In this document: positions 1 through 40,883 of the stretch, one piece after another
Position numbering within the stretch: the first letter of the stretch is position 1
How the letters are laid out: every line of letters begins with the position of its first letter
Virus genome (UHGV): UHGV-0848487
Strand: one strand, 5' to 3'
Length of the DNA stretch: 40,883 bases
Source of the DNA: a virus
Notes under the pieces: model-generated
What the model saw: only the letters and a program-made list of their open reading frames with translations
Databases searched by the model: none
What the model was told of the DNA's origin: nothing
Position numbers and translations under genes: made by a program

Positions 1-496
1 GACAGGTCAGGGTGTGTTGGATGCCCGCACCAGTAACAACCGTATCCGTTACTGCAGTAACAATAAATGGTTTTGCGTTATCGCCTGTTAAATCGGTAAA
101 TGCAATCAGGTCGCCTACCCCAACTCCGTCAGTGATAAAACTGCCGGTAGCGCGTGTGAACGTCTTGCCCGCGGGTGCGACGGTAATCGACAGACTGGAC
201 AGGGAAACACCGGATCGCCACGTAGAGCCTAAAGCACCAGCCAGCCAGTCATCCTGGCTTTTCGAGCTAAGCTCGATCGCGTATTCACCGCTAACCTGTT
301 TGTTACCGGTGCGGATGGATGTAGTTTCACGGCTGCCGTCCAGTTCGTTGGAGGTCAGCGTGTCGCGGGTGATAGCAGGAACGCCACCTGTGTTACGCAA
401 TGGCGACCAGACCGGGTTAGTCGGTGTTACGCCAGGGGTAGTTTCTGCCACATAGAATTGCGCAGTATTCGCGCCCTTAAAAGGAGTTGTAGCCAT
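1..496 (-). CDS. major tail protein, N-terminal part (partial; ORF runs off window start)
   Basis: Minus-strand frame opens at ATG 494-496 (MATTPFKGANTAQFYVAETTPG...) with no stop before position 1; lies downstream of neck genes; frame is continuous with the partial minus ORF at the window end if the ends are joined. Confidence 0.5.
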   Translation of the reverse strand, partial: MATTPFKGANTAQFYVAETTPGVTPTNPVWSPLRNTGGVPAITRDTLTSNELDGSRETTSIRTGNKQVSGEYAIELSSKSQDDWLAGALGSTWRSGVSLSSLSITVAPAGKTFTRATGSFITDGVGVGDLIAFTDLTGDNAKPFIVTAVTDTVVTGAGIQHTLTC

Positions 497-498
497 AT

Positions 499-915
499 TC
501 ACAGCCTCTTGGTGAATGCAATAAAGTTAATTGACAATGGTCGTTTGGCCCATCCGTTTTCTACAATCAGCGGCCCCAGGCTAACCGATTGAACCTCGGC
601 GCAGATGTCGTTACGAGAAAATGACTTACCTGCTTTGAATGCCGTGTTAAGTAAGTCTGCCATTTTATTGATTGGCGCGCTACCTTTCACCGATGCGTAG
701 TTAATGTCGACCTGATAAACACCCGCGCGTTGTTCCGTGAAGAACAAATCTGCTTGCTCGGTATCCGCCAGTAACATGTAACTTGCCAGATATGGCGTAT
801 CGGTTGACGTCGGCGCGTCGATGTTTTCAAGCGCGACCTTGATGCCGTTGGCGGTTCCGAAGGCTACCAGCGGAACATCGAACGCTTTTGTTAAGTCCTC
901 AAAGTAGCCCATCAT
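499..915 (-). CDS. tail completion / tail terminator-like neck protein (putative)
   Basis: 138 aa ORF immediately upstream of major tail protein in late operon; ATG at 913-915; function by position only. Confidence 0.35.
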   Translation of the reverse strand: MMGYFEDLTKAFDVPLVAFGTANGIKVALENIDAPTSTDTPYLASYMLLADTEQADLFFTEQRAGVYQVDINYASVKGSAPINKMADLLNTAFKAGKSFSRNDICAEVQSVSLGPLIVENGWAKRPLSINFIAFTKRL

Positions 916-1307
916 TTCACCTTGTTGGCTTCTTCGTTAATGAGTTGCTGGAAGCGAGACACATTAGTCCTGACAACCCCGGCTGGCGCCTGTTGCGACC
1001 AACCATACTCCAGCCGTTGCGCATACGGCAGATTATTTGTCAGCGTGAACTCATGCCAGTCAGCGGCTTTCAGCACGAAACTCGTAGCGTTTCCGGTTGC
1101 TGTGTTTCCTGATTTATCCGTAGCGTCCGTAATCCCGGAAGCAGGAGTACCGCCAGATGCCATCCAGTTCATACGAAAGCGGCCCGTGTCTACCGGACTC
1201 GCCTTTATAATAGCGGAAAACAGCTTGATAGACACCTGACGCATCACCTTCTCAGGGTTCTTCTTCGCCTTTTCCACGAACTTAGAGACATCGAGCGCGA
1301 AACTCAT
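912..1307 (-). CDS. head-tail joining / neck protein (putative, HK97 gp10-like by position)
   Basis: 131 aa ORF, 4-nt overlap with neighbours typical of coupled neck genes. Confidence 0.35.
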   Translation of the reverse strand: MSFALDVSKFVEKAKKNPEKVMRQVSIKLFSAIIKASPVDTGRFRMNWMASGGTPASGITDATDKSGNTATGNATSFVLKAADWHEFTLTNNLPYAQRLEYGWSQQAPAGVVRTNVSRFQQLINEEANKVK

Positions 1308-1663
1308 TTTCTCACCTGAATAAAGTACGCCACGACGTCATCGTTAACCATCTTCTTCTCAATAGCTACGATGGACCATTGCTCGCCGCCGAATTGCACC
1401 TTGTCTTCCATCTTCGGAACGACGCTGTAATCGGCTTTAACAATCATGTCGCCAGCCTGAATCGTCGCACCGTTTACCAGTCCCGCGTTTACCGGAACCG
1501 GAACGGCCTTCAACGGCAACACTTCATCCGCAGACCAGACGTACTCACCGAGAACTTCATCCCATACTTTTGAACCAGCGCGAATCAGAGATACCGTGCT
1601 ACCGAATTTGGTTAGCAGGCGCGTACCCACGCCTTGCATACGTTTACTGAAAGCGGTGCTCAT
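1304..1663 (-). CDS. head-tail adaptor / neck protein (putative)
   Basis: ORF track 1304..1744; preferred start ATG 1663 (MSTAFSKRMQ...) preceded by GAGGTG Shine-Dalgarno. Confidence 0.35.
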   Translation of the reverse strand: MSTAFSKRMQGVGTRLLTKFGSTVSLIRAGSKVWDEVLGEYVWSADEVLPLKAVPVPVNAGLVNGATIQAGDMIVKADYSVVPKMEDKVQFGGEQWSIVAIEKKMVNDDVVAYFIQVRK

Positions 1664-1758
1664 TTTAGCACCTCTTGCAGCGTCAAAAGAACACCGTAAC
1701 TGTGCAAGACTACCGCGGTAAGAAAACCAAAAACTACACCACATGTGAACTTATTCAT
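1660..1758 (-). CDS. small hydrophobic peptide (32 aa), hypothetical
   Basis: ATG at 1756-1758 preceded by GGAGG; translates MNKFTCGVVFGFLTAVVLHSYGVLLTLQEVLK; stop overlaps next ATG (ATGA); below the 60-aa ORF-track cutoff. Confidence 0.3.
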   Translation of the reverse strand: MNKFTCGVVFGFLTAVVLHSYGVLLTLQEVLK

Positions 1759-1808
1759 CAAGCGGCCTCCAGTCTCGAAATAACCAGTAGCGCAGAAGGC
1801 GCTGTGCC

Positions 1809-2372
1809 TCATGCGGTTACGGTAGCCGCTTGAGGGTATACGCCACCAAAGTTAGCCCCGGAGCTATCCCGCATAATCTGAACGGCAAACGTCTGGCCTG
1901 CGGTTGGGCTAATAACAACGCGGGACTCGATAGGAATTGTTATGTCGGCGCTTACCAGCTTAGTTGCTGCGGGAGAGCCGTACTGAGCACCGTTTACTAA
2001 AATACGTGATAGCAGGATTGATGTCCCACTAGCGCCAGTACGCCCCGCCTGTAACTTGATGCGAACGGCGTAGTTACCCGCGGTGTTGAATGTAACAAGC
2101 CCTGCGGCATTAATCATTACCGGGTTAGACGCGCCTCCCTGCGCAGCCCCGAAAGTTAACTGTAACGCTGTATCTACTGCGGTAGGCGCTTGCGCCACGG
2201 TTGACGTGGCACGGAGAACTTCTACCTCTTTAACACCGGATGCAGCGTAAAGCATGGAGTCCGCTAACTGGGTATTTACCTCGCGCAACAACTCAGGGGT
2301 TATAGCGCCAGTTGTATTATCGGCGAGATTTGTCCCGATAAGGGTGAACATCTCTGTTTTAGTCTTCGCCAT
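1809..2372 (-). CDS. structural protein, hypothetical (head/neck region)
   Basis: 187 aa ORF, A/G/T-rich, within late operon. Confidence 0.3.
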   Translation of the reverse strand: MAKTKTEMFTLIGTNLADNTTGAITPELLREVNTQLADSMLYAASGVKEVEVLRATSTVAQAPTAVDTALQLTFGAAQGGASNPVMINAAGLVTFNTAGNYAVRIKLQAGRTGASGTSILLSRILVNGAQYGSPAATKLVSADITIPIESRVVISPTAGQTFAVQIMRDSSGANFGGVYPQAATVTA

Positions 2373-2374
2373 TT

Positions 2375-2887
2375 TTAACCCCGGTACACGTTAAACGAGA
2401 AGCCATTGTTAAGACCACCACACAGTAACGGGCGTAATGCGTCGTCCGCAGCGGTAATAGCGGTTGTGGCGCCACTGTTGCCGTTGTTGAAGTATGTCAC
2501 TGTCACAGCACCCTCAACACGCTCAGTCTGCACGGAACGCCCATCTGAGTTAGCCCGAACATCAGTACCCGCACCATACGTAACCGCAGCGATTACTTGT
2601 GCCCGGATTAACTGCGACGGGATAACATTATCCGCTACGGTGAAGCCGTTTAGTGTTGTTCCTGTACGTGGGTACGCCAGAGACTGTTCAGCGGATACGC
2701 GACGCCCGCACATCTGAGGTTCTGCAAGCCCGACATAAGTAGCGCCGTTGCGCAAGGCCACCTCTGCTGCGGTATCGTCTTCTGGTAGCTCAAGACCATA
2801 ATTAGCCGCTAACGCGCGGGCGTCGGCCAGACTAACGTAACTGTCGGCATCAGGTACTATCGACCCATCTTCCACGATTAGCGGCAT
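2375..2887 (-). CDS. head-tail connector / head completion protein (gp6-like, putative)
   Basis: 170 aa; N-terminal SYVSLADARALAANYGLELPEDD resembles head-tail connector family N-termini; position after capsid gene. Confidence 0.4.
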   Translation of the reverse strand: MPLIVEDGSIVPDADSYVSLADARALAANYGLELPEDDTAAEVALRNGATYVGLAEPQMCGRRVSAEQSLAYPRTGTTLNGFTVADNVIPSQLIRAQVIAAVTYGAGTDVRANSDGRSVQTERVEGAVTVTYFNNGNSGATTAITAADDALRPLLCGGLNNGFSFNVYRG

Positions 2888-2890
2888 AAA

Positions 2891-3058
2891 TTATTCCTCT
2901 GATTTCGCCCGGCGCTGGCGGCGTGGTGTCTCTTCTTTAGCCGATTCTACCACGGTGCCTTCTGGTGCGAAACGAGCATCTACCACACGGAACCCCTGAC
3001 GGTTATACTCGCGCTTCTGCTCGATGGTAATTGGCATTGGTACGTATTTAATTTCCAC
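2891..3058 (-). CDS. small hypothetical protein (55 aa)
   Basis: GTG start at 3056-3058 preceded by GGAGA; stop TAA overlaps RBS of next gene; not in ORF track (under 60 aa). Confidence 0.3.
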   Translation of the reverse strand: MEIKYVPMPITIEQKREYNRQGFRVVDARFAPEGTVVESAKEETPRRQRRAKSEE

Positions 3059-3074
3059 TTTAATTTCTCCTAGT

Positions 3075-3100
3075 AAAAAAGGGCCGAAGCCCCTTTGTTT
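3075..3100 (-). terminator. intrinsic terminator-like hairpin after major capsid gene
   Basis: Minus strand reads GGGGC-ttcg-GCCC followed by TTTTTT directly after capsid stop codon. Confidence 0.4.
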
Positions 3101-3115
3101 TTACTACTAACCGTG

Positions 3116-4120
3116 TTACCGGTCTGCGTCGGCGATTGCCAGAGTACCGAGGGTGTGCTTGTTCTCGGCAACAGCTTTGCCCCAGTTAGTCGCGGTGAAC
3201 AGTTCTGCGTCCAGCGGAGATTTACCGCCGTTGGTAACGTCCCAGCTGTAGCCTTTCAGTTTCAGGCCGAAGCTGTAGTCCGCCTGCCAGGTGGTCTGGA
3301 TGCGGGTGTTACCGTTGCTGGTGTCAATGTTGCTGATAATGTCAGAAGCATTATCAACGATGATGCCGTTCGCAACTACGGACAGAACCTTAGTCTTGTT
3401 CGGGCTGCCAGCTTCGTACGGAACCTTAGTCTTGTTCGGGCTGCCAGCTTCGTACAGCGCAGGGATGTCGGAAATTACGTAACGCTTGCCGAGAACATCG
3501 ACAACCATAACGTTGCCAGCAACGAACAACTGGTTTGCGTTGGTCAGCGCTTTGTCCACCAGAGTGTGGTAGGCCGCGCCGGTCATGATGTCAGTGACCA
3601 ACAACTGAGACTGGTCGCCGAATTTAGCGTGGCTGTTGTTCAGCACGTTCAGGGACAAGCCAGCGGTCGCGGATACATCGTTAACCAGTGCAGTCTGACC
3701 GGATACCGCGGCAACGGCGGCACCAACAGCGGTGTTAAGCTGGTCAGCTAACAGTGCGTCAGAGAACCCTTCGGAGATAGCACGAATCGCGCTCGCCGGG
3801 TCTTCGTTCAGCCAGGTCATTTGCGCAGGCTCGAACAGTACCGGTCCGAAGCCGCCAGCGACTTTAACGCCTACATGCTCGCCCTGAGTCAGCGCGGTAG
3901 CTGCCTGAGACGCGATAGTGGCGTAACGGTCAACGCGGCGTTTAGCGGAGGCAATCTGGTTAAAGAAAGACTCACGGGAGAAGTCACCGCGCCATGAAGC
4001 GGTAGACAGTACAATTGCGCCACCGGAGGCTGCGTTAAACTGGTCAGTTTTCTGGCCAAGCAGTTCGATAGTGGTACCGACGATATCGTCGTTATAAACC
4101 TTCATATCTGACAGAGACAT
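3116..4120 (-). CDS. major capsid protein
   Basis: 334 aa ORF following scaffold-like gene; followed by terminator; position in head module; contains 36-bp in-frame tandem duplication. Confidence 0.6.
   Translation of the reverse strand: MSLSDMKVYNDDIVGTTIELLGQKTDQFNAASGGAIVLSTASWRGDFSRESFFNQIASAKRRVDRYATIASQAATALTQGEHVGVKVAGGFGPVLFEPAQMTWLNEDPASAIRAISEGFSDALLADQLNTAVGAAVAAVSGQTALVNDVSATAGLSLNVLNNSHAKFGDQSQLLVTDIMTGAAYHTLVDKALTNANQLFVAGNVMVVDVLGKRYVISDIPALYEAGSPNKTKVPYEAGSPNKTKVLSVVANGIIVDNASDIISNIDTSNGNTRIQTTWQADYSFGLKLKGYSWDVTNGGKSPLDAELFTATNWGKAVAENKHTLGTLAIADADR
3384..3455. repeat. 36-bp tandem direct duplication (2 copies, 35/36 identical) inside capsid gene
   Basis: gaaccttagtcttgttcgggctgccagcttcgtacg repeated head-to-tail; encodes duplicated peptide YEAGSPNKTKVP. 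Confidence 0.9.
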
Positions 4121-4126
4121 ATTCTG

Positions 4127-4753
4127 TTATCCTCGTTTGCCGTATTTGGCGTTAAGTTTTTGCTGGATTACGTCCGCACCACCGGCCCCGCCAGTAGAAT
4201 TTTTGTTACCGGAAGCCCCGCCGCCGGTTGCTGCATCTGCTTTAATCAGATGCGAAAATGCTTTGTGCTCACGCAGATACTTTTTAAATTGCTCTGCGTC
4301 GGTGGTGATGACATTACCATCTGCACCTGTGAACTTGGTCACAACGTCATCGCCGTCAAATTCGGTCTTGACCATCATAGCGATAATATCCGCTGCGCTC
4401 TCATCAATCAACATTCCAGACAACTGGCTGATAACTGATTTACGTTCCGCGCCGAGGATACGCTCAGCCATTTTGCTAATCTTACCGTCTTTCTCGGCGA
4501 GTACTGGCTCATACTGACTGCGCAACGTTTTCTCGAATGCCTCAAGTTCGCCGTTCTGTTTTGCGCGTTCCTGTTCGGCTTTCAGCTTCGCATCTGCGGC
4601 TTCTTTCGCGGCAGCGGCGGCAGCTTTCTTTTCAGACAAGAGCTTCTCGTTGTTAGCTTTAAGACCGGATACCAGCGCGTCAACTTCTTCTTTGGTAAAC
4701 GTGGTCTTAGTCTCTTGTTGTTCGATAGTTTCGTCTTTCACTTCTTCGCTCAT
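4127..4753 (-). CDS. capsid scaffolding protein
   Basis: Acidic, Ala/Lys/Glu-rich coiled-coil protein directly upstream of capsid gene; preferred start ATG 4753 (MSEEVKDET) after GGGGA. Confidence 0.55.
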   Translation of the reverse strand: MSEEVKDETIEQQETKTTFTKEEVDALVSGLKANNEKLLSEKKAAAAAAKEAADAKLKAEQERAKQNGELEAFEKTLRSQYEPVLAEKDGKISKMAERILGAERKSVISQLSGMLIDESAADIIAMMVKTEFDGDDVVTKFTGADGNVITTDAEQFKKYLREHKAFSHLIKADAATGGGASGNKNSTGGAGGADVIQQKLNAKYGKRG

Positions 4754-4775
4754 CAGTATGTCCCCTGGACGTTGG

Positions 4776-4794
4776 AATCCGGGCCACCCGGATT
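4776..4794 (-). promoter_or_regulatory. perfect 8-bp stem / 3-nt loop hairpin in scaffold 5' leader
   Basis: AATCCGGG-cca-CCCGGATT about 20 nt upstream of scaffold ATG; no U-tract. Confidence 0.35.
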
Positions 4795-4832
4795 TACATG
4801 TCAAGAATAAATTATTCCAACATACAAGGCAA

Positions 4833-5096
4833 CTATTCCAGAATATTCCTCACGTAATCCTGCAACATGAACACTTTAAGTCTCAGTTGCCGTACACATT
4901 CTGCGTTCTGGACGTCAATAGCTAAATCCTCGTCCGCGTCGTTACTTGGCAGTGCCAGTTTGCACGGCGGCTGCATCATCGTCGTATCCGGGGATGGAAT
5001 TGGCGTTTGCGACGGCGCGGGACTTGAGTTGCACGCGCTCAGGGTCAAAAGTGCACACGCTGCGGCCAGGCGTTTTAATGTACTTAACGACTTCAC
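4833..5096 (-). CDS. Rz1: o-spanin (Rz1-like outer membrane lipoprotein)
   Basis: GTG start inside Rz in another frame; signal peptide with lipobox LSAC (MKSLSTLKRLAAACALLTLSAC); Pro-rich mature region; overlaps and extends beyond Rz 3' end. Confidence 0.7.
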   Translation of the reverse strand: MKSLSTLKRLAAACALLTLSACNSSPAPSQTPIPSPDTTMMQPPCKLALPSNDADEDLAIDVQNAECVRQLRLKVFMLQDYVRNILE

Positions 5097-5328
5097 GGGT
5101 GATTACCTCTGATTTCGTCTTGCCTTCGTTATCAGCGGCGGCGGCCTTCGATTCATCCTGCTGCTGCCGTTGTGTTTTCTTAGCTAACTCAGCCTGTGCT
5201 TTCTGCTGTTGCTGCGAAACGAGATTCTCCCGGCCTCCGTTCCAGCCGCTGCGATACTGGTAGATGCCGTGTGCGTAAGCCAGGATGATGAAACATGCCC
5301 CCGCTACGACAGTTGCTTTAAGATTCAT
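4942..5328 (-). CDS. Rz: i-spanin (Rz-like)
   Basis: 128 aa; N-terminal transmembrane segment, Gln/Ala/Lys-rich coiled-coil, overlapping lipoprotein gene in alternate frame; AAAGGGGAAAC RBS. Confidence 0.7.
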   Translation of the reverse strand: MNLKATVVAGACFIILAYAHGIYQYRSGWNGGRENLVSQQQQKAQAELAKKTQRQQQDESKAAAADNEGKTKSEVITREVVKYIKTPGRSVCTFDPERVQLKSRAVANANSIPGYDDDAAAVQTGTAK

Positions 5329-5352
5329 GTTTCCCCTTTCTCGATAAGTAAA

Positions 5353-5372
5353 GCCCCGCCTTAAAGCGGGGC
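5353..5372 (-). terminator. hairpin GCCCCGC-loop-GCGGGGC followed by TTTAC, upstream of Rz
   Basis: Stem-loop read on minus strand; near-identical element in opposite orientation at 16780..16802. Confidence 0.4.
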
Positions 5373-5648
5373 GCTAGTCCTTATCATTTAAACATAGAAA
5401 CGGCGTAATCTCAGTAAACCAGTTACTTTTTACACAAGCAATAGAGTATGGCCCTTCCGAACGCGTCAGCGTAACTACACTCAGGACTTACGTCCCGCTC
5501 CGTTACCTGCCCGCGCCGCGGTCGCTTGTTCATACTTCACAAGCTCAGGTGGAGCTTAGCACATTTTTGGTGAAAAGTCAACTATTCGAATAGTTTATTC
5601 CAACATTTACAATTGAGTGGAATGACTGGAATAATCACAGGCACTAAA

Positions 5649-5666
5649 AAGCCCCTTTCGGGGCTT
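5649..5666. terminator. intrinsic terminator hairpin (bidirectional-looking)
   Basis: AAGCCCC-tttc-GGGGCTT flanked by A5 on plus side (U-tract on minus strand) just downstream of the 153-aa gene. Confidence 0.6.
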
Positions 5667-5670
5667 CAGT

Positions 5671-6132
5671 TTATTCTTGCTTAGTAACCTTCGCTGCTTT
5701 ACTTACGGCCTCTATACCATCGGCATCAGTGACTTTAACGAAGTATTCACCAACTGCGTTAACCGTCAGAGACAGAGCCTCTTCCGGGGCGTTTACCACT
5801 TCCTTCCCGTCTTTGTACCAGGTCAGCGCATATGGTGCTTTGCCCGCCTTAACTTCGACAGCGATATTTGCGCTGCCGTCTGCCAGTTCAGCGTCCTGCG
5901 GTTGTACGGAGAAATACACATCACCAGCATCCGCCAGGTACTGAATCTCATAAAGCATACCTGCCGCTGGCAGCGCAATACCGGTCTTGTCCGCAAACGG
6001 CATATCGTCCACTGGTGTTCCGAGTACACTTTCGTCTTCAATAAACACCACGTTCTCGCCAGAGCCAGACACGCGGGCGTACTGGACTACGCGACGAGAC
6101 GGTACGTCAGTTACTTTGAAAAAGCCCATCAT
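5671..6132 (-). CDS. Ig-like domain head protein (decoration-like, putative)
   Basis: 153 aa; C-terminal segment YALTWYKDGKEV...GEYFVKVTDADG resembles Ig-like fold signature; ATGA overlap with upstream MuF-like gene. Confidence 0.3.
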   Translation of the reverse strand: MMGFFKVTDVPSRRVVQYARVSGSGENVVFIEDESVLGTPVDDMPFADKTGIALPAAGMLYEIQYLADAGDVYFSVQPQDAELADGSANIAVEVKAGKAPYALTWYKDGKEVVNAPEEALSLTVNAVGEYFVKVTDADGIEAVSKAAKVTKQE

Positions 6133-7208
6133 TATTCCCCTTTCAGATAATCAGCAACACGTTTATCGAGTTCCGCCATCTGCTTAAGCGTGAGCGGATT
6201 CCCGAAACCATCTACAGATATTACGCGAAACTCTTCCGGCGATATACCGCTGTTACGGAAAATCTTACCTCGCACCGGGCCGAGCGCCTGGTCCTGAAAC
6301 CACGCCGGTTGTTGTTTAAGGAACTCGTAGTAAGTGGTGTCTACGCTTACCTGAGTGCCACCTTCCGCGCCTTTAGCCGCGCGTTTTGCGCCTTTATCGA
6401 GGAAGTCGAACTCGGAACTGATTACCGGAGCCGTGCACGACCGGCAGTTCGGATGGGCAGGGGGCATCGGCCCCTTACCAATTTCCCACGTCATCCCGTC
6501 TCTGACCCTGCAAATCGTACTGGTGCGGCTGTCAAGCGTTGACACCCACTCGTACTTCTCGATGATGTCGTCGTTCTGGCGGTACGTCTCGTTACGGGCT
6601 TCGTTGGACACGTGAGACAGCGCGGTGCGGATGACGGTAGCGGCGTTACGCTCAGAGATGTCAGCCAGCCCACCGGCGCCTACTACATTCTTAACAATCT
6701 GCCGTGTTGTTTGACCTTGTACAAAGCCCATCTTAACGCCGGTTACAAGACGTGCTACTTCCGTTTCACCCCAACCTGACATCAGTTTAGTGAAATCAAC
6801 TGGCTTGCCACTCAATGATAATGGCTGAAACTCAGCAGCGGCCCACACCTGTTCGGCGGTGGGCGTAACAAATTCCGCATCTACGTTGGCGGTCAGGGTC
6901 TTTACGTTCCACTCAGCTTCATACACCGCCAGTTCCTTGAGGTCTTCTGCCAGCTTTGTTTGCCAGTCACCAGTAAGTCCTGTCAGTACTTCTTCAAGGT
7001 CACGTAACAGTTTATTCAGTCGCGCAGTGCTGCGACCGTCGTCGCCGAATAGCAGCACCTGCCGTTTGATTTCGTCCCGCATCTCCTTAATGAACGGCGC
7101 GAGGTCTTTCACCTCACCGGATGCGGTGCGTTGCAGCCATATTTGGTGGCTGATTAGTGATGTAAGTAAGCTCATAGATAAACCCTGTGGCGCTAAAGTT
7201 AATAGCAT
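6132..7208 (-). CDS. head morphogenesis protein (Mu F-like / SPP1 gp7-like minor head protein)
   Basis: 358 aa located directly after portal; conserved-looking C-terminal region with HPNCRSCTAPV motif. Confidence 0.65.
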   Translation of the reverse strand: MLLTLAPQGLSMSLLTSLISHQIWLQRTASGEVKDLAPFIKEMRDEIKRQVLLFGDDGRSTARLNKLLRDLEEVLTGLTGDWQTKLAEDLKELAVYEAEWNVKTLTANVDAEFVTPTAEQVWAAAEFQPLSLSGKPVDFTKLMSGWGETEVARLVTGVKMGFVQGQTTRQIVKNVVGAGGLADISERNAATVIRTALSHVSNEARNETYRQNDDIIEKYEWVSTLDSRTSTICRVRDGMTWEIGKGPMPPAHPNCRSCTAPVISSEFDFLDKGAKRAAKGAEGGTQVSVDTTYYEFLKQQPAWFQDQALGPVRGKIFRNSGISPEEFRVISVDGFGNPLTLKQMAELDKRVADYLKGE

Positions 7209-7218
7209 ACTATAAGAA

Positions 7219-7234
7219 AGCCCCTTTCGGGGCT
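7219..7234 (-). terminator. hairpin AGCCCC-tttc-GGGGCT between portal and MuF-like genes
   Basis: Same GCCCC-TTTC-GGGGC core as 5649..5666; weak U-tract on minus strand (TTCTT). Confidence 0.35.
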
Positions 7235-7244
7235 ATATGTGAAC

Positions 7245-8738
7245 TTACTGCTGGGTGGGGTCTTTTTGCTGCGCCGACTGCGGAATCTCCCCAGCCACCT
7301 GAGCAACAGCACCTAATGGCAGAGGCGCATCCTCGATAGCGTTCTGAATGTCCTCGTCTGTCCAGTCAGTTACCCCCGCCTTACGCAACGCAGCATAGTA
7401 AGCGGTAGCCGGTAACAGGCCCGCGTTAATATCCGCCATCCACTGCGCGCGGTCCTGAGCGGTCATTGGTTGCAGGAAGAACTCCATGTTCAGTTTGAAC
7501 TCAATTTCAGTGCTGTCGCTAATCCCAAGCATACCCGCGACCCAGCGCAACGCATCGGTATACGCCATGCTTACGTTACGTGCGATTGTTGCCATAACGG
7601 ACGTATCAGCGCCGCGTTGCAGGCGTGCCGATTCCGCGGTGATTTGCTGCGTCGGGGTAATAAGCTGTGCACCAATCTGGATTGCCTGGTTCTCTTTATC
7701 CAACATGTTCTGCTTGGCTAGGTTGTTCTCACCGGCCTGGACCAGAAACGCATTGCCGCCGTAACCGATGTTATGGCCGGAACGTGACCCCATACGCACT
7801 CCGTGAGGGTTGGCTTCTTTCCATTGCCCCATGCTCATGTTCTCACCGGGGGCGATGAACAGAGTAGGCTGGCCTACGACGAAGCTGGACTCCTCATTGT
7901 CCGCGCTGTTGCGGAAGTGCCCGATATTAAGTTCAGCCAACGGCAGCAAAGGTGCATCGTCAGGGGTTGAGTCGTTATTCCCTGCACCAATGAATGTGAA
8001 CGGAATCACCCCGACCGGAATATTACCGAGTTTCGGGAATATTTCGATATAGCCACCTTCCATCAGTGCACCTTTCTGGTTAAAGCGGTACAGACGCTGG
8101 CGATACTGGCCTTCGAAAATATCAAGGACGCGGTATTGCTCGCCGTAGTTGGGGCTGAACTCATCCGCGCCATCGGTGTACTCGTATTCCTCACGCAATA
8201 CAACCATAACCACACGATTAACAGACCCGACGCGCTGGAGACGCCAGTTGATGATATTCTCTGCGGTGTAGAAAGCGATTGTTGGGTTTAGTAAACCCTC
8301 GTTTTGCTCTGCCATGGTAGCTACTTCTACCGCGGGGGCGTCAACCAGCAACCCACCGCGACCAACAGCATCAATCTCATACAGAGTATCCTGTGCGTGC
8401 TGCCACAGGCCAACGCCCGACCCGTCACAGTTAGTGGTCAGGTATTCCATCTGAGACGGAATAATCATCTCGGGGTCTTTGCGCATTACGCTGCCGACCA
8501 TGCCTGAAAGCGTTCGCTTGGTGAAGTTGTAGCAAATTGCCCCTGCTTCGTATTCAGCCTGACGCTGGCGACCGTAAACCGGGTCCGGCTCATTCTTACC
8601 GACGTCACGTAGATACGATGTCAGGTCGCCAGAAAGCGCATGTCGCACCTTCTGCCACTTAGGGAAATACTCTTCGTACTGGCGGTGGTGGGTTTTAACG
8701 TTCTGCCCTTGCCCTGCGTTAATGTTTGCGGAAACCAT
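7245..8738 (-). CDS. portal protein
   Basis: 497 aa ORF immediately downstream of terminase large subunit and upstream of MuF-like gene. Confidence 0.65.
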   Translation of the reverse strand: MVSANINAGQGQNVKTHHRQYEEYFPKWQKVRHALSGDLTSYLRDVGKNEPDPVYGRQRQAEYEAGAICYNFTKRTLSGMVGSVMRKDPEMIIPSQMEYLTTNCDGSGVGLWQHAQDTLYEIDAVGRGGLLVDAPAVEVATMAEQNEGLLNPTIAFYTAENIINWRLQRVGSVNRVVMVVLREEYEYTDGADEFSPNYGEQYRVLDIFEGQYRQRLYRFNQKGALMEGGYIEIFPKLGNIPVGVIPFTFIGAGNNDSTPDDAPLLPLAELNIGHFRNSADNEESSFVVGQPTLFIAPGENMSMGQWKEANPHGVRMGSRSGHNIGYGGNAFLVQAGENNLAKQNMLDKENQAIQIGAQLITPTQQITAESARLQRGADTSVMATIARNVSMAYTDALRWVAGMLGISDSTEIEFKLNMEFFLQPMTAQDRAQWMADINAGLLPATAYYAALRKAGVTDWTDEDIQNAIEDAPLPLGAVAQVAGEIPQSAQQKDPTQQ

Positions 8739-8749
8739 TTGTTGTCCTC

Positions 8750-10000
8750 TTAAAGTGCGAAAGTCACCGGGATGTTGATTACTGGTTTAACCACCGGCAT
8801 CTCGTAAACTACAGGATAGCCGAGAGCATCCGCCATATGGTCAATGACGCCGTCTTTAGCTGGCTCTCCGTTATCATCGTATGCCTGCTGCTCCAGCGTC
8901 TTCGCTATCTCGGGGCATAAGTGGTCATTAACCCACAGCTTACCTTTTTCCAGTGCGGTATTCACGGCTAAAACACGGTCTTTAACCGGAGGGTTGGCGG
9001 ATTTAGCGCGAACATCGAAACCGGCCTGCTGGAGTAACGCAATATCTGAGATTGACGCCGAGTTGGTCTTGCGGTTCTTGCCGCTGGCGTCCGGGTAAAC
9101 GACTATGCGGTGGCCCTGCGACTTCCACTTCTCAGTAATTACACGCACGGTGTCCGGCGTATCAAACAGACCTTTCAGTTCTGCCACCGCGTGCCAGCCG
9201 TCTTTACGTTGCACATACACGGCGCTGGCGTTCTTCGTAACGTTGAAGTCCTGCCCGATGTACAGTGTATCGCCCGGTTGAATTGTCTCTTTGCTGCGGT
9301 GCTTGCGACGGTCATACGCATAATACACGCTGCCGGATGTCAGGTTAACGAACTCACCGTTCAGGTACGCGTTAATCAGTTGCGCGGGGTAAGTCTCGGT
9401 CAGTGAGCTAATGTAGTCAGGCGGCAGGAATCGCGCGTTCTCGTGTGTAGAAGCCTGCACCATCGAGTAACTCGGCGTCGGGTTCTCTTTGAACTTGGCG
9501 TAGACGAACTTGAACCCTTCCGGTGTCGTGGTGACAGAGATGTGGTTAGTTACGCCGGGGATAACCAGACGCATACGGGCGACTATTTTGTTCCACGCCA
9601 GCTCAGCTTTCTCACGGCTCAATACATCAAGCTCATCCACGACCGCAGCAGCGATTTTGAAGCCGACTATCGAGCCTGGGTTATCCATAGAACGGCAGAT
9701 AACTGTACCTAGCACCGTCTTACCGCGAGTAACCACGACTTCTTTGTCGCCAGATTTAACCAGCACATCGAGGCCGAGCAGGTTAGCGGCTTCCTCAAAT
9801 GTCGGGTAGAAGATGTCACGGATAGCCGGGTATGTCGGGCCGAAGTAACCCAGGCGCGTACCTGGATGCTTGAGCATAAACGTAAGCAGGTCAAGGCAGC
9901 CAACAAATGTCTTTCCGCTGCCGAAGCCGCCGACATAGGCTTTGTATTTGTTATCGCAATTCAGGAACAGTGCCTGCGGTGCGGATAGCTGAATACTCAT
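8750..10000 (-). CDS. terminase large subunit
   Basis: Walker A GGFGSGKT, Walker B-like AAAVVDE, C-terminal nuclease-like acidic motifs; 416 aa. Confidence 0.9.
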   Translation of the reverse strand: MSIQLSAPQALFLNCDNKYKAYVGGFGSGKTFVGCLDLLTFMLKHPGTRLGYFGPTYPAIRDIFYPTFEEAANLLGLDVLVKSGDKEVVVTRGKTVLGTVICRSMDNPGSIVGFKIAAAVVDELDVLSREKAELAWNKIVARMRLVIPGVTNHISVTTTPEGFKFVYAKFKENPTPSYSMVQASTHENARFLPPDYISSLTETYPAQLINAYLNGEFVNLTSGSVYYAYDRRKHRSKETIQPGDTLYIGQDFNVTKNASAVYVQRKDGWHAVAELKGLFDTPDTVRVITEKWKSQGHRIVVYPDASGKNRKTNSASISDIALLQQAGFDVRAKSANPPVKDRVLAVNTALEKGKLWVNDHLCPEIAKTLEQQAYDDNGEPAKDGVIDHMADALGYPVVYEMPVVKPVINIPVTFAL

Positions 10001-10542
10001 TCCTCTACCTCACCCATATTCGTTGTTACAATTTTACCTACAGGCTCTGCAACACTAAAAATAATCTCAGTCGGTGCTGTTTCTTCTGTGGACTCAACCG
10101 GTTTCTCTTTGCTGAGGCCCAGTTTAGCTGCGGCGAACGTAGCAGAGATGCCCGCGGCCCCTGTCTCAGTGAAATATGCCTCTTCCAGCGCCTGTGCTGT
10201 TTCATAGGCTTCTGCAAATGCGGGAATCTCACACAGCCACAGCTTAATAATCGGGATAGTTACGCCGATGTGTAAGGCGAAGCGGGCCAGTGACGGGGGT
10301 TTATCCTGAATCAGCGGGCGTTCGTCACCCTTAGACGTAGGCACGAGTTCCCACGACGTGCGGTCGAAGAACTCGATTAGCGCGTCGCAATAATCCGGGT
10401 CCCACAGCGCGGCGGAATTACGGGATGATTGATAAAGGCTCTGTTTACCGCGCGGTCGTTTACGGCGGCGGTTTGCACTAACAGCTTCTTCATGTGCAGC
10501 TTGCACCACCTCTGGCGATGGCTGCTTGAGTTTCAGCTTCAT
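9997..10542 (-). CDS. terminase small subunit (putative)
   Basis: ATGA overlap with terminase large subunit; preferred start ATG 10542 (MKLKLKQ) after AAGGGGA; basic N-terminal region. Confidence 0.45.
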   Translation of the reverse strand: MKLKLKQPSPEVVQAAHEEAVSANRRRKRPRGKQSLYQSSRNSAALWDPDYCDALIEFFDRTSWELVPTSKGDERPLIQDKPPSLARFALHIGVTIPIIKLWLCEIPAFAEAYETAQALEEAYFTETGAAGISATFAAAKLGLSKEKPVESTEETAPTEIIFSVAEPVGKIVTTNMGEVEE

Positions 10543-10564
10543 AGAATCCCCTTGCATATGCGTC

Positions 10565-10600
10565 TAAAGGGATTATATAAGGTGATTGGGCAGGATGTAC
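10565..10600 (-). promoter_or_regulatory. candidate late promoter (TATAAT -10, poor -35) upstream of terminase small subunit
   Basis: Minus strand reads caccTTATATAATccc about 30 nt upstream of the terminase small subunit ATG, immediately after a terminator. Confidence 0.3.
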
Positions 10601-10624
10601 AGAAAAGCCCTCGGTAGAGGGCTT
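10601..10624 (-). terminator. intrinsic terminator separating early small-gene block from late operon
   Basis: AAGCCCTC-ggta-GAGGGCTT with U-tract on minus strand. Confidence 0.55.
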
Positions 10625-10726
10625 GTATCAGTTGTATAGGCCGTGGCGTGGTGCTCTTTTACCGTCGCCGCCGTAATGGTCGTTAGCTACGGGAATGGCC
10701 CGGGCGTTAGGGATGATTAGTAGTCT

Positions 10727-10883
10727 CATTTGAAGAAACCATCCTTGACAAGCTGACGGTATAGTTTAGCTGCGTAACGCTCTGCCTGGCCTTTGCGCCG
10801 AAATATTTTCCCATTAACTGAATACTTATTTAACTCTGGCTCGTACCAAACTTGGTTGTCGATGAACTCCAGAATACTAATCA
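10727..10883 (-). CDS. hypothetical protein (52 aa)
   Basis: ATG at 10881-10883 overlapping upstream stop (ATGA); MISILEFIDNQVWYEPELNKYSVNGKIFRRKGQAERYAAKLYRQLVKDGFFK. Confidence 0.35.
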
Positions 10884-11117
10884 TTCCCCGCTCTCCTCTT
10901 TAGCAATACGTTGCTCAGTTTTAGTGATACCCCGGCGCGTGAATAACACCGGGCTTGTCTTAACGTGCGTCATCAGACGGTTGTTATAAATTACATGGCG
11001 CTCGCAGTTAACGTCTTTGCTGTACTTGGCAATCGTCATTTCGTTGATGCCGGTTTGTCGGCATGTCTCGGCCATCGTGCCGTATTCTTTAATCAGGTTT
11101 GGAATGCTGGTAATCAT
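10881..11117 (-). CDS. hypothetical protein with HTH-like segment
   Basis: Track ORF 10881..11141; preferred start ATG 11117 overlapping upstream stop; segment ETCRQTGINEMTIAKYSK resembles helix-turn-helix. Confidence 0.4.
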   Translation of the reverse strand: MITSIPNLIKEYGTMAETCRQTGINEMTIAKYSKDVNCERHVIYNNRLMTHVKTSPVLFTRRGITKTEQRIAKEESGE

Positions 11118-11284
11118 CCTAAGAAATTCCTCGTTGTCCACATCGCATTCGGATATTTGTTATCGCGGTCCTGCACTACGGCAACCATGTTACCGCGTTG
11201 CACCAGGCAAAAGTGCCGTTGTTGCTCGCCGTTGTAACGACGCCAGATTGCTTCTTCGATTGCCGCGTTAATGTCACTGAACAT
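11114..11284 (-). CDS. hypothetical protein (56 aa)
   Basis: ATG 11282-11284; stop overlaps next start; under ORF-track cutoff. Confidence 0.3.
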   Translation of the reverse strand: MFSDINAAIEEAIWRRYNGEQQRHFCLVQRGNMVAVVQDRDNKYPNAMWTTRNFLG

Positions 11285-11286
11285 AA

Positions 11287-11469
11287 TCACCCCACTATCT
11301 CATCACCAAGCCACGCCGTTTCTCGTATATCGTCGACCACACAGGCGGCGTGCTCACGGCTAATTGCAAAAATGTAGAAACTAAACTTCTTCCCGTCGGC
11401 GTCGATATGGTTAACCGAGTAGGGTTTCCACAGGACACCATCAATTACTACTGGTTTAGGCGACTCCAT
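11287..11469 (-). CDS. hypothetical protein (60 aa)
   Basis: ORF track; part of tightly packed early operon. Confidence 0.35.
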   Translation of the reverse strand: MESPKPVVIDGVLWKPYSVNHIDADGKKFSFYIFAISREHAACVVDDIRETAWLGDEIVG

Positions 11470-11713
11470 ACGCTTTACCGCATTTTAAGCATGTGACTCG
11501 ATGCACCCCATCAACTAAATGCAGGCGGTAATCATGCTCGCAGGCGTTCATCTTTTCCTCTTCTCCTCTCAACAACATGAGAAGAACCTTAAATGCGGCT
11601 AACTGGTACTCACCGTTAATTGACAGTTGCCCGCCTAACGTCTGTTTCTCCGACTCAAGCACCAGAATACGGCGCTCGAGCGATGCGATTGTGATTTTAG
11701 GCATTGGTGTCAC
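11456..11713 (-). CDS. hypothetical coiled-coil / zinc-ribbon protein (85 aa)
   Basis: N-terminal heptad-like region, C-terminal CEHDY...CLKCGK Cys pairs. Confidence 0.4.
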   Translation of the reverse strand: MTPMPKITIASLERRILVLESEKQTLGGQLSINGEYQLAAFKVLLMLLRGEEEKMNACEHDYRLHLVDGVHRVTCLKCGKAYGVA

Positions 11714-11882
11714 CTTTGTTCAGGTTGAAGCGGTTAATCAGTTCACGGCGTGTCTCGTATAGCGACTCAACCATTTGCTCGGCTACCGCGATTTTAGTAT
11801 TCAGGACGTACATCACGTGCCCGATGTCTACGCCGCCGTCAACGGCCTCTACCATCATCTTTTCATATTCGCGGTCAGTCAT
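11697..11882 (-). CDS. hypothetical protein
   Basis: Track ORF 11697..11897; preferred ATG 11882 (MTDREYEK) overlapping upstream stop. Confidence 0.35.
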   Translation of the reverse strand: MTDREYEKMMVEAVDGGVDIGHVMYVLNTKIAVAEQMVESLYETRRELINRFNLNKGDTNA

Positions 11883-12034
11883 TTCTTCTCTCCCCACATG
11901 CGATTGAGATACTTGTTCTTGTCCGGCCCAGGGAAACTGTTACGTTTCATCAGTTCCTCGCGTGTCGGGAACGGAGTGTGACTTACTTTACGACCTACGC
12001 GTAACGGTTGGCTTATCTGACCTTGTTCGCTCAT
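11879..12034 (-). CDS. hypothetical protein (51 aa)
   Basis: ATG 12032-12034 after GGAGAG; ends ...GEKK with ATGA overlap; under track cutoff. Confidence 0.3.
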   Translation of the reverse strand: MSEQGQISQPLRVGRKVSHTPFPTREELMKRNSFPGPDKNKYLNRMWGEKK

Positions 12035-12180
12035 TTCTTCTCTCCTGCATAAGCTGCTTTCAGTGTCTGCATCGCGGCGAACCAGAACGCGTCCGCAGGA
12101 ATGCTGTTGCTCAGGTTACTAACGGCGATGCGTGCCATCAGTTGCGCATCTTTGAATGCTTCGGTATCTGTGATTTTCAT
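12031..12180 (-). CDS. hypothetical protein (49 aa)
   Basis: ATG 12178-12180 after GGAG; ends ...GEKK; shares 15-nt junction repeat with neighbour. Confidence 0.3.
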   Translation of the reverse strand: MKITDTEAFKDAQLMARIAVSNLSNSIPADAFWFAAMQTLKAAYAGEKK

Positions 12181-12213
12181 CTTCTCTACTCCGTTCTCGT
12201 TGTCGATGGAGTA

Positions 12214-12242
12214 AATATAATTGGTGTGAGAGTAATAGTCAA
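12214..12242 (-). promoter_or_regulatory. sigma70-like promoter TTGACT-N17-TATATT (minus strand)
   Basis: Read on minus strand upstream of the 12180 gene block. Confidence 0.4.
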
Positions 12243-12271
12243 CTAGTCATTGCGGAAGATAGATAAAAAAA

Positions 12272-12296
12272 ATCCCGGCTGGGTCAGGGCCGGGAT
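12272..12296 (-). terminator. strong intrinsic terminator
   Basis: ATCCCGGC-9 nt loop-GCCGGGAT followed by 7-8 U on minus strand. Confidence 0.7.
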
Positions 12297-12375
12297 AAAA
12301 CTGGAGAGCAGAGGGATGGAACAGGAGGTGATTTAAGTATCGTCGGATTAGTCTCAGGTGTCAATTGGTAAAATA

Positions 12376-12400
12376 AAACCCGAATTCGCGGTCCGGGTTT
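12376..12400 (-). terminator. intrinsic terminator downstream of endolysin
   Basis: AAACCCG-11 nt loop-CGGGTTT followed by TATTTTA on minus strand. Confidence 0.45.
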
Positions 12401-12529
12401 CGGTCATAAGCCCCTGAACCCTACGCAGTCTCCACCGCTTGGGCTGCTGCTTCAGGTTTACCAGGGCTTAGTATGCAAATACGAAAAACTTGGCCTGACC
12501 ATAATACTAAACGCCTTCGTATTCGTCCA

Positions 12530-13033
12530 TCATTTAACTGCCCTCCCGATAGCTTCAGCCTCTCGCCACGGTTTACCGTCGAACAGCGCCAGACGTCCGG
12601 CAACACGTCGACGTAGACCAAGCACAGGCTCGAGTTTACCTGTTTTCGGGTTGCGCTGGTTAATAAACTGACTCATCTTGTGCCGTAAGGTAGGGATGTC
12701 ACCCTGCCGTAGTGCCTTACCGGTTCCGGTATTAGCTGCGATAACACCAGTTCCTGCGTTGAACACCAGGTCAACAACAGCATCAAACTGAGCCTGGGTA
12801 AGTGACGGATGTGCCACCTCGTCGACCGCTTTCACCGCCCACTGCATATCGCGGTTCAGTAACAGCAGCCCCTGGCCCTCAGTAATCTTCTGTCCTTCGT
12901 ACACATCCGGCCCGGTATGGCCCCAGCCGATAGTCCAGTATTTTTCGTTCTTTGTTGCTTTGTATGCAGTTCCGCGGAACCCTTCGAACGCTGCGGTAAA
13001 ATGCGATCCATTATCTGAAATGTTTCGAGACAC
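12530..13033 (-). CDS. endolysin, glycoside hydrolase family 24 (T4/P22-type lysozyme)
   Basis: Motifs FEGFRGTAY ... TIGWGHTG ... LTQAQFDAVVDLVFNAG match phage lysozyme catalytic Glu/Asp/Thr region and helical core. Confidence 0.9.
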   Translation of the reverse strand: MSRNISDNGSHFTAAFEGFRGTAYKATKNEKYWTIGWGHTGPDVYEGQKITEGQGLLLLNRDMQWAVKAVDEVAHPSLTQAQFDAVVDLVFNAGTGVIAANTGTGKALRQGDIPTLRHKMSQFINQRNPKTGKLEPVLGLRRRVAGRLALFDGKPWREAEAIGRAVK

Positions 13034-13283
13034 GCTTGTGCCCTCCGTACGATAGCCACGCCTGACGAATCTGACGCAGCGCGACTAATGTGATTAATGT
13101 CTCGGGCAGCGTTGGCGACATGCTGCCCTGTAACAGGTGGATACTCCCGGCGGCGCAGACGATAGCGGTCAGGATATAGAGCACCCGACCGAATAATCCG
13201 TCATCAACGCTGGGGTGGTATACATTAAACAGCGATGTGCCCCCGATTGCCAGCATACCGCCGAACCAGAATAGCTCATTCAT
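13011..13283 (-). CDS. membrane protein, holin/antiholin-like
   Basis: 90 aa with two hydrophobic segments, between holin and endolysin. Confidence 0.5.
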   Translation of the reverse strand: MNELFWFGGMLAIGGTSLFNVYHPSVDDGLFGRVLYILTAIVCAAGSIHLLQGSMSPTLPETLITLVALRQIRQAWLSYGGHKRVSKHFR

Positions 13284-13584
13284 CCGGGCCTCCTCGACGT
13301 GAGATGTATTCTCCGGCGACGATACCAGAGAGACGGGAATAGATAGGCATCCAGAGAATGGCGATGATGAATCCGAGGCCAGCTATCTCGCGCTCGCCGG
13401 TAATACCGAACCATTGGGCAGCGAGAGGTGCACCAAATACAGCGCAGGTGAAGCCGGTTGCGATAAAGCAGAAGCCGTCGATAGGGCCGGAAATAACGGA
13501 CTTATGTTGTCGTAGTCCGATAACCCCTCCGGCTAGTGCGGCAGCGAGAAGCCACCCCGTCACTGTTTCAGTAAATTTATCCAA
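13276..13584 (-). CDS. holin (putative, multi-TMD)
   Basis: 102 aa with three hydrophobic helices and charged C-terminus; TTG start preceded by GGAGGA; first gene of lysis cassette. Confidence 0.55.
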   Translation of the reverse strand: MDKFTETVTGWLLAAALAGGVIGLRQHKSVISGPIDGFCFIATGFTCAVFGAPLAAQWFGITGEREIAGLGFIIAILWMPIYSRLSGIVAGEYISRRGGPDE

Positions 13585-13589
13585 GATGA

Positions 13590-13629
13590 ATCCTCCAGGT
13601 GCGTATTAAGTATGCAGTAACTGGAGGAT
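13590..13629 (-). promoter_or_regulatory. 9-bp inverted repeat that can sequester the holin Shine-Dalgarno
   Basis: ATCCTCCAG ...22 nt... CTGGAGGAT; 3' arm contains the GGAGGA RBS 6 nt before holin start. Confidence 0.45.
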
Positions 13630-13659
13630 AGCACGGTTAGGAATTATCTTAATAACGGT

Positions 13660-13962
13660 TTATTTATGTCTCCAGATGTATTGTCGTCTCTGCGGCTTCG
13701 TCGGAATATCATTGTATCCCAGCGATTTCCAGTAATTAAATAACCGGTTAGCGATAGCTGCGCGTTCCTTTGTTTTAAACTCACCGAGATTCACGGCCTT
13801 CCCGTTCTGGAACCCACAGGCGCGGACAGCCTTGCGTCTGGCCTGAATCTCTGGGTACAGCGCGTTACGGCGGCGCTTGTATATCTGTGTTTTAGCTCTC
13901 GGTGACAGCGGCGCAAGGCCGCTTCGTTTCAGGATGCCAGGCTCATAGGTCGAGAATCTCAC
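13660..13962 (-). CDS. basic hypothetical protein (possible nucleic-acid binding)
   Basis: 100 aa, Arg/Lys-rich; directly upstream of lysis cassette. Confidence 0.35.
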   Translation of the reverse strand: MRFSTYEPGILKRSGLAPLSPRAKTQIYKRRRNALYPEIQARRKAVRACGFQNGKAVNLGEFKTKERAAIANRLFNYWKSLGYNDIPTKPQRRQYIWRHK

Positions 13963-14122
13963 GCGCTAATTCATCCGTCTTCCAGTCGCACGGGCTGTTT
14001 AACACCTGCTTAGCGAACCCTCGAAGTTTGCGCTCCAGCTCCACGTAATCTTCGTAGCGGACAAAATTACCTTCCAGGGCCTGAAACATATCGCCGTGGT
14101 CGTTTTCATATCTATGTACCAT
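13943..14122 (-). CDS. hypothetical protein (59 aa)
   Basis: Track ORF 13943..14167; preferred ATG 14122 overlapping upstream stop (TGATG). Confidence 0.3.
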   Translation of the reverse strand: MVHRYENDHGDMFQALEGNFVRYEDYVELERKLRGFAKQVLNSPCDWKTDELAREILDL

Positions 14123-14301
14123 CACTCCACCCCTTCCACACGTGTAATTGACCCGCAGTTCGCGCACTCGACATAATCCGGGAACTGGTCTTTGTATTTC
14201 TGCAACTCGGCTTCGAGTTTCACGTAAGCGCTATATAAGACCCAGTGTCCTTCATCATACGGGGCGACAAAACCGCCTTGTAATAAATATCTCTGTACCA
14301 T
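14122..14301 (-). CDS. hypothetical CxxC protein (59 aa)
   Basis: ATG 14299-14301 after AGGGGAAG; contains ECANCG motif; under track cutoff. Confidence 0.35.
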   Translation of the reverse strand: MVQRYLLQGGFVAPYDEGHWVLYSAYVKLEAELQKYKDQFPDYVECANCGSITRVEGVE

Positions 14302-14303
14302 AA

Positions 14304-14507
14304 TTACTTCCCCTGTTTACCAATGCGTTTAGGTGAGCAGATAGCGCGTATCTCTGAATCGTTAGGCTTGTCGCCCTGAAACAGAAAGTGCGCGTTCTCT
14401 GCGGCGCGTGCCGCGGACTGGCACGCCTCCATCGAATAAAACGTTTCTGATGCCGCTAGTTGCATCTGGCCCGCCGACAGTACCCAGATAAATAAGATGC
14501 TGGTCAT
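14304..14507 (-). CDS. small secreted/periplasmic protein (signal peptide), hypothetical
   Basis: Preferred ATG 14507 (MTSILFIWVLSAGQMQLAAS...) overlapping upstream stop; hydrophobic N-terminus then about 45 aa with two Cys. Confidence 0.4.
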   Translation of the reverse strand: MTSILFIWVLSAGQMQLAASETFYSMEACQSAARAAENAHFLFQGDKPNDSEIRAICSPKRIGKQGK

Positions 14508-15052
14508 CAGAAGTATTCCCCACACGTTTTACATACTTTCGTACCGAACGGCGCGGAGCCATCTGTTATTACATAATAGAAACTGTGTTTGCACTCCCGT
14601 GTACAGGCTGTTGGCTCATACTCAAGTCCGCCCCACTCACGCTTGCCGCATTCGCAGCAAAACCGGCTACCGGGCACGTTGTCCTTGTGGCCTTCGGCAA
14701 TAAACAATCCTGGAGCGATAATCCAATTGTGGTCACATTCCTGCGTATCTTCTTTTCGGCAACCAGATTGCTCCGAACCGTACGCACCTTTGCGGATAAG
14801 TTTGTATGCCTCCACGTCACCAGTAGCCTCAACCAATGCCAGATGCAACTCCTTAACTTGCCCTGTCAGGTGCGATATGTGCTCAGATTTCTTAATGTTG
14901 TCTTCCCGCAACTCCTTAATCTGCGCCGACGCATCACGTAACTGATTCTTAAGTGACTGCACCTCATGCGCCAGGTCTTCGCTCCGGCTGTTATTTACCT
15001 GCTGCCGTAGCTGGTCGATCAGGTACTCGAATATTTCGTTTTTGTTACTCAT
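14507..15052 (-). CDS. coiled-coil plus Cys-rich zinc-ribbon-like protein, hypothetical
   Basis: Preferred start MSNKNEIFEYL; N-terminal heptad region; C-terminal CDHNW...CCECGK...CTRECK...CKTCGEYF. Confidence 0.45.
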   Translation of the reverse strand: MSNKNEIFEYLIDQLRQQVNNSRSEDLAHEVQSLKNQLRDASAQIKELREDNIKKSEHISHLTGQVKELHLALVEATGDVEAYKLIRKGAYGSEQSGCRKEDTQECDHNWIIAPGLFIAEGHKDNVPGSRFCCECGKREWGGLEYEPTACTRECKHSFYYVITDGSAPFGTKVCKTCGEYF

Positions 15053-15212
15053 CAGCTTCACCCCTTTTCTCATCCACCCCGACTAGCAGCGATTTAGTGT
15101 CGCCGCCACACACCGAAGTGCTACTAATTATTTCGTAAGCGTCTACCAGTTCGCCTAAAGTCCAGCTACCGTACCAGCCCACCTCTGTCTCTCCTCTCGC
15201 TTGTGTAAATGA

Positions 15213-15241
15213 ATAGTAGCCTATTCTATCTTAGTGTGCAA
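15213..15241 (-). promoter_or_regulatory. sigma70-like promoter TTGCAC-N17-TACTAT (minus strand) overlapping GAATAG palindrome
   Basis: Minus strand TTGCACactaagatagaataggcTACTATtcattta; near-identical to promoters at 16507..16535 and 37733..37761. Confidence 0.5.
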
Positions 15242-15248
15242 GTAAATT

Positions 15249-15422
15249 TTATTGATGTGTTATGGAGTCGATGAATGCCAGTAACTCCCTTTCCGCTTCT
15301 GCCTCTCTTTCTTCAAGCGACCAGGTAGCGGATTCCTCTGTCGCCGTTGCTAAATCGGTTTTCGCATCAACCATCGTGTCGATTAACGTGATTAGTCGTT
15401 CAGCCTGTTCTTTAGTAATCAT
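15249..15422 (-). CDS. hypothetical protein (57 aa)
   Basis: ATG 15420-15422 after AGGAG; MITKEQAERLITLIDTMVDAKTDL...; the overlapping plus-strand Ser-rich ORF 15262..15483 is judged a shadow. Confidence 0.4.
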   Translation of the reverse strand: MITKEQAERLITLIDTMVDAKTDLATATEESATWSLEEREAEAERELLAFIDSITHQ

Positions 15423-15502
15423 TGTTGCATCTCCTGCAATAGTCGCTTCGATTGTTGCGTTTGATGAAAGTGTCGCCTTTTGACGACACTAAGTTAAAGT
15501 TG

Positions 15503-15524
15503 TACGCTGCTGTGTAGCAGCGTA
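15503..15524 (-). terminator. hairpin ACGCTGCT-gtgt-AGCAGCGT downstream of the 15557 gene
   Basis: Perfect 8-bp stem; modest U content after it on minus strand. Confidence 0.35.
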
Positions 15525-15556
15525 AGTCACTCAGTAAAATCCCAAACTATTGAACA

Positions 15557-15757
15557 TCACACTTCTGGCGGCTCGGGTAACGGCATCCAGTGCGTCACGT
15601 ACTTATCGTAGTGATTCCAGAAAGGCTTTCTCCCGTCATCAGGAACTATGTAATAATCGTGCTGAACTGCGTTATTTAACGTTTCATACACCAGGAACTC
15701 TTTATCCGTATACCCATTACCCGGCAGCATCTCACTACACTTAATCCACTCACCCAT
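15557..15757 (-). CDS. DUF551-like protein (66 aa)
   Basis: C-terminal THWMPLPEPP motif; paralog on the plus strand at 20925..21182 ends ITHWMYLPELPEG. Confidence 0.5.
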   Translation of the reverse strand: MGEWIKCSEMLPGNGYTDKEFLVYETLNNAVQHDYYIVPDDGRKPFWNHYDKYVTHWMPLPEPPEV

Positions 15758-15905
15758 ACCTCACACCTCTTTCAATCAAGGATTGCACACCAGCTTTCCA
15801 CGCCCGCCACGCGAGACGCGTCTTAACGTTCAGGTACTCTTTCTTTGAACCCTTGTTAACCGGCAGACCCTCGACCACAGCCCACCGTTCAAATGCTTCT
15901 CTCAT
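15750..15905 (-). CDS. hypothetical protein (51 aa)
   Basis: ATG 15903-15905 overlapping upstream stop (ATGA); under track cutoff. Confidence 0.3.
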   Translation of the reverse strand: MREAFERWAVVEGLPVNKGSKKEYLNVKTRLAWRAWKAGVQSLIERGVRYG

Positions 15906-16090
15906 ACCAGAACCTCACATTCATCCCGATACGCGAACAATAACGACCCTTTGTACTCAATCATAAAACCATAATGGTTGATGCTGAACGCCGGAAAAAC
16001 ATCACCTACCGAGATACCGAAATCTATAAGCCTGCGGTCAGTTATACGGACAAGCCTGCGGTCAGTTATACGGATTCGCATTAACGGCAA
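15902..16090 (-). CDS. hypothetical protein (62 aa) containing a 24-bp in-frame tandem duplication
   Basis: ORF track; peptide RITDRRLV duplicated. Confidence 0.4.
   Translation of the reverse strand: MPLMRIRITDRRLVRITDRRLIDFGISVGDVFPAFSINHYGFMIEYKGSLLFAYRDECEVLV
16028..16075. repeat. 24-bp tandem direct duplication (2 copies, 23/24 identical)
   Basis: aagcctgcggtcagttatacgga repeated head-to-tail. Confidence 0.9.
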
Positions 16091-16284
16091 CCTCCCTCAG
16101 AGTCGTCGGCACAAGCATCACGATTCGATGCCGTTTTGATTGCCTGTAAGCTATTTAGCATTTGCTGGCTATCCATCGTAATAATTGTAATCCCGTCCGA
16201 TAAATGCACCTCGTAGCGTTCAGCTACGAAATATATTTCCTCGAAATCATGATGTTTCAGTTCTTCAAATAATTCTTCCATCAC
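16081..16284 (-). CDS. acidic hypothetical protein (67 aa)
   Basis: ORF track; early leftward operon. Confidence 0.4.
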   Translation of the reverse strand: MMEELFEELKHHDFEEIYFVAERYEVHLSDGITIITMDSQQMLNSLQAIKTASNRDACADDSEGGCR

Positions 16285-16472
16285 TTCGCCCCTTTGAATT
16301 TAAAATTGTTGCCAATGAGTTTTAAGTTCTCCTCTTCTACGTATATTTGTGAATTTACCCCTCTCACCTTTTGCACGGTCACTACGTACTCACCGGGAAA
16401 TAAATTAGATTTTAATTCAATTATGCCGTGTTCACCGTCGGCGCATTTAACCAACTGACCATTCTTAAACAT
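16281..16472 (-). CDS. hypothetical protein, first gene of leftward early operon
   Basis: Preferred ATG 16472 (MFKNGQLVKC) after AGGAG about 10 nt upstream. Confidence 0.4.
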   Translation of the reverse strand: MFKNGQLVKCADGEHGIIELKSNLFPGEYVVTVQKVRGVNSQIYVEEENLKLIGNNFKFKGAK

Positions 16473-16506
16473 AACCCTCACTCCTCTGTCTCGTTCCGAT
16501 AAGTGA

Positions 16507-16535
16507 ATAGTATCCTATTATGTTGGGGCGTGCAA
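16507..16535 (-). promoter_or_regulatory. sigma70-like promoter TTGCAC-N17-TACTAT (minus strand) overlapping GAATAG palindrome
   Basis: Minus strand TTGCACgccccaacataataggaTACTATtcactta, about 25 nt upstream of the 16472 gene. Confidence 0.5.
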
Positions 16536-16594
16536 GAGATTAGTTACGTTGCCGTTGTGATTCTTTCGTTTCTTAAAGGAGTACGCAACGCAGT

Positions 16595-16614
16595 GGGTGG
16601 GCGTTAGCCCACCC
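16595..16614. promoter_or_regulatory. GC-rich 8-bp hairpin GGGTGGGC-gtta-GCCCACCC in early intergenic region
   Basis: Perfect stem, no U-tract on either strand. Confidence 0.3.
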
Positions 16615-16779
16615 CAGCGGAGTGAAGTACTCTCTACCTCACTCACGGCAACTATAGAAACTTTTAATTATCAGTGACTTATGAAGGAGGGTAAAATTTA
16701 AATAGACGGGGGCTTTCTTGCCACTTGCTGTTACTGGGATGAAACTTAGATACTAACGTTACCAAGAGTACTGTTTAGC

Positions 16780-16802
16780 GCCCCGCTTTAGGGCGGGGCT
16801 TT
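16780..16802 (+). terminator. hairpin GCCCCGC-loop-GCGGGGC followed by TTTA
   Basis: Near-identical to the element at 5353..5372 but in opposite orientation. Confidence 0.35.
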
Positions 16803-16956
16803 AAGTACCCGAGACTTAAGAATGATGTTTCTAAGTAATTCTGAATTAAGGTCCTTCGATACATTGATTTTACAGCTACATTTTATTTTGTCAATAGGTT
16901 GTGTTTGGCTATTGTAGGTGTTATAGTTGTTTCACTTGATAAAGAGGGCACGTAAA

Positions 16957-17136
16957 ATGACACAGAAAGAAGTAGCAGACTTAATCGGAGTTTCTCCTAT
17001 GACGCTTAATCGCTGGCTGCGGTCGGGTAAGTTCCCTGAGTGTTGCCGGGTTATTAACGGCTACCGTCAGCCGGGTACGTTTGACCGCGCTACTGTGGAG
17101 GCGTGGATTAAGGAGAACGTAAAAGATGCTAACTAA
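16957..17136 (+). CDS. AlpA-like HTH transcriptional regulator
   Basis: Preferred ATG 16957 after AGAGGG; sequence EVADLIGVSPMTLNRWLRSGKFPE ... TVEAWIKEN matches AlpA/excisionase-like family pattern. Confidence 0.65.
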   Translation: MTQKEVADLIGVSPMTLNRWLRSGKFPECCRVINGYRQPGTFDRATVEAWIKENVKDAN

Positions 17137-17401
17137 ATTCCAGAAACATATATTAATGTGTGCACGCAGACTGACCGAAGCGAACGGCGCTTTTACGGTA
17201 GACGGGCTTCGGAGATACCGGTTGGATAATTACGGTGTAAACCCGATTAAACATGCTTTAGATGTGCTCGAGCGACATGGTGAGATTCTTAATAAAGGAA
17301 AGTTTTATCGGGCAACAAGAGCAACGCCGATTACAGAGAAAGCGAGAAGTATTGGAAAAGTGTTGGTCCCCGAGGGTAATATCTCCCGCGACCTGGAATA
17401 A
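17126..17401 (+). CDS. hypothetical protein (91 aa)
   Basis: ORF track; start overlaps AlpA-like stop. Confidence 0.45.
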   Translation: MLTKFQKHILMCARRLTEANGAFTVDGLRRYRLDNYGVNPIKHALDVLERHGEILNKGKFYRATRATPITEKARSIGKVLVPEGNISRDLE

Positions 17402-17459
17402 AAGAAAGCCCCGACGCGGTGAACGCCGAGGCTAAATTACTTGCTGAAGGAAATACAAC

Positions 17460-19745
17460 ATGTCCGATGTAATTTTATCCTACTCGTGGTCCCGTCGCAA
17501 CGCGCGGGCGGAGAAAAAGGATATAAACGTCAGAACCACACATACGGCAACACTGGATGACCTGAAAGAGTTAATTCAGCCGCTTGATGCTGTTCGTGAC
17601 GGGATTAACCCTAAGACCGCGCCAGGTTATATCACTGCCGCGTGCGATTCTATACACAGCACCGTAAAAGACCCGGAAACAGGTGACTTTAAGCAGGCCC
17701 GTAAAGGCTTCTTTTATCGCTGTGACGCGTCTGTAAGCAAATCGTCGCTGGCGTATCTGGACTTCGACAGCGCAACGCCGGAAGAGTACCAGGAAGCGGT
17801 GCGCCTGGTTAAACGCAGCCGCCTGGCTATGTGCCTCTACACCACGGCATCCCATACCGATGGGTCACCGCGCTTTCGCGTCGTCATGCCGCTGGGCCGC
17901 CCGGTAGAAGGCGGTGACATCATCCGTGTTCGTCATGGATTGCTGGAGCACTTCTTCAAAGGTATGGGTGCGGACCGCAGCGGGTTCACTCTGTCTCAGC
18001 CGATGTACCTGCCGCCGGTTGGCTCTACTGTTATCTGGTCGCGCCGCAACGACCTGATTGACCCGGACGAGTTACTGGAAGGCATCCCCGCCGTTGACGT
18101 TAGCAGCGCATCGGATTACCAGATACCGAAAGAACTGCGAACAGCGTTTACCGATGCGTTTGAAGCACTGGCGTTCGAGTACGGCGGTATTATGACCCCG
18201 CGCGGCCTTAAGATGCCCGCTACGCCGGAACACGCCGAGAACTACAGCGACCCGACACCGCGCCCGGATGACTTCCTGCTGTGCTTCCCGCGCGAGGGAT
18301 ATGAAGCGCCTAACGTAACCATGATTCACGACACCGACATTACGGCGACCGAGGGCATGTCACCGAAAGAGGTGTGGAAGTATGCGTGCGATGCAACCGG
18401 GCTGCCGTTCAGTGAAGTCGCAGAGGCCATCGGTTGGGGTGCACGTGAATCTGTTTCTTGCAGCCTGGACGACCTTGAAGACGACGAGGACTCAGAGGAG
18501 GACGAGTTACCGGAACCGGTAAAGGCTGATTTCGTCGTTGAAGGGTACATGCCGTCGGATTGCATATGGGATATCGTCGGGGAGTCCGGTACGTATAAAT
18601 CCTTCTATACGCTGGGGATGATGTACCTGAGCGCCACCGGATACCGGTTTGCGGGTGCTGACACCCAGCGTTGCCACCATTTCTATATCGACGGTGAAGG
18701 CGGCGCAGCTACCCGCACCCGTATCGATGCGCTCGCGGCTAAATATGGCGAGGAAGGTAAAGATTATGTACATGTTATAGACATGGGTGAAATACTCGGT
18801 ATGCGAGAGGATAAAAAACTTACAGCACTCATCCGTATGATGCGTGAAACAGCAGGAGAGGAACCGATCGGTATGATTGCGTTCGATACCCTCAACCAGA
18901 CGCTGGCCCTGACGATTGATAAGTTTGATGAGAACAGTTCATCAACTGCAATCGGCATGGGTAAAGTCATCGCTATCCTTAAAAAAGCGCGTGACGCGAC
19001 TAAAGCTGCGGTAGGCGTTGTACACCATACACCGAAGGGCGGAAAGAAAGCCCGAGGTAGTGGTGCGCTGTACGCTGGCGTCGATGTGGAGCTGACAATC
19101 GAACGCGCGACAGACCGTCAGATAAATGTATACCACTCTAAATTTAAGCATGGGCCGCAACAGAAGACGGTTGGTATGGTGCTTGAGTCGGTACAGTTCC
19201 GCGAAGCCCCGCCACCGAAAGAATACCGCGCGGTTGAGTTCCTCGGTAGCACAGAGGAATACGGCACAACCGTTAACCTCGACCTGCCTGAGCCGCACAA
19301 AGCGCTTGTGCTTATGCCGTGGGGCTTCGAACCGTTCAAGACCGACGAGGAGAAAGAGCGGGAAGAAGGACTGACTAAGGAAGGTAAAGAAAACGTACGT
19401 AGGACCATGGAGAACGCCGTCAACAGTTCGGAAGCCACGATACTGGCGGCGTTTGAACTGGCGGAAGGAACCTACAACGGCAACGAAGGTATCACGGTAG
19501 CCGCGGCAAATAAGCTCGCACAGTCTGACCCCAACGCGAAGGCGTTCAACTCCAAAGAAGTCATAGAACGCGGAAAGATTAAGAAAATGGTTGAGGCGGG
19601 GTATCTTGTACCTGGTACGGACGAAAACAATCAGATAATCCCGGGCCGTTACAGATTGAATACCCGAATAACGGACAACAAGATTCCGAAGACAATATAC
19701 GAACCGAATGAAATGCTGACAGTGACAGAGGAGGATTTGGAATAG
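17460..19745 (+). CDS. replication protein: primase-like N-terminal region fused to RecA-like/AAA ATPase (helicase-type) domain
   Basis: 761 aa; LAYLDFD acidic motif in N-terminal half; deviant Walker A GESGTYKS, Walker B-like IGMIAFDTLNQ, HHTPKGG motif in C-terminal half. Confidence 0.55.
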   Translation: MSDVILSYSWSRRNARAEKKDINVRTTHTATLDDLKELIQPLDAVRDGINPKTAPGYITAACDSIHSTVKDPETGDFKQARKGFFYRCDASVSKSSLAYLDFDSATPEEYQEAVRLVKRSRLAMCLYTTASHTDGSPRFRVVMPLGRPVEGGDIIRVRHGLLEHFFKGMGADRSGFTLSQPMYLPPVGSTVIWSRRNDLIDPDELLEGIPAVDVSSASDYQIPKELRTAFTDAFEALAFEYGGIMTPRGLKMPATPEHAENYSDPTPRPDDFLLCFPREGYEAPNVTMIHDTDITATEGMSPKEVWKYACDATGLPFSEVAEAIGWGARESVSCSLDDLEDDEDSEEDELPEPVKADFVVEGYMPSDCIWDIVGESGTYKSFYTLGMMYLSATGYRFAGADTQRCHHFYIDGEGGAATRTRIDALAAKYGEEGKDYVHVIDMGEILGMREDKKLTALIRMMRETAGEEPIGMIAFDTLNQTLALTIDKFDENSSSTAIGMGKVIAILKKARDATKAAVGVVHHTPKGGKKARGSGALYAGVDVELTIERATDRQINVYHSKFKHGPQQKTVGMVLESVQFREAPPPKEYRAVEFLGSTEEYGTTVNLDLPEPHKALVLMPWGFEPFKTDEEKEREEGLTKEGKENVRRTMENAVNSSEATILAAFELAEGTYNGNEGITVAAANKLAQSDPNAKAFNSKEVIERGKIKKMVEAGYLVPGTDENNQIIPGRYRLNTRITDNKIPKTIYEPNEMLTVTEEDLE

Positions 19746-19754
19746 GTAAAAATA

Positions 19755-19773
19755 AAGGGGCGTTAAGCCCCTT
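19755..19773 (-). terminator. hairpin AAGGGGC-gttaa-GCCCCTT, U-tract on minus strand
   Basis: Stop codon of the XRE-like gene lies in the loop; located 10 nt after the replication gene stop on the plus strand. Confidence 0.5.
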
Positions 19774-19978
19774 CACCCAACGCCAGCCACTTGGCATCTA
19801 CTTGCAGCACTTCCGCCAGTTTAAACAGCGTCGCTGGGCGGACGTCCTGAGTTACCCCAAGTGCCAGCTGGTTAATCGCGCCTTGGGAAACACCGGCCAG
19901 GACAGCCAGATGGCGCTGGGAGATACCGAGTTCTTTACGGCGTTGCTCTACACGGATACCTAGTTCAGATGGTTGCAT
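19763..19978 (-). CDS. XRE-family (Cro/CI-type) HTH transcriptional regulator
   Basis: 71 aa; LGISQRHLAVLAGVSQGAINQL helix-turn-helix; AAGGAG RBS; antisense to the replication module. Confidence 0.8.
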   Translation of the reverse strand: MQPSELGIRVEQRRKELGISQRHLAVLAGVSQGAINQLALGVTQDVRPATLFKLAEVLQVDAKWLALGEGA

Positions 19979-19998
19979 GTCAATTACTCCTTAGTCAG

Positions 19999-20027
19999 TT
20001 GATATGTGAATAGTACCATATTAATTA
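19999..20027 (+). promoter_or_regulatory. candidate promoter TTGATA-N17-TAATTA overlapping the divergent XRE promoter (-10 TACTAT on minus strand at 20010..20015)
   Basis: Contains GTGAATAGTA operator-like motif; face-to-face overlapping promoters. Confidence 0.4.
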
Positions 20028-20042
20028 TTTTAGAAAAGCCCA

Positions 20043-20071
20043 TTGACAAGTGAATAGTTCGCTATTATAGT
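20043..20071 (+). promoter_or_regulatory. strong sigma70-like promoter TTGACA-N17-TATAGT
   Basis: Consensus -35, 17-nt spacer containing GTGAATAGTtcgCTATTA palindrome, -10 TATAGT; 30 nt upstream of the 20103 gene. Confidence 0.6.
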
Positions 20072-20102
20072 TAGCCCATACCAAACGAGAGGAGAATAAA
20101 TA

Positions 20103-20612
20103 ATGTTAGAGAAATTCTTAGTATTACTGGAACGTTTCGTAGTTGCGCATGAACTGATTGCTGCGAACAGCGCGAAACGACCGATGCCGTCAACTGAGTG
20201 TGTAGGTGAAATGCTTGTAGATGTATCGGTTACCGGAGAGGTGCTTGGAGTCGACCCAGGCACTGGCGTCGGGAAAGAAATCCCGGTCGAAGGCGAGGGC
20301 CTCGTTGACACTAAACCTGCGGAAGAAGAGAAGCCGAAACGCAAGCCGCGTAAAGCTAAAGTAGAGGAGCCAACGCCAGAGCCGGAAGAAGAGAAAGAAG
20401 AAGTCGATTACCAGTCTCTGCGCGACCAGATTCAGGCTATCGACGATGCGATTAACGAAGGCCCAAGCGATGCCGCGTGCGACGATTCTGACGAACTGCT
20501 GGAAGAGTTTACCGGTAAGAAGATGAAGATTGCAGCGATTAAAGACGAAGACCTGGCTGAGTATCTGGAGCGCCTGACAGCAATCAAGAACAAGTATTTC
20601 GAAGAAGAATAA
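20103..20612 (+). CDS. highly acidic hypothetical protein
   Basis: 169 aa, Glu/Asp-rich with short basic patch KPKRKPRKAK; GAGGAG RBS; first gene after strong promoter. Confidence 0.55.
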   Translation: MLEKFLVLLERFVVAHELIAANSAKRPMPSTECVGEMLVDVSVTGEVLGVDPGTGVGKEIPVEGEGLVDTKPAEEEKPKRKPRKAKVEEPTPEPEEEKEEVDYQSLRDQIQAIDDAINEGPSDAACDDSDELLEEFTGKKMKIAAIKDEDLAEYLERLTAIKNKYFEEE

Positions 20613-20619
20613 CTATCCC

Positions 20620-20638
20620 GCGGCCTTCGGGCCGCTTT
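20620..20638 (+). terminator. hairpin GCGGCC-ttcg-GGCCGC followed by TTT
   Basis: Directly after acidic protein gene. Confidence 0.45.
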
Positions 20639-20655
20639 AACTGAGGGTCGGGATT

Positions 20656-20928
20656 ATGATTTACCAACTATACCGCGCCGTTGACCGGCGGGATACCACA
20701 GAGGCGCTATGGTTATTGCGTGCGCCGTCCGGTGCGCACCAGATGGAAGAGATGGCGTACTTAGGCAAAGTACCGCTGTCTAAAGATATAGGCCGTCACG
20801 TGTCGCAGATTAAGCGCACGACATTCGCCAAGCCTGACTTTTATGTCTTTGAGTCGATGTACAGCTGGGCTATGCACTGCGACCATAAGACACGACATTT
20901 AATTGACCAGTGGGAGAGCAGGGTATGA
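20656..20928 (+). CDS. hypothetical protein (90 aa)
   Basis: ORF track; RBS GAGGG. Confidence 0.45.
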   Translation: MIYQLYRAVDRRDTTEALWLLRAPSGAHQMEEMAYLGKVPLSKDIGRHVSQIKRTTFAKPDFYVFESMYSWAMHCDHKTRHLIDQWESRV

Positions 20929-21182
20929 ATTGGGTTAGTGTAAACGAAGCATTGCCGGAGTCAAAAGATGATTCTGTTTTAGTTTGCTCAGTAGATGGTG
21001 GTAAATATGACGATAACGGGTTCCCGGAAGGTGGGATCGATTTTGTACATATACAGGACTATTTCGACGACATTACGGCTGGGCTGGATGAGAACGGAAA
21101 TCAGCTATATACGAAACGGTATATCGAGATGGGCATAACTCACTGGATGTATTTACCGGAACTGCCGGAGGGCACTAAATGA
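20925..21182 (+). CDS. DUF551-like protein
   Basis: Preferred ATG 20925 (MNWVSV) overlapping upstream stop; C-terminal ITHWMYLPELPEG. Confidence 0.5.
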   Translation: MNWVSVNEALPESKDDSVLVCSVDGGKYDDNGFPEGGIDFVHIQDYFDDITAGLDENGNQLYTKRYIEMGITHWMYLPELPEGTK

Positions 21183-22432
21183 TGATCCTAAAAGAGCGCG
21201 GCGGCAATAACGATGTACACGCCTTACTATCACCGTCAGGCGCTAAAAAGTGGCTAACCTGCCCGGCTTCTCTGGCCTGTGAAAAAGATATTCCTAACAC
21301 GTCCGGTAAAGCCGCGGTATTAGGCACAGCTATGCACACCATAGCCGAGATGCATCTTAACCAGTACATCAAAGGTGCTGCGCTGCCGTTAGAGCGTGAA
21401 GTCGGCGCTTACGTGCTGGATGAAGGTAAAGGCCAGATTAAGGCGCTAATCAGCCCAATGAAAGGCGCGGTACTGGTTACGGCGGACATGATTGAGCAGG
21501 TGCGCAAGTACACCGACTACTGCAAAGCGATTATCGACGTAGCGACTTACGACAAGCTGGAAATGCGAGTCAATCTTACTGAGGTATTGCATCCTGGGTA
21601 TGAAGGTGTCGAGACGTTCGGAACGGCTGACCTCGTTGCTGTCCAGGAACTGGCGAACACCGACGAGCACATGCTCATTATTGGCGACCTTAAAACTGGA
21701 CGGCATCGTGTTGAAGCGAAAGAAAACAAGCAGCTTATGCTTTACGCTCTCGGTGTTTATCGCCGACTCAAGAGACGTTATAACATCACAGTAGTGCGCC
21801 TGGTCATCTTCCAGCCGTACGCGGGGGGTGCGTCAGAGTGGGACATCTCGGTCGAAGGTCTGGAACTGTTCGCTAAGTTCGCACAGAAACGGGCACTGTT
21901 AGCGCTTGATGCTTATTTCCGTGGAAAGAAGAACCTGAAAGCGTCGGACTTTAAACCGTCGGTCGATGGTTGCCAGTGGTGCCGGTTCTCTGAACAGTGT
22001 GCCGCGCGTACAAAGACGGTTAATTCTGTACTGGCGGAAGAACTTGAAGACGACTTTGTGCTGGAACTGACGACGGAGCAACTCGTAGTTGAGTATGAGA
22101 AGTTGCCGCTGTTACGCCAGCACATCGACAAGGTTGAGAAAGCGATGTCCGCCGCATTGCATTCCGGTAAGAAAGTTCCTGGGTACAAGCTGGTTGAAGG
22201 TAAGATGGGCAACCGTGCGTGGAAAGATGCCGATGCGATTGAAGTGTCACACGGCGACATTCTCAAAAAAGAGGTATTGATGACCCCTACGGAGGCAGCA
22301 AAAGTTCTTTCGGCGGATGAGATGGCAGCGCTTGAGCCGTTTATTACCCGTAAGCCGGGCGCACCATGTGTCGCAACGGCAGACGACAAACGTCCTGAGT
22401 GGAATCAGGTTAGTGAAGAAGATTTGGAATAA
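21179..22432 (+). CDS. PD-(D/E)XK exonuclease, Cas4/RecB-like with Cys cluster
   Basis: GTADLVAV ... IIGDLKTG nuclease motifs; C-terminal CQWCRFSEQC; 417 aa. Confidence 0.6.
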   Translation: MMILKERGGNNDVHALLSPSGAKKWLTCPASLACEKDIPNTSGKAAVLGTAMHTIAEMHLNQYIKGAALPLEREVGAYVLDEGKGQIKALISPMKGAVLVTADMIEQVRKYTDYCKAIIDVATYDKLEMRVNLTEVLHPGYEGVETFGTADLVAVQELANTDEHMLIIGDLKTGRHRVEAKENKQLMLYALGVYRRLKRRYNITVVRLVIFQPYAGGASEWDISVEGLELFAKFAQKRALLALDAYFRGKKNLKASDFKPSVDGCQWCRFSEQCAARTKTVNSVLAEELEDDFVLELTTEQLVVEYEKLPLLRQHIDKVEKAMSAALHSGKKVPGYKLVEGKMGNRAWKDADAIEVSHGDILKKEVLMTPTEAAKVLSADEMAALEPFITRKPGAPCVATADDKRPEWNQVSEEDLE

Positions 22433-22436
22433 AGTG

Positions 22437-22465
22437 TTGACACCTGAATAGTTAGCTATTATAGT
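22437..22465 (+). promoter_or_regulatory. sigma70-like promoter TTGACA-N17-TATAGT
   Basis: Near-duplicate of promoter at 20043..20071 including TGAATAGTtagCTATTA palindrome. Confidence 0.6.
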
Positions 22466-22518
22466 TCTAATCACTGGCCGGGCAGTTCCCGGAGTAAACT
22501 GAAAAGCGAGAAATCACG

Positions 22519-23145
22519 ATGGGTATTAAACTGAATCTGCGTAAAGTAAACACTGCATGGGTTAACGTATTCGAACGCGAAAAAGACCGTGAAAACGATG
22601 ATGGCTCAATCACTAAAGGCCAGTACAGCGCGACTATCATCCTGCCGTCTGACCACGCACAAATCGACGCGCTCTACGACACCGTTTACGCTGTGGTTGA
22701 AGAAGCGTTGGGCGCAGCTGCCGCTGAGAAGTGGATGAAGTCCAACTACGGCGAAGGTAAGCACATGGATAAATGTGCGATTAAAGACATTGCCGAGCGC
22801 GACAATCCGTTTGAAGACTTCCCGGAAGGCTTCTACTTCAAGGCGAAGGCACAGAAACAGCCACTGATTGTAACCTCTAAAAAAGGCGAGACTCAGGTAG
22901 AACAGGACTTCAATGTAGACGGCGAACAGATTGAAGGTGAACAGGTTTACAGCGGCTGCGTCGCTAACGTAAGCGTTGAAATCTGGTTCAGTCAGAAATA
23001 TAAAGTCCTCGGCGTTAACCTGCTGGCGATTAAATACATTGGCGAAGGCAAAGCGTTTGGCGGTTCTAAAGTCGCTGCCAGCGTAAATGACCTGGAAGAC
23101 GACGAAGAAGATGAAGCACCGCGCCGCGAGCGTCGTCGTCGCTAA
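22519..23145 (+). CDS. ssDNA-binding protein-like (T7 gp2.5-type, putative)
   Basis: 208 aa with acidic C-terminal tail DLEDDEEDEA; position immediately upstream of DNA polymerase. Confidence 0.4.
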   Translation: MGIKLNLRKVNTAWVNVFEREKDRENDDGSITKGQYSATIILPSDHAQIDALYDTVYAVVEEALGAAAAEKWMKSNYGEGKHMDKCAIKDIAERDNPFEDFPEGFYFKAKAQKQPLIVTSKKGETQVEQDFNVDGEQIEGEQVYSGCVANVSVEIWFSQKYKVLGVNLLAIKYIGEGKAFGGSKVAASVNDLEDDEEDEAPRRERRRR

Positions 23146-23164
23146 TATCTGAATCAATTTAACT

Positions 23165-23187
23165 AAGGCCCTTCATTGGGCCTTTTT
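23165..23187 (+). terminator. hairpin AAGGCCC-ttcatt-GGGCCTT followed by TTT
   Basis: Between SSB-like gene and polymerase. Confidence 0.45.
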
Positions 23188-23204
23188 ACTAAGGGTCAAA
23201 AATA

Positions 23205-25385
23205 ATGAGTTACCTGTTCTTAGACTTTGAAACATTCTCCGAAGCCGATTTGAAGAAAGTCGGCTCCTACGCTTACGCCGAACATCCAACCACCGAAGTT
23301 CTAATCTGCACATATGCTTTTGACGACGAGCCTGTGCAGGTATGGGATTGCACCAACGGCAGCGACATACCGGGCGATTTGCACCGCGCGTTACGCCGTC
23401 TGGTGAAACCAAACAGCCGTATTAAGATGGTGTGGCACAACGGCTCAATGTTCGACAGGCCCATCATGAAGCACTGCTGGGGTTTTGATATTCCCGTAAG
23501 CAACACCATTGATACGATGATTTGGGCGTTTCGTCACGCGCTGCCGGGTTCACTCGACGCATTGTGCGAAGTGCTTGGCGTGTCTGCAGACAACGCGAAA
23601 GACAAACGAGGCAAAGCGCTTATTCAGCGTTTCTCTAAACCGACGCCGAAGAACTACAAAATTCGCCGCTACACTGCTGAAACGCACCCGGATGAGTGGG
23701 CGCTGTTCATCAAGTACGCCGTTAGCGACATCACCGCGATGCGTGAAGTGTTCCATAAGTTGCCGCGTTGGGGTAACTCCGAGTTCGAAGACCGTGTACT
23801 GGAACTGGACCAGTTAATTAACGACCGCGGGTTTAAGGTCGACGTTGCGCTGGCGGAAGCCGCAATTGAAGCTGTGGAGAAACACAAGGCACAGTTACAG
23901 GAAGAAGCCCAACGTAAATACGGCGGCTCGCTTACAGGTAAGGACTTCCTGCCGATTCTGCGTGAACTGGCGCCTGCGCATCGCATCCACAACGCGCAGA
24001 AGTCTACGCTTAACGACCTGCTTGCTGACGATGATTTACCGGACGACGCCCGCACGATTATAGAAATGCGCCTCGGGGCGGCATCCACTGCGTCAACGAA
24101 ATATAACCCGCTGCTGTTAGGCCGCTCGTCTGACGACCGCCGTCGCGGTTGCATCCAGTATGGTGGAGCTAAACGTACGTTACGATTTGCGGGTAAAGGC
24201 TTCCAGCCGCAGAACCTGGCGCGTGGGTACTATCACGATGATGAACTGGATAAAGGTATTTCAGCATTACTTAAGGGCCGAGCACATCGCCGTTTTGATG
24301 TAGCCAAGCTAACGGCATCTACGGTTCGCAGCTGCATTATCCCGGAAGCCGGACATAAGTTTGTCGTCGCCGACTACTCGAACGTTGAAGGCCGCGGTTT
24401 GGCGTGGCTGGCTGGCGAAGAAACCGCGCTTGATACGTTCCGTGCCGGGCTGGATATTTACTGCGTAACCGCAGGCAAGATGTTCGGCATGGAGCCGGAT
24501 TACATTAAGAAAGAACGTAAAGACTTACGCCAGATTGGTAAGGCATGCGAACTTGGACTTGGCTACGCGGGTGGTGTCGGCGCATTCGTACAGTTCGCCA
24601 AGAACCTCAGCCTTGACCTTGTTGATATGGCAAAAACAATGGACGGGACTTTCCCCGACCACATCTGGGCTGCTACCGCACGTGGATATGAGTGGGCGCG
24701 TATTCAGGAAGCCAAGCGACCACCACGTCCAGGTGAAAATGATGACCGACCATCTTATATTCTTGATAAGAAAGTGTGGCGTACCTGCGACGCTATCAAG
24801 CGTATGTGGCGTGAGTCACACCCGGAAACAGTAGCTTTCTGGCGGGATATTGAAGACGCAGCTATGGCAGCTATCCGCAATCCGGGCAAAGAGTTCACCG
24901 CAGGGCCGCGGGGAGTTAAGTTTTCGCGCAACGTAGAAACGGACAACAACGGCAACAAAGTCGCCGGTTGGTGGTTGCGGATGACGTTGCCGTCGGGCCG
25001 CGTTATGTCTTATCCGGGCGTCGGGTTGAGCGTGTCGAAAGAGACAGACGAAGATGGAAAGGTGTCCACTAACGTCCGCATCAAATACCAGGGGGAGAAC
25101 CAGTTAACCCGTCAGTGGGGCTTCCAGTACACCTACTCTGGTAAACTGGTGGAAAACTGCACTCAGGCTCTGTGCCGTGATTTGCTGGCTAATGCGCTGC
25201 TGAACGTAGAGGCAAACGGCTACCCGATTGTTCTTCACGTACACGATGAGATTATCTGCGAGACACCAGATTTACCGGAATACAATGTAGATGAACTGGA
25301 GAAATTAATGTGTGCGTTGCCTGAGTGGGCAGAAGGCTTCCCTCTTGTAGCAGAAGGTGCGGAGATGAAGCGTTATGCCAAGTAA
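23205..25385 (+). CDS. DNA polymerase, family A with 3'-5' exonuclease domain
   Basis: Exo I motif LFLDFETFS; motif A ADYSNVEGR; motif B RQIGKACELGLGYAGG; motif C HVHDEII. Confidence 0.85.
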   Translation: MSYLFLDFETFSEADLKKVGSYAYAEHPTTEVLICTYAFDDEPVQVWDCTNGSDIPGDLHRALRRLVKPNSRIKMVWHNGSMFDRPIMKHCWGFDIPVSNTIDTMIWAFRHALPGSLDALCEVLGVSADNAKDKRGKALIQRFSKPTPKNYKIRRYTAETHPDEWALFIKYAVSDITAMREVFHKLPRWGNSEFEDRVLELDQLINDRGFKVDVALAEAAIEAVEKHKAQLQEEAQRKYGGSLTGKDFLPILRELAPAHRIHNAQKSTLNDLLADDDLPDDARTIIEMRLGAASTASTKYNPLLLGRSSDDRRRGCIQYGGAKRTLRFAGKGFQPQNLARGYYHDDELDKGISALLKGRAHRRFDVAKLTASTVRSCIIPEAGHKFVVADYSNVEGRGLAWLAGEETALDTFRAGLDIYCVTAGKMFGMEPDYIKKERKDLRQIGKACELGLGYAGGVGAFVQFAKNLSLDLVDMAKTMDGTFPDHIWAATARGYEWARIQEAKRPPRPGENDDRPSYILDKKVWRTCDAIKRMWRESHPETVAFWRDIEDAAMAAIRNPGKEFTAGPRGVKFSRNVETDNNGNKVAGWWLRMTLPSGRVMSYPGVGLSVSKETDEDGKVSTNVRIKYQGENQLTRQWGFQYTYSGKLVENCTQALCRDLLANALLNVEANGYPIVLHVHDEIICETPDLPEYNVDELEKLMCALPEWAEGFPLVAEGAEMKRYAK

Positions 25386-25506
25386 ACTGATTATCGCGGT
25401 ACTGGCTGGATTCGCCGCCGGTGTTTACTGTCATGAGGGTCAGTACGGCATGATGGTTGCCGTATTGGGTATATTCATCGCAATTTATCTGTGGGTGCTG
25501 GAATGA
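25375..25506 (+). CDS. small membrane peptide (43 aa), hypothetical
   Basis: ATG overlapping polymerase 3' end; two hydrophobic segments; under track cutoff. Confidence 0.3.
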   Translation: MPSKLIIAVLAGFAAGVYCHEGQYGMMVAVLGIFIAIYLWVLE

Positions 25507-25598
25507 AAATTTACTGGTTATATGAAGAAGACTGTCGAATCTGCCCTCGCTGCGGTATCGCGCATACGAAACGGGAGGGGTGTATAGATGAGTACGCC
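25503..25598 (+). CDS. small Cys-rich peptide (31 aa), hypothetical
   Basis: ATGA overlap; CRICPRCG ... C motif. Confidence 0.25.
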
Positions 25599-25875
25599 TG
25601 AGGGGCGCGTGCAGAAATACGCAAAAGAGCGATTCGAGGCCCTGGGAGGCCTCGTACGCAAATTGTCGTACGAAAATAGAGCGGGCGCCCCCGACCTGCT
25701 GGTAATTCTCCCTGGTGGCATCATCTGGTTCGTCGAGGTTAAGAAAGACGAAAACACGAAGCCGGACCCGCACCAGTTACGAGAGCACGAGCGGATGCGT
25801 AAACGTGGTGCAAATGTTTTTGTCGTTGGTTCGTTTAAACAGGTTGACGACCTAATAGCGGGCTATTATAGTTAA
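25588..25875 (+). CDS. VRR-NUC domain nuclease
   Basis: GAPDLLVILPGGIIWFVEVKKDENTKPDPHQ matches VRR-NUC PD-(D/E)XK core; RBS GGGAGGGG. Confidence 0.7.
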   Translation: MSTPEGRVQKYAKERFEALGGLVRKLSYENRAGAPDLLVILPGGIIWFVEVKKDENTKPDPHQLREHERMRKRGANVFVVGSFKQVDDLIAGYYS

Positions 25876-25905
25876 TCACACACCAACAATATAAGGAATT
25901 GAGAA

Positions 25906-26100
25906 ATGAGACACGAATATGACCGCAAACCAGCACGTGACATCGTACCGGGTGACATGATTTTCAACGTTAAGACACGTCAACCTGTTGCCGTTGATAC
26001 GGTGTTCGTCGAGTCGAACGGTAAACTGGTTATCGAAGATGTAACGGGTAACGTTACGGCGTTCGGGCGTAAAGAGCTGGTACTCTACATTAAGGGTTGA
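25906..26100 (+). CDS. hypothetical protein (64 aa)
   Basis: ORF track; RBS AAGGAA. Confidence 0.45.
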   Translation: MRHEYDRKPARDIVPGDMIFNVKTRQPVAVDTVFVESNGKLVIEDVTGNVTAFGRKELVLYIKG

Positions 26101-26102
26101 TT

Positions 26103-27527
26103 ATGTCTAAATTTATCCGTCGAGAGTACCAAAAGCTCATGACTTCATTCATGCTGCGGCATCCGCGCTGTAATATTTGGGCTTCGATGGGCGCGGGCAA
26201 AAGTTCCGCAACGATGTGGGTGCTTAACCGACTGTTCCGCAACGGCCAACTTAATGATGATGACCGCGTGTTAATCCTCGCCCCTTTACGTGTTGCGTCC
26301 GGTACGTGGCCATCAGAACAAACTAAGTGGGGATTCCCGTGTCTGCGCGTCGTAGATGCGACCGGTTCAGAGAAGCGCCGCATCGCGGCGCTGGAGTCAG
26401 ATGCTAACGTGGTGTGCACTAACTACGAAGTTATCGAATGGCTGATTGACTACTACGGCAAAGACGACTGGCCTTTTACCGTTATCGTCGCCGACGAAAG
26501 CACGAAGCTGAAATCATTCCGCAGCCGTTCAGGTGGAAGCAAGAGGGCGAAGGCGCTAAGTAAAGTTGCGTTCGGTAAGGTTAAGCGTTTCATTAACCTG
26601 ACTGGTACGCCGTCGCCGAACGGCCTCAAGGACTTATGGGGCCAGAACTGGTTTATCGACGCGGGTGAGCGCCTCGGTTCTTCATACACAGCATTCACCG
26701 ACCGCTGGTTTAACTCGGTACAGAAAGGCAAGTCAGCTATGGCGCGTGAGTACCATGCGCGCCCGGGCGCAGATAACGAGATTCACCAGAAGATGAAAGA
26801 CATTAGTCTCACGATTGACGCCGCCGAGTGGTTTGGATGTGAAGCGCCGATTATTGTACCAGTGGAAATTGACCTGCCGAAGAAAGCACGTCAGGCGTAC
26901 ATCGATATGGAGGAAAAGTTATTCGCGGAACTGGAGAGCGGGGAAGTTGAAGCGGCTAACGCCGCGGCGAAGACCTCAAAATGCTTGCAGCTTGCATCTG
27001 GTGCCGTATATGTGACGGGCGAAGACGGGGAAGCAACGAAAGACTGGGAGAAAGTGCACGACACGAAACTGGATGCGCTGGAGTCAATTGTTGAGGAGCT
27101 ACAAGGTGCGCCGTTGCTTGTGGCTTATCAGTTTAAGCATGAACTGGAGCGCATCCTTAAGCGATTCCCGCAGGCGCAGGCGTTCGCCAAAGGTGCGAAG
27201 GGTAATAAGCAGATGGAAGCGTGGAACCGTGGCGAAATCGAAATCTTATGCGTGCACCCGGCGTCAGCCGGGCATGGTTTGAATTTACAGGACGGCGGGC
27301 ATCATCTGGCGTTTATTTCGCAAGGCTGGAATCTTGAGCACTATTTGCAGGTTGTCGAGCGTATAGGCCCGGTCCGCCAGAAACAGGCTGGCCACGAGCG
27401 CCCGGTGTTCCTTTATCACATAGTCGCTAAAGACACTCTTGACGAGGTTGTTGCCGCGCGTACAGACGAGAAGAAATCGGTCCAGGAAGAATTGCTTAAT
27501 TATATGAAGAGAAGAGGTAAGAAATGA
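26103..27527 (+). CDS. SNF2-family DNA helicase
   Basis: GAGKS Walker A, VIVADESTKLK motif II, NLTGTPSPNGLKDLW motif III; preferred ATG 26103. Confidence 0.7.
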   Translation: MSKFIRREYQKLMTSFMLRHPRCNIWASMGAGKSSATMWVLNRLFRNGQLNDDDRVLILAPLRVASGTWPSEQTKWGFPCLRVVDATGSEKRRIAALESDANVVCTNYEVIEWLIDYYGKDDWPFTVIVADESTKLKSFRSRSGGSKRAKALSKVAFGKVKRFINLTGTPSPNGLKDLWGQNWFIDAGERLGSSYTAFTDRWFNSVQKGKSAMAREYHARPGADNEIHQKMKDISLTIDAAEWFGCEAPIIVPVEIDLPKKARQAYIDMEEKLFAELESGEVEAANAAAKTSKCLQLASGAVYVTGEDGEATKDWEKVHDTKLDALESIVEELQGAPLLVAYQFKHELERILKRFPQAQAFAKGAKGNKQMEAWNRGEIEILCVHPASAGHGLNLQDGGHHLAFISQGWNLEHYLQVVERIGPVRQKQAGHERPVFLYHIVAKDTLDEVVAARTDEKKSVQEELLNYMKRRGKK

Positions 27528-27661
27528 ACATCATAGCCCCGATTCCCGCATTGCAAAAACGTATCAAGGAACTCGAAGAGGAGGTTCTACGACTACGACA
27601 ACAGAGGGATGCCGCTAATGCACAACTGGCGTTTGTACTGGAGAAGCTATCAGAAGAGTAG
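27524..27661 (+). CDS. small coiled-coil peptide (45 aa), hypothetical
   Basis: ATGA overlap with helicase stop; under track cutoff. Confidence 0.3.
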   Translation: MNIIAPIPALQKRIKELEEEVLRLRQQRDAANAQLAFVLEKLSEE

Positions 27662-27665
27662 AGAA

Positions 27666-27685
27666 AAGGCCCCGTTTGGGGCCTT
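27666..27685. terminator. bidirectional intrinsic terminator at convergent junction
   Basis: AAGGCCCC-gttt-GGGGCCTT flanked by A-run upstream and TTTTATTT downstream. Confidence 0.6.
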
Positions 27686-27689
27686 AGTT

Positions 27690-30644
27690 TTATTTATCTT
27701 CTAGTGCTGCCAGCCTCTTCTCGAACTCGCGCATCTTCTTACGCTGATAGGCAATCTCTATGAAGAACATCTGGTCCGCCCTAACCCCCCATCTGCCGCC
27801 GGGAGGGGATACTTGTACAGTCTGGCCATCTTCATCAATATCATACGCAGCTTCAATTGAGTCGTAGCACAAGAAAGCATATTTACAATCGGTAGAATCT
27901 TTCTCCATAAGCCCATGGTTGACCAAGATGTCTCGCACATCTTGGGCTATCACACCGAAGTGTATCCTTGCAGTGTCACCCTTGATTGCTAGGCTTTCAA
28001 GCCACTTAAAAGATATTACATGTATATCCTCCCATGCGGTAAGGAGTTGTCCCTCAATTTCCTCTTTGTTCGTCTTAAGTGTACCATCAGACGTGTTTAT
28101 CGTACCGGTGGCCGCGTACACCGTAGTCCACCTATTACTTGCCGAACCTAAAGACACTCGCGCGTCTAAGTAAGGAAGAAAATTGTTGTATGAGTAGAAG
28201 CCTCCTGACGCATACATAATAGCCCTGTTAGGCGTTGCATGGTTTGCCCCGTACAGTTGCAGCAACGCACCATCGGAACTGGATGCACCATCACCACCGC
28301 TAACTATCAGTCTTTGACCCGATGGGGTTTTAGTGGGGACTGTTTTTGAAATCAGCCCGTAATCACCATCAAACCGTGCACGCACGGCGGACTGTTGTGT
28401 ACCATCGTATTCCAGCCCCGTTACATGCAGGGAGTACACGCTTACATCATTGTCAAACGTTAAAGGTGCTTCTACATGGCGTACACCATCTACCCCCATG
28501 GCGACAGGTATTGTACGGTTAGGAGTTGCTCCGTATTTGAAATCACGTGATACGTACGGGTGGTCTTCAATCTTTATCCGGTAGCTATATAAGTCAGCCG
28601 GATGCCCATCATGTTTGTACCATAACCTCGCACTGTTATCCCCTATGCTCCAGGGAGAGAAGAAGTCTTCCCCACCAAAGATATAGTACAACCAGCCATC
28701 TTTAACACAGACCGAGCCGACGCCGACAGCAGAGTTAACGATATGACCCTGGTATATTTGGTCGGTAATATTAAACCACTGAACATCATCTAAAGATGAA
28801 GGCCAGGACGACACATTAACTTTGCACATAAAGGTCCTCGGATACGAACCTTCATAGCGGCTGTCCTGCTCGCCACCTTCCCACTCACCAAAGGCACGTT
28901 CTGTACCAAAGATATAGAGATAGTCACCTACTTTAGCGAACGGAAGATTGGAGTGATGTACATTGTTCGGAAATCGCAAGTAGCTCCAGTTTTGCCCAGA
29001 ATCGGTGCTCATCGCCAGTGTAGAGCCAGGGGAAGTAGGTAATGTGCCGCGTGTGGTAAGGTATAACACACCACCATAACTTTTCACGCACGGCTCAGAA
29101 GCGTTATCAGCGTATGCCTGAGCGACAGTGCGACGAACGAATACGCCTGGATTGTCATACACGTTACTAAAATACAAGACACCGAGACGCCGAGGGGACA
29201 CATCGCCGTTGTGATAGCCGACAGCGATAGTGTAGTTAACATCATCTATGACCGCAAAACTATGTGTCTCCGTGACACACAAATCAGCGTTAGTGGAGTA
29301 TGCTACCCCAGGCAATTCGGTAATTTCCCACGGGCTGTCCCAGAATCGCGTTGCGAAGTTCCAGGTAACACCCGCATTGTTTATGGTGGAACTCGCCGGG
29401 CTTGAGAGCGTAACAGTGAACGTATTTCGGTTAATTATAGACGAAACCGTCATATTACCCGATACGCCAGTTGCCGATGTATTAGAGAAGTTAACCGCAT
29501 CTCCTGCTTTTAGGCCATGATTTTCTATGACAATGGTAGCAGTAGTGGAGCCAGAACTAATAGTTATTCCGCCGGTTGGGTGTCTAAAATACGGCATTGG
29601 GCGTGACCAAAGTTCTGCCTTCTTCATCCGCATATTAGATAAGTAGCGGGTTTCTATAACTGCATATAATCGGTTGCCACACGTACCCATGCTCATGCAG
29701 TGGTAGTTAACTCTGTCCGTAGAAACACTAGCGTTATAGTCAGCATGGATTGGAGTCAACCACTCAGGCATTGACCAAGTCTGCCCGTCGTCACCAGAGC
29801 GAACCCAAGCTACATGTAAGTTTTGAACGCCATGTCGTTCGCCTGCCATAAACGGGGCGTAAATAACATGGTCGTAGACGAAAGTTTTATCCTGCGTCCA
29901 TGCGTTGTAGAACGGGGTATCCGTCACCTTAGTTAGTGAGCCGTTAAAGAAGCCATCAGCTACATAAGTAAGCGGTTGCCCGGCTACGCGCTCGTAAACG
30001 AATGCAGCATTCTTAAATTTACTAATGTCAGGTAATTGGGAAACTTTATAAGTCAAACCCCTGCCGTCTATAATCCAATTGTTGGGGGAAGCTGCTAATA
30101 CATTAAAAATAGATTGAGTATCATCAGTTACGCCGTCGCCCACGGCGCCCCATGCGCGCGGGTCGTATTCGTCCTTCCATCGCGCCACATGTAAATCTGG
30201 GTACAGAATTGCACCATTTACATCAGATATTTGCTGCCGCAGTATGACCGACCCGACAGGCTGCCACGCCCCATCTGCCACGCCACCGGTGGACTGCGGA
30301 GAAGATGACGCTGGGATAATTTTTGGTAGAGCACCCAACCAATAGTACCAATCCCCGTCACCGCCAGAGGACGACGGCCACAAAACTGCGGTGTTTCGGT
30401 CGTTAGCGGATAGTGTACCGCCTGACGTGAAATCAAAATCTGCCAGTTTAAAACCTGCGTCACGCAACACGGCGGGGAGTGTCTTCTGCGTCTGTCCAGT
30501 AACCTGATTTGTCGCGTAATCAATATCGGCACCACCGGCGACACCGCCGGATTTGCCAGTGATAACCTCGGCCTCGAAAATCTGATGTTTCTTGGCGGTT
30601 TGTAAATCCGCCAGGCTTAAAACGTCACCGCATCCGCTTGACAT
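27690..30644 (-). CDS. tailspike / tail fiber with sialidase-like beta-propeller (candidate endosialidase) and C-terminal intramolecular chaperone domain
   Basis: 984 aa; Asp-box motifs SGDDGQTW and STDSGQNW; C-terminal SDGTLK ... HFGVIAQDV region resembling autoproteolytic chaperone domains of endosialidases/tail fibers. Confidence 0.7.
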   Translation of the reverse strand: MSSGCGDVLSLADLQTAKKHQIFEAEVITGKSGGVAGGADIDYATNQVTGQTQKTLPAVLRDAGFKLADFDFTSGGTLSANDRNTAVLWPSSSGGDGDWYYWLGALPKIIPASSSPQSTGGVADGAWQPVGSVILRQQISDVNGAILYPDLHVARWKDEYDPRAWGAVGDGVTDDTQSIFNVLAASPNNWIIDGRGLTYKVSQLPDISKFKNAAFVYERVAGQPLTYVADGFFNGSLTKVTDTPFYNAWTQDKTFVYDHVIYAPFMAGERHGVQNLHVAWVRSGDDGQTWSMPEWLTPIHADYNASVSTDRVNYHCMSMGTCGNRLYAVIETRYLSNMRMKKAELWSRPMPYFRHPTGGITISSGSTTATIVIENHGLKAGDAVNFSNTSATGVSGNMTVSSIINRNTFTVTLSSPASSTINNAGVTWNFATRFWDSPWEITELPGVAYSTNADLCVTETHSFAVIDDVNYTIAVGYHNGDVSPRRLGVLYFSNVYDNPGVFVRRTVAQAYADNASEPCVKSYGGVLYLTTRGTLPTSPGSTLAMSTDSGQNWSYLRFPNNVHHSNLPFAKVGDYLYIFGTERAFGEWEGGEQDSRYEGSYPRTFMCKVNVSSWPSSLDDVQWFNITDQIYQGHIVNSAVGVGSVCVKDGWLYYIFGGEDFFSPWSIGDNSARLWYKHDGHPADLYSYRIKIEDHPYVSRDFKYGATPNRTIPVAMGVDGVRHVEAPLTFDNDVSVYSLHVTGLEYDGTQQSAVRARFDGDYGLISKTVPTKTPSGQRLIVSGGDGASSSDGALLQLYGANHATPNRAIMYASGGFYSYNNFLPYLDARVSLGSASNRWTTVYAATGTINTSDGTLKTNKEEIEGQLLTAWEDIHVISFKWLESLAIKGDTARIHFGVIAQDVRDILVNHGLMEKDSTDCKYAFLCYDSIEAAYDIDEDGQTVQVSPPGGRWGVRADQMFFIEIAYQRKKMREFEKRLAALEDK

Positions 30645-30656
30645 ATAGAGTCCTCT

Positions 30657-33212
30657 TTAATTAAAACCATTGCTGAATCCGTCGGAGAAACCGCTGCCGT
30701 ATGGCGCGACGCCGTCGTATTTGTAGAGGCCGTCGTCATAGTTGTAGCCAGTAATCTTGACCGTGCGGTCGTCGCCCGGGTCGATTGAAGAAACAACTAT
30801 CTTCTGAGCATTATGCCTTGCTTCGTTGCCGAATGAAAACTCAGTTTTTAGTGCGCTATTCCCCGTGTAGATTGCTTCTTCCGGCGCGGAGAGCATAATC
30901 ACTTCGCGGTCGTGGCTTCCTTTGATAACGGAGATACTCTGTACAGAGCCATCGCGCTTCTTGAGGATGATGGAGTGGTCATCACCCGGAGTAAACGTAA
31001 CCGGCTGTGACAGTGTCAGCGTAAGCCCATTAACGGCAGCAACATAGCCGTCCTGTGGCGCAATACGCGAGCCTTTAACTACGCTGATTACACCGCCTGG
31101 GGTAGCGAGCGCACCTTCTTCGGTAGCTTCAAACTCTACGACAACTTTACTTAACGCATTGCGCTGATAGCGACGCCACGCCAGCCAATACGCCTGCTGA
31201 TAGTTACGTACGCCCTTCGATTCGTATTCCTCTGTATTTGCCCCGAGTTCTTCCGGGATATAAATCGTTTCCTGTACATTAGTATCCGGGTCGATGTACG
31301 AGAACGACAGGCTATCGTAGGTTGTCGAATCGTTGAACGTGCGGGTCCATTTCTCTGTACCGGTAGTTTTGCTGCGGTGGGTGAACACCATTTCAGGCCC
31401 CGCAACCGGACGGTCGAATCGCAGCATAATATCCGCGCCTTTACGGTACGCAGTACAGAACACGGCTTCCGCTATAGTCTGAACGATGTCCTGCATAGTA
31501 GTGTCGTAGTCGTCGAACGTGTAGCAGAATTGTCCGGCTAATTCGCTGCCAAAATAGTACTCAATCTCTTCCTGTACGGCAAGCAACTTATTCATGTTTG
31601 CCGTTGTCAGTTCCAGATTACCCACTGCGGGGTCACGAGCCAGTCTGATTAGCGACTGCACGGCCTGGGTGTTCGGTGTCATTACGCTATCAAATACGCC
31701 GTTACCTAGATATTTGTAGCACATCTCGGTCGCAATCATGCGCAGTTCAGGGTTATCGATACTGGCGGCCCGCGGTGTCTGTTTACGAGCGCAATGCACC
31801 GTTGTCCTGTTGCCGTAGTGCGGGGTTGTGTCCAGCGATTGCCCGTACAGGTTGATAAATGTTATCTCGTCGCTTACGGTACCGTCGTAGTCCTTGTCGA
31901 AATTAGTTATACGGCGCATACGGGCGCGGAAACGCGATGCAGTAGGCAACTGCCCGTAGATAGAAGTACCGACGTAATCCGTATTGTTGCCTGTAATTGT
32001 AGCCTGTACCGTGTAAATATCGCTCAACGGGTTACGCTGAGAGTCAATCATCTGGTACTGGAGTTCTACGGTTACGCTGGTGCGGTTATAGCCGCCGTCG
32101 TATTTGTAGAGGCCGTTCTGCCCGGCTACGTTAGCGAGCACACGGTCGACTTCCCCACGCACCATGTAATACCAGTCTGTAAGGGATACGTCGTAGGTGT
32201 TGCTCGGGCCGATAAACGTATCTGAACGCTCTGTTAGGGTGTACGTCTGTCCGCTGGTCAACGCCGCCCAGTTAGACGCTCCGTTTACCGCTAATCTTAC
32301 TTCGAAGTCGTCAACGTATAAAACATTAAACGAGCCGTTCAGGTTAGTGACATCAGCAACGTCAAAGTTGCTAAGCACCGCCACATCACCAACGCTAAGA
32401 AACTCAGAAAAAGCAGAGTTGCCTGACGGGTCATAGATGTAGCCGGTGTTTGAAATGCGTTTAGCCGTGCCGTCGGCGCTTGGGTTAGCTCCGATGTCGT
32501 TTGGCGCTTTCAGTACAATACCGTCAACGTCGTCGTTGGAGTATGTCACATAGAGTTTCTGGTCGATGACGTCGCCGATTTGTAGTTGCGGCGATGTGGT
32601 GTTGTTCGGTGACGTATACGGCGCGTATACGGCAACAGAGGAACCTGTGATGTCGCTTATCAGGGTGTCGCCCTCTGTGACGCCATCAGCCTCAATATGC
32701 AGATGTCCGCGCCCTGCGTCATAGTACGAATACTCCAGCAAAGCACCAGTGGAGTTGAACGCCTTATACGTCTGCATCAGGTCGTTAGGGATTGTCTGCA
32801 CAGTCCCGCAGATGTCATAGGAGCGCTCGTAAGGGCGTGGTTTGTTTGAGCGGTCTGTGAGGCTGTTATTTGGTGATGTTGTCTGGTTGTTAGTCGCCGT
32901 ATAGTTGGCGTTTGCGGACCTGTTCAGACCAAACAACTTAGCGATTGGCTTAAGGATAAAACCGAACACCTTACTAACGGCACCAAGCGCCCCGCTACCA
33001 GCACCCTCTATAATGTGGTACACGGCGTCTTCGTCTTTGAGTGCGTCGAAGTCGTCAGTTACGTCGGTATCATCACCAATCTCGCCGAGGTAGACGCGCA
33101 CCGGCACGCCGTCAGGGATACGGTTAACGACAAACTCCATCGGCATCCCGACGTGTTTTGTACGGTCGAAAGCTCCATCAGCGTTTCGCGTGTAGTGCAG
33201 GATTATCGCCAA
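30657..33212 (-). CDS. central tail tip / host specificity protein (lambda J-like)
   Basis: 851 aa at the position of gpJ in lambda-like order; TTG start assumed. Confidence 0.5.
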   Translation of the reverse strand: MAIILHYTRNADGAFDRTKHVGMPMEFVVNRIPDGVPVRVYLGEIGDDTDVTDDFDALKDEDAVYHIIEGAGSGALGAVSKVFGFILKPIAKLFGLNRSANANYTATNNQTTSPNNSLTDRSNKPRPYERSYDICGTVQTIPNDLMQTYKAFNSTGALLEYSYYDAGRGHLHIEADGVTEGDTLISDITGSSVAVYAPYTSPNNTTSPQLQIGDVIDQKLYVTYSNDDVDGIVLKAPNDIGANPSADGTAKRISNTGYIYDPSGNSAFSEFLSVGDVAVLSNFDVADVTNLNGSFNVLYVDDFEVRLAVNGASNWAALTSGQTYTLTERSDTFIGPSNTYDVSLTDWYYMVRGEVDRVLANVAGQNGLYKYDGGYNRTSVTVELQYQMIDSQRNPLSDIYTVQATITGNNTDYVGTSIYGQLPTASRFRARMRRITNFDKDYDGTVSDEITFINLYGQSLDTTPHYGNRTTVHCARKQTPRAASIDNPELRMIATEMCYKYLGNGVFDSVMTPNTQAVQSLIRLARDPAVGNLELTTANMNKLLAVQEEIEYYFGSELAGQFCYTFDDYDTTMQDIVQTIAEAVFCTAYRKGADIMLRFDRPVAGPEMVFTHRSKTTGTEKWTRTFNDSTTYDSLSFSYIDPDTNVQETIYIPEELGANTEEYESKGVRNYQQAYWLAWRRYQRNALSKVVVEFEATEEGALATPGGVISVVKGSRIAPQDGYVAAVNGLTLTLSQPVTFTPGDDHSIILKKRDGSVQSISVIKGSHDREVIMLSAPEEAIYTGNSALKTEFSFGNEARHNAQKIVVSSIDPGDDRTVKITGYNYDDGLYKYDGVAPYGSGFSDGFSNGFN

Positions 33213-33568
33213 AATTCAATCTCCGTGTACGTGTCTCTGAGGTCCGCCAGCCTGTCAAGCCGTACCTGACGTGAGGCAAGCTCGCAATGGCTGACCATCC
33301 CGTCGAAGTAAACTCCTGCGTGCCACACGATACGACCCCCACGGTGATACCCCATAAGCACCGCACAGAAGTTTTCAGGCTTATCAATTTTCGTAAGCCC
33401 TTTTGTGTTGCGGTGGCCTTCGTCAAACGCTTCGTTAATTGCCGCCGGGCTTGTAACGTCGAACGCCGGAGTATCTAGCCCGGCATCCGCGCGGACAATG
33501 CGCACGTGATGCCAGCAATTGCGCTTGCGAAAGTCGTAAGGTATGCCCGTGTAGTCGTTAATATTCAT
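33203..33568 (-). CDS. tail assembly protein with NlpC/P60-like peptidase signature (lambda K-like)
   Basis: 121 aa; Cys-His-His arrangement NCWHH ... WHAGVY ... SHCE; position between L-like and J-like genes. Confidence 0.5.
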   Translation of the reverse strand: MNINDYTGIPYDFRKRNCWHHVRIVRADAGLDTPAFDVTSPAAINEAFDEGHRNTKGLTKIDKPENFCAVLMGYHRGGRIVWHAGVYFDGMVSHCELASRQVRLDRLADLRDTYTEIEFWR

Positions 33569-34080
33569 GTGGTCAACAGGCCGCGTAATAACGGTATCTC
33601 TTTAGGTGTCATCAGTATACCAGTGCTTCGTTGGTTCAGCATAGGCGTACCAACATCCGCAGAAAACTCGCCTTTCTCCTGGTTGATGGCCTGTAACTCG
33701 TACACGACGGGGCCGTCAGCCGGGTAAGACAGGTCGGTGCTGACGTAACGGCGAAATACGAACTTCGGCAACTCGGTGTTACTCATCGGGATTTTATCCA
33801 TCTCATCATCAAGTTGATTGAGGATATCCGGTAGAGTAAACGTCGTCGTCTGGTCCATGTCACTGTTGTTAGCCGCGCCCGACGCCTCCATCGGGGTTGG
33901 CTCGAATGTGATTGTTTCACCCGTCTCCAGTGTTGCTGTAAGTTCCTGTAGCCCGCGCACAAGATAATACGTCTTTGACAGCAACGGGTGGCTGATTTGC
34001 AACGTGATGTAGTCCATCTCACCGTCGGGATTTGAGGCCAGCTTACGGCGATAGGCGGCTTCTACTGATTCCTGGCTCAT
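33565..34080 (-). CDS. minor tail protein (lambda L-like)
   Basis: Preferred ATG 34080 overlapping upstream stop; position. Confidence 0.45.
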   Translation of the reverse strand: MSQESVEAAYRRKLASNPDGEMDYITLQISHPLLSKTYYLVRGLQELTATLETGETITFEPTPMEASGAANNSDMDQTTTFTLPDILNQLDDEMDKIPMSNTELPKFVFRRYVSTDLSYPADGPVVYELQAINQEKGEFSADVGTPMLNQRSTGILMTPKEIPLLRGLLTT

Positions 34081-34577
34081 TGCATCGGGTCCCAAATTCG
34101 TGGAAACGTTGATTGTGCAGTTCCGTAGGCTTTAAGGAAACACCCCAGCCCGTCACCATAGCAACCGTACAAATCTGGCAGATTGTTAATCAGGCACTGG
34201 TTCTCAAGGTTCTGGAACGGCGATTTCTCAGCGGTTGCCGTGAAAGTAATCGTCCAGTTAATGCCGTCTTCGGTGGACTCGGCGATGGTGGACGTAATTG
34301 TTACCTGATAATCCTCAATACCCATGCCGAAGTCGTGCGCCATCCAGAAACTTGACGCACCGCCGTCGACTTTTTCGAGGAACGACAGAAACGCCTGCCG
34401 TCCCAGCGCGGATGTAATCAGGGTTACGCTTATTGGGAACACGTCGTAATATGTGTCACGACCCTGGCGCACCCCGCCACCGGCTAAATCTACACTCCAG
34501 ACGTTGTTACGTCTGGTCATTGAGTAGCCTTTCGATACAATTGGCTTAAGGCTACGTGGGAAATATAAGTCGCTCAT
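34077..34577 (-). CDS. minor tail protein (lambda M-like)
   Basis: 166 aa directly downstream of tape measure gene. Confidence 0.45.
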   Translation of the reverse strand: MSDLYFPRSLKPIVSKGYSMTRRNNVWSVDLAGGGVRQGRDTYYDVFPISVTLITSALGRQAFLSFLEKVDGGASSFWMAHDFGMGIEDYQVTITSTIAESTEDGINWTITFTATAEKSPFQNLENQCLINNLPDLYGCYGDGLGCFLKAYGTAQSTFPRIWDPMQ

Positions 34578-36850
34578 TACTTGAACCCCGGCGCGTTTCT
34601 TGTGGCCTTGCGGGCCTTGCTAATCTTACTGTTGCTGTTCTGCAAAGAGGCCGCCACTTGCTCTTCAATGATGATACGCAAACGGCCTTCATCATCTTGT
34701 TCAGTGGATACGTTGCCAATCTGAGAACTCGTGTTGTTTACGATGGTAACATTAGACGGTCCGGAAGAAGACCCGTTTTGCCCCATAATTTCTTTCATCT
34801 GCTGCGCGGTGCGAACACGCGATGCCCCCGCGGGCATGATAACCTCAGGTTTACCACGTTCGGCGATGGTGGAAGCCTGCCCCGCGGATAACTGACCGCC
34901 CTGTTCACGCGCAGATCTGATAGCGGAAATCTGCGCCATACCCGCCCCAACGGCAGCGGCGGCGGCTACAGGTGCCAGGAACGGACCGACTACAGGGATA
35001 GCTGCCGTGGACTTGTACGCCTCAATAGCTGCGGTGTATGTGGCTATAGTGGCCTGTACGATAGCGAATGCCTTATACGCACCAGAAGCCTCGCCCAAAG
35101 CCGAACCGATGTTTGAGGCCATGTTACCAAAGGCGGTTGCCGTCGCGTCGGCGCGTTTCGTGGCGTACTGCTCGTTGATGGCGTTAAGAGCGGCCTGATA
35201 CTGCTTCTCGCTAATCAAACCCTGCTCGCGGTACTTATCCGCTACCGCCAGTTTCTGCTGTTCCTGGATGTCGAGAAGCTCAAGCTCAGTAGCGTTCTGA
35301 CCCATAATCTGAGCCATGAAGTCGTCACCTTTCTGCTGCTTTTCCTGGGCTTCTTTCTGGCGTTTATCCAGTTCATCTTGTCGTTTTTTCCCGGCTTCGA
35401 GGACGATAGCTGTTTTAGCTTGTTCATATTCTTTCAGGGACAACGCGCCCTGGCTGTAGAACTCTTTTGCCTTAGCCAGTTTCTGCTGTTCCTGCGCGTC
35501 GATAGCCTTTAACTCGTCGTTGTTCTGACGGGCCAAAGTGTCGAGGTAATCTTGCGCCTGATTCCGCAATTGCTCTGCTTTCTTGGCGGCGGCTTTTGCT
35601 GCTTTATCGTCGGTTGTCCCCACCCCACCAGTTCCGCCCTTTTTATTAACAAGGCTGGCTAAGTCTATTTCTTGCTTCTTACGCTCGTTGTACTGCTTGC
35701 GCTGTTCCTCAATTTCTTTCTTACGCTGCTTAGACCTGTTGGTGATGGCCTGTGATTCGGCCTCGGCGCGTTTTATGCTGGCGGCGTATGCGGCGTCAGC
35801 TTCTGCGGTCAGGTTTTTAAATGTGAGTGCTGCCGTTTTGCTCGGATCAAACACGTCTGCGAGGGTCTGACCTAACGCTACGGCGTAATCGTCAATGCGC
35901 TGGAACCACGCAATAACCTCGTGAAACGTCTGCTGGATGTCAGGCAACCATTCACGGATAGCATCCGGTATAGTACCCAGCGAGTCTGACATATCCGCGG
36001 ATTTGTCCTCGGTATCGTATGCCAGGTCGTTTAAGGCATCAGAAATAAACTTGAATGATTCATTGAACAGTGTCACCCAATCCTGGAGCGTGGCGGCTAT
36101 CTCATTAGACGCAATGGCGTCGGTGAGTGCCGAAATAGCGTCTTCTGCCTTCGCGGCTTGCTCACCTACGGCGTCGCCGAAACCGGATTGCGCCACCGCA
36201 AGTACAAGGCCATCAAAGGAGTCCGCCAGGCTCGACAACTGACCGTCTAACGTCTTAGAGCGCGTCTCCATCGCCCCGGCGAAATCGGTGTTGCCGATGT
36301 TTAGCAGGTATTTCTGAATCTCTTCGGAGTTCTTTTTAACCGTGGTGGTGACGCCGCGGAACGTGAACGAAACGGTATCTGCCTGTTGGGAAGACTTGAT
36401 ACCGAACTCTTTCAGTCGCTCAAACTCAAAGGTACTGGCGTCGGCAACCGCCTCAATCATCTGATTAAGGTCTTTACCCATAGCCGCCGCGGTGTTGCCG
36501 TAGGAGATTAACGCCTCTTTGCTTGGGTTCAGGCCGAGGGCCACCAGCTTAGTAAAGCCTTCCACCGCCTGGTTAAGACCATATGGGGTTTCTTTTGCGA
36601 ACTGTTGCAGGACGCTGAAAGCCTTAGCCGCGTTCTCAGCGCTCCCGGTCATTGTGATGAGGCCGGAGTTCAGCTTATCGAAGTTGCGCTGGGAGTCCAC
36701 CAGCGCACTGAACACCTGTTTGGCAGTTTCCAGACTGACAACGGCAGCGGCGGCGGCCCCCGCGGCTTTGGTAAGCCCGTTCAGTTGTGATGTGGTTTTA
36801 TCGACGCCGGTCGATGATACTCGTACGATCAAGCTAGCGGTATCAGCCAT
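34577..36850 (-). CDS. tail tape measure protein
   Basis: About 757 aa, Ala/Gln/Lys/Glu-rich coiled-coil with Gly-rich C-terminal region; preferred ATG 36850. Confidence 0.8.
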   Translation of the reverse strand: MADTASLIVRVSSTGVDKTTSQLNGLTKAAGAAAAAVVSLETAKQVFSALVDSQRNFDKLNSGLITMTGSAENAAKAFSVLQQFAKETPYGLNQAVEGFTKLVALGLNPSKEALISYGNTAAAMGKDLNQMIEAVADASTFEFERLKEFGIKSSQQADTVSFTFRGVTTTVKKNSEEIQKYLLNIGNTDFAGAMETRSKTLDGQLSSLADSFDGLVLAVAQSGFGDAVGEQAAKAEDAISALTDAIASNEIAATLQDWVTLFNESFKFISDALNDLAYDTEDKSADMSDSLGTIPDAIREWLPDIQQTFHEVIAWFQRIDDYAVALGQTLADVFDPSKTAALTFKNLTAEADAAYAASIKRAEAESQAITNRSKQRKKEIEEQRKQYNERKKQEIDLASLVNKKGGTGGVGTTDDKAAKAAAKKAEQLRNQAQDYLDTLARQNNDELKAIDAQEQQKLAKAKEFYSQGALSLKEYEQAKTAIVLEAGKKRQDELDKRQKEAQEKQQKGDDFMAQIMGQNATELELLDIQEQQKLAVADKYREQGLISEKQYQAALNAINEQYATKRADATATAFGNMASNIGSALGEASGAYKAFAIVQATIATYTAAIEAYKSTAAIPVVGPFLAPVAAAAAVGAGMAQISAIRSAREQGGQLSAGQASTIAERGKPEVIMPAGASRVRTAQQMKEIMGQNGSSSGPSNVTIVNNTSSQIGNVSTEQDDEGRLRIIIEEQVAASLQNSNSKISKARKATRNAPGFK

Positions 36851-37232
36851 GATTTCTACCTTCAAAGATTGCTTCTAAGCCCATGATAATGTCTATCTCG
36901 AACAGGCTAAGCTGTTTTTGCGTAACATCGAGATAGGCTTTCAGGTCTTGCCACGTAACGGATTCTCTTGCGAACAATACTACAGCGTCCTCGCGCACGT
37001 GTCGCGTAAACTTAATGTCGCAGTACGTCTCGAAGGTGGATATAAAAAGGGGCGGGCATTCTGGCCCACCCCGTCGCGCTGCACGTTTTTTCTTATCGAT
37101 TACACCCATCGCGATAAGCGCCTGTTCGTGTCCGTCGGCTATAGAATCAAACTCTCTGATTTTATGCTTATCCACAAACTCATAGGTGGCGAACCTGTAC
37201 AGCGCGTCTACTTTTCCTGTAATGCTTTGCGC
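36843..37232 (-). CDS. tail assembly chaperone T-like ORF (candidate -1 frameshift extension of G)
   Basis: Frame is open from 37232, overlaps last 8 codons of the G-like gene in the -1 frame; ends 8 nt into the tape measure gene. Confidence 0.35.
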   Translation of the reverse strand, partial: AQSITGKVDALYRFATYEFVDKHKIREFDSIADGHEQALIAMGVIDKKKRAARRGGPECPPLFISTFETYCDIKFTRHVREDAVVLFARESVTWQDLKAYLDVTQKQLSLFEIDIIMGLEAIFEGRNHG

Positions 37233-37624
37233 TCAGCGTTATGGAACGCTGCTACCTGTGTGCCTAATGCCTTGAACTGGTCCAGCAATTTGTTAAATGC
37301 TTCTTTAGAGAAAGGCTCATCAAAGCTCCAGCCGTTTACGACTTCTGCCGCGAGTTGCCGGTTGAGGTCTTCCGCCAGTTCGTTAATAGCCAGGTTATAT
37401 TCAGTATAGTCGCCGGATTCTTTGGCGGCTTTTTCCAGTTCTTCGAAACGCGCCAACCCGCGACGGTACGAAATAATGAAAGCACGCCCCGCTTTAACGG
37501 CGACATCCGCATCGGGACTTACAACGTTAAGCCATTCACCGGAGTCTTCGCCGTTTGGCAGCAGAATGGGCATCTTCTTGCCTACCAGTGCTTTCTCTTC
37601 GAAATAAAAATCAGAAAGTTTCAT
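37208..37624 (-). CDS. tail assembly chaperone (lambda G-like)
   Basis: 138 aa acidic protein immediately upstream of T-like ORF and tape measure gene. Confidence 0.45.
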   Translation of the reverse strand: MKLSDFYFEEKALVGKKMPILLPNGEDSGEWLNVVSPDADVAVKAGRAFIISYRRGLARFEELEKAAKESGDYTEYNLAINELAEDLNRQLAAEVVNGWSFDEPFSKEAFNKLLDQFKALGTQVAAFHNAERKALQEK

Positions 37625-37732
37625 TCTTTAATCCTTTGGTTAAGAGGTTACAGGTTAACGATAAATGCGCCAGACGGGAACCACCCGCTTTTCGTGTGCG
37701 ACACTAGGCGCAAAATTATTCTACCACAATAC

Positions 37733-37761
37733 TTGCACACCCCAATATAATAGGGTACTAT
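37733..37761 (+). promoter_or_regulatory. sigma70-like promoter TTGCAC-N17-TACTAT driving plus-strand accessory island
   Basis: TTGCACaccccaatataatagggTACTATtcactta; near-identical to the minus-strand early promoters at 15213..15241 and 16507..16535. Confidence 0.55.
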
Positions 37762-37791
37762 TCACTTACACCAACAATGAAGGGGTTTAAA

Positions 37792-37983
37792 ATGTCCAGT
37801 TTACCAGTTTCCTTAATTCTGTTTGCACTGCTCGCTTATTTCGCGCCTTTCCTGGTTGCGTACTTCCGTAACCATAAAGCGAAGTTAGCGATATTCATGG
37901 CTAATCTGTTTCTTGGTTGGGTTCTGCTGCCGTGGGTATTTATCTTAATCTGGGCGTGCAACTCGAATGTCAAAGAGAAGTGA
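37792..37983 (+). CDS. superinfection-immunity-like small membrane protein
   Basis: Preferred ATG 37792 after AAGGGG; AYFAPFLVAYFRNHKAKLAIFMANLFLGWVLLPWVFILIWA resembles the small superinfection immunity protein family pattern. Confidence 0.55.
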   Translation: MSSLPVSLILFALLAYFAPFLVAYFRNHKAKLAIFMANLFLGWVLLPWVFILIWACNSNVKEK

Positions 37984-38020
37984 GCTAGTATAGGACAAAT
38001 CCTAAACACGAGGAATAAGC

Positions 38021-39151
38021 ATGGCCAGGAAGAAAATAACCGACGAACAGTTACAGGAAGAATTGAACGCCGGTATGAAGAATATCGACATCGCCCGTAA
38101 ATACGGCATCTCCGACCGCGTTATTCGTATCCGTAAAGCGAAGCTGGCTAAGAAAGGTGTAGGCCACGGGCGTGACGTTAGTTACCTTGTACCGGACGGC
38201 TACAAGATTAAAGGAACGTCATCACTGGTGGATGAGTTTGGCAACACCAAGTTGCAATGGGTTAAGACCGACACCGATGCCGAACGTCAGGTTGAATTGA
38301 TGAAAGCCGTAATCGAAGGCATGAAGTCGGAGATTACACCAGTTGCACCTGTTAAAGCCGTTCGCGCCAAACGAGACGACAAGCTACTCAACCTTTACAC
38401 TGTGTCTGATTTCCATCTCGGTATGCTGGCCTGGGCTGACGAGAGCGGCGACGACTGGGACATGAAGATTGCGGAAGACCTGTTCTCCCGCTGGTTCGAC
38501 GCAGCGTTCCAGAAAGCACCGGATGCCGGAACAGGAGTTATTAATCTGCTGGGCGACCTTGCGCATTTCGATAGTCTGGACGCCGTTACACCTGCCAGTG
38601 GTCATGTTCTTGACGCTGACACCCGCTATCAGAAACTTGTACGCTACATGATTCGTATGGTCCGCCGTGTCATTGATATGGCTCTCGTTAAACATAAAAA
38701 TGTTCGCTTGCTTATCGTGCAAGGTAACCACGACGAAAGCGGAATGATTTGGTTAGCTGAGATGTTTAGTACGCTGTACGACAATGAGCCGCGTGTGTTC
38801 GTCGATACGTCGCCGGATGTTTACAAGATGGTGCAACACGGCAAAACGACGCTGTTCTTCCATCATGGGCATAAAGCACGATTCGACGCTATCGAACCGG
38901 TTATGATCGCCAAGTTCCGCAAAGCGTTCGGCGAGAGTGTTTACAGCTACGCCCACGTGGGTCACCTGCACCACCAAAAGATTGTAGAAAGCCGTAACAT
39001 GATTGTTGAGCAACACCGCACTCTCGCGGCTAAAGATGCATATGCCTCCCGCGGTGGGTGGATGTCGGGCCGCAGTGCAAACGTAATTACTTATAGCGCC
39101 GAATATGGCGAGGTCGCACGTTTAACTATTTCACCGGAGATGCTTGGATGA
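38021..39151 (+). CDS. HTH domain fused to calcineurin-like metallophosphoesterase
   Basis: N-terminal GMKNIDIARKYGISDRVIRIRK HTH-like; phosphoesterase motifs DFH, LLGDLAHFD, GNHDE, FHHGH, GHLHH in order. Confidence 0.7.
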   Translation: MARKKITDEQLQEELNAGMKNIDIARKYGISDRVIRIRKAKLAKKGVGHGRDVSYLVPDGYKIKGTSSLVDEFGNTKLQWVKTDTDAERQVELMKAVIEGMKSEITPVAPVKAVRAKRDDKLLNLYTVSDFHLGMLAWADESGDDWDMKIAEDLFSRWFDAAFQKAPDAGTGVINLLGDLAHFDSLDAVTPASGHVLDADTRYQKLVRYMIRMVRRVIDMALVKHKNVRLLIVQGNHDESGMIWLAEMFSTLYDNEPRVFVDTSPDVYKMVQHGKTTLFFHHGHKARFDAIEPVMIAKFRKAFGESVYSYAHVGHLHHQKIVESRNMIVEQHRTLAAKDAYASRGGWMSGRSANVITYSAEYGEVARLTISPEMLG

Positions 39152-39633
39152 AAGATATTGTGATTTTCGATTTAGACGGGACATTGGCAGATGGTACTCA
39201 TCGTTTACACCTGCTGCCGAAAGATAACTACGGCGAAACCTGTGCGTGGAAACCATTTAACATGGCGTGCAAAGACGATGCACCCATTAAAGATAACATC
39301 GAACTGTGTAACGCCCTTAATCGTCGCTATGCCGTTATTATCTTAACAGGCCGTAGTGATGACGCGGAAAAAGAAACCAGAATGTGGTTGCAGCGCCACC
39401 GCGTCGAATTTTATCAGTTAATCATGCGCAGCAAACACGACAACAGAAAAGACATCGTAATTAAAGAAGAGGTGTTGCGTGCTATTGGGCCGGAGAGAAT
39501 CTTGTGTGCATTCGACGACTCTCCAGCGGTAATAAAGCATTTCCGCGAACTCGGCATAACCACTCACGCAGTTACTGAATACGACTGTAACGGGAACTCT
39601 ACGCACTTAAAACCACATGGGAGTGATAAATAA
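39148..39633 (+). CDS. HAD-superfamily phosphatase
   Basis: Motif I FDLDGTL, motif II ILTGRS, motif IV FDDS; 161 aa. Confidence 0.7.
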   Translation: MKDIVIFDLDGTLADGTHRLHLLPKDNYGETCAWKPFNMACKDDAPIKDNIELCNALNRRYAVIILTGRSDDAEKETRMWLQRHRVEFYQLIMRSKHDNRKDIVIKEEVLRAIGPERILCAFDDSPAVIKHFRELGITTHAVTEYDCNGNSTHLKPHGSDK

Positions 39634-40187
39634 TGGCTAAGGTAATTATTCTTAATGGTCCTGCGGGCTGCGGGAAAGACACACTTGCTAGGGCGCTGGT
39701 AGAAATGGGCTTTGCGAAGGGTGTCGCCAGTTTCAAGAATCCGATGTTCAATATTGCTATGGCTGCGTTAGGCCAGGATGCTTACCGCGAGTTTCTCGAC
39801 GGCTACGACGACCGGGCGCGGAAAGAAAAGCCAGAGGGTTTCCTTAACGGGTTGTCTCGGCGTCAGTTCATGATTGCCATTTCCGAGCAATTCATTAAAC
39901 CGGTATTCGGTGATGATTATTTCGGTAAGTATCTTGCCGGAAACTTGCCCGACGGCGACGAAGTTTTTGTGGTGTCTGATGGCGGGTTCGCCAGCGAAGT
40001 AGCCCCTATCGTTGCCGCGGGGCATGATGTGAGAATCGTCCGCTTGCACAGAGACGGCCATACGTTTGAAGGGGACAGCCGCGGTTACCTGTACGATATT
40101 GATGGTGTAAAAGATTATGACACCTACATCATACCGGGTTACGTTAAATCGAACGCTATAGGCATTGCTTTAAGATTAGGCTTGTAA
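39633..40187 (+). CDS. P-loop nucleotide kinase (dNMP kinase-like; polynucleotide kinase not excluded)
   Basis: Walker A GPAGCGKDT resembling T4 gp1-type GKDT P-loop; 184 aa. Confidence 0.55.
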   Translation: MAKVIILNGPAGCGKDTLARALVEMGFAKGVASFKNPMFNIAMAALGQDAYREFLDGYDDRARKEKPEGFLNGLSRRQFMIAISEQFIKPVFGDDYFGKYLAGNLPDGDEVFVVSDGGFASEVAPIVAAGHDVRIVRLHRDGHTFEGDSRGYLYDIDGVKDYDTYIIPGYVKSNAIGIALRLGL

Positions 40188-40191
40188 GAAA

Positions 40192-40211
40192 AAGGCCCCA
40201 AACGGGGCCTT
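40192..40211. terminator. bidirectional intrinsic terminator at convergent junction
   Basis: AAGGCCCC-aaac-GGGGCCTT then agTTTTAT; same stem as 27666..27685 with complementary loop. Confidence 0.6.
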
Positions 40212-40215
40212 AGTT

Positions 40216-40883
40216 TTATGCGTATGTGATACGCTGAATAACAATAGACGACTGGTACTGGTTGCCAGTAGCCTGGCCTTCAATAGACTGAGTGATTGAC
40301 TCAGGTCCTCCAATCTCAGGTGTAGCCGCCGTAAGTTCTGCACGTTTCAAACTGAAAGACATAGCCCCGTTTACCCCAGCCAGAATAGAGTTAATCTCCA
40401 CCTGCTGCTCGTTGATAAACTTCTGAATCATCGCCATGTCGTACAGCTTACCGGAGATGGAGAAGGTGTTAGCTGCTCGGCTACGCTCCACAAACGCTAC
40501 GTTAGTGTTGCCGAGTTCGAACTGTGCGGACGCGCTGTTGTCGTTGGTGATGGTCAGGCTGTCGCAACGCAACGGCGTAGAACCGTCGAACACAGAAACA
40601 TCGACCGAGGAGAATGGCTCATCACCAAAAGTAACAGATGAGAAGTTGGAACCGGTCGGCGGCGTAGTGAGAATCTCCTGTCTGCGACCGATGAATGGGA
40701 AGCTGCCAGTTACCATCGCGTTAACAGCCTGTTCGATGGTAAAACCAGAAACTTCCACGCCTTTGGTTAACGTGTACGCGTCAGTACCGCCGCACTGGCC
40801 TTTGTACCAGGTAAGGATAGAGAACGTCTTACACGTGTTACCGGTTTCCAGCGTGTCGCCGGTTTTAGCCTTACTAGTTTTTG
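40216..40883 (-). CDS. major tail protein, C-terminal part (partial; ORF enters from window end)
   Basis: Minus-strand frame open from 40881 to stop at 40216 (ORF track gives 40216..40758 from an internal GTG); upstream codons translate without stop to the window edge. Confidence 0.5.
   Translation of the reverse strand, partial: KTSKAKTGDTLETGNTCKTFSILTWYKGQCGGTDAYTLTKGVEVSGFTIEQAVNAMVTGSFPFIGRRQEILTTPPTGSNFSSVTFGDEPFSSVDVSVFDGSTPLRCDSLTITNDNSASAQFELGNTNVAFVERSRAANTFSISGKLYDMAMIQKFINEQQVEINSILAGVNGAMSFSLKRAELTAATPEIGGPESITQSIEGQATGNQYQSSIVIQRITYA

Follow-up and report, generated by a model that had tools for sequence, protein, structure and literature searches.

The window, a stretch of 40,883 nucleotides (UHGV virus genome UHGV-0848487), is an essentially complete ~41 kb genome of a Kagunavirus-type (Guernseyvirinae) E. 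coli siphophage. In GenBank, 1.3 kb of sequence surrounding the hairpin described below matched 123 phage records at 85–93% identity, nearly all of them Escherichia phages and Kagunavirus; a search of genome contigs for relatives found none, and thus gave no prophage context. The genes around the hairpin are carried on the minus strand (Table 1). Two holin genes are accompanied by an endolysin gene and followed downstream, on the same strand, by small ORFs and then by terminase, portal and head genes. Relatives of holin 1 are annotated as class II holin-like. Its TTG is very likely the true start codon, since the Met it encodes lines up with the first residue of Dhillonvirus homologues that start with ATG (MDKF.. 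vs MDKL..), and in phage Golestan the same holin gene is annotated with a TTG start (PMC7203180 supplement). The ATG of holin 2 overlaps the stop codon of holin 1 and is preceded at 5 nt by its own Shine-Dalgarno sequence (SD), GAGGAGG, while the GTG of the endolysin is preceded at 7 nt by GGAGGG. As both genes have a strong SD of their own, the hairpin acts directly on holin 1 only. The initial annotation mentioned neither the minus-strand orientation nor the SDs of holin 2 and the endolysin.

Table 1 Features of the lysis genes, the holin leader and the upstream promoter-like sites in the window. Diversity is nucleotide diversity among 59 distinct Kagunavirus sequences.
Feature	Position	Strand	Diversity	Basis and remarks
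Endolysin (phage lysozyme)	12530..13033	(-)		PF00959, E 1.2e-25
Holin 2 gene	13011..13283	(-)		90 aa; phrog_2508 holin
Holin 1 gene	13276..13584	(-)		102 aa, TTG start; PHROG phrog_2359 holin, E 3.5e-29
TTG start codon, holin 1	13582..13584	(-)		6 nt after GGAGGA; N-terminal alignment with ATG-started homologues
Hairpin 3' arm	13590..13598	(-)	0.004	CUGGAGGAU; holds SD GGAGGA (13596-13591)
22-nt loop	13599..13620	(-)	0.021	UUACUGCAUACUUAAUACGCAC; weak internal 3-bp helix
Hairpin 5' arm	13621..13629	(-)	0.004	AUCCUCCAG; anti-SD-like; repeat finder
Extended -10-like motif TGcTATCCT	13625..13633	(-)		Putative promoter; overlaps base of 5' arm
Sigma70-type promoter-like site	15213..15241	(-)		TTGCAC-17-TACTAT, predicted; would send transcripts into holin leader
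Second sigma70-type promoter-like site	16507..16535	(-)		TTGCAC-17-TACTAT, predicted

The ORFs upstream of the holin gave no match in Pfam or NCBIfam. A Q-like regulator encoded in one of them was considered and found unsupported, given the lack of such matches and the non-homology of the upstream ORFs of Kagunavirus and Dhillonvirus. A sharp mosaic junction at ~13655–13662 on the minus strand (positions ~1425–1445 in loci L001–L040) forms the 5' edge of the conserved holin leader. The upstream gene in Kagunavirus is one of two unrelated genes, either a phrog_9632 ORF, as in the window, or a gene for an HslV-like peptidase, the stop codon of which falls within the conserved leader block; the ~75 nt that follow the junction are nearly invariant among Kagunavirus genomes.

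In the holin leader, a repeat finder detected a perfect inverted repeat of 9 nt, the arms of which lie 22 nt apart. In the order of the mRNA, the 5' arm AUCCUCCAG is followed by the 22-nt loop, the 3' arm CUGGAGGAU, the pentamer UCAUC and the start codon UUG. The SD GGAGGA is contained in the 3' arm and separated from the start codon by 6 nt (UUCAUC, 13590-13585). Both the inverted repeat with its loop and the placement of the SD relative to the TTG had been described in the initial annotation, and are borne out on the minus-strand sequence. A 24-codon leader ORF starting at GTG 13634 was rejected as a candidate, as it has no SD and its Dhillonvirus equivalent stops after two codons.

Perfect 9-bp inverted repeats with loops of 3–30 nt occur six times in the window, compared with 4.6 ± 2.7 in dinucleotide shuffles, so that the inverted repeat by itself is weak evidence. 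The five other short-loop repeats of this kind lie at 15503-15524, 27923-27945, 3071-3106, 36893-36936 and 40710-40742. What places the holin hairpin above chance is the stability of its fold, its rank for SD masking, and its conservation with covariation across lineages. The 54-nt leader folds with an energy of -16.1 kcal/mol, compared with -7.2 ± 2.0 kcal/mol for shuffled sequences (z -4.4, 0/200), and the hairpin alone accounts for -14.2 kcal/mol. Folding of the leader RNA, proposed as a check in the initial annotation, places the SD within a stable hairpin, with a probability of being unpaired of 0.001, and of 0.001–0.002 at equilibrium in thermodynamic folding of the window leader. Ranked among 65 window genes, taken from crude gene calls, holin 1 has the most strongly masked SD of all (mean P(unpaired) 0.10 vs a median of 0.48). 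A search against Rfam 15 found no family match, with only two sub-threshold chance hits in 13300-13900.

Conservation within Kagunavirus was assessed using 75 Kagunavirus-type loci from IMG/VR and metagenomes, comprising 59 distinct sequences. Nucleotide diversity in the two arms and the loop (Table 1) compares with 0.104 in the rest of the leader and 0.364 at the fourfold-degenerate sites of the adjacent holin gene, making the arms ~90-fold less variable than the fourfold-degenerate sites. Just two arm variants occur in the 75 loci, an A to G change in L039 that gives a G.U pair, and a U to C change in L100 that gives an A.C mismatch. Elsewhere, the stem of L025 is lengthened by a U to G change that turns a mismatch into a pair. 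In L029 (positions 1421-1500; IMGVR_UViG_2706796610_000001), six substitutions are found in the loop, five of which make new pairs, converting the 9-bp stem into a nearly continuous 17-bp hairpin of -21.1 kcal/mol. The 22-nt loop is itself ~17-fold less variable than fourfold sites within Kagunavirus, yet other lineages have loops of different length and unrelated sequence; none of the explanations considered accounts for its strong conservation within Kagunavirus. From these sequences, the contributions of pairing and of a putative promoter function to the conservation of the 5' arm cannot be separated.

Five further lineages were defined by holin homologues at 33–68% identity (Table 2). A hairpin is present in all five, with its 3' arm ending 5–8 nt before the holin start and containing SD-like purines (GGAGGA, GGGGGA, GGGA, GGGG or GGGGA). 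Stem sequences, loop sequences and loop lengths (3–13 nt) all differ among these lineages, and the leaders of all lineages fold far better than shuffled sequences, with z scores of -2.8 to -6.7. In an alignment anchored on the stem base, the nine lower-stem pairs are standard pairs in 95.8% of cells across lineages, and two-sided changes are present at 6/9 pairs. The covariation score of 0.643 exceeds that of shuffles (0.258 ± 0.058, 0/500), and pairing falls to ~52–54% when the partner is slid by one column. This alignment was anchored on the stems by hand, which favours the structure, and an arm-swap test was used as a register-free control: each 5' arm pairs best with a 3' arm of its own lineage, with a mean energy of -17.3 kcal/mol for native combinations and -8.8 kcal/mol for cross-lineage combinations. 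Alignment of 12 leaders by sequence only, followed by RNAalifold analysis, gave no consensus structure, because MAFFT placed the stems of different lineages out of register.

Table 2 Holin identity, -10-like or promoter-like motif and terminator discriminant in Kagunavirus, the five further lineages and locus L063. The stem/tail discriminant d follows the formula of d'Aubenton-Carafa et al. 1990, and its values are approximate.
Lineage or locus	Holin identity	Motif	d
Kagunavirus (including the window)		TGcTATCCT or TGgTATCCT	-55 (window)
L062, uncultured phage	68%	TGgTATCCT	-18
Dhillonvirus (HK578, Gluttony, SO-1, many metagenomic loci)	~47%	TGaTATAGT	+19 (HK578)
L058/L066	45%	TGaTATAGT (L066)	+14 (L066)
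L059	41%	TGtTAATAT, TTGGAC 17 nt upstream	+21
KW1E_UTAR	33–40%, to Kagunavirus and Dhillonvirus holins	TTGACC-17-TACTAT	
L063		TGaTATAAT, perfect extended -10 at the cost of one stem pair; consensus TGATATAAT	

G.U pairs are frequent in these stems, with four in L062, one in L039 and one in Dhillonvirus. Such pairs are mismatches in duplex DNA and on the antisense strand, indicating that selection acts on an RNA hairpin, formed by holin-sense transcripts that include the 5' arm; on account of the same pairs, a palindrome or operator at the DNA level was rejected. The SD lies within a helix of its own mRNA leader, the stability of the helix exceeds that expected from composition, and compensatory changes have been kept in evolution. 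The hairpin is thus a real RNA structure of the sense strand, kept by selection, with the holin SD buried in it. The arrangement is absent in the distant holin homologues of Pectobacterium phage Wc4-1 (Ounavirinae) and Pseudomonas phage Amjad_SA. In the latter (L121, 1076-1155), a large G+C-rich hairpin with TGcTACCAT precedes the distant holin homologue; the SD GAGAGAGA is located outside the structure, and the arrangement is therefore different.

Several of the homologous hairpins have the character of intrinsic terminators. The Dhillonvirus element reads AGUCCCAGUGAG-CUAAAA-CUUACUGGGACU-UUUUUU-AUG, and a consensus scan called the HK578 hairpin (12 pairs, 6-nt loop, T-run) and the KW1E_UTAR hairpin (8 pairs, 7-nt loop, U8) terminator-like. 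The combination of a G+C-rich stem, a short loop and a direct U-run is found in HK578, KW1E, L059 and L066, and the terminator-like hairpins of Dhillonvirus, L059, L066 and KW1E_UTAR adjoin the start codon. The hairpins of these relatives have folding energies of -19 to -24 kcal/mol, and their SDs are weak. The window hairpin lacks the short loop and direct U-run of an intrinsic terminator, having a 22-nt loop and an interrupted U tract with the tail UUCAUCUU (also given as UCAUCUUG), and received no call in the consensus scan. In the annotation of Golestan, a close relative, ARNold predicts no terminator and no promoter is predicted at the holin leader (PMC7203180 supplement). All 75 Kagunavirus loci analysed carry the two U-to-C changes in the tail, while the stem stays perfect. 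From its sequence, the window hairpin looks like a terminator-type hairpin that has lost its terminator features while the pairing over the SD has been kept, even perfected; we read it as a former terminator because the stems of Kagunavirus and Dhillonvirus are visibly related, having CCAGU.A. /.ACUGG in common.

Every lineage has a -10-like element that overlaps the base of the 5' arm or lies directly next to it (Table 2). The pattern TGnTAnnnT is kept in Kagunavirus, L062, L059, Dhillonvirus and L066, with variation at the other bases, and near-consensus equivalents are found in Dhillonvirus (TGATATAGT / TGATATAAT). In KW1E, the promoter called by the scan tool ends one base before the hairpin. 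Lineages differ by up to 3 nt in where the hexamer stands with respect to the stem, indicating that the -10-like motif is not simply a part of the stem. Promoter consensus sequences are thus present in KW1E and Dhillonvirus; for the window phage, promoter activity is putative, as the hexamer TATCCT is weak and has no good -35, and the loose motif TGNTANNNT occurs in the window genome at chance frequency (31 and 36 vs ~39 expected per strand). The window hexamer presumably resembles the extended -10 of E. coli galP1. Transcription beginning ~7 nt 3' of the hexamer would start within the 5' arm or immediately beyond it (~13618 in the window, where loop bases would be the first to be transcribed if the embedded promoter is real). 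In modelled transcripts truncated accordingly, SD accessibility rises from 0.002 to 0.18 in Kagunavirus and from 0.000 to 0.68 in HK578, so that the SD of the modelled Kagunavirus transcript is still just 18% unpaired. Another promoter-like sequence, GAGACA-18-GATAAT at 13672-13643, was rejected, as its -35 lies inside the non-conserved upstream gene and its GATAAT is GATACC in L062.

Further upstream, the two predicted sigma70-type sites (Table 1) face the holin leader, and no minus-strand terminator-like site was detected between 17407 and 9900; transcripts carrying both arms of the hairpin are therefore expected in the holin leader, although such read-through RNAs are predicted from the sequence. 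The 17-mer TAATAGnnTACTATTCA occurs 10 times in the window, compared with 0.8 expected, and corresponds to a repeated motif reported as a PHIRE 'phage promoter' in Kagunavirus (PMC7203180 supplement). On inspection, this 17-mer is the conserved spacer plus -10 of predicted sigma70-type promoters of the form TTGCAC-17-TACTAT, and the conservation and partly palindromic nature of the spacer suggest an operator for a phage regulator. Further copies are located at 20007-20023, 20051-20067, 22445-22461 (-) and 37748-37764 (+), with weaker copies at 5571, 7199 and 12233. The leader sequence TATTA(A/G)GATAATTCC was considered as an additional copy and rejected, the left half being alike and the right half mismatched; a search with this leader sequence allowing up to 3 mismatches found no other copy. 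A divergent promoter-like region at 16867-16927 divides the minus-strand small ORFs from the plus-strand replication genes; its minus strand carries TTGACA-16-TAAAAT (11/12), and its plus strand an extended -10 TGTTATAGT. A terminator-like hairpin is present at 17433-17407 on the minus strand.

These features are consistent with a regulatory arrangement in which the translation of holin 1 would depend on the origin of the transcript. RNA from the upstream promoters would carry both arms, and the strong SD GGAGGA would be locked in the stem. Folding shows on thermodynamic grounds that the SD is masked on read-through RNA, and the masked SD together with the weak UUG start would be expected to result in poor translation of holin 1. 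RNA polymerase starting at the embedded promoter would produce transcripts that lack the 5' arm and expose the SD. Holin synthesis would thereby be set by a dedicated promoter and insulated from read-through transcription, with the insulation provided by termination and masking in the relatives, and by SD masking and the UUG start in the window phage. The element may descend from, or share ancestry with, a compact terminator/promoter/RBS unit of the sister lineages, the terminator features of which would have decayed in Kagunavirus while the stem and the extended -10-like TGcTATCCT persisted. We consider it an even call that the hairpin keeps holin 1 silent at the level of translation on read-through transcripts and that RNA from the embedded promoter is translatable, as in the design of T4 gene e. 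A broader reading, on which we lean slightly to the doubtful side, is that terminator hairpin, host-type promoter on the 5' arm and holin SD in the 3' arm overlap in a three-in-one unit of ~50 nt preceding the lysis cassette of several enterobacterial siphophage genera, so that the holin would be made only from its own promoter in Kagunavirus, Dhillonvirus, KW1E-like phages and uncultured relatives; Kagunavirus would then represent a conversion from termination to purely translational insulation, and a switch like that of T4 gene e would have arisen independently in phages that use sigma70 only.

The initial annotation had proposed that the hairpin sequesters the holin SD and that its melting times lysis. 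Sequestration is supported by the low probability that the SD is unpaired and by the selection on the structure; melting as a lysis timer is not supported. The homologues score as terminators and a -10-like element is present at the 5' arm in every lineage, which argues against a melting-dependent clock: as transcripts started at the -10-like element would lack the 5' arm and the homologues are terminator-like, the hairpin is better read as an insulator against read-through. The main rival explanation, which is essentially the model of the initial annotation, is a pure throttle, in which all holin mRNA comes from upstream and contains the hairpin, no internal promoter exists, and the hairpin and UUG start together impose a low, constant rate of synthesis that sets the lysis time. 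SD masking and stem conservation speak for such a throttle, which is further favoured by the weak -10-like hexamer without a -35 in the window lineage, by the chance frequency of the motif, and by the upstream promoter-like sites with no intervening terminator. In phage lambda, moreover, holin SD strength and translation rate set the lysis time (bioRxiv 10.1101/2025.05.14.654169). The throttle does not account for the retention by five lineages of TGnTAnnnT where the 5' arm begins to pair, nor for the full consensus promoter in KW1E and L063. In the relatives, with their more stable, terminator-like hairpins and weak SDs, holin would hardly be made from hairpin-containing RNA. We regard the throttle as rather unlikely, while giving it more weight than any of the other alternatives.

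It is improbable that the main job of the window hairpin is still to stop or reduce transcription into the lysis cassette, with the SD overlap being incidental to a compact genome. Intrinsic terminators are called, or indicated by score, at the homologous hairpins of HK578, L059, L066 and KW1E, and the window tail keeps some U; the long loop, the interrupted U tract, the lack of a call by the scan tool and by ARNold in Golestan, the discriminant of -55 vs +14 to +21 in relatives (approximate values), and the fixation of the two tail changes beside a perfect stem all argue otherwise. More improbable again is a role in mRNA stability or processing, in which the hairpin would shield a processed lysis mRNA at its 5' end against RNase E or exonucleases, or would be a nuclease or protein site, with translation not being the target. 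AU-rich sequence does lie just 5' of the stable hairpin, and the loop is unexpectedly conserved for a plain masking hairpin, which would not need it. Against such a role, the loops of other lineages are wholly different in length and sequence, the features shared between lineages are only the pairing, the SD in the 3' arm and the distance to the start codon, typical RNase III sites have stems longer than 9 bp, and no Rfam family matches. The count of perfect 9-bp inverted repeats, equal to the shuffle expectation, would suit a chance repeat or a DNA-level palindrome serving as a protein operator, with no RNA role. This is scarcely credible in view of the position-specific conservation and covariation across six lineages, the G.U pairs, which would become C.A mismatches in a DNA duplex or in RNA from the opposite strand, and the folding z scores in all lineages.

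If the insulator reading is correct, the strategy of T4 gene e would be more widespread than known, and able to evolve from a terminator. Holin supply sets the lysis time, a key parameter for fitness and phage therapy, and Kagunavirus and Dhillonvirus are common therapy candidates. The hairpin may itself influence lysis time; a timing benefit of the embedded promoter is conjectural, as a sigma70-type promoter gives no obvious early/late switch. An element that chooses the transcripts from which holin is made would explain how the lysis genes and small upstream genes can share one unit without premature lysis, and mutations in the arms or the -10 would offer a simple handle for the engineering of lysis time. 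Were the simple throttle alone true, the element would be an RBS hairpin of an ordinary kind, albeit a well-conserved one.

Phage lysis genes with RBS-masking hairpins are already known, and the Kagunavirus hairpin is a new, well-conserved case; the holin-leader element is described in none of the papers retrieved. What would be new, if confirmed, is the possible overlap of terminator, promoter and RBS, turned in Kagunavirus into a device that is purely translational. The window hairpin shares with the predicted intrinsic terminators of HK578, SO-1, Gluttony and KW1E_UTAR its position relative to the holin start, a related stem and a U-rich spacer, and differs from them in its 22-nt loop, its tail and its failure to score as a terminator. 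Like the sdi stem-loop of lambda S, which tunes lysis timing, it forms in RNA where a holin gene begins and takes in the ribosome-binding region. The lambda structure, however, splits initiation between two close starts (S107 antiholin and S105 holin), whereas the window holin has one start: holin 1 (MDKFTETV) has no Met-Lys-Met motif and no second start before Met79, as is the case in all lineages, and a dual-start mechanism is thereby excluded. The arrangement also recalls lambda pR'-tR' and Q, with a putative promoter and a hairpin forming a unit directly before the holin and endolysin genes, followed on the same strand by terminase and head genes. No Q-like gene was identified in the window, and conservation between lineages does not extend to the upstream ORFs. 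In lambda, transcription starts before tR', and Q overrides this terminator, whereas the predicted start in the window is inside the hairpin, so that no antiterminator would be needed.

The closest parallel is found in T4 gene e, which encodes lysozyme, and in soc, 49 and I-TevI, where the SD is sequestered in a hairpin on long upstream transcripts (PMC311593; PMC3014915). In gene e, a promoter is located on the DNA of the 5' strand of the hairpin, and its transcripts, which lack the inhibitory arm, are translated (McPheeters et al. 1986, PMC311593; PMC3014915). The window element resembles gene e in comprising a lysis gene with its SD in a hairpin, and would also share the promoter on the DNA of the 5' strand if the putative promoter is active. 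The two genes have no sequence homology, gene e encoding an endolysin and the window gene a holin, and, unlike that of gene e, the hairpins of the sister lineages also score as intrinsic terminators. The T4 promoters are phage-specific, gp55-dependent late promoters (TATAAATA) that provide a clear temporal switch, whereas the candidate promoter in the window is of the host sigma70 type with an extended -10.

Follow-up and report, generated by a model that had tools for sequence, protein, structure and literature searches.

Two adjacent genes on the minus strand of a phage genome, one coding for a 181-amino-acid (aa) protein with a Cys-rich C-terminus and the other for a 67-aa protein with a hydrophobic N-terminus, raise the question of what such a pair may do for the phage. 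The DNA analyzed, referred to below as the window, is 40,883 nucleotides long and is the complete (~41 kb) genome of a Kagunavirus (Guernseyvirinae) in which neither Rfam matches nor tRNAs were found. A sequence-only reading of the locus had described a zinc-ribbon coiled-coil protein and a small secreted protein, both downstream of their own early promoter, and had listed host takeover and envelope-directed exclusion as candidate functions.

Searches of Pfam, NCBIfam, PADLOC and PDB revealed no homology for either protein; PDB was queried with a profile of the 67-aa protein and with the C-terminal 88 aa of the 181-aa protein, and nothing was retrieved. In PHROGs, both proteins and their neighbors matched families of unknown function only, apart from the weak match given below. 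The Pfam output for the 181-aa protein was coiled-coil noise: this applies to all of the best 25 of 33 matches at E ≤ 1, which included no nucleic-acid-binding family. Homology to a characterized housekeeping phage protein, which was named in the sequence-only reading as the finding that would speak against its proposal, was thus seen in none of these databases, PHROGs included.

Organization of the Locus

Both ORFs are present at the positions reported for them (Table 1), and their counterparts are annotated in relatives as TE3_057 and TE3_058. The overlap between the two genes is also as described, with the TGA stop codon of the 181-aa gene and the ATG of the 67-aa gene having base 14507 in common (TGATG). 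The pair had been placed downstream of a promoter of its own. The promoter is real, being kept in about 40 related loci with differences confined to the spacer, but a 45-aa ORF that had been overlooked intervenes before the 181-aa gene, and its stop codon runs 8 nt into the start of that gene. This ORF, which begins with ATG in relatives, weakly matches PHROG 35344 and lies inside a variable block of the mosaic described below. The two tandem genes downstream of the 67-aa gene match each other by BLASTP (E = 3e-6) as well as PHROGs 29624 and 37174, and lie in a variable block 3′ of the core gene. Here, a 59-aa ORF is weakly Lar-like (PHROG 3592, E = 0.006; Pfam PF14354, E = 0.12). An 85-aa ORF at 11456..11713, which also combines a coil and a module, was considered as a paralog of the 181-aa gene and rejected, the likeness being at the motif level only (E = 0.14).

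Table 1. Features of the locus, in window positions.
Feature	Position	Strand	Basis or details
Sigma-70-like promoter	15213..15241	-	TTGCAC (15241-15236), 17-nt spacer, TACTAT (15218-15213)
Perfect palindrome GAATAGgctaCTATTC, putative operator	15211..15226	.	Overlaps the -10 hexamer
First ORF of the operon, 45 aa, GTG start	15045..15182	-	ORF list; TE3_056 and fBCEco01_062 in relatives
Gene of the 181-aa protein (coiled coil and zinc modules; PHROG 6094)	14507..15052	-	ORF list; accessory gene
Helical coiled-coil stalk, aa 2-88	14789..15049	-	AlphaFold helices, heptad test
Junction (demarcation) peptide EQSGCRKEDTQ, aa 94-104	14741..14773	-	Nearly invariant in alignments A1 and A3
Zinc module 1 (type 0), aa 106-136, CDHNWIIAPGLFIAEGHKDNVPGSRFCCECG	14645..14737	-	Regex census; putative ligands C106, H108, C132, C135
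Zinc module 2 (type 1), aa 154-178, CKHSFYYVITDGSAPFGTKVCKTCG	14519..14593	-	Regex census; putative ligands C154, H156, C174, C177
Gene of the 67-aa protein (PHROG 3766)	14304..14507	-	ORF list; core gene
Two tandem paralogous small genes downstream of the 67-aa gene	14122..14301 and 13943..14122 (listed as 14167)	-	BLASTP

The promoter agrees with the consensus at just 7 of 12 positions, which explains why it was missed by a consensus scan. The same TTGCAC-N17-TACTAT arrangement recurs at 16535..16507 (minus strand) and 37733..37761 (plus strand), so that three near-identical elements are present in the window, and the homologous site in phage fBC-Eco01 has been marked "phage promoter7" by PHIRE. 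The palindrome GAATAGgctaCTATTC agrees with the consensus tgAATAGTa-ccTATTat-T that PHIRE produced for fBC-Eco01 (PMC9825357). Ten sites matching it with at most two mismatches were found in the window, compared with 1.24 expected, and this number was reached in none of 100 shuffles. A candidate protein for binding this palindrome (GAATAG-N4-CTATTC) is the HTH protein encoded at 16927..17136. Promoters and operators of this type are common to the DNA-metabolism operons coding for a nuclease, SSB and a helicase. The early timing assigned to the promoter in the sequence-only reading is an inference. The published transcriptome of phage K1B4 contains four early genes, one of which is named in the paper. 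The locus is the head of a conserved Guernseyvirinae operon that consists of a promoter with a palindromic operator, a shared leader, variable accessory genes and a constant core gene.

Modular Structure of the 181-aa Protein

The 181-aa product is modular and is composed of a heptad coiled-coil stalk of ~90 aa, a conserved junction peptide and a C-terminal array of modules. Between aa 24 and 77, 81% of the a/d positions are hydrophobic, compared with 16% elsewhere, a result matched by 1 of 2000 shuffles. AlphaFold predicts helices at aa 2-21, 24-77 and 80-88, with block-mean pLDDT of 66-88 over the stalk (71-88 for aa 24-77), and many of the sub-threshold Pfam matches are to coiled-coil families; the N-terminal coiled coil of the sequence-only reading is therefore confirmed. 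An optional 21-aa cassette in the stalk (about aa 49-65) is missing from many relatives, for example, P0004, P0014 and P0019, and breaks in homology within the stalk recur at q393 and q445.

The point where the module array begins is marked by the junction peptide PEQSGCRKEDTQ. Despite synonymous variation in the DNA, the peptide itself is conserved in 31 distinct contexts, among them the C-terminus of unrelated upstream ORFs. In 12 loci, homology blocks begin at this peptide (q524-530).

The C-terminus is indeed Cys-rich, with all nine Cys residues (98, 106, 132, 133, 135, 150, 154, 174 and 177) located in the last 88 residues. They do not form the four CxxC-type pairs reported earlier, since CxxC accounts for only two of the groupings, with Cx7C and Cx3C making up the rest. 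The unit that is conserved across homologs is C-x-H-x-[WFY]...C-x-x-C-G, two copies of which are present here (aa 106-136 and 154-178). In module 1, C106, C132, C135 and G136 are invariant among homologs and H108 and W110 are found in at least 90% of them; in module 2, C174, C177 and G178 are nearly invariant. In zinc ribbons, two zinc knuckles with two ligands each are connected by a beta hairpin. Each unit here carries two conserved pairs of putative ligands, C-x-H and C-x-x-C, as is characteristic of them, with exceptions among type-1 modules: in some relatives, W-P-Y or G-P-Y stands where C-x-H is expected, and zinc may therefore not be obligatory. Over the whole C-terminal zinc region, AlphaFold produced only short strands with block-mean pLDDT of 32-64 (below 50 for module 1), and the modules are thus not modelled with confidence. 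No match to a curated zinc-ribbon family was found for the 181-aa protein in Pfam, NCBIfam or PDB, and in a scan of 52 homologs the matches stayed below threshold and were limited to YqzL (5 members) and DUF7577 (4 members).

Cassette Exchange at the 181-aa Gene

Homologs of the 181-aa protein form 1329 clusters and range from 106 to 276 aa in length. Among 120 cluster representatives, at least 23 module types and at least 51 different arrangements of them were counted, with zero to four modules per array; non-zinc cassettes are present as well. Variation of the locus was also followed in an independent sample of 66 IMG/VR loci. Exact breaks in DNA homology between phages are found at two places, the junction peptide and the ATG of the 67-aa gene: a homology block begins precisely at the first base of the 67-aa gene in 42 of 63 loci, homology is continuous across the junction between the two genes in only 7 loci, and breaks recur at q528, q393/445, q248 and q117. 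The flanks remain 92-98% identical while the module block is replaced. Relatives of the same architecture differ little from each other in the 181-aa gene, as became apparent in the dN/dS comparison. When zinc modules alone were used in a word search, all matches on long contigs fell on contigs of 40-45 kb, the size of Guernseyvirinae genomes; the remaining matches were on short fragments.

The 181-aa gene is found in 241 phage records, compared with 475 for the 67-aa gene, and in six Jerseyvirus loci it is absent, with the promoter and leader located directly before the 67-aa gene. With about half of the subfamily lacking it, the 181-aa gene is an accessory, cassette-swapping gene. Its content varies among near-identical genomes between conserved flanks, as in known phage accessory regions. 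Variant forms were also observed, including a truncation at the junction peptide (P0090), fusions (P0006 and P0171) and splits (SETP7 and 37P2). Neither the cassette-shuffled, accessory nature of the 181-aa gene nor the core status of the 67-aa gene had been noticed in the sequence-only reading.

The 67-aa Protein

The 475 records with the 67-aa gene belong to Kagunavirus, Jerseyvirus, Cornellvirus and Klebsiella-infecting Guernseyvirinae; the gene, which nearly all members have kept, belongs to the core of the subfamily. The family is narrow, with about 10 clusters at 50% identity and 49 at 90% identity, and all matches are at least 67% identical. In a profile search of 1.84 billion representatives, only about 10 real clusters were retrieved, all of them from the same phage family or representing fragments and fusions of it. 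The gene is under purifying selection (dN/dS 0.19), which is stronger in the first 20 codons (0.09) than in the rest (0.25). In 57 of the 66 loci, its ATG is overlapped (by 4 nt or 1 nt) by the stop codon of the upstream gene, whatever C-terminus that gene encodes. The 67-aa gene is almost always translationally coupled to the gene in front of it, whichever that is.

The protein has a hydrophobic N-terminus (aa 4-12) and two invariant Cys residues, Cys29 and Cys57. AlphaFold models it as a beta-beta-alpha-beta fold (mean pLDDT 74.9), with the hydrophobic N-terminus in a beta hairpin (pLDDT about 82). In a Foldseek search of this model against PDB, there was no match with E < 0.5, and a fold search of BFVD returned only uncharacterized small phage proteins. 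T7 Gp2 and T4 Dmd, small inhibitor proteins of phages that consist of a three-stranded sheet and a helix, are of the same size and secondary-structure class as the model and appeared as weak Foldseek matches.

The signal peptide proposed for this protein is doubtful. There is a hydrophobic run, but it is only 7-9 residues long (the h-region being ILFIWVL), and a basic n-region, a lipobox and a conserved cleavage site are all missing, while the N-terminus is the most constrained part of the protein, as would not be expected of a disposable signal peptide. Neither the window protein nor any divergent ortholog has a K or R in front of the run, unlike the spanins of the same genome, which have one to three. 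Candidate cleavage sites can be seen in the window protein after SAG (before Q) and after LAA (before S); neither their position nor their form is conserved across orthologs. The label "secreted" is doubtful, since the protein lacks a basic n-region and its constrained N-terminus is modelled as a beta hairpin, and the idea of a small secreted protein acting in envelope-directed exclusion is weakened by the location of this most conserved part inside the predicted fold. We conclude that classical secretion of the 67-aa protein is improbable, and we rate two possibilities as about equally likely: a beta-beta-alpha-beta protein that is small, oligomeric and cytoplasmic, or a protein directed to the membrane or periplasm.

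Several more specific assignments were considered and rejected. The best 19-residue Kyte-Doolittle average (KD19) is 1.18-1.37 in four orthologs, in which Gln or Pro interrupts the run after 8-10 residues, while the i-spanin and holins of the same genome reach 1.72-1.89; the values are below the bilayer threshold of about 1.6 and speak against a transmembrane protein of the signal-anchor, holin or antiholin type. A lipoprotein of the Cor/Llp type that acts in superinfection exclusion is not consistent with the absence of a lipobox (L-[AS]-[GA]-C); within the window, this motif is convincing only in the ORF of the o-spanin (4833..5096). A substitute for a spanin or disruptin was dismissed, since a normal i-spanin/o-spanin pair is encoded at 4833..5328 and the 67-aa protein is not cationic (+7/-6).

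Discussion

We tentatively favor the view, possible though short of probable, that the 181-aa protein is a multivalent binder with swappable modules that acts in counter-defense or host takeover, and that the 67-aa gene is a constant partner or anchor. In such an arrangement, the stalk would oligomerize the protein and thereby present several copies of interchangeable zinc-stabilized mini-domains, which would be the specificity determinants. Its most likely task would be to neutralize variable host factors, in the course of counter-defense or host takeover, early or midway through infection; this task is proposed because the gene behaves like a member of an accessory region. Homologous exchange of cassettes would be anchored by two conserved elements, the junction peptide and the downstream gene, and the 67-aa protein would have a constant function of its own. 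Host takeover, as proposed in the sequence-only reading, would fit the accessory and hypervariable nature of the 181-aa gene. Mosaicism by itself is no proof of an arms-race function.

Published work provides a context for this proposal. Fast-evolving anti-defense genes are overrepresented in accessory regions that lie between core genes (Silas et al., bioRxiv 10.1101/2023.04.06.535777). Like those regions, the present locus contains variable, dispensable genes between a promoter with leader and a core gene, and these are exchanged among near-identical phages; unlike in those regions, variation here is also intragenic, at the level of 20-35-aa domain cassettes, and the locus is known from its sequence rather than from a counter-defense or trigger phenotype. 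Enki, a phage zinc-ribbon protein of 52 aa, provides a precedent by blocking AbiH as well as a retron (bioRxiv 10.1101/2024.06.14.598830). Enki and the Lar family (PF14354) resemble the modules in their small size, in being Cys-rich and zinc-ribbon-like, and in that phages encode them among other small accessory genes. The ligands of the 181-aa protein, however, are C-x-H...C-x-x-C rather than two CxxC pairs, and a coiled coil carries its modules as an array, in contrast to those free-standing units; Lar (PF14354/PHROG 3592) was matched by neither of the two proteins of the pair. According to the BASEL paper, Kagunaviruses are highly sensitive to restriction-modification and variably so to Old, and no obvious strong counter-defense phenotype can therefore be ascribed to them. 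In the same collection, Bas71 plates on K-12, whereas cryptic prophages of K-12 block Bas75 and Bas76. The 181-aa gene was considered as the cause of this difference between Bas70-73 and Bas74-76 and was rejected, since its versions in Bas71, Bas75 and Bas76 are near-identical.

An evolutionary parallel is offered by polymorphic toxins (CdiA-CT and Rhs), which share with the 181-aa family a conserved N-terminus, a short demarcation peptide (such as VENN in the toxins) behind which variable C-terminal cassettes begin, and breakpoints at this motif and at the next gene. The likeness is limited to the mode of evolution: the cassettes here are 20-35-aa zinc knuckles and not toxin domains, there is no secretion apparatus, and the downstream 67-aa gene is constant, unlike a covarying immunity gene. 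A bolder version of our proposal, which we regard as unlikely as it stands, is that the whole 181-aa family is a plug-and-play display, in which a stalk followed by the demarcation peptide would carry exchangeable 20-35-aa zinc mini-binders, each neutralizing a different factor of host defense or of a rival phage, with the 67-aa gene as both 3′ recombination anchor and obligate partner. If true, such a display would be a counter-defense analogue of polymorphic toxins.

Other explanations divide the roles of the two proteins differently. In line with the sequence-only reading, the 181-aa protein might be a host-takeover factor, while the 67-aa protein would be exported by Sec and, after cleavage of its signal peptide, would leave a periplasmic domain of ~47 aa with a C29-C57 disulfide that has its target in the envelope, with roles such as superinfection exclusion or the timing of lysis. 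The very hydrophobic ILFIWVL followed by small residues (SAG, LAA) suits such a role, as do a KD19 (1.37) close to that of the phage's own o-spanin signal peptide (1.34), two invariant Cys residues outside the hydrophobic segment, a Pro-Pro at positions 17-18 of several orthologs that would be suitable for a c-region and sits badly in modelled beta strand 2, and the upstream position of the gene relative to those of the holin and endolysin, with which it shares its strand. Against these stand the features of the N-terminus listed above, namely, K/R preceding the run in none of the orthologs, no lipobox, no single common cleavage site, first 20 codons that are under tighter constraint than the "mature" part and a modelled hairpin over the hydrophobic segment. 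The lysis set of the phage is, moreover, already complete, comprising two holins and one endolysin along with the i-spanin and o-spanin, and we consider this explanation unlikely. A single functional unit formed by the two genes is less probable still. Here, a variable zinc-module sensor or regulator would be made in a fixed ratio with, and would control, a constant membrane-active or otherwise toxic 67-aa effector, in the manner of a toxin and its modulator. The widely kept stop/start overlap and the strongly hydrophobic N-terminus point in this direction, and one may speculate that the additional conserved Cys98 of the junction peptide shares a metal site with the two invariant Cys residues of the 67-aa protein. 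However, six Jerseyvirus loci encode the 67-aa protein without an upstream partner and others place unrelated ORFs in front of it, and the protein does not covary with module type, retaining an identity of at least 84% across changes of the modules.

Nucleic acids are common ligands of zinc ribbons, and proteins of the DksA/TraR type, which have a coiled coil and a C4 zinc finger, bind in the secondary channel of RNA polymerase. The 181-aa protein could accordingly be a regulator that dimerizes through its coiled coil and either reads DNA or RNA with its zinc modules (cf. the zinc-finger regulator Mu Com) or binds RNA polymerase, thus tuning phage or host transcription or translation. The superficially similar layout of a coiled coil followed by a zinc-binding element, shared with small proteins borne by phages and plasmids, and the position of the gene in an operon under a repeated promoter/operator agree with this idea, which we nevertheless judge rather unlikely. 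Neither zf-dskA_traR nor any other nucleic-acid-binding family was among the best 25 of 33 Pfam matches (E ≤ 1). Membership in the DksA/TraR family itself was rejected, PF01258 being absent from these 25 matches and from the homolog scan. The coil is, in addition, modelled as a long single helix set and not as an acidic-tipped hairpin, and the number and type of modules vary; absence from half the subfamily and free module swaps among near-identical phages would be unexpected for a regulator of conserved phage promoters. Finally, the 181-aa gene could be largely neutral recombinational debris, accumulated at a hotspot between two conserved anchors and without a selected function. Frequent absence of the locus and the truncated, fused and split forms might be read in this way. 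Yet an open reading frame is maintained across the 1329 clusters, the coiled-coil N-terminus, junction peptide and zinc ligands are conserved with synonymous variation, and module boundaries are precise and in-frame, which makes neutral debris very improbable.

Phages of the Kagunavirus/Jerseyvirus group are widely isolated and are candidates for therapy and biocontrol directed at uropathogenic and K1 E. coli and Salmonella. If the array of the proposed multivalent binder determines which defenses a phage overcomes, cassette content would predict host range and enable engineering, and the array would be a source of very small natural binding domains. Even if both proteins turn out to be ordinary, the locus is of use for payload engineering, being a defined and dispensable site for insertions with a conserved promoter on one side and a core gene on the other. 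In its design of junction peptide and anchor, it would clearly exemplify cassette exchange at the level of domains rather than genes in a phage accessory gene. The 67-aa protein, which has no known relatives and is present in nearly every member of a large subfamily, is a good target in the search for a new core function of small siphoviruses.

Genomic Setting of the Gene Pair

The window is an essentially complete genome of Kagunavirus (subfamily Guernseyvirinae), a genus of small virulent siphoviruses that infect E. coli. Its first 25 kb match phage P AB-2017, ULINTec2 and others at 90–93% identity, and the 1.3 kb surrounding the gene pair are 97% identical to fTaEco03, fKuEco01 and K1ind2/3. 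The pair lies on the minus strand, within a run of small genes that begins at a divergent promoter region at ~16.9 kb; past the pair come two holin genes and the endolysin gene, followed by more small genes and then by packaging and head genes (see the table). Both ORFs, annotated in relatives as, e.g., TE3_057 and TE3_058, are present as proposed in the sequence-only reading, and so is their overlap, in which base 14507 belongs both to the stop codon of the 181-aa gene (TGA) and to the start codon of the 67-aa gene (ATG), giving TGATG. The 181-aa gene starts at the ATG at 15052 rather than the one at 15073, since its homologs start with MSNKNE and a purine-rich Shine-Dalgarno sequence is located upstream. 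The promoter and the 181-aa gene are separated by a 45-aa ORF (orf45) that was overlooked in that reading and is annotated in relatives. Its start codon (15180..15182) is ATG in close relatives; the GTG of the window phage may reduce translation of orf45 and, via coupling, of downstream genes.

The two genes are already catalogued as PHROGs of unknown function, and hundreds of genomes list them as "hypothetical protein"; stray names driven by coiled coils ("tolA-binding protein", "cell division protein", "lactocepin") occur at or beside the locus. Downstream of the 67-aa gene lies a tandem pair of small paralogs ("MVxRY...Y.DY..LE"; BLASTP E = 3e-6), the second of which probably starts at ATG 14122, again with a TGATG overlap, and not at GTG 14167. 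The first has a CxxC at its end and a weak Lar-like match, and in Klebsiella phage 37P2 the paralog domain is fused to a zinc module.

Features of the gene pair, its promoter and other loci of the genome
Feature	Coordinates	Strand	Remarks
67-aa gene	14304..14507	minus	PHROG 3766
181-aa gene	14507..15052	minus	PHROG 6094
orf45	15045..15182	minus	GTG start
Tandem paralogs	13943..14301	minus	
Holins, two	13276..13584; 13011..13283	minus	Small-gene run
Endolysin	12530..13033	minus	Small-gene run
85-aa ORF	11456..11713	minus	PHROG 9023
i-spanin	4942..5328	minus	N-terminal TM segment
o-spanin lipoprotein	4833..5096	minus	Overlaps i-spanin; lipobox LLTLSAC, Pro-rich region
HTH_17 protein	16927..17136		
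Promoter TTGCAC-17 nt-TACTAT	15241..15213	minus	7/12 consensus positions; uncalled by consensus scan
Same element	16535..16507	minus	
Same element	37733..37761	plus	
Second promoter class, TTGACA-17 nt-TATAGT	~20043, 22437, 25844		Palindrome in spacer
Palindrome GAATAG-N4-CTATTC, 16-nt sites	455, 5572, 12233, 15211, 16505, 20008, 20052, 22446, 25853, 37748		

Architecture of the 181-aa Protein

The coiled coil is real: aa 24–77 keep an unbroken heptad register in which 81% of a/d positions are hydrophobic (16% elsewhere), a pattern equalled in 1 of 2000 shuffles, and AlphaFold places helices at 2–21, 24–77 and 80–88 (block-mean pLDDT 66–88). Four CxxC pairs had been claimed as well; this count was wrong, for only two true CxxC exist among nine cysteines, all of which lie within the last 88 residues. 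Comparison of homologs revealed a repeating unit, C-x-H-x-[WFY]-(4–34 residues)-C-x-x-C-G, present twice in the window protein (aa 106–136 and 154–178). In module 1, C106, C132, C135 and G136 are invariant in homologs; for H108 and W110, conservation reaches 90% or more. On motif grounds, the units would be CHCC-type mini zinc ribbons; AlphaFold confidence for the module region is low (block-mean pLDDT 32–64), and Pfam, NCBIfam and PDB sequence searches returned no curated family match for the modules.

A search of 5.8 billion proteins retrieved 1329 homologous clusters (106–276 aa), and homologs on long contigs are found on phage-sized contigs of 40–45 kb. Their shared parts are an N-terminus, MSNKNEVFEYLIDQLRQQV, a coiled coil that may include in-frame cassettes (21 aa, ~50 aa), and a nearly invariant junction peptide, EQSGCRKEDTQ (aa 94–104 of the window protein), while the C-terminal array is variable. 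The best 120 representatives carry 0–4 modules per protein, of at least 23 types, in 51 distinct architectures; the window protein has type 0 followed by type 1. The cassette repertoire is not limited to zinc knuckles, since non-zinc beta-rich cassettes ("...W.W...DIV.YRV") also occur in the family, e.g., in BASEL phages Bas76, Bas71 and Bas75 (L073, L074 and L075), where a cassette of ~50–60 aa can replace or precede the zinc modules. In SETP7 (L003, 2352-2504), it is a separate ORF.

Elsewhere in the window, the 85-aa ORF, with a coil-like N-terminus and one C-x-H...C-x-x-C module (CEHDYRLHLVDGVHRVTCLKCG), is a miniature of the 181-aa design. In other phages (loci L009, L013, L019 and L025), CEHDYRL modules resembling its own make up the final cassette of 181-aa family members, and this similarity suggests that the two loci exchange modules.

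Recurrent Breakpoints and Cassette Exchange

The 181-aa gene is accessory: tblastn located it in 241 phage records versus 475 for the 67-aa gene, and six Jerseyvirus loci have the 67-aa gene directly next to the promoter and leader. Breakpoints were mapped as boundaries of homology blocks between the window and 63 independent IMG/VR loci. In 42 of these loci, base 1 of the 67-aa gene is precisely where a block begins (46 within 2 nt), and homology is uninterrupted across the junction of the two genes in only seven. Further recurrent breaks mark where the junction peptide begins (12 loci), the two ends of the optional 21-aa coil cassette (25 and 15 loci) and the starts of the 181-aa gene and orf45. 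At the junction, the peptide is kept while third-codon positions vary, and some unrelated upstream ORFs end in it as well (e.g., ...HENHGMPEQAGVRKEDTQL followed by a stop). The pattern is one of cassettes swapped between conserved anchors.

In form only, the junction peptide resembles the demarcation motifs of polymorphic toxins, whose downstream gene is a covarying immunity gene, whereas here it is constant. The 181-aa protein did not prove to be a member of the DksA/TraR, Lar or polymorphic toxin/immunity families, and the papers searched gave no account of the domain-level cassette system, the junction peptide or the constant partner gene.

A zero-module arrangement is seen in divergent Guernseyvirinae (L064, L069 and L070), in which an unrelated ORF ("...GDAVEARK.AE...FHENHG") terminates in the junction peptide PEQAGVRKEDTQL and its end directly overlaps the 67-aa gene start; the RKED codons (AAAGAGGA) of such loci also lie at Shine-Dalgarno distance from the 67-aa ATG. 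In assemblies of metagenomic relatives (proteins P0171, P0184 and P0006), in-frame deletion fusions join the coiled-coil N-terminus to the 67-aa protein's C-terminal half, the N-terminus of the 67-aa protein to the 59-aa gene downstream of it, or an orf45-like N-terminus to the coil; these are either real hotspot recombinants or assembly artefacts.

Conservation and Topology of the 67-aa Protein

The 67-aa gene is a core gene of Guernseyvirinae, present in Kagunavirus, Jerseyvirus, Cornellvirus and Klebsiella-infecting members. Its family comprises only 49 clusters at 90% identity; at 50% identity, 1.84 billion representatives yielded ~10 real clusters. Pairwise dN/dS is 0.19 with pS = 0.38 (44 distinct alleles), and therefore constraint acts on the protein; C29, C57 and the TFY and AEN motifs show no or almost no variation, the most divergent orthologs included. 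Of 66 loci, 57 have an upstream stop that overlaps the 67-aa ATG, over either 4 nt (ATGA) or 1 nt (TGATG) and independently of what the upstream C-terminus encodes.

According to the sequence-only reading, this protein bears a signal peptide and, once exported, might act in exclusion. Several features speak for export: the core ILFIWVL is very hydrophobic, its best 19-residue Kyte-Doolittle average (KD19, 1.37) is close to that of the signal peptide of the phage's own o-spanin (1.34), small residues follow it, and some orthologs have Pro-Pro where the c-region would be. However, no ortholog has a basic residue ahead of the hydrophobic run, a conserved cleavage site is absent, and codons 1–20 are under tighter constraint than the remainder (dN/dS 0.09 vs 0.25). 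The segment is also too short and too interrupted for a TM helix (KD19 1.18–1.37 vs 1.72–1.89 for the holins and i-spanin), and AlphaFold incorporates it into a beta-beta-alpha-beta fold (hairpin pLDDT ~82, mean 74.9), whose matches in fold searches were limited to generic folds and to small, uncharacterised phage proteins. We consider the odds of export to be roughly even.

The protein did not classify as a transmembrane anchor or Cor/Llp lipoprotein, and it lacks the basic n-region of a classical Sec signal peptide. Nor is it needed as a spanin substitute, since the lysis set of the phage is already complete with the i-spanin/o-spanin pair (4833..5328). This two-component spanin sits among head genes, ~7 kb from the holin/endolysin cassette; in the lysis neighbourhoods of fTaEco03 and fBC-Eco01, no spanin is annotated beside the cassette.

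A Shared Palindrome in the Promoter

The dedicated promoter proposed for the gene pair is a conserved element that is more than a chance match, being kept in ~40 related loci with variation in the spacer only. Inside it lies a perfect GAATAG-N4-CTATTC palindrome, found 10 times in the window versus 1.24 expected. Promoters of the second class lie ahead of PD-(D/E)XK nuclease, SSB-like and SNF2-helicase genes. A matching motif was retrieved seven times in fBC-Eco01 by PHIRE, where it was named a "phage promoter" (PMC9825357). None of the window proteins examined was seen to be an RNA polymerase; the palindrome therefore resembles an operator on host-type promoters more than a phage promoter. 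It would serve a phage regulator, for which the HTH_17 protein is a candidate. The "early" part of the proposal we can only infer: early or middle expression of the operon is plausible, because the operator is common to DNA-metabolism operons.

Possible Function

By definition, the locus includes a coiled coil, a putative zinc-ribbon-like motif and a phage accessory region. The architecture, accessory versus core status, breakpoints, conservation patterns and promoter family are established. Alternatives to the role preferred below are the export and exclusion model of the sequence-only reading, that the 181-aa protein is a nucleic-acid-binding regulator, that it forms a functional sensor-effector pair with the 67-aa protein, or that its gene is neutral debris. 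We regard counter-defence or host takeover as the most likely role, because the locus behaves exactly as phage accessory regions, in which anti-defence and host-modifying genes are overrepresented (bioRxiv 10.1101/2023.04.06.535777), and because there is a precedent in Enki, a stand-alone zinc-ribbon phage protein and proven multi-defence inhibitor (bioRxiv 10.1101/2024.06.14.598830). Our confidence is low, since Kagunaviruses are reported to be sensitive to restriction-modification systems, the 181-aa gene does not follow the one checkable BASEL phenotype, and some relatives' modules have lost two of the zinc ligands. In such a counter-defence or takeover role, the coiled-coil stalk would oligomerise the 181-aa protein and display interchangeable mini-domains, which would provide its binding specificity.

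Follow-up and report, generated by a model that had tools for sequence, protein, structure and literature searches.

The genome of the Kagunavirus UHGV-0848487 carries a recurrent 16-bp palindrome, which is best supported as a common operator through which a phage-encoded HTH regulator would coordinate several transcription units, including the Imm/exonuclease/kinase island. The palindrome is probably bound by a dimeric repressor that the phage itself makes, most likely the 71-aa, 434 Cro-like XRE protein encoded at 19763..19978. The 40,883 nucleotides analysed here (the window) make up an entire Kagunavirus genome, circularly permuted, with K1G, K1H and K1ind among its relatives. The phage is a lytic phage of E. 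coli K1.

The palindrome has the consensus GAATAG-N4-CTATTM (K-AATAG-N4-CTATT-M) and is a 6-4-6 dyad of 16 bp whose half-site centres are 9-10 bp, or about one helical turn, apart. A scan of the window for AATAG-N4-CTATT with at most one mismatch recovered 10 sites against 0.90 expected, a number reached in 0 of 100 dinucleotide shuffles; each of the 10 lies in a promoter or intergenic context or at a gene end. Exact matches to GAATAGT-N3/4-CTATT numbered 5 against 0.01 expected. In an unbiased scan of 5-mer palindromes with gaps of 0-10, AATAG-N4-CTATT was the most enriched, at about 175-fold, and an unbiased repeat scan returned the palindrome copies as the largest direct-repeat family (D1). 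AATA is invariant in the half-sites of the seven strong copies of the window (14/14) and the following G is present in 13 of the 14; information in the central 4 bp across the window copies is only about 0.1-0.4 bits.

Each of the seven strong copies overlaps a predicted sigma70-type promoter, falling between its -35 and -10 hexamers or extending across them. In class A promoters (TTGCAC-N17-TACTAT), the copy at 15211-15226 (GAATAGTAGCCTATTC), a perfect palindrome, is centred near -13 of the predicted P15213(-), whose hexamers are TTGCAC at 15241-15236 and TACTAT at 15218-15213. The copy at 16505-16520 (GAATAGTATCCTATTA) lies in P16507(-) (16535-16507), predicted to precede a leftward block of small early ORFs, and that at 37748-37763 (TAATAGGGTACTATTC) in P37733(+) (37733-37761), predicted to precede the Imm, exonuclease, kinase and ATPase genes. 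This island sits inside the tail genes. Its palindrome is also situated upstream, by about 44 bp, of a predicted leftward promoter of the extended -10 type that would serve the tail operon (TGGTAGAAT, -10 hexamer 37723-37718, minus strand). Class B promoters have the form TTGACA-N17-TATAGT and comprise P20043(+) (20043-20071; copy GAATAGTTCGCTATTA, 20052-20067, dyad near -19), P22437(+) (22437-22465; copy GAATAGTTAGCTATTA, 22446-22461) and P25844(+) (25844-25872; copy TAATAGCGGGCTATTA, 25853-25868), the last with TTGACG as its -35 hexamer. They are predicted to stand upstream of the replication/recombination genes, the genes that encode the DUF2815 protein and DNA polymerase, and a 64-aa ORF with the helicase, respectively; P20043 and P22437 match the sigma70 consensus at 11 of 12 positions. 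The remaining copy, GAATAGTACCATATTA at 20008-20023, has 2 mismatches and overlaps the -10 hexamer (TACTAT, 20015-20010) of a predicted leftward XRE promoter, divergent from P20043, with a good -10 and a poor -35. Spacers of the motif-bearing promoters are 17 bp here and 18 bp in some relatives.

A preliminary description of this sequence had listed six of these copies and overlooked the seventh, at 25853-25868. All six are present within about 4 nt of where it placed them, and the hexamer pairs that it gave for P20043, P22437, P15213(-), P16507(-) and P37733(+) were recovered as described. Its wording of the motif needs loosening: the palindrome occurs in all six, but the exact prefix GTGAATAG in only four, and the CTATTA half likewise in four, with CTATTC at 15211 and ATATTA at 20008. 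It was right that the sites are palindromic, but not that their placement is strict, as the dyads fall into no fewer than two promoter registers, near -13 and near -19, and weaker copies add a third, in which the dyad covers the -35 hexamer. One such class C copy (12233-12248, minus strand, GACTAG-TTGA-CTATTA) spans the -35 hexamer TTGACT of the predicted P12242(-) (TTGACT-N17-TATATT) and is conserved in K1ind2 and fPoEco01. Another (5572-5587, minus strand, GAATAG-TTGA-CTTTTC) spans the -35 of TTGACT-N17-TAAGCT, predicted to precede the spanin and head genes, and is adjoined by a reversed half-site (AACTATTC next to GAATAGTT, 5580-5595); the related sequences noted earlier at 4830-4839 and 5580-5595 are indeed there. 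A degenerate copy (TAATAGCATACTATAA, 7200-7215) overlaps the head-morphogenesis start codon directly past the portal terminator. Thus, the same palindrome is found in varying registers and in promoters with differing hexamers (TTGCAC/TACTAT versus TTGACR/TATAGT), which argues for an operator and against a promoter element.

Conservation among relatives was analysed at orthologous promoters that were located by downstream flanking anchors, without recourse to the motif, in complete genomes and in 47 fragments of Kagunavirus genomes from IMG/VR. At these promoters the half-sites are almost invariant; the central N4 varies, as does the linker between the -35 hexamer and the palindrome, including a 1-nt indel. 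The half of the palindrome that is dispensable for promoter function is conserved as well as the -10 hexamer while the neighbouring spacer drifts, a pattern that, judged from sequence, looks operator-like. The scan of the genome and related phages proposed in the preliminary description thus found the motif both enriched in the window and shared with other phages: it occurs in both E. coli and Salmonella phages and is common to Kagunavirus and Jerseyvirus, the outer base of the operator being G in the former and T in the latter. AATAG-N4-CTATT is absent from the Cornellvirus-type Salmonella relatives SP-031 and St162. These genomes have another 16-bp palindrome, TATTA-N6-TAATA, on positionally equivalent promoters (9 copies at no more than one mismatch against 0.98 expected); they retain an XRE homologue and lack HTH_17. 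The Cornellvirus palindromes are AT-rich and imperfect and overlap -10-like sequence.

Both regulators proposed earlier correspond to genes in the window, an XRE-like protein (19763..19978, HTH_3) and an AlpA-like protein (16957..17136, HTH_17). The 71-aa XRE/Cro-type HTH protein (minus strand; Pfam HTH_3, 9.7e-12) is encoded by a monocistronic gene divergent from P20043. Among proteins of solved structure, the one that matches it best in sequence is 434 Cro (1zug, E 1.8e-6, residues 6-68), and its AF2 model has five helices with 2cro as the top PDB fold match, at moderate quality (pLDDT 74, Foldseek E 0.025). Proteins of the HTH_3/Cro family bind as dimers to palindromes of 14-18 bp. The palindromes at 20008-20023 and 20052-20067 sit side by side in the region from which the XRE and replication genes diverge, and the first covers part of the predicted XRE promoter; the layout of this region is that of a switch. 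An HTH_3 protein, a palindromic site within the 14-18-bp range, overlap with promoter cores and sites at the regulator's own promoter, as in Cro/CI-type systems, are thus all found here. Covariation points the same way, to a limited degree. In fPoEco01, the XRE is of the Kagunavirus kind and the operators are of the Kagunavirus type, whereas the HTH_17 allele is Jersey-like (80-82% identical, versus 70% to that of the window); operator subtype thus follows XRE rather than HTH_17. The predicted XRE recognition helices read SQSLITH in Jerseyvirus, TQSAISH in Cornellvirus and SQGAINQ in Kagunavirus. The Jerseyvirus helix is nearer that of Cornellvirus than that of Kagunavirus despite the operator core common to Jerseyvirus and Kagunavirus, so the XRE-operator covariation is weak and reflects few independent events.

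The alternative phage-encoded binder is the HTH_17 protein (59 aa, 16957..17136, plus strand; Pfam HTH_17, 4.8e-9), an AlpA/Xis/MerR-like winged HTH protein and the product of the first gene of the primase-helicase operon. Two monomers of it, made very early, would sit on the inverted half-sites and repress the replication, Imm and small-ORF promoters, a possibility that we rate as rather unlikely. Across genera this protein occurs exactly where the motif does, in that Kagunavirus and Jerseyvirus have both and SP-031 and St162 have neither; yet the genomes that lack it still have a family of 16-bp palindromes that overlap promoters. MerR-type regulators recognise dyads placed between -35 and -10, and relatives of the HTH_17 fold such as RacA can read inverted repeats. 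BldC, RacA and phage Xis are its nearest relatives of known structure, and the closest of these, BldC and Xis, bind head-to-tail direct repeats. The HTH_17 structure comprises the HTH, a wing and only one short C-terminal helix, without a dimerisation helix, and no conserved motif copy is present upstream at the promoter of its own operon. In addition, the predicted HTH_17 recognition helix reads SPMTLNRW in the window and TRQTINNW in fPoEco01 although the operators are alike, and operator subtype in fPoEco01 parts from HTH_17 as described above. In favour of this protein, its homologue in the Kagunavirus K1B4 is among only four 'early' genes, and the genes behind motif-bearing promoters peak late.

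There may also be no dedicated regulator, the promoter with its palindrome being a cassette spread by duplication or recombination, for instance together with accessory genes, and the dyad being incidental or serving bidirectional RNA polymerase. fPoEco01 indeed has a near-identical promoter-plus-palindrome cassette in front of an inserted gene (site at 5590), the palindrome partly coincides with the -10 hexamer (CTAT in TACTAT, TA in TATAGT), and divergent genes flank the copy at 37748 on both sides. However, most copies lack a divergent gene, strict two-fold symmetry is unexpected of a sigma70 promoter, and the same palindrome recurs under different hexamers, flanks and registers, with its promoter-dispensable half as conserved as the -10 while the adjoining spacer drifts; we consider this origin improbable. 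Less probable still is a host transcription factor common to E. coli and Salmonella. The motif does occur in phages of both hosts, and the weak class C copies (GACTAGTTGACTATTA) match the trp operator at 13 of 16 positions; TrpR, however, needs the bases GNACT, which the main consensus lacks. No E. coli regulator is known to us to bind GAATAG-N4-CTATTC, and the related Salmonella Cornellviruses are without the motif. The motif itself has already been published as promoters predicted with PHIRE, and its reading as an operator within host sigma70 promoters is the one made here. Seven PHIRE 'phage promoters' were reported in phage fBC-Eco01 with the consensus tgAATAGTa-ccTATTat-T and assigned to a phage RNA polymerase (PMC9825357), and seven were likewise reported in the Kagunavirus vB_EcoS-Golestan (PMC7203180). 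Sequence and copy number, seven, are the same in these sister phages; the sites are taken there as phage-polymerase or plain promoters and here as predicted operators. Despite this matching consensus, recognition by a phage-encoded RNA polymerase is next to inconceivable and is effectively refuted by gene content: no RNA polymerase gene was found in the window, where every ORF above 300 aa is otherwise assigned and the two above 800 aa encode the endosialidase tailspike and a tail protein. Moreover, the sites do not form an asymmetric block at a fixed distance free of sigma70 hexamers; they are two-fold symmetric and lie in several registers inside canonical TTGACA/TATAGT-type promoters.

Returning to the XRE protein as the favoured binder, the closest parallel is 434 Cro, with P22 and lambda Cro as further members of the type: the XRE is a five-helix HTH_3 protein of the same 71-aa length as 434 Cro. 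As in 434 OR/OL, the predicted operators are palindromic with half-sites about one turn apart and a variable centre, overlap promoter cores, and include two in the regulator's divergent control region. They differ from those of 434 in that they are scattered over at least seven promoters genome-wide rather than clustered as OR1-3/OL1-3, in their length and sequence (16 bp, 6-4-6, AATAG, versus 14 bp, ACAA-N6-TTGT) and in occupying three different registers, and their binding is predicted. Neither an integrase nor a second repressor was found among the window ORFs or in the annotations of the sister genomes K1ind2 and fPoEco01. With no partner CI, integrase or lysogeny module, the divergent region is not a lysis-lysogeny switch. 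The C proteins of restriction-modification systems (C.AhdI, C.BclI, C.Csp231I), which are among the XRE fold matches, are likewise small XRE-type dimers; they bind palindromes (C-boxes) that overlap the promoter of their own gene and set when genes are expressed once a new cell has been entered. They act at one or two promoters within the operon that encodes them, through paired boxes, and both activate and repress, whereas here single dyads are found at many unlinked promoters. Two further systems share a regulator element in the promoter spacer. MerR-regulated promoters have a dyad between -35 and -10, and the phage does encode a MerR-like winged HTH protein; activation of the MerR type was rejected on the spacers, which are 17 bp (18 bp in some relatives) and not 19-20 bp, and on the 59-aa HTH_17 protein, which lacks a long coiled-coil dimerisation helix. 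The Q and Pseudomonas AlpA sites (QBE/ABE) also lie between -35 and -10. The ABE is described as one asymmetric hexamer, recognised by a single monomer of a much larger protein, in which residues 128-142 contact DNA and an N-terminal ring domain enters the RNA exit channel. Antiterminator loading of this type was rejected on the length of the phage protein, only 59 aa, and on the dyad symmetry of the site.

We propose the following sequence of events. After infection, host sigma70 RNA polymerase would fire the near-consensus motif-bearing promoters, driving the replication/recombination, DNA polymerase and helicase genes, both leftward units of small ORFs, and the Imm/exonuclease/kinase island. 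The XRE gene would be transcribed from the promoter that precedes it in the divergent control region at 20.0 kb, and its product would accumulate. An XRE dimer may then place one recognition helix on each AATAG half-site and, once bound, block access to the -10 or -35 hexamer or to the spacer between them. All motif-bearing units would be damped together, and the last to be shut down would be the XRE gene itself, by way of 20008, the weakest copy; both the sign and the timing of this regulation are what we infer. The early transcription that the preliminary description gave these units should be taken as provisional. Kagunavirus transcription has been followed by RNA-seq in a single study, which puts Imm, the methylases and DNA polymerase, the genes downstream of three motif-bearing promoters, in the latest-peaking class; the XRE homologue peaks 'middle' and HTH_17 'early'. 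These peak classes are not a simple early shut-off pattern, and they come from a time course of 5-120 min set against a 30-min latent period, with phage reads at no more than 8.9%. If true, repressor control of this kind would be an ordinary type of phage gene regulation.

All six copies of the recurrent palindrome cited in the preliminary description were found in the window (strong copies at 15211, 16505, 20008, 20052, 22446 and 37748), and their shared core is a 16-bp dyad, K-AATAG-N4-CTATT-M. The promoters said to carry them, at least six, were likewise located; the count fell short, as a seventh strong copy (25853-25868) lies within TTGACG-N17-TATAGT. At no more than one mismatch, AATAG-N4-CTATT occurs ten times in the window versus 0.90 expected, a number reached by 0 of 100 dinucleotide shuffles, and all ten sites fall in intergenic DNA, promoter DNA or gene ends. 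The dyad also ranked top in an unbiased scan for enriched 5-mer palindromes with any gap from 0 to 10 (six exact copies, ~175-fold), and its family was the largest in an unbiased scan for direct repeats in the window. The seven strong copies supply 14 half-sites: every one has AATA and 13 have the G, the outer position takes G or T, and next to no information resides in the two central bases of either half. Altogether the window holds seven strong and about three weak copies. A degenerate copy (TAATAGCATACTATAA) at 7200-7215 covers the head-morphogenesis start codon immediately after the portal-gene terminator; its conservation in relatives may reflect merely coding or ribosome-binding-site constraint.

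The two strong promoter classes described earlier were recovered, each with its own dyad register. Class A promoters, TTGCAC-N17-TACTAT at 15213(-), 16507(-) and 37733(+), have the dyad centred at the upstream edge of the -10, near -13, while in class B promoters, TTGACR-N17-TATAGT at 20043, 22437 and 25844, the dyad begins 3 nt past the -35 and is centred near -19. The promoter around 20008, which serves the gene for the Cro-type protein XRE, has a -10 identical to that of class A and a poor -35. Two weaker minus-strand copies, GAMTAG-TTGA-CTWTTM at 12233-12248 and 5572-5587, are centred near -33, so placed that their four central bases and two more form the -35 hexamer. The dyad half that falls outside a promoter hexamer shows no less conservation than the half inside. 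Several other good promoters lack a copy: that of the HTH_17/primase operon, 12364(-), and the promoter preceding the small terminase gene. The CAATAG-N11-CTATTG palindrome at 16892-16914, within the HTH_17 promoter, was dropped as an operator candidate for want of conservation in fPoEco01, SE2 and Jersey. The two weaker minus-strand copies (class C) resemble the host trp operator; the main consensus lacks GNACT, and TrpR can presumably be set aside.

Judged by its sequence, the window is a Kagunavirus of the subfamily Guernseyvirinae: its replication region is 93-95% identical to Escherichia phages K1ind2/3, K1H and K1G, its tailspike is a K1 endosialidase, and its gene order is that of K1ind2 and fPoEco01 in reversed orientation. 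The genome appears complete and circularly permuted, because both window ends fall within the tail-tube gene. Scans of the window found no tRNA genes and matched no Rfam families. A stretch of ~420 bp at 16540-16950, between the divergent P16507(-) and the HTH_17/primase operon, is non-coding and unusually long; it contains a GC-rich hairpin (~16588-16618) and a plus-strand terminator-like hairpin with a T-run (16780-16803), has no Rfam match, and might represent an origin, a leader or a small RNA. The leftward small-ORF region carries a perfect 23-bp tandem direct repeat (AAGCCTGCGGTCAGTTATACGGA; 16028-16050 and 16052-16074, one base between). Two near-identical bidirectional terminator hairpins (AAAAGGCCCC....GGGGCCTTAGTTTTAT) end the two late operons at 27664-27693 and 40190-40219, and a related hairpin lies at 5646-5675. 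Conserved genes at 20103-20612, 17126-17401, 20656-20928, 25906-26100 and 14507-15073 match no Pfam family and only PHROGs of function-unknown type (phrog_3127, 5169, 4965, 4879 and 6094, for genes directly downstream of motif-bearing promoters).

Orthologous promoters were gathered by a motif-independent 26-nt anchor downstream of the -10 and aligned with MAFFT. Their half-sites are nearly invariant and the central N4 is variable (among others, P22437 shows TTAG/TTGG/CAAG/CGAG/TACT and P25844 shows CGGG/CGAA/CAGA/CTAG); the linker between the -35 and the dyad also varies, including a 1-nt indel. Fixed half-sites with a variable centre and linker would be expected for a dimeric protein reading two half-sites. 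Scanning related phages as well as the window had been set beforehand as a test, and the motif proved enriched in the window and in Jerseyvirus, whereas SP-031 and St162, both of Cornellvirus type, lack it. Jerseyvirus keeps the dyad at equivalent promoters, the outer base there being T and not G (SE2, 7 sites at ≤1 mismatch versus 1.26 expected; Jersey, 4 exact copies). The Cornellvirus-type genomes have instead TATTA-N6-TAATA, a dyad of equal 16-bp span with 3 exact copies and 9 at ≤1 mismatch versus 0.98 expected. These copies sit on positionally equivalent promoters: those at the start of the small-ORF block, of the unit that separates the tail-tube gene from the tail-chaperone genes and of an inserted head-cluster gene, and two more in which the dyad covers the -35. 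In IMG/VR the class B pattern matched 47 fragments, all of them Kagunavirus-sized contigs (24-45 kb) or fragments, and thus gave no evidence of the class B motif outside the group. The single close XRE match in bacterial genomes, on an 18,987-bp contig of a Bacteroidota assembly (NZ_JACVEL010000022.1, 'Taishania pollutisoli' scaffold22), is identical to the XRE of Salmonella phage SE2 and has a TAATCG-N4-CTATTA site upstream; the contig is presumably a Jerseyvirus contaminant. No motif was found with distant XRE homologues in bacterial genomes.

The motif has been published before, as promoters. In the paper on the Kagunavirus fBC-Eco01, seven PHIRE 'phage promoters' (consensus tgAATAGTa-ccTATTat-T) are attributed to an RNA polymerase that the phage would encode (PMC9825357), and for Golestan, too, seven PHIRE promoters are given (PMC7203180). 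That assignment is ruled out, since no RNA polymerase gene is present in these genomes. A loading site for a Q/AlpA-like antiterminator is out as well: the Pseudomonas AlpA element, ABE, is an asymmetric hexamer, and the protein that reads it is far larger and has a ring domain (PMC9371919). The searchable papers contain no operator proposal or binding data for these sites. Palindromic form, promoter placement and half-site conservation together best support the common operator of a phage helix-turn-helix regulator proposed in the preliminary description, a reading that we consider quite probable.

Both regulators suggested at that stage are encoded, and they are the two small helix-turn-helix proteins of the window: XRE (71 aa, 19763..19978, minus strand, Pfam HTH_3) and the AlpA/Xis/MerR-like HTH_17 (59 aa, 16957..17136, plus strand). 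The best solved-structure match of XRE is 434 Cro, also 71 aa (E 1.8e-6), and a structural model of moderate quality matched 434 Cro first, followed by the DNA-binding domains of P22 C2 and 434 repressor and by restriction-modification controller proteins. HTH_17 is a MerR-like winged helix-turn-helix without the dimerisation helix, with BldC, RacA and phage excisionases as nearest solved relatives; this absence and the 17-bp spacers put MerR-type activation out. Its distribution mirrors the AATAG motif exactly, and the recognition helices of XRE do not covary neatly with the operator, points that would speak for HTH_17 or against XRE as the binder. In the sole Kagunavirus RNA-seq study, on K1B4, the HTH_17 homologue (_008) is moreover early and the XRE homologue (_004) middle, and the last to peak are Imm, the methylases and DNA polymerase, all encoded behind motif-bearing promoters (gene identities checked against the paper's supplement). 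This suggests that motif-bearing units behave as a distinct expression class, though samples were taken at 5-120 min for a latent period of 30 min and phage reads were never above 8.9%, which makes the temporal classes too coarse for the sign or timing of regulation.

Against HTH_17 stand its missing dimerisation helix and a promoter without a conserved dyad, and we regard it as an unlikely binder. XRE is favoured for the latter reason, because the dyad geometry is typical of Cro-type dimers, and because the gene layout suggests autoregulation: the XRE gene is monocistronic, and of the two dyads in its divergent control region one falls on the XRE promoter and the other on the promoter of the replication genes, which points the opposite way. 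Operator subtype, defined by G or T as the outer base, also follows the XRE clade where the HTH_17 allele crosses genera, fPoEco01 having a Jersey-like HTH_17 yet a Kagunavirus XRE and Kagunavirus operators, and genomes with XRE and without HTH_17 keep a comparable palindrome family. XRE is therefore a reasonably likely candidate for the protein that binds the dyad. In Kagunavirus and Jerseyvirus the primase module (window 16957-19978) is inverted, with its own promoter and the HTH_17 gene first, and the monocistronic XRE gene is convergent with primase; in Cornellvirus-type genomes (SP-031 11098-13749) XRE lies directly upstream of, and co-directional with, the primase-helicase gene.

The dyad-bearing promoters are near-consensus sigma70 promoters with optimal spacing, which should be active from entry onwards and would not depend on an activator. 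A dimer across the -10, spacer or -35 would exclude RNA polymerase; with promoters this strong, common negative feedback would thus be the simplest model. Its targets would be the units for replication and recombination, those of small ORFs and the Imm/exonuclease/kinase island; the weakest copy (two mismatches) lies on the promoter of the presumed regulator itself. A consensus scan of the 150-bp gap at 37.7 kb found no canonical leftward promoter; a putative leftward extended -10 (TGGTAGAAT; TTGGGG-N16-TAGAAT after TGG) at 37718-37747 on the minus strand would be the only plausible promoter for the tail operon. It lies back to back with, and overlaps, P37733(+), and the dyad at 37748-37763 is centred ~44 bp upstream, a geometry similar to that of lambda CI at OR2 acting on PRM. 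The same protein, bound there, might also activate the late tail genes, to which we give low weight because the dyad-to-promoter spacing differs by ~2 bp in Jersey.

A second recurrent element, ATGTTGGAATAA plus the 13-bp palindrome GAATAA-A-yTATTC, occurs in late (head/lysis) intergenic regions at 4806-4820 and 5590-5606. Its half-sites resemble those of the operator, with a gap of just 1 bp between them; in contrast to the N4 operator, it is also conserved in Cornellvirus-type genomes as GAATAAATTATTC, with three copies in SP-031 (25438, 26069, 26596) and copies at 26136 and 26850 in St162. It may be a late-promoter element or another protein's site. Accessory genes inserted on the opposite strand within the head gene cluster carry their own genus-specific promoter-plus-palindrome copy, at 5590-5605 in fPoEco01, nearly identical to P37733 of the window, and at 26544-26559 in SP-031. 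The cassette may thus travel with, or be acquired by, inserted genes. In its most far-reaching form, a single Cro-like protein of a strictly lytic siphovirus would act genome-wide through such a portable promoter-operator cassette, repressing at least seven strong sigma70 promoters in three registers, gaining control of new accessory genes that arrive with the cassette (fPoEco01 gp07, the Imm/exonuclease/kinase island) and activating the otherwise promoter-poor tail operon from 37748-37763. We hold this full scheme to be unlikely; if true, an early unit would be shut off and a late one switched on from that one site.

The kind of mechanism is well known from textbooks. On the best-supported reading, the motif is already in print under a mistaken label, and an operator on host-type promoters would correct the published annotation. 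Several hundred Guernseyvirinae (Kagunavirus and Jerseyvirus) have been sequenced, and members are under development as agents against E. coli K1, uropathogenic E. coli and Salmonella; to our knowledge, next to nothing has been described of how they regulate their genes. Protein and site might be put to use as a compact, orthogonal pair of repressor and operator. Repressor genes in such phages are a recurring safety question in phage therapy, and the operator reading would account for a 'repressor' gene in phages regarded as strictly lytic, offering for the group a simple regulon in which one small protein would act on about seven promoters through a single kind of 16-bp site.

Follow-up and report, generated by a model that had tools for sequence, protein, structure and literature searches.

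The window, by which we mean the whole 40,883-bp stretch of DNA analysed here, is the genome of a Kagunavirus (Guernseyvirinae), a K1-type E. coli phage. Its DNA is 89-95% identical to that of K1ind2/3, K1H, K1G and other Kagunaviruses, while its first 25 kb are at most 88% covered by any deposited genome. It carries two small DUF551 genes, copy A and copy B (Table 1). As the preliminary description had reported, they lie on opposite strands in different transcription units, and the C-termini of both read THWMxLPExP; both units adjoin replication genes. A six-frame scan of the 40,883 bp for [HYFW]W[MILVA]x[LIPVM]Px[LPAIV] returned just these two sites, and with three HMMs run on all ORFs also giving exactly two matches, there is no third DUF551 copy in the window.

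Table 1. Features at and around the two DUF551 genes of the window
Feature	Coordinates	Strand	Remarks
Two stable hairpins	15470..15523	-	Directly after the stop of A; conserved right flank of the left-hand slot
DUF551 copy A	15557..15757	-	66 aa, pI 4.7, net charge -6; ends ...YVTHWMPLPEPPEV
51-aa gene	15750..15905	-	phrog_15836; directly upstream of A; conserved left flank of the left-hand slot
Promoter-like element	16500..16541	-	CTTGCAC-17-TACTAT; palindrome AATAGTATCCTATT (16506-16519) over the -10
Sigma70-like promoter match	16867..16894	-	TTGACA-16-TAAAAT, 11/12; consensus match only, in the divergent intergenic region
XRE/DicA-like HTH gene	19763..19978	-	Pfam HTH_3, E 9.7e-12; divergent from the 20043 promoter-like element
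Promoter-like element	20043..20071	+	TTGACA-17-TATAGT, 11/12; palindrome AATAGTTCGCTATT (20053-20066) in the spacer
90-aa gene	20656..20928	+	phrog_4965; conserved left flank of the right-hand slot
DUF551 copy B	20925..21182	+	85 aa, net charge about -12, GC 43.8%; ends ...GITHWMYLPELPEGTK
DUF2800 / PD-(D/E)XK nuclease gene	21179..22432	+	Pfam DUF2800, E 1.1e-67; conserved right flank of the right-hand slot

A Shine-Dalgarno sequence is present at both copies, and both overlap their neighbours. The start of A overlaps the stop of the 51-aa gene by 8 nt; the ATG of B overlaps the stop of the 90-aa gene as ATGA, and the stop of B overlaps the nuclease ATG. Between close relatives, codon differences are more often synonymous than non-synonymous in A (10-13 against 4-8) and in B (16-18 against 3-5), so that both genes are under purifying selection. 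Together these features show that A and B are real coding genes. An alternative GTG start at 20910 would give B 90 aa; the ATG at 20925 is the start annotated in fTaEco01.

The protein encoded by A is 100% identical in K1G, K1H, K1ind2/3, fKuEco01 and fTaEco01, and that encoded by B in fTaEco01/03. In fTaEco01 (vB_EcoS_fTaEco01, MT711527) the identical proteins are TE1_053 (A) and TE1_041 (B). Both genes occupy the same positions and orientations there as in the window, and the GenBank entry labels both 'belongs to DUF551 superfamily', so they are already catalogued as DUF551 in a deposited relative. fTaEco01 is nevertheless a distinct phage, whose 188-aa gene is 54% and whose HTH gene 65% identical to those of the window.

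DUF551 (Pfam PF04448, InterPro IPR007539) is a widespread, uncharacterised phage family. Against a gathering cut-off of 22 bits and a model of 68 positions, A scored 46.6 bits (E 6.3e-12, profile positions 1-68) and B 35.3 bits (E 2.2e-8, positions 2-68). The top PHROG for each was phrog_924. The two are therefore true members of the family, not merely DUF551-like. NCBIfam gave only a sub-threshold match, and no family among the PADLOC-DB defence-system models matched A or B at E <= 1. Membership of the Ead/Ea22 family (IPR025153) was rejected; it needs an N-terminal segment and a central coiled coil, and A and B consist of the DUF551 domain only. Extensions of the coiled-coil type were confined to three distant loci (L053, L056 and L057).

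The pairwise comparison of A with B gave a different picture at different sensitivities. BLASTP aligned no more than the 12 residues of the C-terminal motif, nine of them identical (E 4e-5), as if two unrelated ORFs resembled each other there by chance. Profile-profile comparison with hhalign, using profiles built from each copy's own homologues, aligned 66 columns with a probability of 99% and E 2.3e-18, and the HMM of each copy scored 31-32 bits on the other. The likeness also extends to the N-terminus, where both carry W-[IV]-x-x-x-E-x-[LM]-P, a form of the family motif W-[IV]-x-x-x-[DE]-x-[LM]-P, as well as the C-terminal family motif T-H-W-M-x-L-P-x-x-P; in a joint alignment of 45 sequences W4, P12, H56, W57 and P61 are invariant. 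Together with the full-length Pfam matches above cut-off this refutes chance resemblance, to which we give practically no credence. A and B are homologous over the whole domain, and the likeness is not limited to the C-terminal motif.

The preliminary description called the two genes paralogs. They are indeed homologues of one family, but an origin by duplication does not fit their divergence. They share 29% amino-acid identity with unalignable cores, and the longest DNA run common to both is 9 nt. Unrelated phages contain proteins much more similar to each copy than the copies are to one another: identity with A is 58% in Klebsiella phage KP13-26 and 35-39% for P22 ORF67 and the Ea22 V2 domain (39% for P22 ORF67), and identity with B is 65% in Serratia/Erwinia myoviruses and 38% in Yersinia T4-like phages. 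Database searches with A do not return the match set of B, nor the reverse. Recent duplication within this genome was rejected on these grounds. An inversion of the intervening 5.4 kb through the inverted copies was also rejected, because their exact shared identity is only 9 nt. A and B are two divergent DUF551 members of separate origin, each probably acquired at its own recombination hot spot in the early region.

Copy A, with the core type 'LVYETLNNAVQHDYY...FWNHY', lies in the left-hand slot, which is hypervariable. The 34 alleles found there fall into 10 core clusters whose cores cannot be aligned with one another. In pairwise comparisons with the window, DNA identity is 90-100% in the upstream gene, 70-90% over the first 30 nt of the ORF and 25-55% in the core, returning to 90-100% over the last 30 nt and downstream. 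Identity at third codon positions in the termini is 0.7-1.0, and the flanks of the slot plus the outer 40 nt or so at each end of the gene are 70-100% identical despite the unalignable cores. The left slot thus has an intragenic mosaic pattern. The ends of A and its flanks would form a conserved backbone, with only a core of 35-45 residues exchanged among phages. The hairpins that bound the slot have an RNA fold of -38.6 kcal/mol (z -2.6) and are possibly an attenuator or an RNA-stability element.

Copy B, of core type 'VHIQDYFDDITAGLDENGNQLYTK', is a self-contained cassette in the right-hand slot, placed precisely at the junction of the 90-aa gene with the nuclease gene. This junction is empty in 24 of 46 related loci, with the nuclease start directly overlapping the stop of the 90-aa gene, and holds B in five. 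Elsewhere it is occupied by a 115-aa gene, by ORFs of 46-57 aa or by a 165-aa HNH-AP2 homing endonuclease. At 43.8%, the GC content of B is low and deviates from the 50.9% of its operon.

The copies are polymorphic in presence and absence. Among 38 sampled relatives, 26 have one left copy, nine have none, two have only the right copy and one has two left copies; none has left and right together. Since the pair is absent from all 38, it is not a conserved design. It does occur in three GenBank phages, fTaEco01, fTaEco03 and IME207, so there may be some benefit from the combination. Clustering at 50% identity gives 35,038 representatives for the DUF551 family, and many of these have 2-4 domains in tandem, so multiple copies are commonplace; in ten long proteins with DUF551 (228-401 aa), Pfam showed DUF551 only and no informative fusion partner. 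The pair itself is thus ordinary: the family is catalogued, multiple copies are common and the same genes are already labelled in a relative.

Both transcription units begin at promoter-like elements. The leftward element lies directly upstream of the run of small genes from 16481 to A and has syntenic copies in relatives. The rightward element heads the unit g169-g90-B-nuclease and agrees at 26 of 29 positions with another promoter-like site, at 22437. The palindrome AATAG-N4-CTATT is found at both, and a degenerate second site lies at 19999-20023. The XRE/DicA-like HTH protein, whose counterpart in fTaEco01 is annotated 'transcriptional repressor DicA', is a candidate binder of this palindrome. 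Judged from sequence, the common palindrome suggests that the two units are co-regulated rather than separated in time.

This bears on the proposal, made in the preliminary description, that the two genes partition a common function by dosage or timing. Some features of A and B favour paralogues placed in two operons to set a dose, or to be expressed at two times: they belong to one Pfam family, have the same terminal motifs, sit in separate units on opposite strands and recur as a pair in fTaEco01, fTaEco03 and IME207. However, the shared palindrome points to common rather than staggered control and therefore leaves the proposal unsupported. The unalignable cores at 29% identity, the closer relatives of each copy in other phage families and the sampled relatives, most of which have one copy or none, also argue against it. 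We think it improbable.

Joint action of A and B, as a hetero-oligomer or two-component pair, has some precedent in the family, where 2-4 tandem copies within one polypeptide are frequent, and two relatives (L015 and L039) have two adjacent copies in the left slot. However, A nearly always occurs without B, B occurs without any left-slot copy in two loci (L017 and L024), and 5.4 kb separates the two genes, which are on opposite strands. We consider joint action very improbable, more so than partitioning by dosage or timing.

A further alternative is that the genes are dispensable passengers without a role in infection, which persist for no other reason than that the slots are hot spots of recombination. 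The nine relatives with no DUF551 in this region, the many empty right-hand junctions and the selfish homing endonuclease among the other slot occupants are all in keeping with this. It does not explain why synonymous changes exceed non-synonymous ones within each type, why the motifs are strictly conserved across so large a family, or why ribosome-binding sites and translational coupling are intact. It seems unlikely, although less so than either form of shared function.

The predicted structures are confident (AF2 mean pLDDT 89.8 for A and 84 for B) and mostly beta-strand. The model of A matched only DUF551 proteins in BFVD, the top ones with query-normalised TM-scores of 0.77-0.85 and E-values down to 2.8e-7, so its predicted fold agrees with that of other members. 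In the PDB, Foldseek found no neighbour of either model at E <= 0.001 (best E 0.55), and sequence searches with both proteins and both profiles gave nothing credible (best E 0.21-0.59, spurious). Small SH3/Tudor-like beta-barrels are enriched among the weak top matches of both models, a resemblance at most (best E 0.55-2.2, probability <=0.47, query-normalised TM-score <=0.42). A weak match to phage Bas11 Gp54 (9axb, Foldseek E 4) was dropped, since searches with the DUF551 profiles failed to recover that chain.

As to physical character, the median pI is 4.5 and 11-18% of residues are aromatic. A and B would each be an accessory module of small size, acidic and Trp-rich and mostly beta in structure. 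Their promoter-like sequences and gene neighbours suggest that they are made early, from host-RNA-polymerase promoters, and during takeover each protein probably has a host (or phage) macromolecule as its binding partner. Protein binding is a guess from size, charge and context, as the PDB has no significant structural neighbours. The motifs conserved at the N- and C-termini may form a scaffold and the variable core may carry specificity. The two copies would then differ in specificity instead of doubling the dose of a single activity.

Extending this, we tentatively propose that the left DUF551 gene of Kagunaviruses is a hypervariable specificity locus, its termini serving as both scaffold and recombination anchors and its cores tracking a variable host target. 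We regard this as a possibility only, well short of an even chance. The anchors would be the conserved terminal coding segments of about 40 nt, MGEWIKCSERMPE ... VTHWMPLPEPPEV, which would admit cores from the huge DUF551 pool, and the target might be a host factor that is polymorphic, or else a defence system. If so, a phage with both A and B would have two specificities and a broader host range. These phages also provide a clean natural experiment, as the sole difference between near-identical phages is the core of one small early gene, with about 10 core types, or the presence of the B cassette. DUF551, with its more than 35,000 sequence clusters, thereby becomes open to experiment by comparing host range or defence sensitivity across K1-type phages.

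The literature on DUF551, PF04448, IPR007539 and YfdS gives no biochemical function for any DUF551 protein, only indirect phenotypes. YfdS, from the E. coli cryptic prophage CPS-53, contains DUF551 and is the sole member with a reported phenotype. Its deletion causes H2O2 sensitivity, and when over-supplied with YfdQ and YfdR it contributes to the inhibition of replication initiation, but these phenotypes are indirect, without DnaA binding (PMC4776307), and what likens YfdS to A and B is the shared domain. P22 ORF67 has the same domain and belongs to the early-left operon, where ral and gene 17 flank it. A DUF551 domain has also been noted in Ea22 variant V2 of Stx phages (PMC10834534). Like A and B, ORF67 and Ea22 V2 are among early accessory or host-interaction genes (PMC10834534), although they come from temperate lambdoid phages, and in V2 the domain is C-terminal, behind a coiled-coil tetramerisation region, while A and B are bare single domains. 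A Yersinia phage homologue sits between motB-like and cef, and the homologue in Serratia phage MyoSmar is found among small genes after the primase gene.

A and B, the DUF551 copies in the left- and right-hand slots of the window, both belong to a phage family that is known but uncharacterised. The preliminary description correctly reported both ORFs and their common C-terminal tail, T-H-W-M-x-L-P-E-x-P, and a six-frame motif scan of the whole 40,883-bp window confined this signature to the two genes. The HMM search it had proposed matched both to the entire 68-position Pfam DUF551 model (PF04448), A with 46.6 bits (E 6.3e-12) and B with 35.3 bits (E 2.2e-8), both over the curated 22-bit threshold; phrog_924 is the best PHROG for each. 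BLASTP of A against B aligned just the 12-residue tail. Chance similarity of this tail alone does not hold, as profile-profile comparison of the two families gave a match over 66 columns (probability 99%, E 2.3e-18), and alignments of each one's homologues have a common N-terminal motif, W-I-x-x-S/x-E-x-L/M-P-E.

A and B are genuine coding genes under selection. Each has a ribosome-binding site and overlaps stop or start codons of adjacent genes, and codon differences within type are 10-13 synonymous against 4-8 non-synonymous for A, and 16-18 against 3-5 for B. Phage fTaEco01 (MT711527) has counterparts of A and B at matching positions, with 100% protein identity, both labelled 'belongs to DUF551 superfamily' in its record, and both genes are also present in fTaEco03 and IME207. 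Against K1ind2/3, K1H, K1G and other Kagunaviruses (Guernseyvirinae), the region shows 89-95% DNA identity. Any single deposited genome covers at most 88% of the first 25 kb of the window, which makes it a new mosaic built from known modules.

That A and B are duplicates is contradicted by their 29% identity in global alignment, a longest common DNA run of 9 nt and closer relatives elsewhere. Relatives of A lie in 270 phage records, with identities of 55-58% in Klebsiella phages, 39% for P22 ORF67 and 35% for Ea22-type proteins of Stx phages. Those of B lie in just 26, with 62-65% in Serratia and Erwinia myoviruses and 38% in Yersinia T4-like phages. Searches with A and B in a collection of 5.8 billion proteins shared no matches. 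Each gene is thus far nearer to genes of unrelated phages than to its partner. The best-supported reading is of two divergent accessory cassettes, independently acquired at two recombination hot spots.

In the left-hand slot, 34 alleles gave 30 distinct proteins in 10 clusters, one of them a truncated gene. An almost invariant N-terminus, MGEWIKCSERMPE, and C-terminus, VTHWMPLPEPPEV, enclose variable cores of 35-45 residues, of about 10 mutually unalignable kinds. Pairwise DNA alignment with the window as reference gave 90-100% identity in the upstream gene, 70-90% in the initial 30 nt of the DUF551 ORF, 25-55% (noise level) in the core, and 90-100% in the final 30 nt and downstream. Third-codon-position identity in the termini is 0.7-1.0 which, with the conserved ends and flanks, places the exchange boundaries inside the gene. 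A is best interpreted as one interchangeable core within a conserved frame. This pattern of conserved ends and swapped core is the most interesting residue of the analysis, and it opens DUF551 to testing in natural near-isogenic phages.

Both slots were surveyed in 74 loci retrieved around nuclease-gene homologues, using HMMs of the A and B families. The right-hand slot is empty in 24 of 46 loci, in which the 90-aa gene's stop codon runs directly into the start of the nuclease gene with an overlap, and is occupied by B in five, the window included. Other contents in relatives are a 115-aa gene, ORFs of 46-57 aa and a 165-aa HNH-AP2 homing endonuclease. The GC content of B is 43.8% against 50.9% for its operon. 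The 20928/21179 junction between the 90-aa and nuclease genes is an insertion hot spot, and the evidence best supports B as an occasional insert ahead of the nuclease gene. Among the 38 fully covered relatives, to which we limited the count of copies, 26 have one left copy, nine have none, two have B alone and one has two left copies; left and right copies together occur in none of the 38. The pairing of A with B is thus rare and no conserved design.

DUF551 has 35,038 representatives of 50%-identity clusters (E <= 1e-3). Many family proteins have two to four tandem domains, so several copies are normal; no other Pfam domains were found in long members. The AF2 models of A and B (mean pLDDT 89.8 and 84) are confident and largely beta-strand. 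The structural neighbours of the A model in BFVD are DUF551 proteins without exception, and those of both models in the PDB showed a weak SH3/Tudor flavour and none was significant; sequence and profile searches found no solved structure for either. Aromatic residues are abundant in the proteins, whose acidity shows in a median pI of 4.5 and in net charges of -6 (A) and -12 (B). In other phages the homologues are placed amid early accessory genes, flanked by ral and gene 17 in P22 and by a motB-like gene and cef in Yersinia phage phiR1-RT, and past the primase gene in Serratia phage MyoSmar. The literature searched holds no biochemical function for DUF551, which has been called a 'portable' domain in connection with Ea22 variant V2 (PMC10834534). 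For the prophage member YfdS the sole links are to H2O2 sensitivity and to replication initiation, which is inhibited when YfdS is over-supplied with YfdQ and YfdR (PMC4776307). It seems likely, at low confidence, that A and B would serve as small acidic binding modules with different specificities that act in early infection on factors of the host or of the phage. Three relatives further away, their nuclease 54-57% identical, encode proteins of 161-214 aa that end in a DUF551 domain and have in common an N-terminal coiled-coil-like segment, MTTTVTKESLAARIAELESG..., reminiscent of Ea22-type architecture.

A is the final gene of a leftward run of small genes. The DNA of the two hairpins past it is conserved in relatives, and they could form an attenuator or transcript-stabilising element; the second is followed by UUUCAU. 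The rightward unit runs from a 169-aa gene (phrog_3127) through the 90-aa gene (phrog_4965) and B to the nuclease. Beyond it, past a further promoter, lie an Enc34-type ssDNA-binding protein and DNA polymerase. An HTH_17 gene, a helicase-primase and a divergent XRE/DicA-like gene separate the two units.

Coordinates of the DUF551 genes and associated features in the window and in loci of related genomes (L numbers) fetched around nuclease homologues
Feature	Coordinates	Strand	Remark
A	15557..15757	minus	66 aa
B	20925..21182	plus	85 aa
Small genes before A, in order	16481..16281, 16284..16081, 16090..15902, 15905..15750	minus	
Two stable hairpins	15470-15523	minus	directly past A's stop codon; fold z-score -2.6
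Nuclease gene	21179..22432	plus	DUF2800/PD-(D/E)XK; 3' of B
Sigma70-like match	16894..16867	minus	11/12
Sigma70-like match	20043..20071	plus	11/12
Sigma70-like match	22437..22465	plus	11/12
AATAG-N4-CTATT	15212-15225, 16506-16519, 20053-20066, 22447-22460, 25854-25867, 37749-37762		
CTTGCAC-17-TACTAT	~16541-16500, ~15247-15206	minus	
CTTGCAC-17-TACTAT	~37737-37775	plus	
Left-slot DUF551 genes, examples from L002-L048	L012 4176-4379, L020 3536-3748, L040 4125-4319, L043 4812-5021		
Right-hand slot contents instead of B	L007 253-750, L008 9507-10004, L051 5313-5810		
Decayed remnant of 165-aa homing endonuclease	L036 8902-9105		right-hand slot
Proteins with C-terminal DUF551	L053 31-648, L056 650-1306, L057 451-936		

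The palindrome AATAG-N4-CTATT is present in six copies, against 0.02 expected by chance. Each copy is part of one of two conserved promoter-like layouts: three lie in the spacer of TTGACx-17-TATAGT sites (20043, 22437, 25844), and in the other three, of the type CTTGCAC-17-TACTAT, the palindrome overlaps the -10. Almost all Guernseyvirinae loci have these sites in synteny and the distant loci compared lack them; together they look like a phage-wide operator/promoter regulon. The unit of A starts at the 16506 site and that of B at the 20053 site; with such a site heading each unit, we infer that the two genes seem to share a single operator-marked regulon. The suggestion that they partition a single function by dosage or timing is not supported.

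A 25-nt direct repeat (19999-20023 and 20043-20067; 80% identical, 44-nt spacing) lies in the divergent stretch that separates the XRE gene from the rightward promoter. Its upstream copy is the palindrome in degenerate form and could allow cooperative or autoregulatory binding. In the leftward run, ORF 15902..16090(-) contains a perfect 24-nt tandem duplication (two copies, 16028-16074) that gives a repeated peptide, RITDRRL(V/I). The 188-aa protein at 14507-15073(-) has a coiled-coil-like N-terminal half and a Cys-rich C-terminal half with several CxxC pairs. Its identity across relatives ranges from 31% to 99%, so it is a further mosaic accessory gene.

Follow-up and report, generated by a model that had tools for sequence, protein, structure and literature searches.

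In-frame tandem repeats whose copy number varies (VNTRs), through slipped-strand mispairing or a RecA-independent misalignment of direct repeats, are well known in the genes of bacteria and phages. Their copies are perfect and stand head to tail, their units are a multiple of three so that the reading frame is kept, and their copy number differs among very close relatives, changing faster than substitutions do. The repeat described here, in a small gene of Kagunavirus phages, shares all of these traits. It departs from the known VNTRs in its small range (one to three copies) and its long unit (24 bp), and in lying within a small early protein of cytoplasmic type rather than a surface protein; nor is there any sign that it switches a gene on and off or that a phenotype is selected. 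Little beyond the repeat itself should be needed for it to vary: a perfect 24-bp tandem repeat is expected to change copy number fast, through slipped misalignment or unequal exchange.

A second described system with which the locus invites comparison is the origin of phage lambda, whose iterons lie inside gene O. There too an open reading frame in an early or replication neighborhood contains direct repeats some 20 bp long. Unlike those of lambda, the Kagunavirus repeat is not within a replication initiator gene.

At the level of protein, the locus may be compared with the FeoA domain (PF04023) and the FeoA-type, SH3-like domain at the C terminus of DtxR-family repressors such as ScaR. Both are small SH3-like barrels, as the phage protein is predicted to be, and the phage motif L..hG[IV].VGD.F resembles the rrL.elGl.pG..v of FeoA. 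SH3 domains and bacterial SH3b domains possess a variable RT loop, which in SH3 domains borders the ligand-binding groove. The phage protein shows 4-19% identity to such domains and no detectable sequence relationship with them, and unlike them it stands alone, at a length of 51-67 aa.

The window, that is, the whole stretch of 40,883 nucleotides analyzed here (UHGV virus genome UHGV-0848487), is a Kagunavirus (Guernseyvirinae, a K1G-like siphophage). The best match in a phage collection to its first 25 kb has 92% identity over 88%. Over the 1.2 kb surrounding the repeat, K1ind2, K1ind3, K1H, and K1G match along the full length at 93-95%, fTaEco01 and fKuEco01 at about 96% over 89%, and vB_EcoS-UTI89UKE1 at 98.9% over 81%.

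An initial annotation of the window had called a 24-bp in-frame tandem duplication at 16028-16075, and it is indeed there. Read directly, the letters give two 24-bp units, head to tail. TRF reports 16028..16074 with a period of 24, 2.0 copies, 100% matches, and a score of 94, and a repeat search finds a pair of 23-nt copies, at 16028-16050 and at 16052-16074, offset by 24 nt. Not one of 100 dinucleotide-preserving shuffles yielded any match to the 23-mer, and the window contains no third site for it when up to three mismatches are allowed. The sole mismatch between the two 24-nt units is at their final plus-strand base, C at 16051 and T at 16075; the former is polymorphic (C or T) across relatives. 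The annotation gave the duplicated peptide as RITDRRLV. It is in frame on the minus strand, where the units encode IRITDRRL and VRITDRRL, the same as RITDRRLV/RITDRRLI in another register. Comparison of single-copy with multi-copy sequences shows that the ancestral unit was flanked by a 2-bp microhomology, AT (ctAT|AAGCC...GGAT|tcgc), too short to be diagnostic. Features of the locus are collected in Table 1.

Table 1. Positions in the window of the repeat, its gene, and other features discussed in the text.
Feature	Position	Strand	Remarks
Repeat unit 1 (reading order)	16052..16075	-	ATC CGT ATA ACT GAC CGC AGG CTT = IRITDRRL, residues 3-10
Repeat unit 2 (reading order)	16028..16051	-	GTC CGT ATA ACT GAC CGC AGG CTT = VRITDRRL, residues 11-18
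AT dinucleotide before repeat	16026..16027		Same as last two bases (AT) of ancestral unit
Gene for 59-aa protein, predicted SH3-like small beta-barrel (phrog_30395)	15902..16081	-	Stop codon included
GGAGG, Shine-Dalgarno-like	16091..16095	-	9 nt upstream of ATG 16081; abuts TTG 16090
Promoter-like site, near-consensus	16894..16867	-	TTGACA-16-TAAAAT
36-bp tandem duplication	3385..3455		In major capsid gene 3116..4120 (minus strand)

The repeat had been placed in a 62-aa open reading frame, 15902..16090. A frame of that length can be drawn mechanically from a TTG, but the gene more probably begins at the ATG at 16081 and encodes a protein of 59 aa. The minus strand reads GGAGG-ttgccgtta-ATG CGA, followed by the two units and then ATA GAT. 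This ATG overlaps the stop codon of the upstream gene (TAATG), and the corresponding CDS is annotated as 180 bp in relatives. Because of the placement of GGAGG, the overlap, and the length of the CDS in relatives, the ATG is most likely where the gene starts, and the product is then MR-IRITDRRL-VRITDRRL-IDFGISVGDVFPAFSINHYGFMIEYKGSLLFAYRDECEVLV.

The gene sits within a series of short minus-strand open reading frames, and its neighbors are small phage proteins (DUF551, DUF7438, and unnamed PHROGs) of a phage operon. About 800 bp upstream of the gene, and some 600-850 bp from the repeat, is a divergent, promoter-like region, beyond which lie an HTH-like open reading frame and one of 761 aa whose counterpart in relatives is annotated as a helicase-primase. 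At 16-17 kb the window reaches its lowest G+C (0.417) and its minimum of cumulative GC skew, and both coincide with this divergent intergenic region. It is likely an early control region and possibly a replication origin, since low G+C and a skew minimum are what suggest that an origin may be near. The gene had been described as a small early gene. Small it is, and part of a leftward operon, while its being early is presumed from these surroundings; it is reasonable to suppose that the operon is expressed early.

The annotation had suggested comparison with homologs as a check on the duplication, and such comparison shows that the repeat is not private to the window: alleles of one, two, and three copies occur in independently sequenced Kagunavirus phages. 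The homologous stretch was read directly in 20 other loci, and further records were assigned by match spans. Sixteen genomes have a single copy, with T at the junction and a protein of 51 aa (G AB-2017, LF7074P1, LF7074P3, NTEC3, SCS92, EC3-1, BUCT825, phiEc3, K-01, K-02, fEg-Eco06, VIPECOMC04, VIPECOTH07, and three IMG/VR contigs). Two copies, and 59 aa, are found in nine, counting the window. Seven of these have the junction bases C,T (the window, K1ind2, K1ind3, fTaEco01, UTI89UKE1, MirsaeidiM_Esher4, and one IMG/VR contig) and two have T,T (fKuEco01 and fTaEco03). Three copies, and 67 aa, are found in three: K1G and K1H with T,T,T, and UTI-CM001 with C,C,T. The open reading frame is kept in every allele, the unit being a multiple of three, and each protein ends ...ECEVLV.

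Then there is the evidence from the DNA next to the repeat. Six genomes (K1H, K1G, UTI-CM001, fTaEco01, UTI89UKE1, and MirsaeidiM_Esher4) show no differences in the 330 bp that adjoin it, yet among them are three different repeat alleles. The single-copy phage G AB-2017 is two substitutions away from these six over the same 330 bp. Since three alleles lie on identical flanks, copy number shifts faster than nearby point substitutions accumulate. All multi-copy alleles have PAFSINHYG in common, where single-copy alleles have [LP]AFSSNHYG, and this fits one origin of the multi-copy alleles. The simplest history would be one duplication in one sub-lineage and one change of the junction from T to C, followed by at least two separate expansions from two copies to three, one of the T unit and one of the C unit. 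One carrier of the two-copy gene, contig IMGVR_UViG_3300045988_018086, has its structural region in common with P AB-2017 (KY295898) and a different early region; KY295898 lacks the unit, and the contig may be a mosaic relative.

I propose that the feature is a genuine and heritable in-frame VNTR of the slippage type, tolerated in a small gene of Kagunavirus, and consider this very probably correct. In one sub-lineage of the 51-aa protein a 24-bp duplication would have arisen once, the 2-bp AT microhomology being its possible seed. With two perfect 24-bp copies in place, misalignment by slippage as the phage replicates, or unequal recombination, became possible, and for that reason the array would then have expanded, and possibly contracted, repeatedly between two and three copies. 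Each unit would add eight residues ([I/V]RITDRRL) to a long loop that leads from strand 1 to a short helix: the first copy would form strand 1, the last copy would run on to the helix, and whatever lies between the two would loop out. The added length would be tolerated because loop length here is naturally variable across the family. The form of the repeat suggests slippage as the way in which it mutates, and copy number is assumed to be nearly neutral.

The protein family gives reason to think the added length tolerated. The window's protein matches phrog_30395 (E=5.2e-38), its residues 11-59 falling on positions 3-51 of a profile 51 positions long, the length of the single-copy form. Searched with a profile, 5.8 billion proteins yielded 107 homologs, most of them 63 aa, which read MRIRITDVDYVLPPGYGDHPLRYFGVSVGDEF.... 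In the alignment the loop between 'RIRIT' and 'L..FG' is longer by 12 residues in these 63-aa forms. It is precisely there that the 51-aa form is the shorter, and there that the repeat inserts its 8 or 16 residues. An internal tandem repeat is confined to the window-type cluster among 102 aligned representatives of the homologs. Of the matches in a search of the full profile library, only 13 reached E<=0.001, and the long ones made of multiple stretches looked spurious. Pfam gave no family for the window's protein at E<=1, a sequence search of the PDB with the family profile gave nothing meaningful (best E=0.52), and PADLOC, which annotates defense and anti-defense genes, matched neither the protein nor three of its neighbors.

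AlphaFold2 predicts the single-copy protein with high confidence (pLDDT 95.9) as strand 2-5, helix 8-13, and strands 20-26, 30-35, 38-43, and 47-50. The two-copy protein of the window (pLDDT 83.6) is predicted to have the same core, displaced by eight residues, with confidence lower only in residues 11-20 (mean 66). A BFVD model of a 59-aa two-copy sister protein superposes on the single-copy model at 0.8 A. The predicted barrel, of five strands with a long loop after strand 1, agrees in fold with solved SH3/SH3b domains. Judging from these models, the protein is an SH3-like small beta-barrel, and the repeat is a change of length in the loop that would correspond to the RT loop of SH3 domains.

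Some GenBank records label the protein 'FeoA family'. In a Foldseek comparison with the PDB, no match reached E<=0.001; the top one was the FeoA-type domain of ScaR (E=0.083), and the FeoA-like PA4359 stood at rank 17. FeoA was also the commonest sub-threshold Pfam match, found with 16 of 101 homologs (best E 0.0012), and neither those 16 nor the window's protein reached the gathering score of PF04023. An hhalign comparison with E. coli FeoA aligned the expected motif with a probability of only 2.7%. Neither feoB nor any metal-regulator context was found among the gene's neighbors, and a search of the literature for Kagunavirus together with FeoA gave nothing relevant, only one unrelated review. 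Membership in the FeoA family is not established, and the label reflects only a sub-threshold resemblance.

An alternative view is that changes in copy number are not neutral at all, that the repeat is a contingency-type locus in which they alter the length of the RT-like loop and hence the binding of a host or phage partner. Measured against the norm of 63 aa, 12 loop residues have been lost from the 51-aa form, and there might be selection for lengthening it. The 59- and 67-aa forms bracket that norm and come nearer to it than does the 51-aa form, the insertion lies precisely in the loop whose length varies in the family and whose counterpart borders the ligand groove in SH3 domains, and copy number has outpaced nearby substitutions through at least two independent expansions. 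Selection could explain the longer alleles equally well. But the range is just one to three copies, with single-copy alleles the most frequent, and K1-specific phages have alleles of one, two, and three copies, there being no known correlation of copy number with host, phenotype, or partner. As for the speed of change, mutation alone would be expected to provide it in a perfect 24-bp tandem repeat. The adaptive view is the foremost rival but an unlikely one, and no observation demands it.

Simple slippage followed by a random point mutation gives no specific reason for one observation, that the change from I to V occurs exactly at the new junction. The window contains a second, perfect tandem duplication, of 36 bp, in the major capsid gene (Table 1), which lengthens the product by 12 residues, YEAGSPNKTKV and a P at the junction. 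Both duplications have a lone mismatch exactly at the new junction (16051 and 3420), within the flanking microhomology: GGAC vs GGAT in the one case (I to V) and ACGG vs ACAG in the other (L to P), both transitions. The mismatches may be coincidence, or the result of selection specific to the junction, or errors made during the duplication event, in which case they could point to an error-prone template switch rather than simple slippage. A separate idea is that the repeat is a fast-mutating 'loop-length dial', in which recurrent eight-residue expansions are selected. If this were true, the dial would restore or retune the binding of a host target in a sub-lineage whose early protein had lost 12 residues of its RT-like loop. 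I regard such readings as a long shot.

The initial annotation took the two duplications as independent events in one genome. That cannot be upheld, in that the 24-bp duplication was inherited from an ancestor shared with phages of the K1G/K1H/K1ind type, while the 36-bp duplication is absent from all 21 relatives that match the capsid region (21/21). The two duplications are of very different age, and the 36-bp duplication, given its absence from those relatives, is either recent or, in principle, artefactual. The further suggestion, that duplication is active in this phage lineage, has fared better: there are alleles of one, two, and three copies, two three-copy alleles on identical flanks, and private duplications in sister genomes. 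G AB-2017 has a different tandem duplication, of 18 bp, overlapping the same capsid site (15416-15453), which makes at least two independent duplications of this loop of the capsid protein. The same phage has at 20612-20818 a duplication of 105 bp (97% match) in the gene of a 'putative structural protein', the CDS of which is 1599 bp as compared with 1494 bp in relatives. P AB-2017 has a perfect duplication of 79 bp, out of frame, in the spanin region (20520-20666), and K1H has an extra 9-bp copy (35630-35652) in its homolog of the upstream neighbor gene. The 105-, 79-, and 9-bp duplications in these sister genomes may be real or may be errors of assembly. Three other whole genomes showed no tandem duplications beyond the 24-bp repeat.

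Assembly must be considered for the 24-bp repeat as well, since assemblers can err in such a way as to yield short perfect tandem duplications, and the annotation had raised the prospect of a systematic assembly issue. If the second copy were a mis-assembly, the true genome would have one copy, and the presence in the same window of a 36-bp duplication that no matching relative shares might seem to favor this. It is too much to expect, however, that the same error was made in K1ind2, K1ind3, fTaEco01, UTI89UKE1, MirsaeidiM_Esher4, and an IMG/VR contig. These six records share with the window both the two-copy allele and the junction C, and as they come from different laboratories and years, an artefact is excluded for the 24-bp repeat. 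Three more genomes have three copies, and the duplication both keeps the reading frame and fits the fold that is predicted. It is highly improbable that the second copy is false.

Equally improbable is that the repeats serve as protein-binding sites, whether iterons of an origin or repeats of an operator, and fall within a coding region only by chance: they are only some 600-850 bp from the divergent region with its skew minimum and low G+C, a plausible neighborhood for an origin, but most relatives (the 16 genomes above) make do with one copy, the window offers no further copy even with three mismatches, single-copy relatives have synonymous substitutions inside the unit, and in many Kagunaviruses the body of the gene is swapped for a divergent paralog that does not have the unit. 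The iteron or operator reading was rejected on the strength of the single copy in most relatives and the lack of conservation of DNA beyond what coding requires. In NTEC3 and G AB-2017 the changes inside the unit are only synonymous (NTEC3, for example, has ATG AGA ATT CGA ATA instead of ATG CGA ATC CGT ATA), from which it follows that it is the protein, rather than the DNA, that is constrained. The RNA offers no more: predicted mRNA structure around the repeat, at the 5' end, is no better than that of shuffles (z=0.49), and no Rfam family occurs anywhere in the window.

The feature, then, is real biology and not an error of assembly, and it calls for no new mechanism. No description of the locus was found in the literature on tandem repeats in Kagunavirus, so the locus seems to be undescribed, though the kind of feature is well known. 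The alleles of the repeat form a convenient natural series (51, 59, and 67 aa) in which to test the effect of loop length in an SH3-like phage protein of very small size. Because it evolves fast, the repeat could also be used as a marker for typing strains of phages of the K1G/K1H/K1ind type, several of which are used or have been proposed for therapy against K1 E. coli. Of more immediate use, the start of the gene is corrected, to give a protein of 59 aa, and the 'FeoA family protein' label in GenBank is tempered.

The surroundings of the gene hold some further observations. In many Kagunaviruses the sole match to this region is a stretch of about 80 bp, 16062..16142, at about 87-94% identity. 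It takes in 20 nt at the start of the gene (MRIRITD) and about 60 nt at the end of the upstream gene (...DDSEGGCR), and in these phages the gene bodies on either side have been exchanged for divergent paralogs. The stretch has the look of a conserved linker at which modules of small genes recombine and are exchanged. Two positions upstream of the repeat gene, a gene for 66 aa (16281..16481, minus strand) has a weak Pfam match to the SH3 domain of the Dda helicase (SH3_14, E=0.048), and from this match it may be that the operon holds several SH3-like mini-proteins that look unrelated. In ST20 (329-765) both adjacent genes are of the same SH3-like type.

Follow-up and report, generated by a model that had tools for sequence, protein, structure and literature searches.

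In phage lambda, transcription from the strong early leftward promoter pL runs through a long untranslated leader before it reaches the first gene. The leader carries conserved stem-loops, which comprise the antiterminator site boxB and a site for RNase III, and IHF sites lie close by. In the early/repressor region of phage Mu, operator sites and an IHF-induced bend lie between divergent promoters, and this bend presumably allows communication between the two ends. Kagunaviruses and Jerseyviruses are often isolated with phage therapy or the biocontrol of food in view, and their early regulation and replication origin have hitherto been undescribed; our literature searches for origins, replication or transcript maps of Guernseyvirinae phages yielded nothing. 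A further relevant layout is described for the lactococcal Ceduovirus phages (PMC7150918), whose c2-type origin is a non-coding stretch with the PE1-T transcript. It separates two gene blocks that are transcribed divergently, the first two early promoters of one direction border it, and neither an RBS nor an ORF follows the first of these promoters. The c2-type origins presented there comprise several sequence types with little mutual similarity, for which transcript length and structure are said to matter, and origin activity was demonstrated by plasmid replication.

The locus considered here is a 475-bp hub without genes (16482-16956) of a virulent phage. The window, that is the whole 40,883-nt stretch of DNA that was analysed, represents nearly the whole genome of a Kagunavirus, a K1-type E. 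coli phage that is ~97% identical to K1H at the hub. The flanking genes diverge. On the leftward side lie small ORFs without assigned function and a DUF551 gene, and the left boundary is formed by the RBS GAGGAGTGAGGG and the ATG (16472-16470) of the first leftward gene (16470..16495, minus strand). On the rightward side an HTH_17 gene (16957-17133), whose RBS GAGGG and ATG at 16957 form the right boundary (16944..16959, plus strand), is followed by a 91-aa gene and then by an AAA_25 primase-helicase gene. A first, sequence-only reading had proposed a non-coding gap between divergent early operons and both parts of this proposal held. The gap is real, no ORF with an RBS is common to the sequence variants on either strand, a small ORF in the hub being likewise rejected, and outward promoters are present and conserved. 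All of the sequence features named in that reading were found where it had placed them; the distal leftward promoter P_L1 and the IHF core were both absent from its list and, with these added, the hub resolves into the rightward promoter P_R and a ~360-nt non-coding leftward unit. ARAGORN detected neither a tRNA nor a tmRNA, and a permissive Rfam 15 scan of 15500-18000 gave chance-level matches only, the best (E=0.28) falling well below the gathering score.

We conclude that the hub is the main divergent early control region of the phage. The leftward unit is predicted to begin with P_L1 and to end with the proximal promoter P_L, the IHF site lying between them with a folded domain on either side. 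The explanation that we prefer, and to which we would give roughly even weight, is a central early transcription-control region of the Kagunavirus with three putative host sigma-70-type promoters and a structured untranslated leader. P_R would drive the HTH_17, 91-aa and primase-helicase genes as a rightward replication operon, while P_L1 would transcribe ~360 nt of untranslated sequence leftward, the leader folding into domain II (hairpin 2) and domain I (hairpin 1) on either side of a site for the host DNA-bending protein IHF. Next would come P_L, a weaker promoter with its -10 inside a palindromic operator that is present at nine other genome sites. All three promoters would fire and, once bound, IHF would bend the DNA that connects both ends of the hub. 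The hairpin domains may act as cis elements in the leftward early RNA, either as processing or stability sites or as attenuators insulating P_L, and the palindrome may be a repressor site for temporal shut-off.

P_L1, P_L and P_R are predicted to be sigma-70 promoters on the basis of their hexamers, their 16-18 nt spacing and their agreement with gene orientation. P_L (16507..16535, minus strand) consists of a -35 TTGCAC (16535-16530), N17 and a -10 TACTAT (16512-16507), with a probable start site near 16500, and was correctly recognised earlier as the leftward early promoter. Its sigma-70 consensus score is 7/12. There are exactly three matches in the window, compared with 0.14 expected, and these three copies align over ~40 nt, each being followed by an RBS and a start codon; moreover, P_L lies in a ~85-nt block that is conserved in 175 phage records, those of Salmonella Jerseyviruses included. 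A class-2-like rightward promoter, TCGATA-N17-TATGTT, was also considered in the palindrome block and was rejected; it is weak here and is lost in Jersey variants that retain P_L.

P_L1, ~360 nt distant from P_L (16867..16894, minus strand; -35 TTGACA 16894-16889, N16, -10 TAAAAT 16872-16867), fits the sigma-70 consensus better than any other leftward element of the genome and is among only three 11/12 matches genome-wide. Its start site would lie near 16860. Exactly one element of the form TTGAC(A/T) or TTGAAA, N16-18, TAnnnT occupies this position in 48/48 related regions, with a weak -10 (TAAGnT) in most relatives. A published time-course RNA-seq study of phage K1B4, sequence record OQ696342.1, gives values at gene level only (PMC12645636).

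P_R (16899..16927, plus strand; -35 TTGTGT, N17, -10 TATAGT) stands back to back with P_L1, with 5 nt between them, and has a sigma-70 score of 8/12 and a conserved position. In all other variants the sequence that aligns with its -10 and downstream leader carries TATACT, as part of a TTGnTT-N17-TATACT element 58 to 30 nt ahead of the ATG, and we would place the start site of P_R near 16934. The sequence-only reading had instead proposed a rightward promoter near 16889-16925, built on TTGTCA-N16-TATTGT (16888..16915, plus strand). This element exists, with a 9/12 match, and it may represent a second rightward promoter, but it occurs in this variant only, and the rightward promoter was probably misplaced in that reading; the other variants carry no counterpart, the conserved TGTCAATAGG there reads as a leftward -35, and the conserved rightward -10 is the TATAGT at 16922-16927.

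The -10 of P_L is overlapped by the palindrome AATAGTATCCTATT (16506..16519), a probable operator of a phage regulator. The repeated motif, AATAGnnnnCTATT, occurs at 10 genome sites with at most one mismatch (0.9 expected) and lies within the spacer of both other 11/12 promoters and of one 10/12 promoter. Two of the sites are upstream of an HTH_3 gene (19763-19978, minus strand). AATAG/CTATT half-sites are densest in the hub, with the second densest window upstream of the same HTH_3 gene, and a conserved half-site, AATAGAC (16701..16707, plus strand), lies ~20 nt to the right of the IHF core. The palindrome is probably bound by this small HTH_3 regulator. It matches the PHIRE consensus reported for Kagunavirus fBC-Eco01, for which the "phage promoter" motif tgAATAGTa-ccTATTat-T was attributed to a phage-encoded RNA polymerase (PMC9825357), and the fBC-Eco01 motif is the same palindrome in the homologous place, with positions 2523-2542 of our fBC-Eco01 record (L007) corresponding to window positions 16504-16523. 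Whereas that paper treats it as a motif for a phage RNA polymerase, here it coincides, in two registers that differ from each other, with -35/-10 hexamers of the ordinary kind, which fits an operator inside host-type promoters. No phage RNA polymerase was found among the annotated genes inspected. The operator reading would thus correct the published interpretation of the repeated motif as a phage-RNA-polymerase promoter (PMC9825357).

Between the two folded domains lies a candidate IHF site (16669..16681, plus strand), in which the core TATCAGTGACTTA, corresponding to the consensus WATCARNNNNTTR, is preceded by the A/T-rich tract AAACTTTTAAT. The core is exact and at the same position in 37/50 related regions and carries one mismatch in the other 13, while the N/W/R positions vary; the background is 0.023 per 480 nt per strand. 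The consensus is short and its window-wide count is not enriched (5, compared with 2.2 expected); it is the conservation of position that carries the case for IHF. A short conserved island, AGATACTAA (16748..16756, plus strand), also stands amid variable sequence.

Domain I (16548..16652) is closed by the inverted repeat GTTGCCGT (16548-55) / ACGGCAAC (16645-52) and encloses hairpin 1 together with a helix at 16620-16644. Its TGCCGT...ACGGCA motif is kept in the variants examined, and in the Jersey-type regions L051 and L056-58 the same TTGCC/GGCAA sequence itself forms a tetraloop hairpin. Hairpin 1 (16595..16614; GGGTGGGC gtta GCCCACCC) was described earlier as a GC-rich perfect hairpin and does have a perfect 8-bp stem with a 4-nt loop, a stem length reached by 10/2000 dinucleotide shuffles of the 90-nt neighbourhood. 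In relatives the pairing is kept with four unrelated stem sequences at this position, further variation consisting of changes in the loops and a compensatory C-G to T-A change; the three stem types that were tested were each reached in <=1% of shuffles.

Domain II (16766..16810, minus strand) is the extended form of hairpin 2, with a core GCCCCGC/GCGGGGC that makes a perfect 7-bp GC stem at 16780-16799 and a basal helix that reads, on the minus strand, GGGUACU/AGUACUC with one fixed G.U pair. Homologues in V5-type and Jerseyvirus relatives show five apical stem types and compensated basal helices, a paired insertion among them. The Jerseyvirus domain II is a 40-bp rod in which 99.1% of cells are paired, compared with 22-53% when the partners are slid, and its canonical cells number 436/440 when the rod is read on the minus strand, compared with 413/440 for the plus strand. 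An A/T-rich hairpin, ACTTAAGAA...TTCTAAGT, follows at 16814..16836.

Throughout the 50 related regions hairpin stem sequences are wholly replaced with pairing retained and, among close relatives, variable columns avoid paired columns (P=4e-4 and 2.5e-5), domain I included; the value of 4e-4 belongs to domain II, where each of the 10 columns that vary in a set of 8 close relatives is an unpaired one. Folding-energy z-scores are -3.7 and -4.2, and shuffle controls are modestly exceeded (8/500). Formal covariation is thin because most pairs are invariant inside the well-aligned groups, with one pair showing double changes in the Jerseyvirus rod comparison. RNAalifold applied to MAFFT alignments across several variants produced spurious long-range pairs and was unusable, since the apical stems cannot be aligned, and within-type alignments and per-type tables were used instead. 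Judged from the sequences compared, the motifs are non-random, and their positions and the hairpin base pairing are conserved across the Guernseyvirinae while the sequence turns over.

The same comparison bears on the simplest alternative, namely that only P_L and P_R matter and that the middle of the hub is a fast-evolving spacer whose hairpins are incidental or generic insulators. The middle is indeed the most variable part, with six variants, and matches no known RNA family. However, hub length is held to 458-495 nt in 36/38 Guernseyvirinae regions despite the six sequence variants, and the layout, unlike the sequence, is kept across the subfamily. Moreover, hairpins with compensated stems are found repeatedly at the same positions, substitutions avoid paired columns, and the IHF core and P_L1 are conserved amid otherwise unalignable variants. 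We regard a mere spacer as extremely improbable.

As to the strand on which the domains fold, the G.U pairs of domain II fit the minus strand, in agreement with the direction of P_L1. Domain I is less uniform. The C/T changes in its sub-helix 16620-16644 lie opposite G and fit either plus-strand pairing or no constraint, and the domain folds more stably on the plus strand. Single 1x1 mismatches (9 A.C and 4 G.T) are a weakly informative indicator of strand, as are the z-scores. A candidate anti-SD/SD pairing of 16615-25 with 16478-88, by which long transcripts might hide their first RBS, was discarded since the other variants do not preserve it.

Both hairpins share with intrinsic terminators a G+C-rich perfect stem but lack the U-tract. 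A terminator scan requiring >=5 T in the 8 nt directly after the stem found none at either hairpin on either strand, the tails being CAGCGGAG / ACTGCGTT for hairpin 1 and TTTAAGTA / GCTAAACA for hairpin 2, and the two are therefore not canonical terminators. The earlier description of a terminator-like hairpin at 16780-16802 thus stands for the GC stem but not for the terminator, since only TTT follows the stem and the scan flagged nothing. The equivalent of hairpin 1 in fBC-Eco01 is annotated as a minus-strand terminator, yet only TTTAGTT follows it.

A short regulatory RNA ending at the 16780 hairpin had also been suggested. Such an RNA, of ~100 nt, would run on the plus strand from TTATCA-N18-TAAAAT (16668-16697), a 9/12 promoter match, to the hairpin at 16780-16802. 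The TTT after the hairpin would suit it, as would a plus-strand stem that can be extended by G.U pairs and the T-runs that occur 6 nt past the equivalent hairpin in some relatives. However, this sole upstream plus-strand promoter match is confined to the present variant and its -35 coincides with the IHF core. The hairpin is without a U-tract, and the wobble pairs of domain II, fixed and variable alike, read G.U on the minus strand but A.C on the plus strand. No Rfam family matches. The suggestion was abandoned as very unlikely.

It is unlikely, if somewhat less so, that the inverted repeats act in the DNA itself, as cruciforms or hairpins or as paired protein sites looped by IHF. The sites would be TGCCGT/ACGGCA, AGTTAC/GTAACT and the AATAG half-sites, with binders such as the HTH_17 product, and the region would then be comparable to operator arrays of the classical type or to origins that depend on a protein. 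The closing-stem motifs are invariant and could, for that reason, equally be binding sites; AGTTAC occurs 21 times across the variants, compared with 2.6 expected, the half-sites are concentrated in the hub, the IHF site is central, and the fold z-scores are negative on both strands. Against this, unrelated sequences have taken the place of the apical stems and still pair, as expected of a structure and not of a sequence-specific site, and in a cruciform the internal G.U pairs of one strand would correspond to A.C mismatches in the opposite arm. In the variant of this window the motif is barely enriched, since AGTTAC occurs once and GTTAC/GTAAC three times.

A leftward transcript, as in the early control region that we prefer, is also the starting point of a different proposal, which differs only in the role of that transcript. 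The non-coding unit from P_L1 to P_L may be a transcription-activated or transcription-primed replication origin, in which the folded P_L1 transcript would form an R-loop or primer in an A/T-rich, IHF-bent region where the primase-helicase would load, the mode of action proposed for the PE1-T transcript of lactococcal c2-type phages. We hold this as a tentative possibility, and the hub is the most plausible origin candidate of the phage. The replication operon begins directly downstream of it, nothing recognisable as a dedicated initiator protein accompanies the primase-helicase, and two leftward promoters, conserved length and folds, an A/T-rich segment and an IHF site are all present. The A/T-rich segment, at 16800-16940, has 30-37% GC, compared with ~51% for the genome, and could serve for unwinding; P_L1 and P_R lie there too. 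The hub, however, contains neither iterons nor DnaA boxes: no tandem repeats were found in 16482-16956, the direct repeats being weak and two-copy only, and TTATNCACA with at most one mismatch had no match in 16400-17000. The P4-type iteron GTTCACC was also tried and is not enriched (7, compared with 5.4 expected). A GC-skew analysis, which had been put forward as a check, did place the cumulative minimum at the hub, but the skew follows gene orientation throughout, flipping at each change (16.5, 27.5 and 38 kb); it therefore tracks transcription and not replication and was rejected as an origin indicator. In addition, the region variants are uncoupled from the primase-helicase alleles, the 95-98% allele being found together with three different types of domain II, and a single domain I type accompanying both 96% and 65% alleles.

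For the preferred early control region, the practical outcome is a testable map with three candidate promoters, a probable operator shared by ~10 sites, a host IHF site and two structure-conserved RNA domains. It offers handles for engineering, namely safe places for inserting cargo and which promoter fires first, and dependence on the host factor IHF is a testable prediction.

Compared with known systems, the hub is not a new kind of system. The layout matches that described for the Ceduovirus origins (PMC7150918): it is non-coding, lies between divergent blocks, and has two predicted same-direction early promoters with no RBS or ORF, and it also shares with the c2 PE1-T region the occurrence of several sequence types with conserved length and fold. 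Whereas origin activity was shown for c2 by plasmid replication, the likeness of the hub is one of layout, and similarity in sequence is not expected. The c2 hosts are lactococcal while the phage studied here has a Gram-negative host, its own primase-helicase and a putative IHF site. Furthermore, natural chimeras of left and right halves exist among the hub variants (V2), whereas chimeric c2 origins are reported as non-functional (PMC7150918), which argues against an origin. A transcript-primed layout would also resemble the origins of T7, T4 and ColE1. If the origin proposal were true, the c2-type origin of promoter and structured transcript would extend to the enterobacterial virulent siphophages of the Guernseyvirinae, and would give this subfamily, so far without a mapped origin, a subfamily-wide origin type.

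The preferred reading, as an early transcription-control region, has its closest counterparts elsewhere. The hub resembles the pL/nutL/N-leader region of lambda in its early leftward promoter, long untranslated leader, conserved stem-loops and nearby IHF site. Unlike lambda, it has a second promoter, P_L, between the leader and the first gene, the phage is virulent with no CI/Cro switch at the hub, and no N-like gene was identified. With the Mu region it shares divergent promoters, operator sites and a central IHF site, although the Mu region is shorter and without a structured non-coding transcript, and operator occupancy and IHF effects, demonstrated in Mu, are here predicted.

Around the hub, the gap at 16482-16956 between divergent genes, the window most closely matches Escherichia phage K1H, with 96.6% identity over 879 bases and 97.1% over the 475-bp region itself, followed by K1G and K1ind2 at 93-94%. 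All three are Kagunaviruses of the subfamily Guernseyvirinae and, since Kagunavirus-type genomes extend over 40.8-45 kb, the window of 40.9 kb constitutes essentially a whole genome. Genes left of the hub are read leftward between 16472 and about 500, those right of it rightward between 16957 and 27527. The proposal of a non-coding hub between divergent early operons is supported and sharpened. The first three rightward genes encode a DNA-binding protein of 59 aa (HTH_17), one of 91 aa without a family match and a 761-aa primase-helicase carrying an AAA_25 domain; the adjoining leftward genes encode small proteins of unknown function and a DUF551 protein. Our best explanation, held with about even confidence, is that the hub constitutes the early control region of the phage. 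Every feature named in the sequence-only reading was recovered where it had been placed, and no ORF with a ribosome-binding site is common to the sequence variants, as that reading had anticipated. Searches of the hub yielded no tRNA and no Rfam match.

Across the whole window GATC is about 12-fold depleted, with 11 sites where dinucleotide shuffles predict 131 and none in the hub, a pattern suggesting that the phage avoids GATC-targeting restriction or processes that depend on Dam. Two perfect tandem duplications also occur, one of 36 bp x2 at 3385-3455 and one of 24 bp x2 at 16028-16074, about 400 nt left of the hub, which falls in a small leftward ORF (15902-16090) and encodes a repeated RITDRRL peptide.

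The homologous intergenic region was gathered from 50 sources, comprising IMG/VR contigs found via the HTH protein and annotated phage records, and its conservation is mosaic. The first 85 nt or so, which hold the proximal leftward promoter P_L together with the block upstream of it, are conserved across 175 phage records, Salmonella Jerseyviruses among them, the following 115 nt or so are common to a subgroup, and the right 270 nt are common only to K1H, K1G, K1ind2, K1ind3, LM02P1 and EC3-1. Six sequence variants were distinguished, yet 36 of 38 regions measure 458-495 nt in total; the two exceptions, L026 1100-1736 and L035 1867-2500, carry an extra insertion of about 150 nt with a small ORF between the rightward promoter P_R and the HTH gene. 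The order of elements is identical in every variant: from the left, P_L, a G+C-rich hairpin some 115-145 nt in from the left end, a conserved ACGGCA island, an IHF core consensus, AATAGA, AGATACTAA, another structured hairpin some 180 nt ahead of the ATG, an A/T-rich stretch, a leftward TTGACA-type promoter and P_R. In the V4-type relatives L011, L014, L016, L020, L025 and L038, a variable-copy (GAGT)n microsatellite and CGAAA repeats lie between the first hairpin and the IHF site, in place of the window's sequence.

P_L (TTGCAC-N17-TACTAT, 16535->16507) is present as described earlier, although it is weak by consensus (7/12) and was overlooked by a generic promoter scan. Exactly three copies occur in the genome against 0.14 expected, at 16535->16507 (-), 15241->15213 (-) and 37733-37761 (+); they can be aligned over about 40 nt and each is followed within about 25 nt by a ribosome-binding site and start codon. 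Inside P_L lies the palindrome AATAGTATCCTATT (16506-16519), and the pattern AATAGnnnnCTATT has 10 genome sites with at most one mismatch (5573, 7201, 12234, 15212, 16506, 20009, 20053, 22447, 25854 and 37749) against 0.9 expected. It also fills the spacer of three strong rightward promoters, TTGACA-N17-TATAGT at 20043 and 22437 and TTGACG-N17-TATAGT at 25844, and thus marks two promoter classes, lying over the -10 of TTGCAC-N17-TACTAT and in the spacer of TTGACA-N17-TATAGT. A paper on the Kagunavirus fBC-Eco01 lists the same motif as a PHIRE "phage promoter", ascribing it to a phage RNA polymerase (PMC9825357); beyond this motif, our search of the Guernseyvirinae literature yielded no description of the hub. 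The palindrome overlaps ordinary -35 and -10 hexamers in two registers, as would fit an operator placed within host-type promoters, and this operator probably serves a single phage regulator.

A likely source of the binding protein is a small Cro/CI-type HTH_3 gene of 71 aa at 19763-19978(-), whose homologue in phage EC3-1 is annotated as "repressor". Two palindrome sites lie just upstream of it, in a leftward promoter (site 20009) and a rightward one (20043-20071, 11/12 match), an arrangement which looks like an autoregulated divergent switch. AATAG/CTATT half-sites form their densest genome cluster in the hub (5 against 0.63 expected) and their second densest upstream of the HTH_3 gene. Elsewhere, one-mismatch palindrome sites at 7195-7245 and 12234-12290 (-) adjoin hairpin-plus-T-run sequences, for example the leftward terminator-like GCCCCGAAAGGGGCTTTCTTAT at about 7215-7236, suggesting terminator-promoter junctions within the long left operon.

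At the opposite end of the hub, the promoter scan revealed a putative distal leftward promoter, P_L1 (TTGACA-N16-TAAAAT, 16894->16867, 11/12), which was absent from the sequence-only reading. It is one of only three genome matches of that strength and the sole leftward one, and an element of this type (TTGAC(A/T) or TTGAAA, N16-18, TAnnnT) occurs exactly once in 48/48 regions checked, the -10 being only TAAGnT in most relatives. The rightward promoter proposed near 16889-16925 exists as TTGTCA-N16-TATTGT at 16888-16915 but is specific to this variant; in other variants the alignments place the conserved promoter, TTGnTT-N17-TATACT, with its end about 30 nt before the ATG, and its homologue in the window, P_R, has the hexamers TTGTGT (16899-16904) and TATAGT (16922-16927) on the plus strand. 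The conserved TGTCAATAGG, read on the opposite strand, is the -35 of P_L1; P_R and P_L1 stand back to back in A/T-rich DNA with their -35 hexamers 5 nt apart.

Between the two leftward promoters lies a predicted IHF core, TATCAGTGACTTA at 16669-16681, matching the established consensus WATCARNNNNTTR. It occupies the same place in all regions, exactly in 37 of 50 and with one mismatch in the other 13, its unspecified positions varying freely, against a background of 0.023 per 480 nt per strand in flanking phage DNA. Core matches are not enriched across the window, so that the argument rests on positional conservation. Nearby, a strong Shine-Dalgarno-like AAGGAGGG at 16684-16691 (+), without a usable start codon after it, would read as the anti-SD-like CCCUCCUU on a leftward RNA; it is present in this sequence variant only.

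The IHF site is flanked by two folded domains, each containing one of the hairpins noted earlier. Hairpin 1 (16595-16614) is perfect, as described, and has an 8-bp stem; its position holds four unrelated stem sequences across relatives: GGGTGGGC/GCCCACCC, GGGCAGGC/GCCTGCCC, TGGTGCC/GGCACCA and, in Jersey-type L051/L058, CTTGCC/GGCAAG. Among sequences of one type, the positions that differ lie in the loop or show compensation (GGC..GCC to GGT..ACC), and stems of this length arose in 0.35-1% of shuffles for the three types tested. It is enclosed by the closing helix of domain I, GTTGCCGT (16548-55) with ACGGCAAC (16645-52); TGCCGT...ACGGCA is kept in the variants examined, and the helix is supported by one Jerseyvirus type in which the same TTGCC/GGCAA sequence itself forms a hairpin with a GTAA cap. 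In the window's type, the minus-strand fold leaves 19/24 variable columns of domain I unpaired (P=2.5e-5).

Hairpin 2 (16780-16799) is the tip of a longer irregular stem, domain II (16766-16810), for which 24 distinct V5-type and Jerseyvirus sequences yield five apical stem types: CCGCC/GGCGG, CCGCTT/AAGCGG, CGCTTAA/TTAAGCG, TGTTTAACCC/GGGTTAAACA and GCG-TTCCGC/GCGGAA-CGC, the last showing T-A to G-C exchanges. Compensation is also seen in the basal helices (GTAAAC/GTTTAC, GTAAT/ATTAC, GTAAG/CTTAC, GTGAG/CTCAC), and one insertion is paired (GTTCA/TGAAC to GTTTCA/TGAAAC). On the minus strand the Jerseyvirus domain forms a rod of 40 bp in which 99.1% of cells are paired, a share that drops to 22-53% with partners slid by 1-3 columns. 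This structure was derived from the same sequences on which it was scored, most pairs in it are constant, and the shuffle control was only modestly exceeded (8/500). In the window's variant, the 24/24 pairs predicted for domain II and for the A/T hairpin beside it show no change across 8 relatives, and 10/10 variable columns are unpaired (P=4e-4). On these alignments, both predicted hairpins are conserved structures.

The proposed terminator at 16780-16802 does have a perfect 7-bp stem, but it lacks a U-run and failed the terminator scan; neither hairpin has a downstream U-run or passes the scan on either strand. That a plus-strand short RNA ends there is unsupported and, in our view, very improbable: the one promoter match that could drive it is limited to this variant and overlies the IHF core, no U-tract follows hairpin 2, and the wobble pattern fits the opposite strand. 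Scored as minus strand, the pairs of Jerseyvirus domain II are canonical in 436/440 cells; scored as plus strand, the same pairs reach 413/440. The difference lies in two G.U pairs, fixed or nearly so, and in three variable positions, which would be A.C on the plus strand, and the window's variant has a fixed G.U in GGGUACU/AGUACUC that becomes A.C there. P_L1, moreover, is the only conserved promoter that would transcribe the hub interior, and it points leftward. Against this, C/T changes opposite G in the domain I sub-helix 16620-16644 fit plus-strand pairing or no constraint, domain I folds more stably on the plus strand, and folding z-scores are about -4 on both strands. Weighing these, we lean, tentatively, towards a leftward RNA as the folded molecule.

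As an early control region, the hub would operate as follows. P_L1 would yield an untranslated, folded leader of about 360 nt running into P_L, which would carry the genome-wide operator; IHF would bend the DNA between the two folded domains, and the folds may serve in the RNA for processing, stability or attenuation. RNase III cuts substrates of this kind, rods of about 40 bp interrupted by internal loops. Promoter firing, IHF binding and RNA-level action of the folds are all inferred from sequence.

The same leftward transcript, in a different role, would serve a replication origin, a possible but rather doubtful reading of the hub. The hub adjoins the replication genes, contains an A/T-rich segment and a predicted IHF site, and has no recognisable initiator gene nearby, but it lacks iterons and DnaA boxes. 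Region variants are also uncoupled from primase-helicase alleles: the 95-98% allele is found with any of three domain II types, a single hairpin 1 type is found with alleles of both 96% and 65%, and left/right chimeras of the region occur naturally. The V4 phages were not picked up in the primase-helicase search and may have some other replication gene. At all four strand switches GC skew follows the orientation of the genes and is therefore uninformative on the origin.

In favour of the origin reading, the hub's layout is closely parallel to the origin of lactococcal c2-type phages. That origin, as outlined in a summary account (PMC7150918), consists of a non-coding stretch that separates divergent gene blocks and has the first two early promoters at its borders; it occurs in several dissimilar sequence types, and a non-coding transcript of defined length and fold from the first promoter is implicated in initiation. 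Early control is the reading that we prefer; the hub would then be a well-ordered case of an element type already known, the phage early control region, and its architecture is unusually well conserved.
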